A DNA stretch of 64,000 nucleotides from Ginglymostoma cirratum (Eukaryota). Made by a program: the position numbers and the translations under genes. The stretch spans positions 12,467,778 to 12,531,777 of the forward strand of contig JAHRHZ010000088.1 of NCBI GenBank assembly GCA_024137785.1, read 5' to 3'. Below, piece by piece: positions 1-64,000 of this stretch; position 1 is the first letter of the stretch; each line of letters opens with the position of its first letter. A model generated the notes under the pieces. It saw nothing but the letters and a program-made list of their open reading frames with translations. It made no database searches and had not been told where the DNA came from.

Positions 1-291
1 ACGAACTTGCCAGCATCAAGTAAATTGGCATCCAATGAAAATGCCTGCATGACATGTTCCAAAGGCAAAAATCAACTTCACGGCTAGCAATTTTGACCCA
101 ACTGTGAAACACTGGTTTTATCCCTCACTTAATATTCCTCTCCTTCGACTTCACTAGAGAGTAAAACTGACAGGGTATAAGATCAGAATTACACCTCATC
201 CAATCAGCTTCACAATGGGCAGATTAAGTTGCAATTAGCTCCATTGAGCTTTAAAGTACGAATAAAAAATCAGTAGCAGTAAGTATGAGCT

Positions 292-640
292 AAACATAAG
301 AAATAGGAGTTGGAGTAGGCCATTCCGACAATCAAGACTGCCTGCCATTCTCGGAGATCAGAGTTGATCTGCCCCAGGCCTCAACTCCTATTTTGTTCCA
401 GCCCCTCACAGCCCCTCAACTCTTCGATATTGCAAAAATATATATATTTCCTCTTTAAATACATTCAATGATCCAGCACAACTCTCTGGGATAGAGAATT
501 CCAGATATTCACCACCATCTGAGAGGAGAAATTCCTTCACATTTCTGCTTTACATGACTGTCCCCTTTTTCAGTATCTATATCTCCTATTACTGGAGACA
601 TCTTCTCACCATCTACCCTGTCAAGCTCCGTCAGAGTTTT
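292..640 (-). mobile_element. CR1-type LINE 3' fragment
   Basis: aacataagaaataggagttggagtaggccattc... is the reverse complement of a CR1-type 3' tail; related tails recur elsewhere in the window (e.g. ~62400). Confidence 0.7.
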
Positions 641-835
641 TTATTGTTTTTATTCTCTTGTGGGACATGGGCATTGTTGGCTGGCCAGCATTTATTACCC
701 ATGCCAAGGTGCCCTTGAAAAGATGGTGGTGATTCTTCTAAACTCTAATGAGTAAAGCCCTGACATGTTTAGTCATTCTTAGCAAATCAATCTCTCCATC
801 CCAAGAATCAATCAAGTTAATTTCATTGAAACAAG

Positions 836-1177
836 AATCATAGAATCCATAGAGTACAGAAAGAGGCCATTTAGCCCATTGAAACCACACCAACCCCCCG
901 ACAGCATCCCATCCAATCTCCTTAACCCTCCACTTCCCATGGCTAACCCACCTAGCCTGCACATCCATGGATACTATGAGGCAATTTAGCATGGCCAGTC
1001 TACCTAACCCTACATGTCCTTAGACTGTGGACGGAAACCACAGCACCCAGAGGAAACCCATGCAAACACGGGGAGAATGTGCAAACTCCACACAGACAGT
1101 CACTCGAGGCTGGAATTGAACCCAGGTCTCCATCACTGTGAGGCTGCACTGCTAACCACTGAGCCACCACGCCACCC
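836..1177 (-). mobile_element. HE1-like (V-SINE) tRNA-derived SINE
   Basis: On -, tRNA-like head gggtggcgtggtggctcagtggttagc...gggttcaattcc, central gtggagtttgcacattctcccc domain and LINE-like tail; four similar copies in the window. Confidence 0.85.
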
Positions 1178-1319
1178 TATAGATTCCTTAGGATCTCTTT
1201 TGAACTGCCTCCAAAAAAGATAGAGACAGGTGATGGAACAAAGCAAAAGTATTTAGGTGTCTAACTACGCTGATAATTAAAACTAGCACAGAGCTGTAAA
1301 ACATTATCACAAAGAAGTG

Positions 1320-1770
1320 AATGTGATATCGACCTTAATGTCGAAGGGATTGGAATTTAAAAATGTGGGTGGACATGATTCTTGGTCAGAGCCCATCTAG
1401 AAAACTATGTTCAGCTTTTGGCATCAAACCTCAAAAGAACACATTTGCATTGAAGGGATGAACCAGATCCATGAGGATATCATGACTGAAGCAGTCAGCT
1501 GATGAGGCAGGTTCTTGTAACCTTGGCCGCTACTCCCTTGTGTTTAAAAGCTGAGGGGCAATTTAATCCAATTGTTTAAAATAATAACAAAGCAAATTAA
1601 TAAAATATTTCCTCTGGCATAATCTTCAAAATTGATAGATTTTTTTAATCACTAAAGTATCAAGGGATATGGTGCAAAGGTGAGTAATTGAAATTGAGGT
1701 ACAGTTCAGTCATAATCAAGCTGAATGGTGGAACAGGCTGAAGGGACTGAATGGTAGATTCCTCTTCCTA
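1320..1770 (+). mobile_element. Degenerate CR1 LINE 3' fragment
   Basis: Decayed ORF2-end and tail similarity (gaatggtggaacaggctgaagggactgaatgg). Confidence 0.6.
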
Positions 1771-4700
1771 CATAAACTTCACAAAAAAAATTAGAAAAGC
1801 TTGCAAACTTCCATGAGAAATTAACAACTGTTATAAAATAAAAGGGGTCTACGTGCCCTACAAATACATTGAGAAGTCAGAGCATGTGGAAGCATTTGCT
1901 AGCTGTGGAAAGTAAAGGTTCAACTGCATTAGACATTGAATACTAAGAGGAATCAAAAGAGAATAGAAGAAATAAATGCATCTATCGCTTAAACCTATCA
2001 CTTAAATATCTACAATGTCTATTGTACTGACAGTTCTATTCCCATATGAACAATGTAGTGATCTAATACAGCCTTACTAGGATTACCTCTGCAACAATTC
2101 ACGTACCTTGAATGCCCATCTTTGATGTGCTAATGTGTTATTCTCAACTATCAGAAGCAACTTCTGGGCCTTATTAAAATGGGGTTATGTTTAAAGCCTT
2201 AACAAAGATGAGTGTATTAGCCAGATGCATTTTATCCTGATGCTGTCAATGCTCTGGAACCTAAACTGATGTTCTTTCTGAATAAGGTGACTGTTAGGTT
2301 TAAGTAGGAACCTCTTGCAGCTTGTATGCCCCACTGGAGTCTGGTATGCATGGTTATCAAAGTCAGAACTATGAGGTTGCATGAAGACCTAACTTGATGG
2401 AACTGTATGCAGGAAACAAGCAACACTTTGTAGCTAGCAAACTTGTCCATTTCTCTGGTAAACAATTTTGTTTAAATTCCCAAAATAATTGCAATTATAA
2501 AGTAGGGGAAGGAGTCAAAAGTATAAAATTTCAAAGGAGTTAAACAAATGCTTCCTGATGGCTTGGTCAATGAGTAAGTAAGCTATATTGACAAAGTATG
2601 TCCAGGAAGTTATTTGATCTCACCTGGGCGTTATAACTGATCACAGCAGCTCCAATTTAAAGAGGTGAAAAGCAGCAGGATTTGCAAACACTATCCTGCA
2701 GTGCCCTGCTGGAACATTGCTTGGTGAGAAACAAATTGAATAGTTCTACAAATGACCTGAATATACACACTGGCTGTGCTCACACTTTGGACAGGGTACC
2801 AGAAGTTACCGGTGAATCAGTACTTGTCAATACTTTAAGAAGAAAGAAAACTAACAAGGAAGGAAAAAACACACAATCTTGTTTTACTTATGGACTGTAG
2901 CCAATTCTTTCAGGGTGGAGGAATGTGGACTAAGTTTATGGAGAAGAGTATGGAACACATTCACAGAAATGATAACAGGAATGAGAAGCTTTGTTTATCT
3001 GAAGAAGAAATATGAGAAAACGAAGGTTGATTTTAACTTGGCCCACCAAGGGGTAATAATTACCAGTGGGGATAATTGTTTGACCATTAGCCTCTGCATA
3101 TGTTACTTTATCACAGCTAATTTCCAGAGTTTCTTGTTCTTGCATCTGTGGAAGTGAAAACAAAATAGTGTGATCAGAAAGTTTTGACACACATCGACCT
3201 TCATACAGCAGTTCAATCTCAATCTACGTCAGAAACAGCAAATTCCTGTGCAAGTGTATTCTTTGGCTCTTGCATTCTCAGGGATTGCAGGAGTTATGCT
3301 GCTGTCAGTTTGATGCACATTAATTTAAATCACAAATTGGCCATCTGGTTTAGGCTATGTAAAACCTAGCAGTTGTAAAGAATTTGATGAACCTTTATTG
3401 CACATCTGTAATAACTGCATTTGGCACTTTCTCAGAGGAATACACGTTGGCCTTCTGAATATAAATCAACTCTGGACATTGATTTTTAGAGAAGAAAAGC
3501 TCAGCAATAATATTTAGCACTGTCAGTGTACATTTTCACTGAAACCTTCATTGTAATGCAGAAGTCAGAAAACAACTAAGGACCTAACCCTAAGCTGGTT
3601 ACAAATTGGGCAGTGCAAGACCCCTTCAGGAAAATTATCTCATGTTCTCACATTTCCAATTTTTTAAATGTGTCAACTAGCAGCAGAGCTCTGCTTGTGA
3701 ATGTAGAACCACAAACACTGAGCTCCCTCTTGGCCAGAGGAGTTAGATTCACAGCCAGACAATATAAATTCACAGCTGCCAGCTGTAAGCTCGGTAGCTA
3801 GAGTATAACCACAGCCTTAAACACCAACCGTGAAACATGACTCCCATGAGTTATTGATTATTTTTCATTTCAGAACATGTCCACTGCCCTAAAGCCCTTT
3901 TGATTTTTGGGATAGTCCAGTCGATGCTCATTTGTCCTTCCCACCTCTGGAAATTTCAGGTAATTAACTATGTTGACAACTCCCTCATTAAAAGTTTGTA
4001 TATGGCATGCACATGTACAGGATGAGGTTTGATCATGATGTGCTGATAATCAAAAAAAGAGTTGCAATTGATGATTACAGAGACAAAGCTGGCACATTTC
4101 AAACAGTTTCACAAGTGTGAGTAGTGAAACCTAATGTGCTTTGTTTACATGATTGGCATTCTGAATAGAGTGCTATCTACTAAATAACCCTGAAATTTCT
4201 TCCTTCCTTAGAAGCTCAAGGTTTGTTTCATTAACTTTCATTTTATTCCAAATTTCCAAGGAAATGATATCTTTAATGCTTAGTCACATGCATTACCAAA
4301 AGAATGCAAATTTCAAGAATGGAGTTACGCCAGTGTTTAATAAAAGATCCCATTGAATGTACCTTTTGGCCAAACATCCCTTCATCTAAATGGTATCATG
4401 GTTTTATTTCTTTGACAGCATGTCTCAAACCTGCAGCCACACCAGCTCAAGGGACATAGAGTAGAATATAGAATATCCTTTATTGTCACTGATGGGAACA
4501 CCATCACTTTCAGGATTCCCTCAAGTCCCACATCTTCCTGGCTTAGATATGTATCAAAGTTCCTTCTATAATCTGGTTGATATCCTGGAACTCCCTATCT
4601 ACCAGCACTGTGGGAGCATCAACATGATACAGGACTTCAATGGTCAGAAGGCAGATCACCACCACCTTCTGAAGAATACTCAGGGATTGACAAAAAATGC

Positions 4701-5106
4701 TGTCATTGCCAGTGTCACCTACATCCTCATAAAGATTTAATTTCATGTGAAGGATAAATTAACACTTCTTTGAAAATTGAATCTTCAATAGAGATCTTTT
4801 TCCCAAAAATATACTGTCATAATAAATATTGTAAAAGAATTAACAAAATTTCAAATTTGACATTGTGTTGATTAAAATTTGACTCCACTTCTTTGAATAT
4901 ATAACGTAGTATTCTGAGATGCCTTACCACACTTACAACTGAAGATATATTAATTCCATACCTTGCATGTCACACATAAAGCCTGAGTGGGGTTTTATAT
5001 GAGTTTTGCCCATGAATGTCCTAGAATGGGAGCCTGTGGTGGTGCTATTCAACTTTCATGGTGGCTGCATCTCTCAGCACATGGTCCTGATATTGAACCT
5101 TGCCAT

Positions 5107-5402
5107 GGGCAGCATGGTGGCTCAGTGATTAGCACTGCTGCCTCACCATGCCAGGAACCCAAGTTCAATGCCAACCTCGGGTGATTGTCTATGTGGAGTT
5201 TGCATGTTCTTTCTGCGTCTGTGTGGGTTTCCTCCTACAGTCCAAAGGTGTGCAAGCTAGGTAAATTGCCCATAGTGTTCAAGAATGTGTAGATTAGGTG
5301 GGTTATAGTGAGATGGGGATGGGTCTGGGTGGGATGCTTTGAGGGTCAGTGTGGACCTTTTGGGCTGAAGGGCCTATTTCCACACTGTAGGGATTCTATG
5401 AT
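5107..5402 (+). mobile_element. HE1-like SINE
   Basis: gggcagcatggtggctcagtgattagcactgctgcctcacc head through gggattctatga tail. Confidence 0.85.
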
Positions 5403-5560
5403 TTGGTCAGGGATAGTGCCTGATCACCTTTCACGGAGCTGATGGTCTTCCAGCAGCAGTTGATACTTAAAACTATGAAGGTCTGCAATGTGTAATTTTC
5501 AATTTTATGTTGTATGTTTTACACTATACTATAATTACTGTTGTGAGATCCCGATTATTA

Positions 5561-5660
5561 TCAGGAGTCCAGAAGAAGGGTAATATCTGAAATGTTGACT
5601 TTTCCTTGCCTCCAGATGCTGCTTGGCCTGCTGTGTTCTTCCAGCCTCCTGTTTGTTTAC
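5561..5660 (+). mobile_element. Short Penelope-like element fragment
   Basis: cagaagaaggg...gaaatgttgac...gatgctgcttggcctgctgtgttcttccagc; same family as 11777 and 45189. Confidence 0.6.
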
Positions 5661-5888
5661 TGGAGATTAACCTCGACCAAACAAAAAAAGTCTGCAACTC
5701 TTCGCAGAACGTCTTTGCAATGGCACATTCTAGAAGAAGATGAGAGATGATTGTTACTAGAGAAAACAAAAAAAAATGGCCTGTATTGTTTGCAATGAGA
5801 TTGCAGGGCGTAACTGTTCTTTAGTATCGGTGGAAATGAGGCGACCTGACAAAGGATTTCCATCAGTCTGAGCAGTGTGTGTGTCATT

Positions 5889-5980
5889 TGAACAGAAATG
5901 GCTGGCGAAACTCAGCAGGTCCGGCGACAGCTGTGGAGGGAAAACCGAGTTAACGTTTCGGGTCCAGTGACAGTTCTGAA
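5889..5980 (-). mobile_element. Short Penelope-like element fragment
   Basis: Reverse complement reads tcactggacccgaaacgttaactcgg...gacctgctgagtttcgccagc; inverted relative to the 6540 copy. Confidence 0.6.
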
Positions 5981-6539
5981 CACTATACTGTGTGTGTGTG
6001 TTTGATTTCTAATTCAATAGCACTGGTTTAACGCTCAGAGAGGTGCCTTTATAACCGCCCAGCCTCTGTAACTTAAATAGTTTGGCTCCGATTTATTCAT
6101 CACCGACGAGGGCGATATGTCAGTATGACCACGCAAGCCAGGAGGTGTGTGCGAAACAGTTCCCGGTCGAGTCCTGTCTGTACTACATTAGAGAACGCAG
6201 CATCCCCGACTGGCGATGGGGTGTTATGAATATCTGGCTACCCTCTCCCTGTCTGAGACGGTATAATATTTCTATGTGCTTCCGAATGAATTGTCAGCAA
6301 ACATTAGGGCAGTGATTCTCCGAGCTTTCAGGTTGCAATGAGAGATCTCACAATCTGAACAATTTCTGACTGACACATTGCGTTCCAATCATTCCATGCT
6401 TATTGGTTCACAGTATTCCTTCCAAACTTTAGCTTTCCGTCCACATTAAAGCCTTGGTAATTATTTCCTCCGTTCCCCCCACCCAAGGAGCCAAACCGCG
6501 GTCGTAATGCGCACTGCGGACAGTGAGTGACCTGTTTAA

Positions 6540-6670
6540 CTGACGAAGGGGTGACTGGAACCTGAAACGTTAACTCTGATTTCACTCTACAAATGCTGCC
6601 AAACCCCGCTGAGCTTTTCCAGCAATTTCTGTTTTTGTTTCTGATTTCCAGCATCCGCAAGTTATTTTGC
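6540..6670 (+). mobile_element. Short Penelope-like element with hammerhead core
   Basis: CTGACGA agg...cct GAAACGTT aactctg...gctgagcttttccagc...ttccagcatccgca. Confidence 0.65.
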
Positions 6671-6999
6671 TTTTTTAAAAAAAATTTTAGTCTGACTAAC
6701 CTGTCTAATTAAACGGGTACCAGGAGTTGTGCACTGTGGTGGCCCCTGCGCTACACAGCCCCAACCTAACCTAACATTGTGGTAATGTCCTTTCACTCTC
6801 TCCCCTTGCCTGGCATGTTATTAGACAATCCAGTGGTGTGAGGTGGTGTTCAGAAATACAAAATCACCTTCCATCTTCTTTCTCACTCTCTAGCCCAGAA
6901 ATATCTGCCGCCTAAGAACCCAATCTCCAGCATCAAATAAATAAAAACATGCCTACTTAGTGAGCAGACTGTTTAATTTGTCGAAACCTTTTATTCTTA

Positions 7000-7784
7000 A
7001 CTCTTCCCCCCTCCCCCTTCGAGTTGGATTACATTTCTGCAAATTTGTTCGCCTGCAGTTTCTCTCCCTTTAATAATCTGCAATTAAACGGGAAGGTACA
7101 GAGAGGAGGGCGCTGTGAGCCTGCTGCAGAAGGGCTGGGGAGAGGACTCAGCTCTAAAACCGGGGAATATCTGTGCTTGAAACGAGTCTGTCATTCCAAA
7201 GGGATCAGAAGTTTGGCTCGTGCCCCATCACGGTAGTGAGGGTTACTCGTCACTGAGGGGCTCGGTGTATCTTGGAGAAGGAGGGAGGAAGGCAGAATGA
7301 CTGCTCCCTCATTGGCAGCGCTGTGAGGATAGGAGGGGGGGGGTTTGCTGTTGAACTAAATATTAACGAAACGCCCACTTTTGCACGGGTCCGCTCCTTC
7401 TTGGAAGTGGAGGTAGAAGCGATCAGTGCTGACAACATAGAGAGCTGGAAGCGTGTGGCTCATCGCTCGCCTCTCCAACCAGCAGCCTGCACCATCTCAG
7501 CTCTGAGTTGCTGACCTGTCGTCTCTGAAAACCAGGACTCTCCCTGCACACCCTTCTCTCTCTCCCCACCACCCTCCCCCCCCCACCTTTCCCACCCTCT
7601 GCACTCTCTCCTTAACGCTGGCCCCAGTGACACTTGTGAACTCTGAACCAGACCACTCAACTTTGGCAGTGAATTCCGCGATCTTGCATCTTCTTCTTCA
7701 CCTCCACAACCCCCACACACCCCGTGTGTGGGGTGTGAGTGAAGAGGCAGTAAGTTCCAGATTGCCCTCAGTGAAGCTCTCACC
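7000..7784 (+). promoter_or_regulatory. Probable EMILIN3 promoter and 5'UTR
   Basis: Locally raised GC and CpG content, G-rich and C-rich tracts and an inverted CCAAT (attgg near 7311) directly upstream of the ATG; TSS not determinable. Confidence 0.5.
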
Positions 7785-7963
7785 ATGCTGGAGAACACGG
7801 CGGGCTCTGGCCCAGTCATCCTACCTTGTCTGCTGCTGACCACCATCCTCCTCGCTCTGATCGATGCCAAGGGCAGCTTCTACGCCCCTTACCGATATAA
7901 CCTTTTCACCTCAGGGTCTAGCCCCAGCCTGAAAGGAGCGGGACGAGTCTCCGGCCGGCACAA
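7785..7963 (+). CDS. EMILIN3: EMILIN3-like, coding exon 1 (signal peptide and N-terminus)
   Basis: ATG 7785; MLENTAGSGPVILPCLLLTTILLALIDAKGSFYAPYRYNLFTSG...GRHK. Hydrophobic signal peptide; RYNLFTSG resembles the EMILIN3 RYSLYTTG segment. Donor AA|gtgagt, phase 2. Confidence 0.88.
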
Positions 7964-8377
7964 GTGAGTCCCTTTTTCAGCTTTGCTCAAGTCAGTAATT
8001 CTTCAAACCGCCTGCAGTGTGAAGCTTTCACATATTTGATGTAATTTTTATGCATAATGTTGCTTTTCTTTATTTGCACGCCATACGCGACGGGCAGCAG
8101 TGTGCACTTCTGATTTTATGGTCCACCTTCTCAAACCATACTTCTATGTTCTATCTCCTGATCGATTTAGAAAGAGCACATTTCATGCATCATGGAAAAT
8201 TGCACGTGCTTTATTTTTCACAAGAAAACCTCGTTCAGTTATCAATCCGTGCCTTTGTTCAAAGTTTCATTTCTGCGAGGTGGGGAGGAGAACTGGCATC
8301 AAGTGTTGCTGCTGTAAATTGCTGTAGTTACTGAGACAGAGGGAACAAAATTAAATCTTGTTTTTTTTTAACTGCAG

Positions 8378-8503
8378 GAACTATTGTGCTTATATTGTGG
8401 AGAAAAATGTCACTTGCACAATGCAGGACGGGACAGATACCTATGTGAAAGCTGAGTACCGCCAGTGTGCTTGGGGCCAGCTGAAGTGTCCAGGAGTGGT
8501 CAT
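8378..8503 (+). CDS. EMILIN3: EMILIN3-like, exon 2 (EMI domain, first half)
   Basis: Acceptor ttttaactgcag|G; encodes NYCAYIVEKNVTCTMQDGTDTYVKAEYRQCAWGQLKCPGVVM; donor AT|gtaagt; 126 nt. YVKAEYRQC matches EMILIN3 as recalled. Confidence 0.93.
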
Positions 8504-9165
8504 GTAAGTCTTCAAAACCTCCAAACTGTGCGCCAACACCACATCAGTAACACAGGAGGCGTCCGAGAGGAAATGGGCTGCTAATTTGCAATTACAGCTC
8601 ATGGTATCTGTATATTTGTTCCCAGTCTAGAGGTGCCTGCGAACGCTGTAGACATTTTTTTTAAAAGACCTTGTCGCAGTAAAATGCGTTATCCAGATTT
8701 TTTTTTGTACGGGACCCCCAATCCATCGGGGGGGTGGGAAAGGTTTTAATCTGGGACAAATCATTTTAAGTTGGAGACTGTGTGACTTTTTTCCAATTGC
8801 GCGTCGCCTTTAAACAAAACCACAAGTGATTTTTCATGGTTTCAAAATAAACCTAGGGTCGCTTCACGTGCACAAAAGAATACCAGCTTTAAATGACTGC
8901 TTTTGTGCAACATTCAATGGAGGATTGCGCCGAATGCTCTGAGCTGATTAAAACTTGATGGTTGAATGTTCCTGGCTTAATACTACCGAGTGTGTTCGCA
9001 TCCTGTGAAAATTAATACACTCGACTATTTTAAAAAGCGGGATTGTTTGCGTACGTTGATATAACAATTTGAGACAGTTGCCCTAAATTGACAAAATGAA
9101 ATAAGATTCTGAGAAACTGCACTGCTGTCTAAGGGAAAGGAAACTTTCTGAGCAGTGGCGCAGTT

Positions 9166-9179
9166 CTGCCATCTGCTGG
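9166..9179 (-). promoter_or_regulatory. CTCF-like motif
   Basis: CCAGCAGATGGCAG on - fits the CTCF core CCASYAGRKGGCRS; next to a CpG cluster (ccgccgcgcg). Confidence 0.45.
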
Positions 9180-9429
9180 TCTGTAAAGGACCGCCGCGCG
9201 TCCTCAAGTCCAACACCCAGTCTCAGAAAGTGCCAGGTATTTTTCATCGGAAAATACCTTTGACGGCTTTAATGACATTGATATGATTTAGCACCACAAT
9301 TACCCATTTAAATGTCATTACATTCAATTCGTGATAGAGGTCGCATTGAACAAAGACTCCCACTTAAGACTGAACTTGAAAGAATAAATCGTGTTCCCTG
9401 GCACATTTAATCCACAACAGTACAGTCAA

Positions 9430-9890
9430 AACAATCTTTTAATGGAGGAAGGTGGAGTTTTCTAATTGCGTTAGCTTTGTTGGATACGCCAAAGAGAGAC
9501 TGGAAAAACGATTTGATCACTTTACAAGTAGGAGGTTAACTGGAGATTTTTTTAAATATTCAAAAATTGTGAGGGATTTTCATGAAATCAAGAGATGTTT
9601 CAACTGGTGAGTAGACCAGTAACCAAAGCACACAGAGTTAAGCTCATTGGCAAGAATTAGAGGGGTAATTATGAAAAAAATGCAGCTTTTTTGTTACATT
9701 TGGAATGCACAGCCTGAAAGGGTGCTGCAAATGGTATACAATTTACAAGGGAATTTGACATATTTGAGAAGAGTAAAAGAAGTTCAAAGCAATGGAGAGC
9801 GACATGGATGAAAGTGGAATGACTATGATGACTTTAAAGAAATAGCTAGACATGTTGGGTTGTTTGGCCTGTTTCCATATTACAGGATTC
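9430..9890 (+). mobile_element. Degenerate CR1 LINE 3' fragment
   Basis: Decayed CR1 ORF2 end and tail (tggaatgcacagcctgaaagggtg). Confidence 0.55.
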
Positions 9891-11326
9891 AATCATTTGC
9901 TCGTCTAGTACAAGAGGACGCTGTTACCTAAACAGGCATATCTGTCAAATAGTGAGGACACCAGTAGGGTGGCATCATTGGCATAAGGGTGGCCTTCCAG
10001 TTTTCCAATGAGACAGCTTTCAACTGAAAGGCAAGGATAGTGCATATGCTGGCAAACATAGACTGGCACTAACAGCGCAGCAGTTGATGATCAGCCAGGT
10101 TTTAACGTAACCAGTGAATGAGATGCAGAATATTAGAAACATATTAGGTCATTGTTTTGGCCAGGTTCTGTTACTAGCATAGCTTCTTCCAAAAACTGAG
10201 CAGATGCTACCACACACCCCAAAGAATGAAGGGCAGCTGCTGTTGAAATGCAGGTTGGCTACTAGTGCAAGTTATGCTGCAGATGTTATGTCTGCTGTAG
10301 CGGAATTGTACACAATGTGTTTTCTAGTTCAAAGTTTTTTTAACTACTTAAACTGTAAAGAAAACAAATAATTTGTTATGTCAGATGCTGTCAGCAGTGT
10401 AGTAACATATATCTTAATAGGAGTAATTTCATATCCCAGATTATATAAATAATAGTGTCCACCTTAGCATCAATGTAAATCAAAATTATAGTGGGTTATG
10501 GTTTCCTGTATTGATAGCTACCAGGGAAGCTTACTTATTACATAACTGTTCCTTATGGTATTGTTACAATTTATTGTTTGCAGTATTAGCAGCAATGAGT
10601 ATCGGCCATACTTAGTGCAGTTATTCTGATGGCAACTTTTCAGCTCATATTCCAATAAACACAGTAACTAGTAGCTAAGGAAGTGTTTGGTGTGTTCGTT
10701 GCATTGTTGTTTGCTGATGACATTTATGCATCCCGTGAAGTTAAACATTTTTATGTCTGATTTAAAGGAGGGTGGAATATTTTCGTGTCTAAACTAGTGA
10801 GAAGTATATGTTCTCTAGATAAAGGGAAGATCCCTGGATAGATTGTCAGGTAGTCACATTTGGACATTTCTTCCTTGGCGTGGTACTGGTAGTTGGTTAG
10901 TGCACAAATCTTATTGCGTGAAGTGTTCTATAAACGGGAGTTAGCTGAGAAAGTATAAAATTAGAATTTTAAAATAGCTAAAGCAGACTTCTCTGACTGA
11001 TAAGCAACCATGAAATATTATAATAATAATGTTCTTCACTACATCCGTTAAGCATAGACAGCTGCTTGGAAAAGGACATCAAATTGAATTGGGTATGTCT
11101 GATTTTGTTGACTCTTATTAAAACTACTAGTTGACTTGGAGTTTCAGATTATCATAGCAATAAGACTGTATTAGGATTCCTGTTTGGCTTCAAAGAAGTA
11201 ACAATCTGAGAGAATAATGATCACACCATTAGAATTGTTGGTAACTTTCCAAGAAATTTCACTTTGAACTCCATCATCAAAACCAGGGCATCCAAAGTAT
11301 CCATTGACTTTTTTTCCATAATTAAA

Positions 11327-11663
11327 AATCATAGAATAGAATCCCTGCAGTGTTGATACAGGCCATACTGACCCTCTAAAGACCATCCTACCTAGACCCA
11401 ATCCCCACCTGATCCCACATTTCCCATGGCTAATCCACCTAGCCTGCACAACCCTGGACACTACTGGGCAATTTAGCATGATCAGTCCATCTGACATGCA
11501 CGTCTTTGGACTGTGGGAGAAAACTGGAGCACCCAGAGGAGACCCACACAGACACAGAGAGAACATACAAACTCCACACCGTCAGTCACCCAAGGCTGAA
11601 ATCAAACCCGGATCCCTAGCGCTGTGAAGCAGCAGTGCTAACCACTGAGCCACCACGTCACCC
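11327..11663 (-). mobile_element. HE1-like SINE
   Basis: Near full-length copy, clearly similar to 836-1177. Confidence 0.85.
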
Positions 11664-11776
11664 TAAGTTATGGTGAACAAATCTTCCCAAAGATTTTACC
11701 ATTAAATTATCTATTGATCCATGGATCAATTCACTTTAATACTTAATTCAGAGAAGAAAAATCATCAGCTGTATTT

Positions 11777-11872
11777 CTGAAGAAGGGTCAAGACCTGAAA
11801 CGACAGCGTTCCTGCTCCTCTGATGCTGCCTGACTTGCTGTGTTCCTCCAGCTCCACACTGTGTTATCTCAG
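11777..11872 (+). mobile_element. Short Penelope-like element with hammerhead core
   Basis: CTGAAGA agggtcaagacct GAAACG ac...gatgctgcctgacttgctgtgttcctccagctccacactgtgttatctcag. Confidence 0.65.
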
Positions 11873-13468
11873 GTTCATTTGAAATTAAACTGTTCATTCA
11901 CTGCAGTGTCAATAAGATGCTGAATTAAAGGATTGTTTGGTCTGGATGCTCAGATTCAAATGGTCCCAGAATACTATTTGAAGATAAGCAGCGCACCATT
12001 ACGTGAAATAAGTTTAGTGACTATGCCAGCTGAATTGAGTAAGGTTGCACTTCAAAATTAATTAATTAGTTGTACATTGCAAGGTACTGAGGATATGACA
12101 AGCATTACACAAATACCAATTCTATCTTACGTATTGCTGTCATTGGAAATTAGAATGTGAAATTTGGATTGTAAAACTGCTTGAGGATGGGTGGTAAGTT
12201 TAGTAATGTGAAAATTATATAGTTGTACAGAAGGCAAGATTGCCTTAGCTTTAAAGCACCAACAAGTTCAACCACCATATTTCAATCCAAAGTCTCACTA
12301 TCAGAAACCGTCATTATGCAGAGTACTATATTAGCACATCTTGTAACTGTCTCACAGCAACAATTAGTCATTAACTTCCTTGCTGCTGGGGAAAAAAAAC
12401 AACTCAGTATCTTTGTCAATTATGATTGAATTGAAATGATTGCCAAAAGAAGTGACAGATCAACTGTATAATGAACAATGTTACATGCAAATGTGCATTA
12501 TACAAAATTAACAACATGTAAGTATAAGTCTACACACTAGATTAAGAAGGTTAAAACCCATCAATTTGAATAAACATGAATTGAAGATATTCAGTTAGAA
12601 GAGATATGGAAAGTCAGGTGCAAGCCATTGTGCAACATAACCCACCTCACATTTGTTCTCTTTGTGTGTTCTCTTGCGAACAAAGTTAATGAAAAACATA
12701 TTGTTTCGTTCATTGGGCTATTTTTAGTTGTTTGAGAGAGCTGAATAACGAGTCTGACTTTGAGCCTCAATCAAATGCTGAGATCTACTTGCAACTGTCA
12801 TTTAATTGAGTTATAATAAAGATATTTGAAAACACGGAACTATGTTCAAAGTTGCTTAGGTATGCTTGGGTCTGAGATACTTTTGCATGTGTAAGAGATC
12901 AGCTAGTCACTCCCTCCAAATATCAGCAACAAAAATGTTCTGTTACAGGAGACAAATATTGTATACTGTAAAAGGAAAAATGCAAAAGCATCAAAGTAGC
13001 AGCTTAAAGAGTAGCGGAAAGGGTGATTCATTCTAATAATGAGTTCTACCTGTATATTATTCAGGATAGTAGACTGATAGATTACATTTTTCATTAAGTG
13101 AATTTGATGTCAGGAATAGCTTTCAGCACAGATCTCACATTGTTTCATTCAAGACTGTCATGCAAAATACATCGTAGTGTCTTAATCTTTACTGTCTTAT
13201 GACTAGGTTCTCGACTAAAACTAAACCACTGAAAATTTGTAGACCTACAGCCTTTTCCTGAGCCAATTTGTATTGGGGTAAAAGTTCAAAGTAAACAATA
13301 ACTGACTAAATTGGAAAATCAGGACAAATGTGTGTTTTACACCATTTTCATCTTTGTTACAACAATTATTTATTACTGCTATATTTAAAAATGTCAAATA
13401 TTAACTTTTTAAATCTTCAGATTGTAACTAACTGTTTATTGATCAAAAATAATCCTTTCTCCACACAG

Positions 13469-13632
13469 GTATCGAACATTTTACAAACCCAAATACAAAA
13501 TAGGATACAAGACTGTTACAGAATTAGAGTGGAGATGTTGTCCAGGATATTCTGGTGATACTTGCCGGGAAGGTGCAACAGGACTGCCTGAACTTGTGCC
13601 ATCACACCCTGGACCCAGAAAAGGTTATTATG
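13469..13632 (+). CDS. EMILIN3: EMILIN3-like, exon 3 (EMI domain, second half)
   Basis: Acceptor ctccacacag|G; YRTFYKPKYKIGYKTVTELEWRCCPGYSGDTCREG...KGYY with the canonical EMI WRCCPG motif; donor G|gtaagt. Confidence 0.94.
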
Positions 13633-15159
13633 GTAAGTTTTAATTTCAATCAGGAACTTTTGTCTATGTATTGTGGAGGTACCTAATATTGTTTTGCATG
13701 TCTTTTGGTCCTGAAGCTAGTTACATTTTAAGGTGCCAGAGTAATCTTATCTTTTTTGACTGTCAATAATACATTTTTTGCTAATTTGGAATAAACATAA
13801 AACAAGACAATTTAATTCAGAGAGATTTAATTCAGAAATGGCCAAACTCAACCACTTATAACCCAGCCGAGATAGTTTCATTTTTCCTTTTTTATATCTG
13901 AGTTATTTGAAAAGTTATCTCTTTAGTGCTGTTTCCTCAATGAGAGGTAAATCCTGAATTAGAACCTGAGGTTCTGAAAAGCTAGTGTCCACAACATGAG
14001 AACACTTCAAATGGAATTTAATAATTGGTCTAGAATTTCTTACAATAGTGTTGCTATGTTAAAACACACTTGTGAAATTCCCCAAGAATCTCATTTAGAA
14101 TACATTGGATTTTGTCTTTAGAAAGCATTATTTGGGGTTGAAGGCCCTATGTGTAATACTGCATTTTCCATGCCCTTACTTATGCATGAAAGTTAAAGCT
14201 CATGCACATCAAACTACCCTTTAAAAACATTAGGGTCATTAATTAATATTTTTAAGAGTATATAAATGAATACATTTCAGTTTTCATGCAACTTTTTCTC
14301 ATGGCTGTTAGGTCTCTCTTAGGAGAAACATCCAAACTGACTTTTCAAAGTGTAAATAAAACAAAGATGATTTTAAACCCTTCTTCTCTTAACCTTTCCA
14401 GTGTAAATTTACAGCCTGTTTGAATGGGGCATTTATAAGGAAATTTGGATTCTTCCATCTTTTGCCTAATAAGTGGGAACAGCATTCATGAGCAATGGGG
14501 GTTTTGCTAATTTGGTCAACTTTATGCCAGACTTAGCTGTTGTTTTTGTGCAACTTTTAAGTAAATTCCAAGCTATGATGCGGAAATTCTGCTTGATAAA
14601 AGCATAGGCAATTCTGACTTTGTTGGCTGAACCATTAATAAAGAATAGATGTACAATCCAATGTTTAAGGCTTGGCATCTTCCCCTGAATAAAAGCAGTA
14701 GTGGAAAAAACAATGTCACTCTATTTGATCATTGATATGCAACACTTCAGTGCATTTAGGAAGTAATAATGAAGAGTAAAAGGATAACCCCGAGCTTTGA
14801 GCGGTCTCATATGATAGGCCATTTCCCACATTTAATTTCCAATGATTTAGAAAAATAAACGTGTAGCATCTAAAACAGTCTGCCAGCGCACTCTCAGATT
14901 TCACCCTATAACCCAAGTAATTTCACCCATTTCCCTTTTTTTAAGAGCTGTATTGTTTAATAGGAAAATATTCTTAATTTGATAGGGTGATGTTGGGCAC
15001 TCACAAATTCTAAAGCATTAAACAATGCTCACAACTATTCAAAAAGTTCAAATCATAAAGTATTCATTGTTATAAAGGCCATATGTATAAATTCATTTGT
15101 GAAAGGATCTGCCCTGCAGTAACATGACTTTTTACAATTGTGAAGTTCTGGTTACTACA

Positions 15160-15660
15160 CGACAGGAAGGAGTGTGGAGGCTTTGGAGAAGGTACAAAAC
15201 ACATTTTCCAGGATGTGGCCTGTATTGGCGTGCACCAGCTGGATTGGAGCATTTGGACAAACTTGGATTGTTTTTGCTAGAGTGTTAGGGAACCTGATAG
15301 AAGTATATAAAATTTTGAGAGGCATGAATAGGGTGGATAGTGGGAGTCTTTTTTCCCAGATTTGAAACATCAAATGCTAAGGGGCATAGAATTAAGGTGA
15401 AAGAGAGAAAGGTTTAATGGAGTTGTGTGAGGCACATTTTTTACACAGTGGGTGGTAGGTGCCAGGAACGCACTGCCAAAGGAGTGGTAAAAGCAGATAA
15501 GGTGGCAACATTTAAGAGAGATTTAGAAAGACATATGAATAGGCTGGGAATAGACGAATACTGACCACATACAAACAGATGGAATTAGTTTAGAATGGCA
15601 TTATGGTCAGCACAGACGTGATAGGCCTATTCTTGTGCTATACCGTTCTATGTTGTATGT
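15160..15660 (+). mobile_element. CR1/HER1-type LINE 3' fragment
   Basis: ALEKVQNTFSRM...GNLIEVYKILRGMNRVD, the CR1 ORF2 C-terminus; ends in a ttctatgttgtatgt tail. Confidence 0.8.
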
Positions 15661-16682
15661 TGATTACATTGTCAGGTCACCTGACTCCATGATTTAATTT
15701 CCATGTCCAAACAAATAAAGAGAACAAAAAGTTCTAATATCTGCTGATATGTTAGGGTATGTAGGATAATCTCTACGATCAGGTTAAAATGTTATAATCG
15801 TCTGTTGGGTTGTTCCTAAAGCAGTTACGTAAAACTGACGTTTTTCTACATAATTTGAGAATGTCCAACCTCATTTACTGCCCTTTCTTGGAAACCTCTC
15901 TCCAGGCAGCGTGCCTAAATGGTGGTTGGTGATGATGGATTGGGTCGGTCTATGATTTCTGCTTGGTCCAGTACGTGAGTGGCTTGCAGTTGCCTTCAAC
16001 AGGAGGCTTTCTCCTTCCTCCCGTGTGGTGTCAGGTGTTTTGGTAGCAAATGTAGAATGGTATTCAACCTTTTTGGCCACATTTATGAACAATTCTTCCA
16101 TGCTCATCAAGACCTAGATTGGAACTTGACCTGGAGCTTCTAGGTAGGAAGGCTATCACTGTATCATAAACCCTCCCTTCATCAATTACACATATCATGT
16201 TTTCCAAAGCAGAATAACACTCTTCTAAAAGTAACTTAAGTATTTTTTATGGCCAGTGAGAGGGTGGAAAGGACTTTAGTTTCTGACTCGGGTATAAACG
16301 CTAATCGCCCAGCAATCCAAAAACCTTTTGTAACTAGGAGTAATTGATTCACTTCAGGTGATACTTATGTGCCTTCTTGGGTTAACAGAGGCCTTAGAGG
16401 AATATGACAAGTTAGCAATTCATCTGTTGTCCAGATCCCTTCTGAATAACACCATGAGGAATCACAATGATATGTGCAATATTATGCTGTAACGATATTG
16501 CTCAGATTGATCTAGAGACCTAACTTTTATGGAACATGGCTTATAAATCTATAGCTTAATGGCTTCACTAAGACTGAATATTAAATAGTGGTAAAGTTAT
16601 TCAATTTAATTAGTTTTCAGTTTAGTTTAATTTAGATTTAAATTGTAAAATACACTAATCTGAGAATATTTATGCCTCCTAG

Positions 16683-18542
16683 GTCCCAAGGCTCCAGATG
16701 TCTACGGAGAACGAATCGATCATTTGGAAGATGAAATACGACATTTTACACTATCGTTTGAGAGACTCCAATCCATGGTGAGTGGGATCAGTGACAGTCT
16801 CAGACAATCCATTCAGAAAGACACCAATAAAATGATTGTATCATGGCTGAATAATCTGAAATGTCCTGATAAAGACTTTGCATGCATAACTGAAAGCCTG
16901 AAAAATCTGAGTAAAGGATACCCACCAGCGATGGGAGACTTAGAAGGCAAGGTCCCAGACGATAAGGATGTCTTGAAAACAAACAGTGACTTGCTGCATG
17001 ACGTTTATGGGATGGTGATTCGTCATGATCGCCAAATCAGCCAACTTCTGGAGGCCAGTAGACCACCTACACCTACAGCACCTGGGGATTTTCTCAACAG
17101 CTTTATAGATGACAGGCTCACCAAGTTCCGAGCTGACCTACTCGATGGATTTGAAAACAGATTCAATGTCTTGCAAACTGTCTGTGATTACAAAGTAAAC
17201 TTAATCCAACAACAGTGTGATGAACAGAAGAACATAAATCAACGCCTTGAAGGAATGATTAATGGAAAAGAATCTGACCTAAAAAAGGAGATTAATAACT
17301 TACAAACTCAGATTGGTGGATTGACTGTAACTGAAAATTGCTGTGACAAAGTCAAGTACTTGTCAGATAAAATCAATGCCCTGGAACGGAACCTAAAAGA
17401 AATCTCAGACTATCAAAGATCATTAACAACTCGGTTTGAGAGTGAGTTGCCGCAATTCCCTAGTATTCATTTCGAAAATGAGTACAATAGTAGGCTAGAT
17501 GACATTGAAGCCAAAATCAATGCCACTGAGAGGAGACTGGAAGAAAATTGTCTGTTCATAGAAAACAACATGAAGGGACATCTTGGAACTGAGCTGGACG
17601 GTATGAAGACATTCCTACATGATAAACTAAAGGACGTTGAAGGCCGAGTTACTGTTATTGTTGAGGAGTTGAGCAATGTATCTTTTCCTGCCAGCCTAGA
17701 AGGAGAAGTAATCCCAAGGCTAGAAACAGAGATTTCAACAATTAAGAAGAAAACTAATGATGGCCTGGTTGATTTGGAAGGAAGACTAGAAGTTTTGGAG
17801 AATCTGTGTCCTGTTAGTTGTACCTCAATTATTAGTGACATTGAAACTCTAAGAACAGAAATTGATGATTGCCACAGAAACTGCCAAGATATTGTGACAA
17901 AACTAGATAAGAACTCTGGTCTACTTAACAAACTTAACTACTCTATGTTTGAAATAAACAGAAAAATTAAAGAGGAAGAAGAATCCAGTGCCGTGCAGGG
18001 AGAAATTACTTTACTAAAGATCAACATCAACTCCGTGAACAAGACCCTAAAAGGGATCAAAGACTCTGTCAGCAAATATGCTGATGACTTTGCATTTGCC
18101 AATTCAACGTGGGATGAACACGAGCGCAAAATGACAGATGAAGTCCATCTGATCCAACAGATAGTGAACAGCCAAGGTTCCCAGCTCCTTTTTAATGACA
18201 AGCGAGTCCATGAGCTCAAAGGTGATCTGGAACGAATTAACCATCGGATAATGTCAGATCTCCATAACTGCAAACACAGCGCTCAAGATATCCAGAAGGA
18301 AGTGTCACAGGTTGACAGACGAGTGACTCAGATGGAGAGTGTGTGCAACAAACTAAGTGCAGTATTAAATAGTCTGGATTATATTAAGGATGGTTTGGAT
18401 AATCATGCTGGTGATCTGTGGAATTACTTAGACCGCATGAATTTAACCCTCATGGTACACAATCAAGACATCACTGCTCTAAGAGATTCAGTCAATGAGT
18501 GCCATACGAGAATAACAGGCATCGGAAATCGGGCATTAGATG
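16683..18542 (+). CDS. EMILIN3: EMILIN3-like, exon 4 (large coiled-coil exon)
   Basis: Acceptor cctcctag|GT, in frame with the 630-aa ORF 16724-18616. Heptad-rich, Cys-punctuated coiled coil typical of EMILINs. Donor GAT G|gtaagc at 18543. Confidence 0.92.
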
Positions 18543-21500
18543 GTAAGCATCAACAATGCTGTACCTTCACTACAGTTTTACAAATCGGATGTAAAATAGT
18601 TAGGTCAAACTTATAGGATTTCTTCAAAATTCCTAATCATAACCCAATATTCATACTAACGTTATGAAATAATTCTGTACAATAGTGAAAAAGCATAGAG
18701 ACAATTACCCATTATACACACCATTTATTCAATACATCTACTGTGGAGCAGTAATCCAAAGAAAAGGGTTTAGACAGCTTCATAAACTGCAAAGATGAAA
18801 TTCAGTTTGTATAATCATCAGCTGAATCCAGTAATTGGATGACTACCTTTACAGCAAGTTACAAGGATCTGGTTCTGAAACAAAATCATTACTTCCTTTA
18901 AACTTGGCTGAGGTTGGGACTTGAGGTGAGTGGAAGAGATTTAGTTTCTCTATACAAGTAAGATAAGTAATAGTTTCAGGAGAAAGGTCAGCCATTTACG
19001 ACTGAGTTGAGACATTTCTTCATTCAGATAATCCTGAACCTTTGGAATTTTGTAGCCTAGAGGACCAGGGATGCTTTGTCTTTTGAGTATAACTTTAGGC
19101 TTTCAAAGAATATGGGAATAGAGCCAGAAAGTGGAGTCGAGAGTCGAGATAGGTGCTCAGCTATGATTTTATTGGATGGCAAAGCAGACTTTCAGGCCAT
19201 TGTACCTCCTTTCGTTCTTACTTATTTTCTTATGAATGCTCAAAGATACACACTGAAATTTTAATTTTAAAAGCAAAGCAACACTTAGTAAATAAAAGAA
19301 AGGAAAGGAATCCACTGTGTATCATCATATATGGTATTATGCTAGCGAACATGATGGTTGTGATGACTTTAGACCGCCAAATTCACATACCTATATAACA
19401 CAAGATAGAAAAGTTGAAGTTTACAGTTCAGCTACCGCATGTTCAGCCAATGTTGTCTATGTCAACATTTTGCTAGATCAGTTCTGAACAAATTCTACAG
19501 CTCTGCTGTCTCCCTGTATCTTTTTCTGATTCAGTTATTAATGCACTTTCCTCTTAAAGGATACACATGGTCAACCACTTCCTGGGGTGCATCCTAAAAA
19601 CTGTGTAAACAAATTCTTCCAACTTCTCATTCCCTGTCAGCATTGTAAATTAATTACCCCAGGTCACTAACTCACTAACCAAAGGAAATAGTCTTTCCTG
19701 TAATCTCACTCCCTCATCAAAACCTTTCATAATCTTTACCATCTCTTAAAATTTCCTTTAGCCTTTTCTCATGGAAATGGTCTCTGTAATTGAGTTCAGT
19801 CAAACCATCAATATTCATGAAGGAAACAAACTTTTTCCAGTTATAAAAGCTTCAGTATCCAAGAACAGAAATCCAAATATTCTTCAGTTCATTTAAAACT
19901 GTCAAAATTACCCTCTGTGCAACACTTACTAATTGCTTACCTAAAAGTATTGAAATTATCCAGATACTGTACAACCATCAACATCCCATTACTGAATGCT
20001 AGACTATAATTAATAATTTCACATTGTACAGTCATCCTGGGTTACCGTAAAATGGTTACATTTCGTGTTGCAAATTGAGTTAAAATTTAATTTTAATTAT
20101 ATGAACTAATAATGCACCACCAACAGGAGACCTCAATAACTTAAATAATATTGGATTGTGACTTACTTCACGGAAACAGGAACCTTTCTCATTTCTGTTG
20201 TAGACATAATGATGCAAAATTAAAGGATCACGAACAAAGAAATGCTACCTCCACCTCATGTATCATTTACCTCATACTTATAAACACAAAATTAGAGCAA
20301 TTGCAATTATCATAAAATTCCAATAGTCAACTCACTAACACACACCAAGGAGAGTTGAAACTTCCCAACAATGCCTGTTTGTTGCCCACACATGGAGCAT
20401 TCTGTAGATTATTAATGATGCCTAGCAGCTCAGAGGCTGAGCTCATGTACACCACATCAGCTCAGTTCATGTTGTCTGAATGGTTTTTCATAGAAAATAA
20501 TACTTTGAAGGGCACAGGCACATAACTTTACAATGTGGTAATAAGTTAGAACAAACGACATATTCCTCTGTGTACTTCTATATAGCATGCAGGAAGAAAA
20601 TGGAAAAAAAGAAAAGGATTATTGAAATCTGTTATGAATTGAACTGTAGAAGATAATATTGCTCCAACACTTGAAGCCATGTGATGATTTTAGATGTACA
20701 GTTGGGGGAGCAGAGATGTTTATATTGACCGTCTGGCACTACTTACGGTGTTATACGTTGCTTTGAACAGACCGCCAACTCCCCCCAAAAAGTCAGTAGT
20801 GGTTTCAAGGATGCCAGTAGGTTAGCATCAGCTGTTTCAACAACTTAATATGTGTAAAAATTCATCGGATTTGTGTTTAAATTTCATGCATGATAACCTG
20901 AGGCTGCACGGTGTGTACCAGTTTAACTTAAGAGGAAAGAAACCCCATACACTCCTCCAGCAATGATATCTCACGCTTCAAAGATTTTCCTTCAGGTTTA
21001 AATAAAAGAAACAAATGGGCAAGATAGTAATTAATGTTCACAAATACTAACCTTACTTAGACTTCAAAACATTTTTTTACATGCTTTCACACAGGCTGTA
21101 GTGAAGGTAAGGATGACTTAAGACCTAACCTTGCTATCTAGAGATGTTTAGTATGACGTACAGCCAATAAGTAACAAAAGATGGAAAAGTTTTACAGTTA
21201 TAACAAATGCAGATCTATTCAATATCTGACATTCAGGTTTTTTTTTGGCGAGTGCGTGTTAATTCAGTTCACACAAAGTAAAAGGGCCTGTATCTTGAGG
21301 TTCCCCTTATGACTCCAAATATTAAGTTGTCCTTGCAACATGCTGCCCCCATCTGTCAACTGCTGGCAGAAAACTTGTTTCTGTCTAATATTCGCTGTTC
21401 AAAGACATTGTTTCAGGAATGTTTCATAACACCTCAGAGTCTGAAATGTTTCAACTTGCTTAATCAGATGCAAATGGTAGTACTTTATTGGGAAGGAATA

Positions 21501-22829
21501 TACAGTATGTCAGCACCACTTATTGATGAAAACTCCAGATTATTCAATATTAAATGTGTATAAAGAAGCTGCTGTTAATGGTACCTCCTGCTTCCCACAC
21601 TCATCAAACGACTTTCTACACATGATTCCCCTTTTTTTACACAATTGTACTAATTTCTAAAACTGTGGTTCAGTCTCCAACATCTTTACTAATTAACTAT
21701 TTAGATATTGAAGAAACAATAGTGGAAGACAGTGCTTCTATGAGGCTGAGATTTAGAAATTTCCTTTGCGGGCTTGACTACCAAACTAAAGATTCAGACT
21801 TTCATTTTCATTTAAAATAAATACCAGATCTTAGATCCCATCTAAATATGTGTGTCTACTTGCCCACTTTGGTTCTGCTTTCAATATACCTCTGCTCTTC
21901 TATCAGATGACAGCATACAGAATAAATAATTAGTCTTTGTGTGAATTTTAAAACACGCCTTGTAGTAAAATGAAAACATTGAGAAGATGGATTACTGAGT
22001 GAAAGGTAGCTCTTGATGTGGAAAGTTGACTAGTTGATGATCAGGGAAGGGGAAAAGTGCAGAATTTTTTTCCCAGCTTTCTTCAGTATCCATACACATG
22101 GCTCAGAGTTTTCAAGGTATACCCAAGTGTGAACCGTATGGGTCAGGAAGCTGAAACTTTCCCAGGGTTTCAACAAAGGTGATCATAGTGGCCCAACAAA
22201 TAGTATTTCTTGCTCTCGGAAATCTGGAAGAAAATCAGCTAGTTTTGCGGCTGAGCAGACTTGGCTTAATTGCTATGTGTTTCTTATAAAAATTCTTGGT
22301 CTTCTACAATAAATCTGATTATAACAAAGTATATTTATAAACTGAAAATGAATGATTACATGGGACACTGGTGTCCTGAAACAAGCTGTTTACTGTTTTC
22401 TGGTACATATACTTTATTTTAAAAAGTTGCAGTTAAGCTTGCGAAAGCCAGCTGTTTGTCATTCATAGGTCCTTCCTGGAAGCAAATTGTTCTGTAATTT
22501 CAGTACATCTGCTATGTCACAATCTCACCAAATTCATATAATTTTAATGAGAAGATTGAGGTCTGTTACTTTAATTTAAAAAATTGGCTATTGACTGTAC
22601 CAGCTGGGTCTCCATTAAAAGCAGTGAATAGTACCACTGTTTAGCCTATAAAGATTAAAAGAACGTTTCATTATTTATAGGGTGTTCAGCTATACTGATC
22701 AGTAGAAATATATGGCACAGTCTCTGGAACAGGTTCCAAAGTTTTTTTCTGAACAGGGCTACTTTGTGTTTATTTGTTTTGAAATCAGCTCCATTTCAAC
22801 CATATGTCATGATCCGATTAAAAGAACTT

Positions 22830-23210
22830 GGATCATTATAGCACCTTCTTATGTCCTCAGGATGCCCAAATTGATTTACAGCCAGTTAATTACTTCTGAA
22901 CTGTAGCCACTGTTGTTTTGTGGTTAAACAATGCCATCAATTTCCACACAGTAAGGTACTCAAACAATAAGTTGAATAAACGATCAGAGGATGTTCGGTT
23001 TTTTTCATTTCCTTGGTTCAAGGAGGAGTTTCGGGCACTCAGTTTAGCAGTAATAGAGGATCATTAACGTGAGAGTGGGCCTTGGTTTAAATCTTGTCTA
23101 AAAGTTAATGACTGGAAAAATGCAATTACCTACTGAAAGCCATTCCTGTTTTCAGCCTACATTCTGTTCTGGTCCTGCAGTAGTATTTGAATCCACAACC
23201 TCTGACTCCT
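22830..23210 (-). mobile_element. Deu-domain SINE (SacSINE1-like), old copy
   Basis: gggccttggtttaaatc...tcagcctacatt...ttgaatccacaacctctgactc resembles the reverse complement of Deu-SINE head and core as recalled. Confidence 0.6.
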
Positions 23211-24439
23211 ACAGATTCAAGTTTTAGGTACAGAAACCGCAGCTCTCGAGTTTCATGACAAGGACAATGCAACGGGACTTGAATTCAAAGGGGTGATTCA
23301 TCACTCTGAAAACAAATGTTAAGAATGTGGATTTAGATTCAGCCAACCCTGCTTATGTACATGTGCTCAAATTTCTCTCCTTCCTAACAATAGAAGCTTT
23401 ATTGCACTAATATTGGAGCACTTGGGATTCTTAGCATCTTGTATATCACCTCAGAACTTCTGTTATAGTGAGCAGTCAATGTCGGTTCAAGTAGTTACAT
23501 TTCTGTTCCTGGAACAAAGGCTATACTCTGATGTTGAGGACTAACTGAGGTCAGTCAGAATATTAAAGTGTAATTCTAATTACAGAAATAGTGATAACCT
23601 AAAAACAAAACAACAGAATAAATTGCTGAAATATTTTTGATAAACAAAAGAACTTTAAATCAATTCAAGTGAGCAAAAGCCACATATTAGTATTATATTA
23701 ACTGCATCTGCTTATAAAGTCTGCTGTCAGTCACATAAAGACAATCCACTAATTTAGGACCTTCACAAAACCACTTTGATTTGATCTGTAAGAAACAATT
23801 ACGTTAAGTATGCTTTTCAAAACTTATGAAACATCTCACTTTGAACAGTGGGCAAGAGGAAGGAGAAATGAATGAGTTCCTTGGGGCTGAATTTTCATTT
23901 TCAGCTCCACCCTGCCATTGGAAAGAAACTTGGGTGGGTTGGGATTCCACAAATGCCAGCACTGGGGGCAATGTTTGAGGAGGCCTCCAATCAATTTTCC
24001 ACCTCTGGGAGCTCAATCCAATTAAAGAAATCCAATAGAAGGCCCTCCACCAGCGAGGGATCAGAAGCCCACAATCAGAAGGGCCCTACTTGCTTACACA
24101 GCATTCCAGCAGCTCTATCAGTTGTCCCCAGTGGGTAATTTAGTGAGGTGGATTACCTACCACTGATGTGTGGGTATCCTTCAGCCAAATTATAATGAAA
24201 GAGAATATAGTTGAGATGTAGGAAAGGCTAGAGAGGAGGAATTAGAAAGAAAATGGCTGAAGTTTATGTTGCTAAGTTAGCAGAACAGTCGAGAGGCATC
24301 TGGAGTTACTGAGGGAAGCAGGTGTGGAAACTGAGGTGACGCTGGGCACAGCCTTCTAATGCTGTCTTACAGGGGCTGTCCAAGAGTACTGGAGCCTTGC
24401 ACCTTTGTTCATAAATAATGCAAGGCTAAACCTAGGAAC

Positions 24440-25745
24440 ATACCAAATGGTTTAATCTCAGTGGTAGGAAAGCTTTTAGAAGCAGTCATTTTGTCACAGA
24501 TTTACTGTCACTTGGAAAAATGTGGATTAATTAAGAAAATTCAGCACAGGGCAAATCTTGTTTAACTAATTTGATTGAATGGTTTGATGAGCTGTCAGAG
24601 GCTTGAAGTGGTAATGCTGTTGATGTAGTCTTCTGAAAGATATTGGATACAGTAGCATATAACAAACTGGTCAGCAAATTTTAAACCCATGGGATAAAAA
24701 GGATAGTGTCAGCACAACACGGATACCAAGCTGGTTGACTGTCAAGTGGCAGAGTCTAATGGCAAACAGTTGTTTTTCAGGCTGGAAAAGTTTATACAGT
24801 TAGCTTCCCTCAGTACTGCTTTTCTCGATCCGTGTTAATGACCTAATCTTGGGCATGGAGGGTGCAAATTCAGAATTTGCAGATGAGAAACTTGGAAATG
24901 TTTTGAGAGATGGATATGGATTGACTTCAAGAGGACATACCTTGGTGGAGTGAGAGTGTGTGTGACAGATGAAATTTATTGGAAAGAAATGTGAAATCAT
25001 GCATGTTGGCAGGAACAGTGAAGAAAAGCAACATAAAATGATTGGTATGATTTTAGAGGGGGTGCAGGAGCAAAGTAAGCTGAGGTGCACATGCGCAAAT
25101 CATTGACTGTAGCAGGACAGATTGAGAAAGTAGTTAATATGCCTAGGAGGTCCTGGCTTTTATAAGTAGAGACTTGGAATACAAAAGCAAGGAAGTTATG
25201 TGAACTTTTATAAAATACTCCATCTGCCTCAGCTGGCATATTGTGGTAAACTCTGAATACCACACTTTAGGGAATGTGACAGCATAATGGTGAGGGTACA
25301 AGAAAAGTTGGAGAACCTTTGCAGGCGTGAGGGAATTCTGTTTCATAATTAGATTGGCAATTTGGAACTCCCCAGAGAAGACTGAGAAGAGATTAGATAA
25401 GTGAGGAGTCTCCACAGAGTAAATGGGAAGAAACTATTTCCGTCAACAGAAAGATTAAGAATCAGCGGACATCCAGTTTGCAGGTAAAAAACCTAGGAAA
25501 AACATATTAACTTGTGAGTGGTTAGAATCTCAAATGCATGGTTTGAAGGTATGGTGGAGGCAACTTAAAGCATTGCTTTCAAAAGAGAATTGTATCACCA
25601 TTTAAAGAGAAAAGATTTGCAAATGGGAAAGATTGGGGTAGAGGGATTCCTGAGTTGCTGTCAAAGAGCTGGCAGTGATATGAGGGGCTGAATAGCATTT
25701 TCATGCTGCAACTGTTGTATAATGTTATGGATCCTTTCATGATAT
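24440..25745 (+). mobile_element. CR1 LINE RT-to-3' fragment, decayed
   Basis: cagcacagggcaaatcttgtttaactaatttgattga (QHGF..SCLTNL-like) and gaatttgcagatga (FADD) remnants; many disruptions. Confidence 0.75.
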
Positions 25746-27808
25746 GCTGCTTATTCCAAGATTGAAAAGATCCAAACCACAAGTAACATTAGAGGTCCTG
25801 TGTTATGGTGCTTTCATATGACAACAGCATATTTGTAATATGATGCCCTTTTCAAAATGTCTGCCATGTTATATTGGACTTGTACAGTTTGAGGACTAGT
25901 TGTTCACAAATCACTAAGTTTTACAATTCAGCATCTGCATTCTTTAATTGAATTATAGACTATAGAAATTCATTCTGTATCTTTATTACACTTTGCAGTC
26001 CGTCATGCAACTTCTATTAAAGATGATGTACACTATCATAATGGCTTTATAAAAAAATTATGAAGATTAGATCTTGCCAATGTATTCAATGTAGTTATTT
26101 AATTTTAGGGAATCTGCTTTAATTCACATAACAGATTAAACCTATTTAGGATCACATCAGAAATACTGGATTTAATTTGTCTTGTAAATTTGCTGATAAC
26201 TGTATATCATGCTTATTTTTGCAGACCATTATTTAGGCCATTAAATGCAGAGACAACGATAGTAGAACATTTGTTCATCTGGATGATTTTGAGTGTTTAG
26301 TGGGGAATATGTCACACTAGAACTTACTTTAATATTTACTTTAAAAACCCAATTCGGCAGTAAATTGCTATTGGTTACTATGTAGATTTAAAGCTAGAAA
26401 GAGCTATTTTACACAGGTCAATGCATTAAAACTGCTTTGTTTTCTATACAGGAGCTTGTCAAGTCAAATTTGAATAAAGCTGTGAAATTTCACAGAATGG
26501 TGGAGCAGAGAAGGAGACCTTTCTTCCCCTTGTCTGTGCTAGTTCTTTGAACTAATTATGGAATTTTTTGAAAAACTAACAAATTATTTAAAAAGCGGAA
26601 AGAATTAGAAAACTCATTTTTAGGTTTAAATCGTTCAAAATGGGTAACTAGGGAATCAGCTGGTAGTTTTCAGATCCTATTATATTCCACATTTGTTCAA
26701 TTATATAATCCAATTCTGTACTTTGGCAGTGATTTTTAAAGCACTTCAGATAGGAAAAAATATCCAAACTATATGAATTCATCAGTAAATCCGTGATCAT
26801 AGTTTGTTTTATACAGATTAATTAGATTCCAGAGACTCCCACAGCATACACAGTATCAAGCTTATGAAGCAACACTGTGCACTAACAAAGACAGACCACT
26901 AGGATAATAACAATACAGGCATTGTTGCAGAACAACCACATTCTGCACACAAGTTCAGCGATAAAAACAAGTTATGCATATTAGGTTAAAGGTCTGGTTT
27001 TATTTAAATTCCAGATAGTTAGCAAGGTTAATTCCTTGTTTTGAATTGTTGTATCAAGTTCATATTTTCTCTTACTGAAAAGGAAGAAAATTATTTCAAT
27101 TCTAATTATCAACTTCCCCGAGATTGCCTGGTGTTCCCGGATTAGAAAGGTCACTTAGTCTCCCGAAATCACCAACTGACCTATTTTGCATTATCTGGTT
27201 AGTAATTCAACATTAACACGGTGATTAAGGTTCACCTACATTCGCTGCAGCACAACTGCAGAGTGCGCACACACATTGTAATTGTAGTTCCAGCGCACTG
27301 TGGCTTCACTGCCAGCAACACCACAGGTAGTTGCCTGCAGCAGTGATAAACATTTAGGATGCCTACTGATTTTCGCTCCACTCATAACCCTTTATGCCTC
27401 ACTTGTCACCTCAGTCACCTCCCACTCACTGCTCCTTTAATCAACTGTCTCACTGCCCCACTCACAACCTTTGAGCCCTCGTCAGCAGGAAGAGTGTGGA
27501 AGCAGAACAGTAAAAGTTGGTGCGAATAGGGGCAGCAACCATGAGCATCAATGGTGATGACAGCAGCATCCAATTCTTATTTCAGTGCAGTGGAGGAGGT
27601 AGTGTTAATGGTAAATGTTTTCATGTGGAATAACAAACTAAAAGTGTTCTTGATATCTGTCTATTATATTTTGTCAAAAGAAATTACTTCCATATTTAGA
27701 CAGAGCTCCTTGTGAATGTGAAAGTACCAATATAAAAATGGATGGCATCAAATAGTGTACTAGAGTGGCAGATTTTCAAAACCCTAATAGTGTCATTTTG
27801 AATTGCAG

Positions 27809-27844
27809 GTCTACAAGGACCTATTGGCCCTCCTGGATCATCAG
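27809..27844 (+). CDS. EMILIN3: EMILIN exon 5: 36-nt collagen-like micro-exon (GLQ GPI GPP GSS)
   Basis: ttttgaattgcag|GT CTA CAA GGA CCT ATT GGC CCT CCT GGA TCA TCA G|gtaaaa; phase 1-1, frame-compatible with exons 4 and 6; Gly-X-Y periodicity. Confidence 0.8.
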
Positions 27845-29325
27845 GTAAAATTACAAAAAATACTTTTTAAACTACCAGCTACTACCAATTATTTTCTTGT
27901 CAGTATTTTGATAGTTAAACACAGAATAGTTGTGCAGAATATTACCAAAGGTTAAGGTCCCAAATTTACAGATAAAATTCCACATTTTAGAATAATTCCC
28001 AAGCCATTTCTGTTTTTTTTTAAAAGACAGTTTAAAATTTCCATGTGACTTACAAAACTTTTCATTCTTGGGCTACCTCCATCCATGCCATTCACCACAG
28101 CATTCCTGCAGCTACTGGTCTGTTGAGTTAATGTTTTACCTCTTCTTCTAATTCCCTTATTCTTGGTTAAGGCCTTACTCTCTCTCATCCTGGTGGTTCC
28201 CGCAGTAACCACCCTATCTTCCTTGGTATAATGGAAGACATGGTATAAAGGATGGCTTTTAGGATCAGAAACAAATATCTGTTCAAGCAGGAAGTGTGTG
28301 TGTTTGCTGAAGTCAAAACGACTAAAATCTTCGAAATGAAAGCATCCCTTCCAGCTGGCAGGATTTTATATTCAGTAGTTTACCACAGTGTCCAGTTTTC
28401 TTAGTTAAAAAGTGGCACCAGGCCACGGGTTTCTGCTTCAGCAATTACCAGACCAAAGTATTATCCTCCATTAATGAATGAGAGGAAGATTGTGGGCTGA
28501 CAGAAGCAAAAAAACACCAGCCACAATTTATTCACATGCTGTAGTCATATCAACATAGCTGTACAAGAGGGTCTTTGCATGAGAAAGCAACAGCAACATT
28601 TCTATAGGAACTATATTGAACGCAGAGGTATTTCCTTTCTGAACTTTGTTCTAATTTTTGAATTTGGTGCATGTATTTAAGTTTAGTGTGGATAATGAGA
28701 GCCAGCAAACATTTTCCTTGCTAAATGTGCTAAGTTTCACTTCAGATTCCTATTATATGTTTGTGTCCATCTGAAATCGAGAATGGTCAAAATTTAACTG
28801 GATTGGTCAAAAGGTAAACAGTCTGTTTGTCTACGGCTCAAGTCCACTTCAAAAGGACAGTGTTTTAATTCTTTATTCCAGCCACATCTCATGATTCTCA
28901 ATATAGGGAGCCTAGGGGTCACTTCATGTTGTAGAATTGATTTACCTACGATTAAGAGAAGCACAATTCAAGTTAAAATCGTTCAAACAGTTGGTTGAAC
29001 ATTCCCAACATAGAAAGTGCTTTGGACAGATTCTTTCCATCACAAACATTTCCTGTACTGGCAGTAAGCAGCTGGCCAGGTTTTATTTTTCCTTGATAAA
29101 AATCAGCAAGTTTTATTTATCCCAAGACTGCTTTCACTAAATAGATTCAATATGCATGACTGTTTTCCATTATTGAACACTGCTGTGAATGTTTAGTCAC
29201 AAATTACGTCATAGGTTTTCATGTGGATTTTCATTTAAAATAGTAAAATCAGCCAATTCCAAGTTTTTTTCCTCATTGCAATGCATTTTTCTTCCATGTC
29301 CATTGATTATAAGTTTTATTTACAG

Positions 29326-29457
29326 GATTTCCATCCTTTGCAAAACATGTTACGTTCTCTGTGGGTCTGACTGAAAAGCCCTTCCCTGCTGATAACGGTG
29401 TTGTAAGATTCAACAAAATTCTCATCAATGATGGAAGTCACTATGAGCCCCGCACAG
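29326..29457 (+). CDS. EMILIN3: EMILIN exon 6: gC1q domain, N-terminal part
   Basis: ttttatttacag|GA; [44 protein letters not shown], a C1q-type F..IL.N.G.HY...TG motif; donor G|gtatcg; 132 nt. Confidence 0.88.
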
Positions 29458-29568
29458 GTATCGTATCATTTGACACAATTACAGTTTTTTTTTGTTGATG
29501 CTGTGGTCTTTGGCATAAAACTCTTCGCAGACTGCAGAGCCGAAACCATTCCTGTTCAGCAAATTGTT

Positions 29569-29606
29569 GAAATTCATCAAACTTGTCGAAATTCATCAAA
29601 CTTGTC
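29569..29606 (+). repeat. Perfect 19-bp tandem duplication
   Basis: gaaattcatcaaacttgtc twice. Confidence 0.95.
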
Positions 29607-32600
29607 TTTTCTGAGATTGATGTATAGCATGCACAATCCACAGCAGCACTGAGATGTGTTTCCACCTTTTTGCCATTTGTTGCTCCTCAACAGGCAATTA
29701 GAAATAAGTGTCAAGATAGCACACCTTCCATGGTTCAGCCCTCCACCAGCACAGATGGGGTTAGAATACTGTCTGGAGATATTATGTACATGACTCATTT
29801 CGGAGCACAATACAATGCTATATTTGCTGATAACTTATTTTTCCTACTTGTTACCAGCCCATAGAGAAAGTACAGCATGCTCTTATTCTGATCTAGCAGA
29901 TTACTTTAAAAAGTGTAAATTAAGAAATTGGACTAAAGTTGGAAAATTTACCCTGTTGTGTGTCATATCAGTCCGTAACCTAGTATAGTTGAACAGCAGT
30001 CAGATGAAAAACATGCTCCTCGCTCTCTGGCTCACAACTGAACACTGAATGAGATCTGATAACTAGTCCATCCACATATTTAATAACAACCTGCTACTTC
30101 CTAAAGGTCAGTGATATCTCCACTTATTTTGAAGTGCATAATTGTATTAATTCAACTTGCAGATTTGCAGCAATAAAGCATAATTTATATGTGGTGTTAC
30201 TTAAATTAACTGATCACACAGAAGAAATAGCAAGAGATATGGTTGTTGCCCGGGTGAACGGTGAAAGCTCAGTAATCTCTCCTCAGTACAGGGAATGGAG
30301 AGATGCCAATATCGTTTACCAACTGCTTATCCTTCAGGAAGCCAAGTTCATAGTTCTTTTGAAAAGTAATTCTGAAACTGCTCAAATGGAATAAAAACAG
30401 TAAATTATACATATGCAGTTCCACAAGTTATTTTTCAAATTACATTGGCTTCATTAACTTCTAAAATCACTGGGGATACTCCATGCAGGTGAGTAATGAT
30501 GAACCACATTAGGGGAGTTTCATTTAATTTTAAGTCATTGCCTGAAGTAGAGAATAGAGAACCATCTGCTGTACATTAGCTCTGTGAATTTACCCCCTCT
30601 TCCTGAATGGTGTCTGTCTTCAATCCAAGCATTCCAGATAATTCATCATGCTATTACATTCCTTATCAGCTCAAATAATTTTAATTTCATCTTTGGTTGT
30701 TGTAATCAAAAACTATTCCTATATTGCTTCATTTCCCTGCAAGTCTTCCTGTTTATAGTGGTCTTTAGTCTAAAATATTGTCTTAATTTTCTTTACCAAA
30801 ATTATACAACTCAACCTAACTGTGATGCAACCACTTCTATTGCCTGAGAAGTGATTGATTTGTTAAATATACATTGACAAGATATTTAGTTGGCTATATA
30901 TAAATATAGGTTGATCTCATGTAAAAGTTGACTCCAATCGGAGTATTGGCCAAAAAATTCATTTTTCATATATCACAATGTATAGGACAGTCCCTGACCT
31001 TTAACCAAAAAGCCCAAAATTAAACATATCAACTACTTGCTGCTTAAGTCAAGCTCACCCTGGTGCAAACTCACTGATGGCATAGCTTAGCGCACACTGA
31101 AGGCTGTTAGTTCCTCACGTCTGCACATTTCAACACCAGTGTGCATTGTGATCCTACCAATCATGCCCTCAAATATGGCAAGCTGATATCAAGGATGGAA
31201 TGGCACATACACAACCGAGCTCAGAATTGATATCACTGAGATTATGGAGCAGAATAATAATTAGCTCTAGCTATTAAGCAGTAGCTAGAGAATTCAAGGA
31301 AGTTTTCTACGCAACTTCTATAGACAAATACCCAGGAATAAAAGTGCAAAACACAGCCTGAATGGTGTACCAGATTTATTATGAGAAACAATTTTTCTGT
31401 CACAGAAGAGTTCAGTGCCTCCCAGCAGAATGTAATGAAATTCGAGCATTTCAGCAATTTATAAATCAAACATAGACAAAAGAATGAACATAGACTGGCC
31501 TGTATTGGGAACATGGTTAAGACTCCCATAAACAGTGACATGCCAGTCAATCAAACAATGGACAGAGAAATGGTGATGAAAACTGGCCATGGAAAAAGAT
31601 TTGCCATGTTCTGAGTGTATGTCTTACAGGCAGTGCTTAAGCTAATGATGATATTCAAGAGTAAAACCCTCTCAAAACAGCAAACACAAAAATAGTAGTT
31701 GTCCACATTCAAAATAATAAATGAATGTAAAATAGCTGAAAATATGACTAAGGAAAATTTGGAACTTCCAATCAAAAAGATTACATAAGGAAAAAAAATT
31801 TCTTATCTGGGACACAATCAAAGGTGATAATGTTGTTGCCGCAAGTTAGATCATACTGTGATTCCCAGGATTCCAGCTAGCCTTTTACAACTATTAGATG
31901 TTTCTCTAAACAAGCCTTGGGATAGCATAAGAAAAAAAAAAAGAATAACTGAATGATCAGAGAAGGTATTCAATAAGATTTTAGGTTTCCTTGGTAAAAA
32001 TCAGCAAATTATTTATCCCAAGACTGCATATGTTCTCTGACATTTGCAAGCCTATCTGAATGGGTTGAGGAGATCGGACATGGAATCAATGTTAAATCAT
32101 AAAGAATAACAAAATATCCAGTATACCTTGACAATGACTATTTGTGGAATATATTGCTGATGAAATCATCAGTACTGAAGAGTATGATGTTGATGATCCA
32201 CAATGGGGTCATTCAAAAAGCTGCTCAGTTTTTTTTCTGAACCGTGTAAATTGTAAATGGCTTTTGTTTTTCATGGATTGATAAATTTAATAAAATTTAG
32301 ACTACAGAAATTAACTAATTGACTCCATGTTGGTTAATATTTATTGACAAATTTTAGTTATAAAAACAATTTCAAACTCAGTTTCTGTGGTAGCAGCTGG
32401 TTGAAGCAGATTCCGACATAGTAACTGTGATTGCAAGGCAATGGGAAAGGGAGGATTTCAACTTCTCCAAAAATAAAAATGTTATTCTTGTAAAAAAAAA
32501 GAAACTGTATGACTAGGTTAGTTTCAGCATATATATTTGGGTAAGAGTTGGGTTTCTAAATCAGTAGTTTCATACTTAGTACCAAGAAGTTCTTTACCAC

Positions 32601-33316
32601 CCAAACAGCTTGCTTTCAACAACTCATCTGATGACCTTAACTGATTGCTAACAAATGCCTTTTTTCAAATGAAAAAACAAGAACACGAGAGTGATGACTG
32701 CACTGTTTTTGAGTAATGAGCTGTCCTGTTTACAGAGAATTGATCCAGCATTGCCACAACTTTAAAATCATCATGCTTGCATTCAAGTCATTCCGTAACC
32801 TTGCCCTCGATGAGCTGTGATTCTAACGTAAGATACTGGAGATCTGAAGTAAAAGTAGCAAATGCTGGAGAAACTCAGAGTCTGAAAGCACATGTTGAGA
32901 GAAAAACAAAGTTAATATTTCAAATCCAATATTACTCTTTCATTCCAAAAAGTGTCTTGCATTCTCAAAACATTAACTCTACTTTTCTCTCCACGGGCCT
33001 TCTGAGTTCTTCCACTCTAGAAGTAGAAGTAAAAATGTGTTTTGCATTCCTAATTTCCCTATTACAGCTGTGTCTTCAACTGCCTTGGCACTAAATTATG
33101 GAATTTCCCTAGCTCCACCACCCAATCTCTAAATCACTTCCTGTTCTGTGCTCCTGAAACATGCCTCTTTGCTCAAGGTTTGGTCACCTGCTGAAATATG
33201 TGGCATGGTGTCCAATTAAAGCCATTTAAAGCATTTTGTAAATTGCTGTAGTATTTTATTTTCTTTTGAATTTTTTTTGTCCAAAATTGCACTCACCAGA
33301 ATTATTTGTTTTGCAG

Positions 33317-33654
33317 GTATATTTACCGTTCCCTACAGTGGACAGTACTTCATTAGTGCTATACTGACTCCGCAGAGAAACGAACGCATTGAGGCTGTGC
33401 TGACTGTATCCAATGTAAGTGTTGCACAAGTGGACACAGCAGGGTACAGGACTGAAGTATTAGAAATTGCCGTGGACAAAATTGAGAATCATTCTGGAGG
33501 TGGTCTTGCAGTGTTCAGCCTAATTCTTAATCTGAAAACTGGTGACGAAGTGAGTGTTGTCGTCATGTCAGGAAAATTAGCTTACACAGGAACAGATGAG
33601 CTACACTGCACATTTAGTGGTGTTCTGCTAAATGATTCACAAATGCACAGTTGA
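33317..33654 (+). CDS. EMILIN3: EMILIN exon 7: gC1q domain, C-terminal part and stop
   Basis: ttgttttgcag|GT; GIFTVPYSGQYFISAILTP...VFSLILNLKTGDEVSV...CTFSGVLLNDSQMHS*. The seven exons sum to 2835 nt (divisible by 3). Confidence 0.9.
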
Positions 33655-35481
33655 CAAAGCCCAGGTAAATTATGACAGCAGCTAGAACTGAAGGAACTGG
33701 CCAATATCTGATTTTAAAGTGCTTCTTGTCGAGCAAACAGTGAACTAACTGGAAATATTAAATTTCAATCTAAACATTTAGCAGACTGAACCACACTAGT
33801 CAAAATGGTCTGTGGATAGTAAATATTTTTTAATCAAGCACCACTAAGCAAAACACAAATTCAGTTTGCTGCTTTTTAAATTAAGTATGGTCACATCTTC
33901 AGAAAACAACAGCTTCAGATCATTGCCTTTGATTATGCTTATATTAACCCTTTGAGAACCAGGGAAAAATATAGAAAAATATTGATAATACTGTTTTAAA
34001 AATTTAGGAACAATGATTTAAGAAGCATTCATTGCTTTTGTACATATTCTATTTTGTAATACATTTTCAGAAATTTACAATTTTATATAGTTAATGCAAA
34101 AATACACTTTTACTTAGAAAGCTTAAAGTCTCCGTGCTCAAAGGGTTAATAGGTTAAGGATTTTATGTAGCATCTTCAAAGAAATGCCCCAGTCGGTTCC
34201 CATTTAAACTCATAATTTTTCTTCTCTCTCAAAGAAAGTGCCTCATAAAATAATAAAATGCACCATACCGAATAACATCAAGTGTAATCTGATGTGAGAT
34301 GAGTATTGGAGGGGTTGGGAAAACACTCAATATCTGGTGCTCAAATATTGTGCATTAGATAGATGATCTGTACTGCAGTAGCACCATCACTGCTCGTCAA
34401 TCTGTTCATCAGGATGTCAGCTACCATTAGCCAATTAGCCATTATATTAGGTAATAAAACCAGAGTGTTTTTTATGCATAATAGCAAAAGTATTGACTCA
34501 GGTAGCATAAAACATCCATTTAGATGCCAGTGTTATTTTGTAAGTGCAAACTTTAAATTAATTCTTCTCTTGAAAATTTGTTAACTGACCTTCATCCTAA
34601 ATATTGGCCAATTTTGTCATGAAACAATGCATGAAATCTTGTGTCTTTATCATTGTATTTTTCATACTAAAATACAGAGATTCAGACAAAAAATGTACAG
34701 CAATGAAAAGTATTATCTAGGGTCAGTACTCCTAAATGTTCATCAAATTCAGAAATGAGAGCATGACAGTGTGTATGGGTGTGTGCGCGCATTTGTACAT
34801 TTGTGTGCAGAAGAATTACAAACTTACACCTAATTTGCTAACCTTTGTCTTCTGGTTTAGCTGGCTTCAACAATGAAATGACACTGAACATTTGATAAAT
34901 ATATACAGTCTTTACTTTATATTTTACCAATTGCCAAGTCCAAGATTTGAACTTTTGAGTGGATCTATAAAATTCAATCACAGTTTTGTGCCAGGGATTA
35001 AAAATTTAAAATCAACACAGATGTCATTTAAATGAATAGTTGTGAAAGGTCAAGGATGGTTTTGTGGATGAGAGTATTTAATTGAAATTAGCTTTGTACA
35101 AGAAAAACTTCCAGATGCAGATTTTGAATAGACAAATCTTTGATCAACTGATTTGGTATTTTGGGAAAGACATCCTTTGTTCAAGATAAATCATCGACTT
35201 GCCATATTTGTAGTAATTTAAAACAGTTTGTCGCAAAATGCATTAAAATGAGAAAAGTATAGTTGTTTATCATGTTTAGTAATAAATACTAGCATTACAT
35301 TGCAATTCTTACTTTGTAGCTGATATTGAAGAACTGTTCAACGTATGAACTTGAAGTCCTCTTGTTTTGTATATTAGTGTACATCTTTGAACATATGGAA
35401 CTAAACTTTGTGAACAGCAAGTAATGGTGCTATTTTCTGTAAATTAAATACACATTTTCTACTGTTTAATTTAATGTTTAC

Positions 35482-35487
35482 AATAAA
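35482..35487 (+). terminator. Candidate polyadenylation signal of the EMILIN gene
   Basis: AATAAA at the end of a repeat-poor AT-rich 3' region; alternatives at 34252 and 35281. Confidence 0.45.
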
Positions 35488-35832
35488 CATATGGTTTGAA
35501 ATTATACGTGTACGTGTTCTAATGGAATCAAATTATTATCACATTTAAATTTCATGCATGCATAAGTGCACTTGCTAGTTTAGTGGATTAAAAACATGTT
35601 GGTATAGTACACAAGAAGGGTCACACGTTCATTCTGTGCTTTATCATGACATATGACTGATTTAACCCAAAAAAGTTGTGTGCTTCTCAAGGGTGTGAAT
35701 TACCATTGCAGTGCAATGCAAAGAAACAATTATTTGTTACCATTGGCTTAGAGACCGATAGTTTAAAAAAAATTCAAATTTCCGATCAATAGTTGAAAAG
35801 GATGACTTGATAAGATTCACATTTTAAAACTT

Positions 35833-35838
35833 TTTATT
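35833..35838 (-). terminator. Candidate distal polyadenylation signal of the lipin gene
   Basis: tttatt on + (AATAAA on -); would give a ~4.5-kb 3'UTR. Proximal alternatives at 39029 and 39793. Confidence 0.4.
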
Positions 35839-38800
35839 GTAACAATTTACTAAAAGCATTATTGACTACATGCTAGTTCCTTTTAGTAGGTAACCTGAAC
35901 TTTAAAAACTCAGAGAGGAATGTTCCATTTTACACACAATACACATCACGCCCTCTACAGATTTGCAGTCCTTACAACAAGCAGTCCACAGTCACTTCCA
36001 GATTCCAATAAGTTCATGTTTCCCTATTTCACTGAGTAATAACTTTAAGTGACTGTCTCCAGGTGTTTCCCTTAGTTTGCAGTAAAGCCTGATCCAATAT
36101 TTCTTCTTCCCCACGGCAAAACCAGCATTGATCTCCGGGATTCTTCAGATGACCACAAAAGACATCTCTAACTTGAATCATCTGCCGCTTACATCTGTCC
36201 TTGGTACCTCGTGAACAGCCTGCAACATCATCCCTCTGCTGACCATACCAAATGCTGTTCTTTACTCAATTCTGCATGAAAGCCTCAAGTCTTGTGGCAG
36301 TAACAGAAAACATGCGACACTAACCCTGTAACCAAACCAGAGAGAGGTCAGAAATGAATTCAGAAATATTACACAGTTATAAAAGAAAGGTTGAACAATA
36401 ATGCAGGGCAGTCCAGAATCTAGCAACAAAACCAACAGCAAAAAAATCAATTCCAACTTCCTTTTCTCAAAGGTGGCAACAAAATACATCCAGCTTCTTG
36501 TATTAAAAGATGACTATCAAATGTACAATCCCATCTGTTGACTCGTACTGAAAGGTCCACTGTAAACGTGTATATCGTTCTTGCCAAGGGTATTCACGGA
36601 CACACTTTTTCTGTTACATGCTTTGCCAAGACAGTAATCCAGTATTAACATACCTGGCAGATGTCCAAACAGAACAGGTTAAGTTGTACATGTCTTGTTG
36701 CCAGCAGATTTCCTTTCCATTGACTTACATCACAACATCTGAAAAACACTGAACTGTCAGCCACACAGTTCAAATATTCAGTTGCTTTACATGCCAAATA
36801 TTCACTGACTGGTTTCAAGATCTCAGAGTCAAAGATATTTGGGGAGTTGCCACGCTACAAAGGAAGCGCCACTCAACTGTGAGGTAAAAGCTGTAAAATT
36901 AAACCCAAAGTAATTGAAATCACCTTAAAAATAGTTACCTATTCTTCGTTGATTTCTGCAATTGAATAATAAGTGGGAGATCACTGATTGGAAAAGTTAA
37001 ACTAAAAGCACTAAGACGAGTCTGGTGTTTCATCCACAAATAGAATTAAAACTATTGGATCCAAACAAATCAAATATATGGTGAGGATTACGCGTGGGAT
37101 GGATTTACTTTGCGACAGGTCACAACAGACCAAAAATGTTTTAAATGAAGGAAAGGTATCTACAAAAAAGATTTAATTGGATTTTTACGTATCTTGAATT
37201 GTATTTTAAGCTCAGTTTGTTACATTTCATTGAAATTCAATGTGTTAGTTTTTGTGTAAGGAAGAGGTTAAGAGATTTTTAAGAGACAATGAATAGATTT
37301 TTGCACTGGAGTTGGCCCAGTTTTAATGCGAACTTTAATGTGAAATCAATCTTTTGTCAGAAGCAGAAAATACACTTTTCTCTGATAATAAAATGCTGAG
37401 TGCAGAATATTTAGCAAATACAATTAAAAGTCATAATGTTAATTCATATCGTTAGAGATGCAAACACTGACATCTTACTGTGAAAATAACAATTCACGTC
37501 AGTACCACTTATTAAGTTCATTTCTTTAAATATGCTATGTATACCCAAGAAATTTTCAACAGCAATATTTGAAACACATTCACTTTAATAATTATATAAA
37601 TAATAGTAACTTCAATGTAGCAAATCAAATTTGGAAACATATTCACTTAAATTATAATAACGTCAAGGTAGCAAATCTAATTTGGAAGTTTGGCTACATT
37701 TACCATATTACAGGTTAATTATGAAATGATTTTCCAGATTTGCATATTGCTTGCTTTAACATACTATAAAACAACAAATTTCATTTGGATCACAAATACT
37801 AATATAGCGCGTGTAGGATGTTCACTATTTAAGGTTGTGTCTATTTTAATCAACATTCATAACTGCATTAAAACTCCCATAGAATTGACAGTTTAATAAA
37901 TTATCTTGCATTACAGTTCAAGAAGCCAAGTATTTTCCAGCCAAGTAGGCAAACTATTGCTTGCAAGCAGTGCTTTCTGTGCTGTACTATGTTTTGCCCT
38001 GATCCACAGCAGGTGTGTTACATCAAGTGAATATCTACTATATAATATATAACATACCATTTAAGTAACTTATAACTTGTGTGAGTTACATAACTTAGCA
38101 TGTAAGTTACATATTACTATGGAAGTTACCAAAACAAATGAGCTGAAAGCTCATTTCAGACAAGGAGCATGTGCAGCACAGTTAAAATACAAAAATGAAC
38201 TAAAAAAAATGATTCTTTGCAAATGTCTGATCTTCCATAGAAAGATCATACATTTCAAATGGTCTGTTAATGTCCAATCAGTACTTGCTGAATGATGACA
38301 GCATAACTCCTGCATTTAAATCAAAATGCAATGCAAATATTTCAAATCCATAGAGTGGAATAACAGAAAATTTCAAATGTCTACAGTGTAATAACTGTTC
38401 CACAATGAAACTGCACAGTTAAAAGATTTTTCTACAATTCCCTCCTCCCCCAAGGAGATATCTCAATATCATAAACCTAGCCCCAAAAGAAGTGGAAGTA
38501 TAGTCTACCTGGTTGCACAGTTATTAGTTGCAAACTAAGCTAACAATGGTTTGAGCAGGAGAAACAGGACTTTTTCTTGTTTTCAAAATGAAATTGCTTT
38601 CCATGTCACTTGATCTCATAGTTCATACAAAGCAATCACCTGTAACTGAGGTTCTTTAGTTGAAGAACTTAAGTTCACAAGTTTTTGTTTTGCAATTCTG
38701 TGCTCATTATCTTAAGTTACCAACATGCCTTACACAACTTAATAGCATTTTTATCAAACGAGTTCTTGGACTGGGATTGCAGTATAATCAAATTTATACC

Positions 38801-40290
38801 ACACAATTTAAGGATTAGTAAAATCATTAAAAAGGTTCATCTAAAATACTGAAAATTTCCTCCTTAAAAAGCTCTTTATGGCTTATTCTGCTAAATTTTA
38901 CTACCAATTTACTTGCATGTAATTTCACTGTTACTTCCAGTATATGTGTTATACTATATGCACTTGGATCAAACTTGTTATGGAAGTTGTTCCCTGCTGA
39001 AACAACTCCGGACAGGTAAATGCAGTATTTTATTTGTAACAGCAAACATCACCAAACCAACAAAAGAAAAAACAGCTGGTTGAATCTGAATCTTACAAAT
39101 AGTGAATCAAGGAAGAATATCAAACTGAACAAAGATCTTTGTTTATGCCACATCTAAAATTGTAGTGCACAGTGACAGGAGCTCTCAAAGTCCCTCTACT
39201 CCATGCAATTTATATGAAATATATCATATTTTGCTCTACTTACCATAGTGTTAAAAAGGAGTGAAGAAAGTATTTTACAACATGCAATTATACCCTGCTG
39301 TTTAAAACTCCATAACTACTATATTCCTTGTTGAGCGGCATGCGAAGAGGAACCAAATAATCTTCAGGCTCCCCCAACTGTAGATTTTCTTTACTTTCTA
39401 CTAAACTTCTGCACCATACAAATAGTTCTAGTCTGCAGTCAGGCATCATGATACTTGTACTCATTCTCATTATTACTTGTCTTACATCTAAATGTCTGGT
39501 GTTTAGGTGTCCAACTGCCTCACTTTTTTTTCCCCTCCTTTTCTATGGCCAGGTCTCTATCAACTCTAGTCTTGTTACCGCTCTTTGATAAGACCTCTGG
39601 TTGCACAATCTACCTCATCCCTTTTCCAGGCTTCAGTTTAGTCCAACCCAAACAATCAAAATATCGCCCCAGTTTTTCAGTGCTTGATTTCTATGTCAGC
39701 CTTTCCAACTTTAATCCATATAAAGCAGCTTCCTTGATGCTACATGCAGGCACAGCTTTGTCACATAACCAAGCATTACTACAAGTTTCCACTTTATTAC
39801 AGCAGCCCACTTCAGTGAATGCCAGAAACAATATTATGTGTGCGGATTGAAAAAAACATCCAGTTTTGATGGGAACCAGGAAATCTATAAATTAGGAAAT
39901 AGATTGTCGTCTGCATCATCACAGGAATACAAGAAAATACGGGAATTGTCCCACAGAGATGAAAGTGCTGTGCCATAAGTGCAATGGCTTTTCAAGTGAT
40001 TTGTAGTCTGTAATGCATCTTCATTTGCATCTTAATTTTTCAGCACACAATCAAAACTGCATAAATGCAGCTTGATGGGGAACGAGTAATGCAAGACTTG
40101 TCACAAGTGGTACCTACTGAAACACCACTTGATTTCACTCGGATAATAATTGCAACGAGTACTTTAAGTGTTAAATAAGTTACAGATTTTCCACTTCATT
40201 GAAATTAAAATCAGAAGGCAGATCCAATCAGAATTGAAGGCACTGGCATGCCTTGATGTTGCTGATAGTTACAGTTCTTGCAATGACTTA

Positions 40291-40456
40291 TTACTCTTTA
40301 CTGAATTTAAGTTCATTGAGCTCATCTGAATCAAGTTCACAAAGTGGCTCCCGCCAAAATGCAAAATGGCTGTATTCAGGGTAGAGAAAAGCCGAGCTTC
40401 TTTCTTGTGCAATTAGTGGAAATACATGTTCCACTAACTCACCCAACCTTGGATAC
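40291..40456 (-). CDS. LPIN3: Lipin (LPIN3-like), last coding exon
   Basis: Acceptor tttttcccctcag|G; YPRLGELVEHVFPLIAQERSSAFLYPEYSHFAFWREPLCELDSDELNELKFSKE*; lipin C-terminal WREPL motif. Confidence 0.9.
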
Positions 40457-41804
40457 CTGAGGGGAAAAACAAACATTTTTAGAAATAGATGCAAAACATC
40501 CTCACAAATCATTTTACTGGCATACAAAATGTGTGATAATATCACACTTAAGACACATAAAACATTTCTGCTCATCTGAGCATGCTAATTGCCCTTGCAC
40601 CAAATGGCTGGCTCGGACCATCTCAGACCGCAATTAAAAGTCACAATTAGGCCTGACTGAGTAAGCACAATACATTTCTGTCCTAAAAGACAGAGAACCA
40701 GATGGGTTTTTACAACAATCAATAACAGTTGCATTCAATAGTTCAATCAATAAACAGTAGTAACAAGTCAAAAGGTTGAAGTAATGGCTGCCATTTTGGC
40801 AATGACACTTGAACAATTTATTCTAATTTACTTTCCATTATTACACATTAAATACAACCATGAAGGGCCACCCAGAATTAGGAACATGCCATTGTAATTT
40901 TGACAACATTAGACTACAAACAGCCCTGCAACTCCTGTACTTTGTAGCATTAAAGTGCAACATCAGTACTACTTATGCATATCATTCATATTTGTAATCA
41001 TCACTGGAACCAGAGTTTAGCGGATAGGCATCATCTACTCAAGGTATTTCAAATGAAAAGGGGATTTAGAGAGACAGATTTAGATAAACAATTTCCTTCT
41101 ACCGGGGGAACCAAGGCGGCAGCAGTATAACTTTAAATTCAGTCATTCAAGTCTGAAGCAAGGAAACACTTCATTTCTTCCACAAAAGGCTAGTGGAAAG
41201 GCTGTTGGATTGAGATTTTCAAGACTGAGACCAATATCTTTCTACTGGGTAAAAATATCAATATGTGTAGAACAATGGTGGGTTAATGAAGCTGTGGTAT
41301 TGATCGATTATGATCGAACTGAATTAAATTGAATGGCACAACAGAGAGAAGGGGATTAATCAAATTTTTTTTCCCATGTTAATTCTTCAAAATCCTGGAA
41401 AATGTACACAATACAAAAATCAGAATTTCTTCAAGACTGGGAGGAGAAACCCAAACAAATACTTTGCAGTAAAGCTCATCAGCTGTTCTACACTGCTGAT
41501 TGATTTGTATCAGTTCCACAACAGAATAAAAAACTAAACATTTCGCCTTTTGAGGATGCAACCAATAAAGGAACTGTCGTGCCCACTAGTCACAAAAAGC
41601 CCGAGGAATAGGGATTGGAAACATGATCTTTCTCAAGGGTAATCAACAGACCTACTCATTCAGGTGTAATTCCAGTTGTGCATTCTACTGTAGTAATTAT
41701 TTTGTTTTGTATGTCTGCAATGATTACAAAAAATAATTTTAAATATGCTTAAATACACAGTTTATAAATTGATTGTATTTTGATTAGCGTTGCTGGCTAC
41801 TTAC

Positions 41805-41908
41805 GATGATTTGTTGCTCTTGGTTTGTTCCTGAATTAATTCTCCTTTGGGATTTACTATGAAAATTCTGCTTTCTTGGACTCTGACTTGTTTGTAGGCA
41901 TAAGCATC
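41805..41908 (-). CDS. LPIN3: Lipin exon (C-LIP domain)
   Basis: [34 protein letters not shown]; 104 nt; cag| acceptor and |gtaagt donor. Confidence 0.92.
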
Positions 41909-42431
41909 CTGCAATTGAATTGAAATCGAAATTAGCAAACAGTTTAAGAAACGACTTGAGCTTTTGAATAAAGCCTCATTCACAAAGAAAAGCTTTCATG
42001 AATCAACTGTTGGATCATACTGGCCAGGCAGGTTAGCAAAAACAGTGCTGGTTTCACTGTTAAAATCATGCAAATCCAAGCCCCAGACTTGCCTGACACA
42101 TGGAATTTGCTGGCTTCAATTGTGATGGTTTATCAATTCTTAGCAAGCATGGTATGAACATTCCGCCCTGAAGAAATCGTATAACCAACACTGTCCACTT
42201 CCAATGGCTGCAACCATTTTCTGTTGGCTGATCATAGGACACCAATGTCCTCTGAGAAATCCACAAGGATAACACCTGCCCAGCCTGCCTCCAGAAGTTT
42301 TACTTTGATGAGCGGTATACATGAGGGGCGGATGAGCACAGAAAATGGGAGAAATTGGATTATAACAGTATTTAGTTGCAAGATTGTTTGCTTGTGCATT
42401 CAGCTCTTACTTTAAAAGACACTTCACTTAC

Positions 42432-42546
42432 ATTACTCCTGTTTCCAAAAGCAGCATAAAATGGACACCTATGTGGATTAAATAGATTCCTGATATCATT
42501 CAGGCAATGAATTTTGAACACTTCTGGTTTCTTCTCAATAACTTCC
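42432..42546 (-). CDS. LPIN3: Lipin exon (C-LIP domain)
   Basis: [38 protein letters not shown] with the HAD-type FGNR motif; 115 nt; canonical splice sites. Confidence 0.93.
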
Positions 42547-43944
42547 CTGAAAACAGAAGAAACAAGTCTTTGGCATTATACAGAAACATATTACTACAAA
42601 AAATGTTTGTTAGTCCTAATAAATGCGGATAAAATACATACTCTGACAATCAGAATGATCCATCACTACAATTCAAAGGCATTACTCAAAAGGAGATTCA
42701 TTAAACAGGAAACACTCTCTCTATTATGCTCTGCTAATTTTGATAGAAGTCAAATGAGCAGCATGTTTTGAGTCGGGATCAGAGGCAAGGAAAATTTTAC
42801 ATTAAGTAGTTAATTAGATTTTCATATTTAAAACTGTGTTAATTAGCTTCACATCTTTCTGAAATAAGTCATCTTCCTGATAAGTCAATCATTTTGTCAT
42901 TTATTAAAGAAACCTACATGATGGATCTTTTTATTTTAAACCCAACACTCATAATATCTAATTGACTACATTAGTAACTGGCTAAAGTATTTAAATTTAT
43001 GTTAGTCAGTGGAGTAGTAGGCCTACAAAGGGACATAGTGCATTTCTCCAGCTCCCGCTTTTCCAGTCACATGTGTATGCAGGTGAGCAGCTTACCAACT
43101 GTTTTTGGACCCTTAGGAACTCACATAATTCCTAAAAATATACATGACAGATGATCTGGAGTTTTGAATTTAAGAACATTGTAAAAAGAAAGTCACTCAA
43201 ATTCATCAAGATTTTCCCCATTATTTGGTAGAGTGATGTACCGCATTCATTGTCAATTTTGTGATTTTATTGAAACCAACTTTTCTATTTGGATTAATGA
43301 TGCCAAATCCCAATGTACAGCAATTGATGTCAATTACAGACCACCAGCAAACACTCCTACTGACTCAATGAAGGTTTATCTAATTTTCCCTAATAGATTT
43401 CTAATTACCATAATCATTAAATAACTTCATTGACTAATAAAGTTACTGAATGATAGCTTTGGTACTTTTCATGAATATAGTATCATGTTGATCATTTTTA
43501 CTTAAAAAGGTAGCAAAGCAGTTTCTTTCTTTCCTTTTATTGACTTTTCAGCAATACAATCCTCAATTTACAAAAAATAAATAGAAAAGTGATTGAAATT
43601 GCAATAGTCTCATGCACTTGATTTTTGACATGAATAATGTTACATGTTATTAACTATGTTTTTGACAATTCTGGTGACAACAATGACGACACCATCACTG
43701 CCACCACCATGTAATAAGGAATTCTCAAACAGGCAATTTTGTTGTGATAAAGTCTCTTATGACCGTAAGTGAAAACTATTTTTTTCTCACAAAGTACAAA
43801 CACATGGAAAAATTATCCACCTTAAAAGTGACTGCACCTTTAAGTTTAAATGATGATTGAAGCACAATTAAATTTAAAATTATAAATATATGATGGCAAC
43901 TTCATTATTGATAAAAATACATAAATACTGAAAAGATTCACTAC

Positions 43945-44097
43945 CTGTGTAGTGCTGAAATCAAACTACTCGGAGCCAGCAGGAGTGGTCCTCTGGGAAG
44001 CACAGTACCTCTATCATTAACCCAGTGTAAGTATCCCCTGGTTATATCTGCCATTCCAATGGCACGGGCAGAGCAGTAAAGAAATTTGTATCCATTC
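43945..44097 (-). CDS. LPIN3: Lipin exon (C-LIP domain)
   Basis: [50 protein letters not shown]; 153 nt; SARAIG lipin motif. Confidence 0.94.
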
Positions 44098-44748
44098 CTG
44101 TACAAATAGTCAAATAAAATAATTAATGAAAATAGTATACTTCACTTGTGTCAGGTAAAAATTACTTTACTACAATTTATTTCCCTTGGTCTAGTGCTTA
44201 TCAGCATATTAAACTGCAAGACATAGATATTAATTAATATAAAGAAAACATCAGTTCTTAAAAAAAACTTCACATTTTTGACAAAGAGTTCCATACAACA
44301 CTACTGTCGAACAACTATCCCAAGTTATTTTGAAAAGACAGAGAATTGTAAAGAAGTAAAATAATGTTTTGCCTATTAACAAATGCTTGCTGCTTTAAAA
44401 AAAAGCACACTGTGGTTTCTATTTTGTAATGATGTTAACAAGAATGGAATTTGACTTGGTTTGCAATGAAACACATGTTGGTATGCTTGACTGACATAAT
44501 GGCCTGTTTCTGCCTCATCCTATTCAATATGTATTTCATTAATTTCAAGAATTGATACATTAAATAAACTGAACACTCAAAAGCACATACTCCTTGCACT
44601 TAGGAATGAAGGTCAACTCTATCTTGAGTGTTATCTCTATCAGAAGGAAACATAGCTTGGGAATTACTAACTTATTTGAAATTCACAACAGAAAAATGAT
44701 AGAAACTTATCCAGTGGTACAGGTTTACTGATCTGACCTAAAATTGAG

Positions 44749-45260
44749 TGAGATAACAAGGTGTAGAGCTGGATGAACACAGCAGGCCNNNNNNNNNNNN
44801 NNNNNNNNNNNNNNNNNNNNNNNNNNNNNNNNNNNNNNNNNNNNNNNNNNNNNNNNNNNNNNNNNNNNNNNNNNNNNNNNNNNNNNNNNNNNNNNNNNNN
44901 NNNNNNNNNNNNNNNNNNNNNNNNNNNNNNNNNNNNNNNNNNNNNNNNNNNNNNNNNNNNNNNNNNNNNNNNNNNNNNNNNNNNNNNNNNNNNNNNNNNN
45001 NNNNNNNNNNNNNNNNNNNNNNNNNNNNNNNNNNNNNNNNNNNNNNNNNNNNNNNNNNNNNNNNNNNNNNNNNNNNNNNNNNNNNNNNNNNNNNNNNNNN
45101 NNNNNNNNNNNNNNNNNNNNNNNNNNNNNNNNNNNNNNNNNNNNNNNNNNNNNNNNNNNNNNNNNNNNNNNNNNNNNNNNNNNNNNNNGGCCTGCTGTGT
45201 TCATCCAGCTCTACACCTTGTTATCTCAGATTCTCCAGCGTCTGCAGTTCCTACTATCTC
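44749..45260. mobile_element. Hairpin Penelope-like element spanning an assembly gap
   Basis: Perfect 40-bp inverted repeats 44749-44788 and 45189-45228 around 400 Ns; 11-bp direct repeat ctaaaattgag at 44738 and 45260. Confidence 0.75.
44789..45188. other. Assembly gap (400 N)
   Basis: Run of N. Confidence 1.
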
Positions 45261-46910
45261 TAAAATTGAGCGATATTGATCTTGCTTTTAAGCTTGCCTC
45301 AGTTCCCAACATTCAGTAACATCGCTACTCTGCTGAGCAGAAATATTTGTCACAACACTTCACAACAGTTTTGAAACTAATTTTCCCAATATTGTGAAAA
45401 AGACGAAAATGATGACATTTAGAATCAACAGACAACTTGGCAGTGTTCAGTGCTTCAGAGATTTCAGCCTTTACTAATTTCAGTTACTTCTCAATTTTTT
45501 CATTAAATACCACCATCTGCAAGCACCTTTCCAGGCCATCCAACATAATATTGTCTTTCAATGTCACAAGGTCAAAATCCTGGGGCTCCATCTCTAACAG
45601 CTCTCTTAGCAGGTGATCCAACATCTCATAACTAGTGATTCAAGAAAGCAGCTCATCACTACCTTCTCAAGGGCAGCTAGGGACAGGCAATAAATAGTGG
45701 TTTTTCCCAGCGTGGCCCACATCCCATGCAAAAAATGAAAACCTCACACAGTATCACACTGCAATGCAGCACAGAAATTTAAATTAGAAACCAAGTCAAA
45801 CCGACGTAAACACAGCTTTCTGGTTAATTTAAATTGGACAATTCAATACATGGAATTTAGATTTCCCAGCTTTACAGTTCCTATTTTTTTAAAAAGTCTA
45901 ATTGCTGGATAATACTTTTTTTTTAAGCAGATACAGAAAGAGAATTAATATTTTAAGTCCAATGTGACTCCTCTTCAGAATTGTTGATTTACTGATGTTT
46001 GATGATCATTTAACTGATGTTACTTAAATACATGTTTATTAAAACTCCAACCTAAATTTCCTACTGATGGACTAAAAATCAAGTCTTCTGGCTTTATAAA
46101 GCAAGCCATTTTTTTGCCTCTATATTTTTAGACAAGAAATCAAAATACTTTGAAAATAAAACATCCTGTGCTCAAATTATTGATCAGAATTATCATCAGT
46201 TAATCATATTAGGAATCCCACAGTAAAAATGTAAAATAAACTATTCTTAAATCTCTATTCTAAATAGCTGAAACTATAGAAAAACAAACGGTAACATTAT
46301 CATGTAAAATATTTCACACCACCTGGTGGTGAAATCTAAAAAAGACTACAAACAAGATTTCTTGAAGCTCAGTGTCAATTAATTCTCAGAAAATTCAGCT
46401 ATATTTGGTTGTCAGCATATGTTATCAGTGAATGAATTAACATCTGCATAGTTAACAAAAATCCAAAAAATTTTAAGTCAAAGTCTGAGTTTACAACAAA
46501 TTTTGTCTCCGTGCACTGATGAGTTCTTAACTAAATTATACCCTGATTATTTTCAATTTATGTGATTTGAGTCAAAAAAGTAATGCTGTTTTCACAGTGT
46601 TAGTGCCCCATTTATTGGTCTGACTACTGTCCCAGAAGATCTGCCTGGCAAGGAAGACACTACTTCTCCCTCTCTCCAGTCTCAAGTTAAAATAACAGAC
46701 AAGCTCCAAAATAATATAGATTTTAAAAATAGCAGGGGTTGATAATGCAAATTTGCATAGTCAATGAGTTCCCAACCAACTTTTGGAAAAGGGCCTTGAT
46801 ACCCGCAACTTAAAATCAGAGACACCAAATTGGGTCTGGAAAGGATTGGTCAAGTCAGCATTCTGCTTAAAATAGCCAAGCCAAGGATAGGAAATATTAG
46901 ACATATAGAA

Positions 46911-47190
46911 AATCACAGAACCACAGAATCTCTACAGTGCTGATGCAGGCCGTTCAGCCCATCGCGTCCACACTGCCCATCTGAAGATCATCCCAATGCC
47001 CTAACCTATCCTTGTAACCCTGCATTTCCTATGATCCACCTAGCCTGCACATCTTTGGACTGTGGGAGCAAACCCACGGAAAGACGGGGAGAATTTGCAA
47101 ACTCCATATAGTCACTTGAGGCTGGAATCAAACCCAGGTCCCTGGCACCATGAGAAAGCAGCGCTAACCACTGAGCCACTGTGCTGCCCC
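46911..47190 (-). mobile_element. HE1-like SINE (internally deleted)
   Basis: gcgctaaccactgagccactgtgctgcccc head (reverse complement) and tail shared with the other copies. Confidence 0.8.
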
Positions 47191-47194
47191 AACC

Positions 47195-47406
47195 CATATG
47201 ACCAAAAGCCTGGGCAAAGAGGTACATTTTTAGGAGTGACCTAAAGGAGAAGAGGGCATTGCAGAGTTTAGGAGAAAGGTTGTTAATGGCAAAGATGATG
47301 CAACTAAGAAAATAATTCAACCATCATGCAACCAAGAAAACAGTAAATGTGCATTAAACCAAAACAGGAAGATCAGATATTTCAAGGGTTGTAGGGCTAG
47401 AGGAGG

Positions 47407-47455
<49 letters not shown>

Positions 47456-47790
47456 CAGAGAAAAGAGTAAGGACATGGTAGGATGTGAAAATAAAGATGA
47501 GGATTTTAAGCCGGAGGCATTGATTAACCATGAGCTGATTCAGGTCAGAAAGCACCAGAATAATGGGTGAATGGAATTTAGCGAAAGTCGGAATAGAAGT
47601 CAAAGATATTTGGATGAGTTCAAAGTCATAAAAGGTAGAAAATTACAGACCAATCGGGAAAACCTTGGAACAGTTGAAGTTTAGGCAAAAAAAAAGGCAT
47701 ATACCAGGGCTTGAGCTACAGATGGGCTACGGCATGGGTAAGGGGCAAAGTTGTAGAGTTGCAAGTAGGCAATCCTGGTGAATGCAACAT
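47195..47790 (-). mobile_element. L2-like LINE 3' fragment
   Basis: Minus-strand translation RLKILIFIFTSYH and SLLKMYLFAQAF resembles the L2 ORF2 C-terminus (FKILLL..K, LKTYLF.QAF). Confidence 0.55.
47410..47460. repeat. (GA)n/(GAGACA)n microsatellite
   Basis: Direct inspection. Confidence 0.95.
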
Positions 47791-47930
47791 GCATATGAAA
47801 ACTCAAACACAGGTGAACCAATAATATCTATGAAGCTATACTTCAGGAAGAACTGCTGTTCAATGAGTCAAAACAAAATGGGTCAATAAGAAGCACGTTT
47901 CTATAATTTAAAACAGATGTAAATACATAC

Positions 47931-48017
47931 TGATGTATCTTGTGGTAGAGTTTTGCAATGCCCTGGTGGGTCCAATCTTTCCCCAGCTGTGGTAAAATAT
48001 GGCCTAAAGCATCAGAT
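47931..48017 (-). CDS. LPIN3: Lipin exon with LxxIL coactivator motif
   Basis: [28 protein letters not shown]; 87 nt; cag|A acceptor, CA|gtatgt donor. Confidence 0.94.
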
Positions 48018-48449
48018 CTGGAAATACACAAATAATAATTGGTATTAAACATACAAAGTTGACAGTTCACTAAGGAATAGCTCAACAGCATCCGAATTCA
48101 AAACATGTGGCTCAACGTACAAGAATACATGTAGATAAGGCCTAAGGCAGAATGTTCTCCAAAGTGTTCAACTGGGAATTTAGAGTTAATTTATACTTGC
48201 GTTAAAAGATATGGGACAAAAAAATACCTTGGGCTGTTCAGCAACCTGATGATATCGGATCAACTGCCCATTAAACGAGTGTTTGAGATTCAGTTCCATC
48301 AGTTCAGGCACTGTATAAGACAGGCAACTGATCTGACACCATCCTGGATTAACTTCTACTCCATGAAGTCCAGCAGCAGTATCACTCTGAACTACTGTTG
48401 AAAGGAAAATTCTGCTATTTACTGTTAATGTTCCAAACTAACTAATGAC

Positions 48450-49060
48450 TTCCACTGAATCACAAAGGAGGCCATCTGAACAGTCGTTCATTTGCTGGCT
48501 GTTTGAAAGAACAGTCGTGCTTGTTCCAAAACCCTCACCTTCCGTTCATTATAACCTCCAGCCTATCTCCTTTTTGAAAGTTACAGAATTAGCTTCCACA
48601 CTTTTTTAGTTAAAGTATTCCAGATCCTGCATTCAAGCAGTATGAGAAATTTCCCCTCTGCTCTCCTCTAAGTCTTTTTCTAAGGATTTTGAATCCGTGA
48701 ACTCCAGTTGTTGACTCATTAGCCAGGGGTATTATATGTTCCCTATGTAATCTATCAAAACCCCTCTGATTATCCAGTAAAGCTTTACTGGCTTACCTAA
48801 GCCTTCTGTTCCAAGGGGGCCATTCCCAATTTCTCCAATCTATCTTCATAAATGAAGTCCCTTAGCTTCCTTCAGTGCCCCTTTTCTGAGGCTTTTACAT
48901 CTTTCTTGAAGTAGTGGTCCACAATACTTCAGCTGAGGCCTAACCAATGGTTTATGAAATTCTAGGATGATGTCACGGCGTTGATATTTTATGCCTCTTA
49001 TTTATAACTTCAAGTAACAACTTAGATTTTTAATCACCTTATCAAGACACTCTGCCACAT
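48450..49060 (-). mobile_element. Degenerate CR1 LINE 3' fragment
   Basis: cacaatacttcagctgaggcctaacc (VRPQLKYC on -), a CR1 ORF2 motif. Confidence 0.6.
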
Positions 49061-49684
49061 TTAACCATATTGTATTGAGTTCTGGTAAACAATGAAAAGG
49101 TACTCAAAAATTTTTATCCCTTCAGACCTCACAATTAGAGATTTAAAAAATATCACTTTTTCTTTGTTTCTTCTAACTCTCTCCTTTATTCCCATTTGAG
49201 AGCATCAACATCCCACATACACTCATATTTTAGTACAAGATAATGGGGATAATAGTTATTTTTTTTTCTACGCAAGGCATTGGGCTGACAGAACAAAAGT
49301 CTGTACATTTAGATGACTGCACGGTCAATCTATAGCTATGAAAATCTATGCATTTACATTTCACGTTTTAAACCAGCAATCACACTGTAGTAGAGGGACA
49401 AAAGAATCAGGACTCATAAGTGTACAACAACCAGAGTGTACAGTTATGTAGGCTTCATTATACTTCTCAGTTGGTACAGTGATCATTATGTTTTGTAAAT
49501 CTTGGAATATGGTTCAAGAACTTTTTCTCAGCATGGAAAGAAACAGGTTTAATTCGCATTACCATGAAAATGCAAAAATAAAAAATGACAATTACAACGC
49601 AAGTTCTGGCTTCCTATTAAGCTATACATTCTTTTAATGTAAGCAAATTTCAGCAAAAATAATTAGGGGTACAGTCAAACTTAC

Positions 49685-49833
49685 TTTGTTATTGTGCCAT
49701 CGATGTCAGATATAATAACTTTATCATCCCAGTTCCAGAGGTAAATGGTACCTTCACACCGACAGGTTCCCTGATATTGAGTTGTCACACTGAACACAGC
49801 ATTATTTGGGCCATCCTTCAGATTCAGACTTTT
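49685..49833 (-). CDS. LPIN3: Lipin exon with DxDxT catalytic motif
   Basis: [49 protein letters not shown]; 149 nt; DIDGT intact. Confidence 0.95.
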
Positions 49834-50489
49834 CTAAAAAGAAGACAGAAACAAATATACTGACAATAATTCAACATTGTAAAATTAAACACTGCTAGTT
49901 CACTCTAAATAAGACTTTGAAGTCAGTGGTGAAGTAATAGCATCATTGTTGCCCAGAAAGAAAGCTGCACACAAAGTTCCAGCTCTCTCTCTCTCTCTCT
50001 GACCATCTCACTTTTTCCAATGGCACATGGAATTTTACAGTTATTTCTTCACAGTCGTTGGAAACTCCGAACCTTACAGTACTGTGGGAGTACCTATACC
50101 ACGTGAACTGTAGCAGTTCACCACCACCCTCTTGAAGACGATCACGGATGGACAATAAATATTACGCTGAGATGAGACACCTGCATCATGCATTCAAATA
50201 AGAAAACTTGCACCTGAATGCATGAACCCTTAAGATTTTCTATGTATTAAATAGAGCGCTAGTAGGAAGTATCCAACTTTTACTTTTACATAGATTTCAA
50301 TCTGAGTCTACCGGTGAGATGTTTTTATAGCATAGCCTGTGGAGGAGTAGTAAGGTAATTCTGACCTTAATTAAGGATTTCTATGTTTGACAGCACATGG
50401 GTGCAGTCTTTGATTTACCGTGCAACAGCAGTTTTAATTGTTTACTTTACCACAATTCTCAACAAAGTCCAGCACACAATTAAACGCTT

Positions 50490-53400
50490 ATCACAAAATT
50501 ATTACAGCACAAGGAAGCAATTCAGCCCTTCATGTCTGCACTAGCTCTCTTACAAACATTTCACTTAATGCCATTCTCCTGCCTTCTCTCCACAGCTCTG
50601 CACGTTGGTTTTTGAAACAAAAACCAGTGTAATTCCCTACAAAATGCCTTGACTGAACCTGCTTCTCCAACTCTGAAGCAGTCCAGGCCTTAACCGTTCT
50701 CTGCAAGGGAAAGCTTCTCACATCAGTTTTGCTTCTTTTGCCAAACACCATAAAATCTGTGCCACTTTGCTCTTAGTCCTTTCCCGAGTGGACCCGATTC
50801 CTTATGGTTTTGAATAACCCTATCAGATCTCCTTTCACTCTTCTCTTCTCCAAAGACGACAGTAATAATTTCTGAATCTATCTTCATAACTGAAATCCCT
50901 CATCCCTGAAACCATTCCCTTCTGCACCATCTACAATGCCTTAATGTTCTTCCTAAAGTACAGTGCACAGATCCATAAGTAATACTCTCATTGAGGCCAA
51001 ACTAGTGTCTTATATATGTTCAACATAACCTCCCTGCTCAAGAGCTCTACAGCAGCATTAATCAAGCAAAGGACACGTATATTTTATTGACTACATTCTC
51101 AACCTATCACACCCCTTAATGACTTATATACATATATACCCAGAACCCTCTGCTCCTGCACCTTCTTTAGAGTTGTACCCTTTATTTGCATTGCTTCTCC
51201 TTCTTCACAACTCACTGTTTTGAGCTTGTGTCAAGCATCCACCAATTCCATCAACTTGTCCATATCCTTTTAATGCGCTACACCATTCTACTATTCAGTT
51301 TGCAGTGCTTCTAAACTTCATATCAGACACACATTTTGCCCTCTCCAGCAGTGGTTTTGGTCATTAACAAGGAAAAACAAGGATCCATACACCAAAACCT
51401 GGGAAGCTCCCATACAAATCCTCTTCCAGCACAAAGAACATCCATTTCTGCTGCTCTGTTTCTTGTCACTCAGCCAAGTCTTCAGCCTTCACTGCTACTG
51501 TCCTTTATATCCCATGAGCTGTAGCTGTGTCCTCAAGTCTATTGTTCGGCACTGTATCAAATGTCTTTTGCAAGTGTGTGGATAGCACATCAACAGCACT
51601 GCCCTCATCAATACTCTGCAAACTCTTCAACAAACTCAAACAAGTTAGTTAAACATGATCTTTCCTCTCAAAATCCAAAACTTTCCTTAGTTAACACACA
51701 TTTGTTCATGTGGCTATTAATTTTGTCCTGAAATATTCTTTCTAGATGTTTCCCCACTAGTGAAGTTAAGCTGACCGTCATATAGGCCCTTATTTGATGT
51801 AACAAACAAAGGATGTAACTTTTGCAATTCCCCAGTTCTCAACGTCTACTCAACACTCTAAGGAAGCCTGAAGTGTTACAGCCAATGCCTCTGCAATTTC
51901 CACTCTCACATCCCTCATATCCCTTGGATGCATCTCACCTGGCCCTGGTGCATGGTCAACTTTAAGTAGACAGGTTTCCTCGTCCTTATCAATTGTACTG
52001 ACTGTATTAACTCTGCTTTCTCCATAGCTTGTAAAGCAACATCTCCCATTGCAAAGACAGAAGCAAAGTACAAATTTAACACCTCAGCTATGTCATCAAC
52101 TTTCATGTGAAATCTCCTTTTTGATCACGAATTGTGCCGACTTTTTCTTTCACTACCATTTTCCTATTTATATACCTACAGAAGATTTTTTGTCCGTAGC
52201 TGTACTGCTCTGACAAGGTGAAACTCACCATTTAGAACCTGGCTTTGGATGGTCCTTGATGGTACTGAAACTTTTAAGTTAGCTGACAGTCTCTTTTCAA
52301 AATCAGTCTTTGCTTCTTATTTGCTTTTTCACCGCTCTTTTGAATCTCCTGTATTCAAACTGGTTCTGAATTGTATTTTCTGTTTAACAATGGTCATAAG
52401 CACACCTTTTCTTCCTTACCTTAAATTCTATCTCCTTTGCCATCCAGTGAGCTTTGGATTTGCTTGTCCCACCTTTCCCTTTCGAGGTAGCCAATTGTTC
52501 AGCTATTATTTTCATGTCGCTGTTTGGTTCCAATTTATCTGACCCACATCTGCTCTTACACCATTGAAGTGGTCTTTCCCCGGCTCATTATCATAATCTT
52601 GATTACTCAATATCTTTTTTTCTAGTCACCCAAGACCTTATGATACAATGATCATTGTCTCCAAAATATTCTACTACCTATAATTGATCTATTTGGCCCA
52701 CTTCCTTCACAGGTGCCAGATCTAACAGCGCTCCTTTCTCAATGGACTGAAAACATTGCTGCAAAAAGGTTTCCTGAACTCTAGGAACTCATGTTCCTCG
52801 CTGGCCTTTGTATGACTACTATCCCAATCAATATTCAAATAATGAAAGTTCCCTATTGTAACTGCAATGTTGGCATTTTTAGCAGGTTTGTTCCCTTACA
52901 CCACTCTCACTAATTGGCAACCTACAAACTAAGCCAAGAACGTGACTAGCATTTATTTGTTCCCTAGCTATAGCCAAAACAATTCTATCATTGACCCCTG
53001 TGGGACATACCCAATTTCTAGCATAGCAACGATCACTTCATCTATAACACCATTCCTCCATCTTCACTTCCTTTTCTGAACAACTTGCATCCAGGAATAT
53101 TTACCCTCAGTCCTGCTCTTCTTTGAGCCAAGCGTCTGTAGAAGCCACAACAGCATATTTCCAAATGGCGACCTATGCCTGGAACTCACTAATCTTCTTT
53201 CCCCATACTCTGTACATTCACTGAAATGCACAGTAACGCTGATTAAAATTTGTTTCATTCTCCTTCACTCTGACCACACCCATTAACTTTTTATTTCCTG
53301 TCCTAGGCCGATCTACCTCACCCAGTATCCTGTGTGCCTTAGTACTGTCTTTTGGATTCCACATCCCTGCCAAGTTATTTTAAACCCTCCGCAAGAGGAC
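50490..53400 (-). mobile_element. CR1 LINE, ~2.9 kb decayed ORF2
   Basis: Minus-strand fragments AEVLNLYFASVF and FPLQRTVKAW; RT remnants near 51560-51700. Confidence 0.8.
52184..52269 (-). repeat. Ectopic copy of part of lipin exon 53862-54006
   Basis: Aligns without gaps to 53887-53972, 78 of 86 positions identical by manual count. Confidence 0.92.
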
Positions 53401-53454
53401 TAACAAAACAATCTGAGGAATCCTTCCAGACCTTGAGCATGTTATCAAAAATTA

Positions 53455-53740
53455 CACTTTGAAATGGACTCAAGATTCCACGTTCCAATTCTAAAAAGAA
53501 CAGGAGATATCTCCCAAATGTTTTGCTAGCATTTATCCCTCGACCAACATCATCAGATATTTTTTCTGGTTATTTTTCTCACTGTTGCTTGTGGAACATT
53601 GTTGCATAAGACTGGATACTGCTTTTCCCAATCTATATGATTAATTAAATCACTGACAAGTAAGCTAATTAGTTGGCTGTGAGGTATTTTGTGATGTCTT
53701 TAAGTCAGGAAAGGTACCATATAAATTCCAGTTCATTCTT
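53455..53740 (+). mobile_element. Deu-domain SINE fragment
   Basis: atttatccctcgaccaacatc...ctgttgcttgtggaac...gttggctgtgaggtattttgtgatgtc; a similar relic lies at ~11880-12120. Confidence 0.55.
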
Positions 53741-53861
53741 TAACATTCAAATCTGTGACATCTGAGGTTACAAGTAAGTATTAAATGAAGGAGCCGATCC
53801 ATAACCTATTTCAGATTCAAGTTATAAATGGTTGAAGCACAGTTAAGAATTATTCGCTTAC

Positions 53862-54006
53862 TAGTTTTTCCGAGGACAGCCTCAGGGATTTTTTGTATGT
53901 AGCTGTATTGCTCTGACAAGGTGAATCTCGACATTTAGAACCTGGCTTTGGATGGTCCTTGATGGTGTTGAAGTCATCATCACTAGAAGTCAACTCTTCT
54001 TTAGGC
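53862..54006 (-). CDS. LPIN3: Lipin exon
   Basis: PKEELTSSDDDFNTIKDHPKPGSKCRDSPCQSNTATYKKSLRLSSEKL; YKKSLRLSS is a lipin motif; 145 nt; donor |gtaagc. Confidence 0.9.
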
Positions 54007-55249
54007 CTGTTCATAGACCAAGGAAAGTAATAAAAGCGTAATCAAGTGACAACAGTTGACACATTTTGCTTTGTAAAATACCCTATGTTTAATTTTAAGT
54101 TTAGACCCCATTGTTCTGGACTTCCCCCCCAGAGGAACAAGTTTCTATCTAGACTATCAAATCCTTTTCTACCTTTAAGCATCAATTAGTTCAAGCACCT
54201 GAACTCAAAGAAAGCAAGGTTCTATAATCTGCAAACTTGGTTATACGACTTCCAGTTCCTCACCAAAATCATGAATAAGCATGCCGAAAAGCCAAGACTT
54301 CAATACAGATCCCTGGTCCATTCACATTTTCCAAAAGACAATAAAGATTTCACAATCAAAATATAGCTGCAAATCATTTCCATCTTGTCTTGGGTATTCA
54401 CACTTTTAAGTGACTGCTCATAATCATTAACCCTTAACCTACCCGGACTCCTGGCACTATTTGAGGATGCTATTCCTGCACTGACATAAACTGGTTTGTA
54501 ACTTGTTAATCCTCTTGCACAAACGGGTCTGCAAAAAGTGGCTCACCTCCTGGTTCCTCAAGGCCTCTTCACCACCTACAATACTCACTAAATCACCTGC
54601 ATAGGTCTAGCTGCAATAATTATCAAGAAACTCAAGAATATTTTAGATTATCATTCAAATCAAAACACATGCCTGATGCACCTAACACAGTAACCAATAT
54701 CCACATCTTTCACCACAGGCTCATTGTGGCTACAGTATGCACCATGTACAAAGTATCACAAGTTATCTCAATAGCACTTCAGTCCAATGTTCTGTAACAC
54801 CTAGAAGGACAAGTGCAGCAATATCATGGGAACACTATTTCCCTCAAAGCCATGCATCGTCTTAAAATGAACATTAACAGTCATCCTTTCATTGACACAA
54901 GGTCAAAGTCCCCAACTCTTGCTGAAGCCCATGGTGAAAGTACCGTCACCATAAGTAATGCAGCAGGTCAAACGATGAGCCCTAGCACTGCATTTTCAAT
55001 AGGAATAGACCATAGGCCACAGAATAAGTTTGTTTTAATTGCTGGTGTGACATTTCCTCACCAGTATTTTTATTTCCATGATATTGTAATTAACCAGTAA
55101 CAGTTAAGGTATTGATTTCTGCTCCATTTTTTAAATAGTTTGCAGTCATAGGCTCTTAGAAATAAATGATTCAGAGTGTTAGATAAGGGATTTATTTTAA
55201 CACAACTTTTGAAACAGCTGTAAAAGGAAAATTTAACTTTCAATATTAC

Positions 55250-55329
55250 CTGCAACCTTCAAGCAAGCTAGCTTGTTTATTTTCACTTCTTTCATTCTGT
55301 TCTTCACCTTTTTTGATACTGGATTCTGG
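55250..55329 (-). CDS. LPIN3: Lipin exon (poorly conserved linker)
   Basis: ttgtttttag|CCA GAA...TGC AG|gtaata; PESSIKKGEEQNERSENKQASLLEGC; 80 nt, exactly reconciles the phase 0 and phase 2 ends of the neighbouring exons. Confidence 0.78.
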
Positions 55330-55788
55330 CTAAAAACAAAGACACTGCATCAAGCCTCTGCACATGCCCAAAGCTAAGATGGCAATATCAAAACCATTAC
55401 CAAGGCCATGTCTGCGAAATTTCAGTCTATACCATGAATATATCTTATAAGATGCAACCCCAAATCATGTGTGCCATTTTTATAGAAAATACTTCTTTAC
55501 AATGCATTTTTTTTTTAAATTGTGCATTTACAATTGTTGTGGACAGATTCATTCTCTAATGAACTGAAATCTAACCTCCAGTTGTCATTACTAGTTGCCT
55601 ACAGGACTTGCATGGTCTCAGAGTCAGTGTAAATCATACATAAATATAACATGACCACAAACAGATGCCCACAGAGTACTAGTACCCTAATTATTAAACG
55701 CTATTTCTGTCCGATTTGTGCTTGCTTCATTAACCCTTTTTTTTTTTAAGAAGTGGTAAAACAAAGACACAGAAAGAAGAAAGCATAC

Positions 55789-55881
55789 CTCCTTTGCTGC
55801 AGAGTTTTTCCTGCGCCAGGAGAACCACCAGCCACCAGTCTTTTTTGGCATCTTTTCCTTTACCAACTTATCTACAGTAGC
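55789..55881 (-). CDS. LPIN3: Lipin exon (end of M-LIP, WWFSW motif)
   Basis: [31 protein letters not shown]; 93 nt; canonical splice sites. Confidence 0.92.
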
Positions 55882-56504
55882 CTAAGGTGAATAGGAACAT
55901 TGATTCAAGGATCAAATTGCAAGAAGCTAGTCACGTATCTTCAAAGTTAAACTACATTAAGCTTCGATATTTCCTCTCCCCCCAAAGTATGTTGTCCTAA
56001 TCTTATGATACCTCAATTTTATTATAACCATTTACATTTTAAATTTAAATGTAAAATCCACTATATTTATCAACATTTGTATACAACTTAGGTAAAATTT
56101 CTCAGGGGAAAGCCAAGCACACTAGATAAGCTGGCTTGACAACTGCATCTGAAGTCACATCGTAGAAATACTCAATAGTTTATAAAATGAGCAATCACAA
56201 TAGCAAACAGTACTGCTAGTTTAACAGTTCATCCAATGAATTGTTTTAAAATACTGGATGACCAGTTTAACCTAAAATGCCAGCGTGTTTTTGCCATAGA
56301 TGCTCCCTAATTTGCTGAGTGTTTCCAGTATTTACTGTTTGTTTTTAAATTTCCAACATCTGTAGCTTCAAATAGGAACCGAAAATCTGTAAAGGAAGCT
56401 TAAACAATTATAATTTACTGCAAATCTTTTGCAGTAAGATCATATTATGAATTTGCTGAATGGATAAATGCATTAACGAGTCATATAGAACTGATCCAAA
56501 TGTA

Positions 56505-56860
56505 GGTGAAATGGCACAGTGGTAATGTCATTGCGTTAGTAAGCCAGAGACTTGGACTAATGCTCTGGGAGCTTGGGTTCAAATCCAATCATGACAGCTG
56601 GTGGAATCTGAATTCAGTTAATAAATCGAGAATACAAAGTGATCTCAGTAATGGTGACTGTTAAACTATCTTTGACTGTTGCAGACCATTGGCTCATGAA
56701 TGCCCTTTAGAGAAGGCCTTGGCTCCAGAGTACTTGAGACTCCAGTCCCAAAGCAAGGTGCTTGACTTTAAAGTGCCCTGTGAAAGTGTCTAACAAGCCA
56801 TCAAAGGCAAATTAGGAATGGGCAATAAATGCCGGCCTTGCTAGGGACACCCACATTCTG
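56505..56860 (+). mobile_element. tRNA-derived shark SINE (second family)
   Basis: tggcacagtggtaatgtc...gggttcaaatcc A/B boxes; tail gggcaataaatgccggcc shared with fragments at ~650-735 (-), ~4660-4730 and ~45650-45730. Confidence 0.7.
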
Positions 56861-57359
56861 CGAAAGTATTCCACCGCTGAGTTGTGAAGATTTGACTAAA
56901 CTCCAGGATTAGTCTCAGATTGGCTGAGACCAACTAATTCAGCATATATGTAAGAAAACTTGAGAGAGAAAACAAAACAATTAGCAAAGGCTCCATATCC
57001 GTCACCAGTATTTACTTTTGACACTGCATATAGTTTCAGAAAGAAGAAACAGCAGTACATGCCATAACCAAATCACTTCACAATCTTCATTATCTGAAGT
57101 GATTAGTAAATTCCCAAGGATGTTAAAGAGCTTCTAGCTCTTTTAGAGTCAAAATAAATATATTTTAGCATTGGTGCTGTCTTCAGAAGTAGAAGAGTAA
57201 AAAGTAGTAATTTTACTTGGTAGTAGTTTTGAAATAAGCATGAAATTGGTTAATGATTATTGGGAAAGATAAAACAGATATGAATAGAGGTAAGTGAATA
57301 TGACTTCATAGCTATAACAGAGGCATGGTAACAAAGGCTAAGAACATTCAAGGTAATTC

Positions 57360-60300
57360 CATGAGACACAGAAGCAGAAATTTGGCCATTCAGCCCATCG
57401 AATCTGCTCTGCCATTCAATCATGGCTGATAAGTTTCTCAACCCCATTCTCCCGCTTTCTCCCTGTAACCCTCGATCCCCTTGACAATCAAGAACCTATC
57501 TATCTCCGGCTTAAATATACTCAATGACCTGGCCTCCACAGCCTTCTATGGCAATGAATTCCATAGATTCACCAGTCTTTGGCTGAAGATGTTTCTCTTG
57601 ATCTCCATTCTAAAAGGTCTTCCTTTACTCTAAGGCTGTGCCCTTGGGTCTCAATCTCTCCTACCAATGGAAACATCTTCCCAACAACCACTCTGTCTAG
57701 GCTATTCAATATTCTGTAAGTTTCAAAAAGATTCCCCCTCATCCTTCTAAACTCCATCGAGTACAGACCCAGAGTCCTCAAACATCCCTCATATGTTAAG
57801 CTTCTTATTCCTGGGACAATTCTCGTGAACCTCCTCTGAACCCGCGCCAGGGCCAGTACATCTTTCCTGAGATATGGGGTCCAAAAGTACACACATTATT
57901 CCAAATGTGGCCTGACCAGAGTTTTATAGGGCCTCAGAAGTACATAGAACATAGAACAATACAGCGCAGAACAGGCCCTTTGGCCCTCAATGTTGCGCCG
58001 CCCTGTGAACTAATCTAAGCCTTTCCCCCTACACTATCCCATCATCATCCATATGCTTATCCAAGGACTGTTTAAATGCCCCTACATCCCTGCTTTTCAA
58101 GTCCTCTCAAAATAAATGCCAAAATTGCATTTGTCTTCCTAACTACTGACACAACATGCATGTTTACCTTGAGAAAATCCTGGACTAGAACTCCCAAGCC
58201 TCTTTGCACTTCAGACTTGTGAATTTTCCCCCAATTTAGAAAATAGTCCATGCTTCTATTCTTCTTACCAAAGTGCATGACATCACACTTTCCCACGCTG
58301 TACTCCATCCGCCACTTCTTTGCCCACTCTCCCCTTATCCAAATCCTTCTGCAGCCTCCCCACATCCTCAATGCTACCTGTATATCTACCAATCTTTGTA
58401 TCGTCTGCAAACTTAGCCAGAATGCCATCAGCTCCTTCCTTTAGATCATTAGTGCATAAACTGAAAAGTTGTGGTTCCAACACTGACCCTTGCGGAACAC
58501 TACTTGTCACCAGCTGCCATCCTCAGAAAGACCCTTTTATCCCCACTCTCTGCTTTCTGCCAGACAGCCAATCTTCTATCCGTGCTAGCACCCTGCCTCT
58601 AACACCATGAGCTCTTATCTTACTCAGCAGACTCCCGTGCAGCACCTTATCAAAGGCCTTCCTGAAGTCCTTTAGATTACATCCATTGGCTTTCCTTGGT
58701 CTAACCTGCTCATTACTTCCTCAGAGAATTCTAACAGATCCGTCAGGCACGAATTCCCCCTGATGAAGTCATGCTGACTTTGCCCTATTTCACTGTCAAG
58801 TATTCAGAAATCTCATTCTTTACAATGGACTCTAAATTCTTACCCCCGTCTGAGGTAAGGCTAACCGGCCGGTAATTTTCAGTCTTTTACCTTACTCCCT
58901 TTTTAACAGGGGTGTTACGTTAGTGATTTTTCAGTCCTCTGGGACCCTCCCTGACTCTAGTGATTCCTGAAAGATCACCACCAACACCTCCACTATCCCT
59001 TCAGTTATCTCCTTAAGAACTCTGGGGTGCAGCCCATCTGGTCTTGGTTATTTATCCACCTTCGGGCCATTCAGTTTTTCTAGCACCTTCTCCTTGGTGA
59101 TGGCCACCATACTCAGCTCTCCCCCCGACTCTCTTGAATTTTCGGAATATTACTCGTTCTTCCACTGTGAAGACTGACGCAAAGTAATTCTTCAGTTCCT
59201 CAGCCATTTCCTTGTTCCCCACTACTATCTCTCCAGCATCATTTTCCAGCAGCCCAATGCCTCTCTTTTGTCCTTTATACATATAAAGAAACTCTTACAG
59301 TCCTCCTTTATTTATTACTGGCTAGTTTACCCTCATATTCAAGCTTCTCCCTTCTTATTTCTTTTTTTGTTGCCCTCTGTTGGTCTTTGTAAGCTTCCCA
59401 ATCTTCTGGTTTCCCACTGCCCTTTGCCACATTAAAGGCTTTCTCTTTTGCTTTTATCCTATCCCTGACTTCCCTAGTCAGCAATGGTTGCCTCATCCTC
59501 CCGGTACCATGCGTCTTTTTCCTAGGGATGAATTTTTGCTGTGACTCCTGAGTTATTCCCAGAAAGTCCTGTCATTGCTATTCCACTGTCTTTCCTGCTA
59601 GGCTCCTCTCCCAGTCAATTCTGCCCACCTCCTCCCTCATGCCTCTGTGGTTGCCCTTATTCAACTATAATACCGTTACCCCTGATTCCAGCTCCTCCCT
59701 CTCAAATTGCAGAGTAAATTCTATCATATTGTGGTCACTACCTCCTAAGGGTTTCCTCACTTTAAACTCCCTTATCAAGTCTGCCTCATTGCACAACATT
59801 AAATCCTGTATTGCCTGTTCCCTAGTGGGCTACACCACAAACTGCTCCAAAAGCCATCTCGTAGACATTCCATAAATTCCTTTTCTTGTGATGCACTACC
59901 AACCAGATTTTCCCAGTTCACCTGCATGTTGAAAACCTCCAGTTCATTGCAAGTTTGCCTTTCTTACACACGTTTTCTATCTCCTGGTATATTTTGTGCC
60001 CCAGCTCCTGACTACTGAATGGAGGCCTGTACCTAACGCCCAACTATGGATTTTTCACCTCAAGTTCCTCAACTCTACCCACAGATTCTTCACCAACTGA
60101 CCCTACTTCGTTTCTTACTATTGATTTAATTTCATTTCTTACTAATAAGGCAACCCCACCCTCACTGCCCACCTGCCTATCTTTTCGATGGAATATATAT
60201 CCATAGATATTCAGCTCCCAATCCTAATCCCTTTGCAGCCATATCTCCGTGATATCTGCCAATTTCCATCTGCACGAGCTCATTTACCTTCTTTCTTATA

Positions 60301-60480
60301 CTGCATGCAATCAGGTATAACACCTTCAGTCCTATATTAACTGTCCCTCTTCTCATTGTCATTTGTTTATCCAGTGTGCTGGAAGTTTGATTCCCACCCC
60401 TTTCCAAAGGCTCTGTCCTATTTGAGTCTGTGCTGGAGACTTTAATACCTCTCCTGTGTTCTTCTTTCTGTCATGTTTTT
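57360..60480 (-). mobile_element. Younger CR1 LINE, ~3.1 kb (endonuclease to 3' tail)
   Basis: Minus-strand ORF fragments VPQGSVLEPQLF, AKFADDTKIG, PYLRKDVLALARVQRRFTR, LKVLYLIACSIRKK; frameshifted. Confidence 0.92.
57943..58085 (-). mobile_element. 5'-truncated LINE tail nested in the CR1
   Basis: catagaacatagaacaatacagcgcagaacaggccc...; flanked by a tacat direct repeat (57941 and 58083). Confidence 0.75.
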
Positions 60481-60499
60481 CATATTTTTCCCCACAGTT

Positions 60500-62440
60500 T
60501 AATCTACCCAACATTCCAGAAAAATAAGCAAAAGGAAGAGGTGGTGAAGTAGCATCATTAATAAAGGACAGTATCAGTACAGTAGAGGGTAATGATATGC
60601 ATGGACCAGATTTTGATATAGGTTCAGTTTATTGAAAATAAGTATTAGCAAGGGAAAAAAAAATCACTTATGGGAGTCGCCTAAGGCCTCAGAAGAGTTG
60701 CCTTCCTGTTGGACAAAGCATAAACCAACACATAATAGAAATGTCCAAGTAGGGCACTACAATTGCCTTGAATGATTTTAATCTGCATAATAACTGGCCA
60801 AATCAGATGGATAAGGGTGGCAGAGACGATGCATCAGGAATTATTTCTTAGAGCAGTACATTGCAAATCTTGCTGAAAACAGGCTAAAGATCTTTATAAG
60901 GAAGAAATAGCAGGATGTTTAGAAAAGCTTAAAGCAATCAAACAGAATCAACATGGTTTTGTGAAACAGAAATAACGTTTGACAAGTTTGCTAGAGATTA
61001 TTGAAGGTGTAACAACCACAATGATGATGGGGAACTGGTAGATATAGTGCAGTTAGATTTCCAGAAAACATTCAATATGGTGCGACATAATATGTGTCTT
61101 GTGCAAAAGCCTTTTATGTACTGGGCATGACTTGGTTCCAGAATAGAATTAAAGAACACACAAACTCATCATTCATTGCAACACATCAGGGGCGTCTTAT
61201 TCCATAAGTGTGGACTCTGTACAAGCAGAAGACAAGTCTGAACAAGCCCGTGAAGCTGGCTGATGATTCACCAGTGGTCAAGTGACTTGCTTCTTGAAAG
61301 AACATTGTCCCGGCCAAACACACACCAACTGTAATACATAACAATAGGAGTTCATGGTATTGGTAGTCATGTATTTATAGGAATTGATGATTGGTTAACA
61401 TGCAGAAAAAATGATTCGGGACAAATTGGATTTTTTCAGGTTCGAAAGATACAACCAGTGGAGTGTCACATGGATTAGCCCAAGGGCCTCAATTAGTTTT
61501 CAATTTATATTAATCACGTGGAAGACGAAGCAAATGCAACATATCCATATTTCCTGTTGGTACAAAAATAGGTGGAATGGCATGTTAGATGAGGACGTAA
61601 GAAACCTGCAAGGGAATATTGATAGAATGACAGAGGGGAAAAAACTTGGCAGATGGAGTTTAATACTGGAAAGTGAGAGGTCATGTACTTTCATAGGAAG
61701 AATCAAACCACAGACTATTATTTAAATGGAGACATACTGCAAAAAAAAGTGCAGCACAATGGGATCTGGATGCTCTCGTGCAATGACACACAAAAAGATA
61801 GCATGCGGTGCAGCAAATGCAACTTCAGCCTTTGTTACCAAGGATTAAAGTTTATACATAGGAAATCTTGAATCAACTGTTTCGGGCGCTGGTGAAGCGA
61901 TGCCTGCAGTACCGTGTACAGTTTGGATTTCCGTATTTAAGAAAGGATATATTGACATTGGAGGCAGTTCAAGAAAGATTCACTAGGCTGATTTCTGGGA
62001 TGAAGCAGTTGATTTATTGAGAACTGCTAAACAATTTAGGCTTTCATTCAGAATTCAGAAGAATGAGAGGTTGAAAAATACAAGATTTTGAGTGGACTTG
62101 ACAGGGTAGACATTGAGAAGACATTTCCACTAGTGGGATAATCTCAAAGAGGCAGTTACAGAATAAGGGGACACTCATTTGAAACGGAGATGAGAAGGAA
62201 TTTCTGCTCTCAGTGTGCGCTAAATGGCTGGAATTCTCCAAATTGTTGGAAAGGCTAGATCACTGAAAGCATTCAAAGAAGTAGATAGATTTTTTAAATA
62301 ACAATATGTTAACAGCTATGAGGAGCTGGCACCAAAGATGAGTTGAGGCTTGGAGCAGGTCAGCCATATTCTTATTGTATAGTGGGGCAGATTTGTGGGA
62401 CTGAATGGCCAACTCCTGTTCCTATTTCCTATGTTCTTAT
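60500..62440 (+). mobile_element. Older CR1 LINE (5' piece at ~57265-57355)
   Basis: GRGGEVA endonuclease remnant, caacatggttttgtgaa (QHGF), ttagatttccagaaa (LDFQK) and 3' tail gaatggcc...cctatttcctatgttc. Confidence 0.8.
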
Positions 62441-62508
62441 CTAAATCACCTTGTATGTTCTAACCCTTTTAGTGAATAAATACATTTCATCAAGTGTACA
62501 ATAACTAC

Positions 62509-62578
62509 CTTTGGCAAATTCTTCTGAAAAACTTGAATGCAGAGAATCATGGGTGCAGCGACTGCCCAGTTATAATAT
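62509..62578 (-). CDS. LPIN3: Lipin exon (M-LIP domain)
   Basis: [23 protein letters not shown]; 70 nt; tag|A acceptor, AAG|gtagtt donor. Confidence 0.92.
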
Positions 62579-63683
62579 CTATGAAAAACAAAATATCCAG
62601 GATTTTCACACCAGTGTAAAGAATTCAATATTTAAAAATTATTTAGTACTACATCATTCAATTTGAAATAATGGTTAGTTTTACCAAATTTTATCTATGA
62701 ATTTTGCATCCTTTCTATTTCAAAATTTAACTCTGATTGGGTACCATTTAAGTCTATTTTAATTTCATCATAACCAATAAAAAGGATATCTTTCCTTCCT
62801 GCCAAACACAGGTTCCCTATTCCACACTGAATAGAGATTCTAGATGCTAGTTCACACATTTCACAACTGATGCAGTTTCTTTTTAATGTCATTAGCAGAT
62901 CTCTTTCATCAAGACCTGGAATAGAGAACATGTGCTGGAGGCATAAAAATAACTCCACGAGGAAACTTAGTCTCTCATTTTGAACTATTTATATTATTAA
63001 ATGTCTGTTAAATGAATTCAAGACTTTTTGCGAGGACAATTGTGAAAAGAAAGTTAGATAACAAGCACTTGATGCTACCTTGTCAGAATTCATAGTGATG
63101 GATATTTATGGAATTTCCACCTCTCATTTCTTGTTGCCCAGGATTAGACCAAACTCCACATAAAGCAGTACAATTAAATAAATCAAACTTACTAAAAATT
63201 AAAAATGAAAATATAAAAAATATTAAAGAAATGTAAATCAGAACAAAATAAGATGAAACAAAGAAAGTCATAAAGCAGATCTGCAAATAACCAGAAGAGC
63301 TGTGCAACTACAAAAAACACAATCAGGAAATGCTAGATACAGGTCATTCAGCAGCTGCAAAGAGCAAAAGCAGGTTTTGATACAATCCTTCTCTGCTTTC
63401 GACAGCTGCCTGATTTGCCATGAATGGCCAGCATTGTTGGTTTTTCTTTCAGATTTGCAAAAGTTGCAAGGGATTTATTTTTGTTTAACCCATATTAAAG
63501 TCAGGACAAACACAATGCGCTTGTATTAAGAAGTTTATTATTTTAACCAATTTTCACACTTTACTGAGAAGACAACCATTTTAAGAAGACAAGATTTAGA
63601 GAAAATGTAGAACAGAAAAAGTTCTTTGGCACTCAGTTCCCCCACATAAAAGAGTATGCATTGCTACAAGTTTATGAACTTAC

Positions 63684-63777
63684 TTTTTATTAATTCTGAT
63701 AACCAAATTTGGATCATCAATAATTCCGGGATTTTCAACCAAATCCTGGTATGTGACCATGTGTTGCTCAAATTTCC
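63684..63777 (-). CDS. LPIN3: Lipin exon (M-LIP domain); gene continues beyond the window
   Basis: [30 protein letters not shown]; 94 nt; cag|GG acceptor, AA|gtaagt donor. Confidence 0.9.
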
Positions 63778-64000
63778 CTGTAGCATAAACAATAAACAAG
63801 CATCTCAAGAGTCTTAACTGAGACTGACTTCACCATGCATGCAGAGAATTTGGCATTGACATCTTAAGTTCATAACAAAAAACAATGTTCCATAGGAACA
63901 ATCAGAACTTGAACTGAGCATATCCATAAACATGCAACAAAAAAAAAAAAAAAAATCACTCAACGTAGTTTCAACAAAGGAAAATAAATCATTGTAACTT

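Follow-up and report, generated by a model that had tools for sequence, protein, structure and literature searches.

The gene lying between positions 7785 and 33654 of the analysed stretch of Ginglymostoma cirratum DNA (64,000 nucleotides, hereafter the window) corresponds, by sequence comparison, to EMILIN3, of which it is the ortholog in cartilaginous fish. Splicing carries the transcript past exon 4 into an exon of Gly-X-Y triplets and then into two exons that encode gC1q; we consider it likely that this gC1q domain is ancestral and was lost once, in the stem lineage of bony vertebrates. EMILIN-3, a matrix protein, is the truncated member of its family, without gC1q, in reviews. The preliminary description of this DNA had proposed an ancestral full-length EMILIN3 whose gC1q was lost later in bony vertebrates, and orthology, splicing and the distribution of gC1q support that proposal.

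Gene structure and splicing

The gene model comprises seven exons (EMILIN2 has eight) separated by six introns, all of them GT-AG, and its 2835-nt open reading frame encodes 944 amino acids with a single, terminal stop. The features of the window are as follows.

7785–7963, + strand: coding portion of exon 1, with the ATG, a likely signal peptide and a pre-EMI segment, in agreement with P0001 and other shark EMILIN-3 N-termini
8378–8503, + strand: exon 2; first half of the EMI domain, with Cys 63, 73, 90 and 97
13469–13632, + strand: exon 3; second half of the EMI domain (WRCCPGYSGDTC), with its 3' border connected to 16683 in X14 and X1 contigs
16683–18542, + strand: exon 4, of 1860 nt, encoding the long coiled coil and ending approximately where bony-vertebrate EMILIN3 stops
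27809–27844, + strand: exon 5 (phase 1-1), a 36-nt exon with four Gly-X-Y triplets, whose skipping keeps the frame
29326–29457, + strand: exon 6; first part of gC1q
33317–33654, + strand: exon 7, coding part; remainder of gC1q including the 19-residue EMILIN loop (Y876–G894), TGA stop
33655–35488, + strand: likely 3' UTR; AATAAA at 35482, covered without a break by X14 contig 9 over 33314–35488
40294–55881, − strand: lipin gene, 3' exons, facing EMILIN3 tail to tail and serving as a synteny marker; four of the exons match Pfam LNS2 above cut-off

The intron borders, the protein length and Pfam matches on an ortholog bear out the earlier reading of a clean seven-exon frame with EMI domain, coiled coil, short Gly-X-Y segment and complete gC1q, and the motifs quoted with it are all present in the sequence. 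The protein is identical to a whale shark record named EMILIN-3 at 932 of 944 positions and shows 27 differences from its zebra shark ortholog (P0394). Cartilaginous-fish models named EMILIN-3 (e.g., XP_020387697.2 and XP_048406556.2) have the same architecture at 97–99% identity.

The three predicted junctions downstream of exon 4 (18542|27809, 27844|29326 and 29457|33317) are all joined at the predicted bases in one contig of run X14 (contig 9, 4855 nt, depth 41), with intron bins mostly at depth 0–3. This single spliced contig runs from exon 3 through the 3' UTR, and the contrary possibility raised at the outset, that exon 4 is never spliced to the gC1q exons, thereby failed. The first two of these joints are also present in run X1, and two raw reads of the polyA RNA-seq run X20 cross 27844|29326; the joint between exons 6 and 7 is known from the one contig of run X14, for which no library type is recorded. 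Exon 5 is included in the X14 and X1 contigs and in the two X20 reads, and is absent from P0393, which models isoform X2 of the zebra shark, as well as from P0007, P0011 and P0012. The end of contig 9 at 35488 is the end of a contig, which is not proof of a transcript end.

Domain organization

The N-terminus is hydrophobic, with a hydropathy peak at residues 13–23 marking a putative signal peptide, and past this peak no 19-residue window exceeds 1.29. The EMI domain contains seven cysteines (Cys 63, 73, 90, 97, 125, 126 and 134) and matches a consensus motif, WRCCPG(Y/F)xGxxC, the N-terminal seven-cysteine signature that defines the EDEN (EMILIN/Multimerin) family (PMC3342094). Exon 4, at 1860 nt, carries the long coiled-coil region on a single exon of about 2 kb as is usual in that family, and its product is homologous to EMILIN-3 records along its whole length, with 53% identity to coelacanth EMILIN-3. 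Pfam searches with the zebra shark ortholog returned EMI (E=1.5e-20) and C1q (E=7.3e-15), the latter over profile positions 2–127 of 127, indicating a complete domain.

The collagenous segment is vestigial and too short to count as a stalk. It consists of five Gly-X-Y triplets (residues 777–791), four of them encoded by exon 5, in contrast to the roughly 17 triplets that precede gC1q in the EMILIN1/2 type of stalk (PMC3342094). Its reading as a stable triple helix was rejected, and exon 5 is skippable. Hence, of the collagen stalk and gC1q domain announced in the preliminary description, only the gC1q, complete and spliced, stands. The EMILIN2 linker is also long and proline-rich, with an interrupted collagen of 17 triplets (PMC3342094), and the 17-triplet collagen of EMILIN1 is likewise missing from the shark protein.

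The gC1q domain is encoded by two exons, and the exon layout is the same as in EMILIN1/2 (PMC3342094). Its best sequence match in the PDB is the gC1q of EMILIN1 (2KA3/2OII; E=2.4e-29 over residues 795–937, about 43% identity). The 19-residue loop that replaces strand F aligns with 2KA3 ungapped, and E882 (codon at 33463) aligns with EMILIN1 E933, though the loops differ past this glutamate. The glutamate is conserved in all gnathostome rows aligned (8/8 EMILIN3, 10/10 EMILIN2 and 5/5 EMILIN1). Among cartilaginous fish, the coiled coil is less well conserved (mean identity 79.7%) than gC1q (83.8%). A fold prediction for exon 7 alone, made without an alignment, reached pLDDT 49 and was set aside.

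Orthology to EMILIN3

Trees of two separate regions uphold the earlier identification of the gene as EMILIN3. In the coiled-coil tree (LG+G4, five rows left out for run time), the shark gene lies with bony-vertebrate EMILIN3 inside an EMILIN3 clade supported at 100/100, and this clade is sister (95/97) to an EMILIN2 clade also at 100/100. The EMI tree, built without chimaera EMILIN3 (a bad N-terminal model) and without a hagfish row with a huge insert, again unites the shark gene with bony-vertebrate EMILIN3 (100/95). No tree had a multimerin outgroup. In neither region does the gene fall within gnathostome EMILIN2; identity as EMILIN2 was therefore rejected. EMILIN2 exists as a separate gene in sharks and rays, namely in Leucoraja, Heptranchias and Pristis, and the little skate (Leucoraja) has distinct EMILIN-1 (P0399), EMILIN-2 (P0129) and EMILIN3-orthologous (P0011) proteins. 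The other contrary possibility raised at the outset, that the whole protein groups with EMILIN2 in a genome without a further EMILIN2, likewise failed on the regions and species compared. A lamprey record named EMILIN-3 was considered as a one-to-one ortholog and rejected, because in the coiled-coil tree it falls outside the gnathostome EMILIN2+3 clade and is thus not a direct ortholog.

The content of the first four exons is common to the shark gene and bony EMILIN3 (mouse, human, zebrafish emilin3a/b and coelacanth). Unlike these, the shark gene continues past exon 4 into the Gly-X-Y and gC1q exons, and it has no counterpart of the proline-rich post-EMI insert of the aligned bony proteins.

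Distribution of gC1q among EMILIN3 proteins

The long form of EMILIN3 is conserved and expressed in cartilaginous fish. Among the 120 EMILIN3 records listed, PF00386 is annotated in 15 of 17 from cartilaginous fish and in 0 of 103 others. Our own HMM detected gC1q in 17 of 155 EMILIN3-class proteins, which are from named sharks, rays and a chimaera plus a skate-like protein (P0012); in chimaera, the long form comes from a gene model whose N-terminus is odd. When gC1q was searched at full length, identity dropped from 75% in chimaera straight to 60% in EMILIN-2. Complete lamprey and hagfish relatives in the gC1q tree all carry the domain (5/5, four of them with Pfam C1q). The lack of gC1q that characterizes mammalian EMILIN3 thus does not extend to the shark and appears confined to bony vertebrates; bony EMILIN3 is likewise described as having no gC1q (PMC13326518). 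RefSeq and UniRef already model the cartilaginous-fish long form through automatic annotation, and our literature search found no paper remarking on gC1q in EMILIN3 of these fish.

The bony proteins end close to the point at which the shark transcript continues. The shark exon 4 junction lies 14 residues past the last matched cysteine, and 59 of 103 bony C-termini (86 had such a cysteine) end 12–14 residues past it. Coelacanth and newt EMILIN3 terminate in D-G-E/K, the peptide expected from read-through of the exon-4 donor. An ending in G-[D/E/K/N/V] is found in 59/103 bony proteins, mostly related teleosts ending in GDQ (46), and therefore provides no independent support.

Probable origin and loss of the gC1q domain

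Since gC1q is found in shark, ray and chimaera EMILIN3 and in none of the bony-vertebrate protein records compared, it was likely lost after the two lineages split. EMILIN2 and EMILIN3 would have arisen from one gC1q-bearing gene through genome duplication; in the bony lineage, the exon-4 donor may then have ceased to be spliced, so that translation ended just inside intron 4, and the downstream exons would have decayed.

The observation that the domain resembles that of EMILIN2 holds in that EMILIN2 is the closest paralog match (about 55–60%), which is explained by EMILIN2 being the sister paralog, with the EMI domain, coiled coil, two-exon gC1q and loop glutamate in common, and by bony EMILIN3 offering no gC1q for comparison. 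The gC1q tree by itself, however, does not prove vertical descent and cannot separate retention from replacement by EMILIN2. The free trees, which exclude bony EMILIN3 and a hagfish row because of its huge insert, place shark EMILIN3 beside shark EMILIN2 rather than outside all EMILIN2 (68/63, 87/89 and 87/91), as expected if the EMILIN2 domain had been taken up in the cartilaginous stem, by replacement or by regain, through gene conversion or exon copying. We regard such an event as unlikely. AU tests leave EMILIN2 monophyly unrejected (p 0.25 and 0.17), and the alternatives tie once species-shaped subtrees are fixed (delta lnL 0.04 and 0.39). In a control without bony EMILIN3, one of four equal-length blocks of the coiled coil, a region that is firmly EMILIN3, favours the same grouping, and bony EMILIN2 is paraphyletic in two of the three free trees, which we ascribe to a rooting artefact. 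Group-mean gC1q identity differs by a small margin (59.9% for orthologous EMILIN2 pairs versus 58.3%); among the slowest taxa, shark and coelacanth EMILIN2 (64.6%) are closer than shark EMILIN3 and shark EMILIN2 (60.5%). A true regain requires both a loss and a gain. When the domain was divided by exon, no resolved signal emerged.

Repeated loss of the domain within bony vertebrates is very improbable, as is its survival in early-branching bony fish, unannotated or as a split-off gene. The C-terminal residues of lobe-finned and ray-finned EMILIN3 do differ, and the comparison draws on bony protein records whose named matches include no gar, sturgeon or lungfish EMILIN3. Nevertheless, coelacanth, amphibian, marsupial, bichir and teleost proteins all stop near the same point, and the full-length search passes directly from chimaera to EMILIN-2. 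A search for a bony EMILIN3-type gC1q as a shorter protein found none among 237 candidates; its eight matches were an 82% fragment grouping with skate EMILIN3 and seven at 31–59% identity. An EMILIN2 identity, or a prediction that wrongly fuses EMILIN3 with an adjoining gC1q gene, has a negligible probability given the EMI and coiled-coil trees, the separate EMILIN2 genes and the single spliced contig, even though the best gC1q matches outside cartilaginous fish are EMILIN-2 and the lipin gene lies tail to tail, an arrangement common to human EMILIN2 and human EMILIN3.

Predicted function

By analogy with EMILIN1, shark EMILIN3 is predicted to be secreted as a homotrimer, with assembly starting at the C-terminal gC1q and the coiled coil forming the rod. 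The EMI domain may keep the functions involving TGF-beta and heparin that mammalian EMILIN3 is described as having, and alpha4/alpha9 beta1 integrins may be bound through the acidic loop as in EMILIN1. Binding of alpha4beta1 and alpha9beta1 is reported for EMILIN1 gC1q, and other regions matter too (PMC5225433). Tentatively, the earliest jawed vertebrates could have had an integrin-binding, gC1q-headed EMILIN3 that sharks still make, and bony vertebrates could have clipped off this head in one step by read-through of the exon-4 donor. A matrix ligand for cell adhesion would thereby have become a protein that, in the notochord sheath and perichondrium, purely modulates growth factors. If so, the shark protein would be a natural add-back reagent for the effects of gC1q loss.

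A gC1q in some ancestor was to be expected from the paralogs; what is new is the timing, with truncation dated to the bony-vertebrate stem, and the long form surviving in cartilaginous fish. With this natural full-length EMILIN3 one can ask if trimers need gC1q in order to assemble, and if integrins were ligands of the lost domain.

The adjoining lipin gene

The emilin1/2/3 and lpin1/2/3 genes are located in paralogous regions that originated in 1R/2R (PMC9353778). Within the window, a fifth lipin exon tested against Pfam gave no match, and the DIDGT motif of lipin is located at 49707. The ESM Atlas label for the lipin exon is LNS2 only (score 0.82). The PEVFK motif of this gene we take to be LPIN3-like.

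Structure and splicing of the EMILIN3 gene

The window contains a real EMILIN3 gene that bears a gC1q domain, lying tail to tail with a lipin gene, with stop codons about 6.6 kb apart.

Features of the window
7785-7963, 8378-8503, 13469-13632, 16683-18542, 27809-27844, 29326-29457, 33317-33654, + strand: EMILIN3 exons, joined ORF
40294-55881, - strand: lipin gene, 3' half, with LNS2 exons, a DIDGT motif that is intact, and WWF at 55.8 kb
44749-45228: assembly gap region (400 N at 44789-45188; 40-nt flanking arms, perfect reverse complements)
57500-59600, - strand: broken reading frames resembling LINE reverse-transcriptase fragments

The joined exons (2835 nt, all six introns GT-AG) encode 944 aa with a single terminal stop, in agreement with the clean seven-exon ORF of the preliminary description. 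At the protein level, the N-terminus is hydrophobic, the EMI domain has seven cysteines, and a central region of 620 aa is followed by the gC1q domain. Of its 944 residues, 932 are identical in the whale shark EMILIN-3 record P0001, and the zebra shark ortholog P0394 differs from it by 27, which places the source among carpet sharks near these two. The closest PDB sequence match of P0001 is the human EMILIN1 gC1q (2KA3, E=2.4e-29). The proposed collagen stalk, however, did not hold: five Gly-X-Y triplets (residues 777-791) are present versus 17 in EMILIN1, and a stable helix is unlikely. The collagen stretch of skate EMILIN-1 (P0399, P0401) is shorter than that of bony EMILIN-1 (8 triplets in the related P0248 versus 15-18), so collagen length is variable across the family.

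Four public sequencing runs (X14, X1, X20, and X21) were mapped to 16500-35600; X21 contributed no reads. A single 4855-nt X14 contig (depth 41) spans exon 3, exon 4, and the downstream exons and terminates at 35488, adjacent to AATAAA. Its gaps of 9266, 1481, and 3859 bases, with GT..AG ends, are all three predicted junctions (18542-27809, 27844-29326, and 29457-33317). The X1 contigs carry the first and second of these joints, and 2 of the 17 reads of X20 (polyA RNA-seq) cross 27844|29326, while the exon 6-7 joint was found in X14 only among the four runs. Because the X14 and X1 contigs lack introns and join at canonical ends, they represent spliced RNA, barring a retrocopy, although the library type is unrecorded for both runs. 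Most X14 intron bins have a depth of 0-3, which indicates that the long form is dominant in X14. In intron 6, loose ends of several unrelated contigs from two runs fall at 32860-32970, which suggests a short interspersed repeat.

Exon 27809-27844 is a symmetrical 36-nt mini-exon, 9.3 kb into the intron, and a candidate for regulated alternative splicing. Zebra shark isoform X2 lacks it, as does the skate-like Logan protein P0012, and models from sharks and rays differ in whether they include or skip it.

Orthology and distribution of the gC1q domain

The exon 4 query matched 151 proteins, 120 of which are listed and analyzed here. Seventeen cartilaginous-fish records (16 named, one skate-like without a name) rank first, the next matches being coelacanth EMILIN-3 (53%) and then amphibian, bichir, and teleost proteins, and no EMILIN-2-named protein is among these 120. 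Trees were built from named proteins. The coiled-coil tree (31 rows, 620 columns, LG+G4) unites shark and bony-vertebrate EMILIN3 (branch supports 100/100) as sister (95/97) to an EMILIN2 clade (100/100), and the EMI tree (34 rows, 106 columns) recovers the EMILIN3 clade at 100/95, upholding the EMILIN3 identity. Leucoraja (little skate) has three separate records, EMILIN-1, EMILIN-2, and gC1q-bearing EMILIN3; Heptranchias and Pristis have the latter two. The emilin1/2/3 and lpin1/2/3 genes are described on paralogous regions of 1R/2R origin (PMC9353778). Lamprey and hagfish EMILINs possess gC1q and form long branches outside the gnathostome EMILIN2+3 clade of the coiled-coil tree. At least four EMILIN-like genes occur in lamprey and at least two in hagfish (P0233, P0264, P0256, P0292, P0276, P0311); several of their gC1q loops are greatly expanded and acidic, and their database names disagree with the tree.

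As proposed earlier, the domain separates cartilaginous fish from bony vertebrates: among the matches listed, Pfam C1q (PF00386) is found on 15/17 cartilaginous-fish EMILIN3 records (13 named species) and 0/103 remaining ones (92 named bony vertebrates, 11 without a name). The two cartilaginous exceptions are alternative models from species that also have the long form. Our own HMM, run over 416 collected proteins (350 classable by coiled-coil score), identified gC1q in 17 of 155 EMILIN3-class proteins, all from named cartilaginous fish or P0012, and 133 of the 138 others extend to the coiled-coil end. Marsupial EMILIN-3 protein records have no gC1q, and a search for shorter proteins gave no stand-alone bony EMILIN3-type gC1q among 8 matches. 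Judging from protein records, whose named matches do not include gar, sturgeon, or lungfish EMILIN3, bony-vertebrate EMILIN3 appears to lack gC1q.

Reviews likewise describe EMILIN-3 as gC1q-less (PMC13326518). Our search of the open literature, shark- and chondrichthyan-directed searching included, found no gC1q-bearing EMILIN3; subscription papers (primary EMILIN-3, zebrafish family) and supplements, outside this scope, may hold shark sequences in family trees. In the portions of PMC7144352 and PMC3397983 covered, EMILIN genes appear in synteny legends only. RefSeq and UniRef models already include the long form of cartilaginous-fish EMILIN3.

Proposed ancestry and loss of the gC1q domain

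In the gC1q tree, shark EMILIN3 forms its own clade (100/100) within an EMILIN2+3 group (99/98), where its own placement is weak. Conversion between the gC1q of shark EMILIN3 and shark EMILIN2 would give the grouping of the two seen in free gC1q trees (68/63, 87/89, 87/91). However, the AU test does not reject EMILIN2 monophyly (p 0.25 and 0.17), and with species-shaped subtrees fixed both alternatives tie (delta lnL 0.04 under LG+G4, 0.39 under C20). In a control with bony EMILIN3 removed, one of four equal-length coiled-coil blocks makes the same grouping. The tie and the control indicate that about 148 gC1q columns lack power. Retention of an ancestral gC1q, as first suggested, is preferred on parsimony, the two-exon gC1q layout that it shares with EMILIN1/2 (PMC3342094), and presence in the chimaera, the tree itself being no proof.

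The loss probably occurred when read-through of the exon-4 donor became fixed in the bony lineage, and several protein ends fit this. Continued past the donor, the exon-4 frame of the window reads D-G-K-H and stops after 18613; coelacanth ends in D-G-E-N-H, a newt in D-G-K-N-R, and a short chimaera model in D-G-K-Y-H, but most teleosts end in G-D-Q. The last cysteine is matched in 86 of 103 non-shark proteins, 59 of which end 12-14 residues beyond it; the shark exon 4 junction lies 14 residues beyond.

Potential function and neighborhood

EMILIN1 gC1q initiates trimer assembly and binds alpha4beta1 via E933 in the loop Y927-G945 (PMC3342094, PMC5225433). The shark loop Y876-G894 aligns with it ungapped and keeps the glutamate at 882. 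By analogy, trimer assembly and alpha4beta1 binding are predicted for the shark gC1q. Integrin binding is a potential only, because the glutamate is kept in every aligned EMILIN2 and regions beyond the EMILIN1 loop contribute (PMC5225433). In mammals, EMILIN-3 forms trimers although it has no gC1q domain, acts as an inhibitor of TGF-beta maturation, and uses its EMI domain to bind heparin (PMC13326518). In the zebrafish notochord sheath, Emilin3 and Scube2 act together (PMC10214685), and skin localisation of EMILIN-3 is reported (PMC11621341).

The 44749-45228 gap, in a lipin intron, looks like a scaffolding artefact. The PEVFK motif of the lipin gene suggests that it may be LPIN3.
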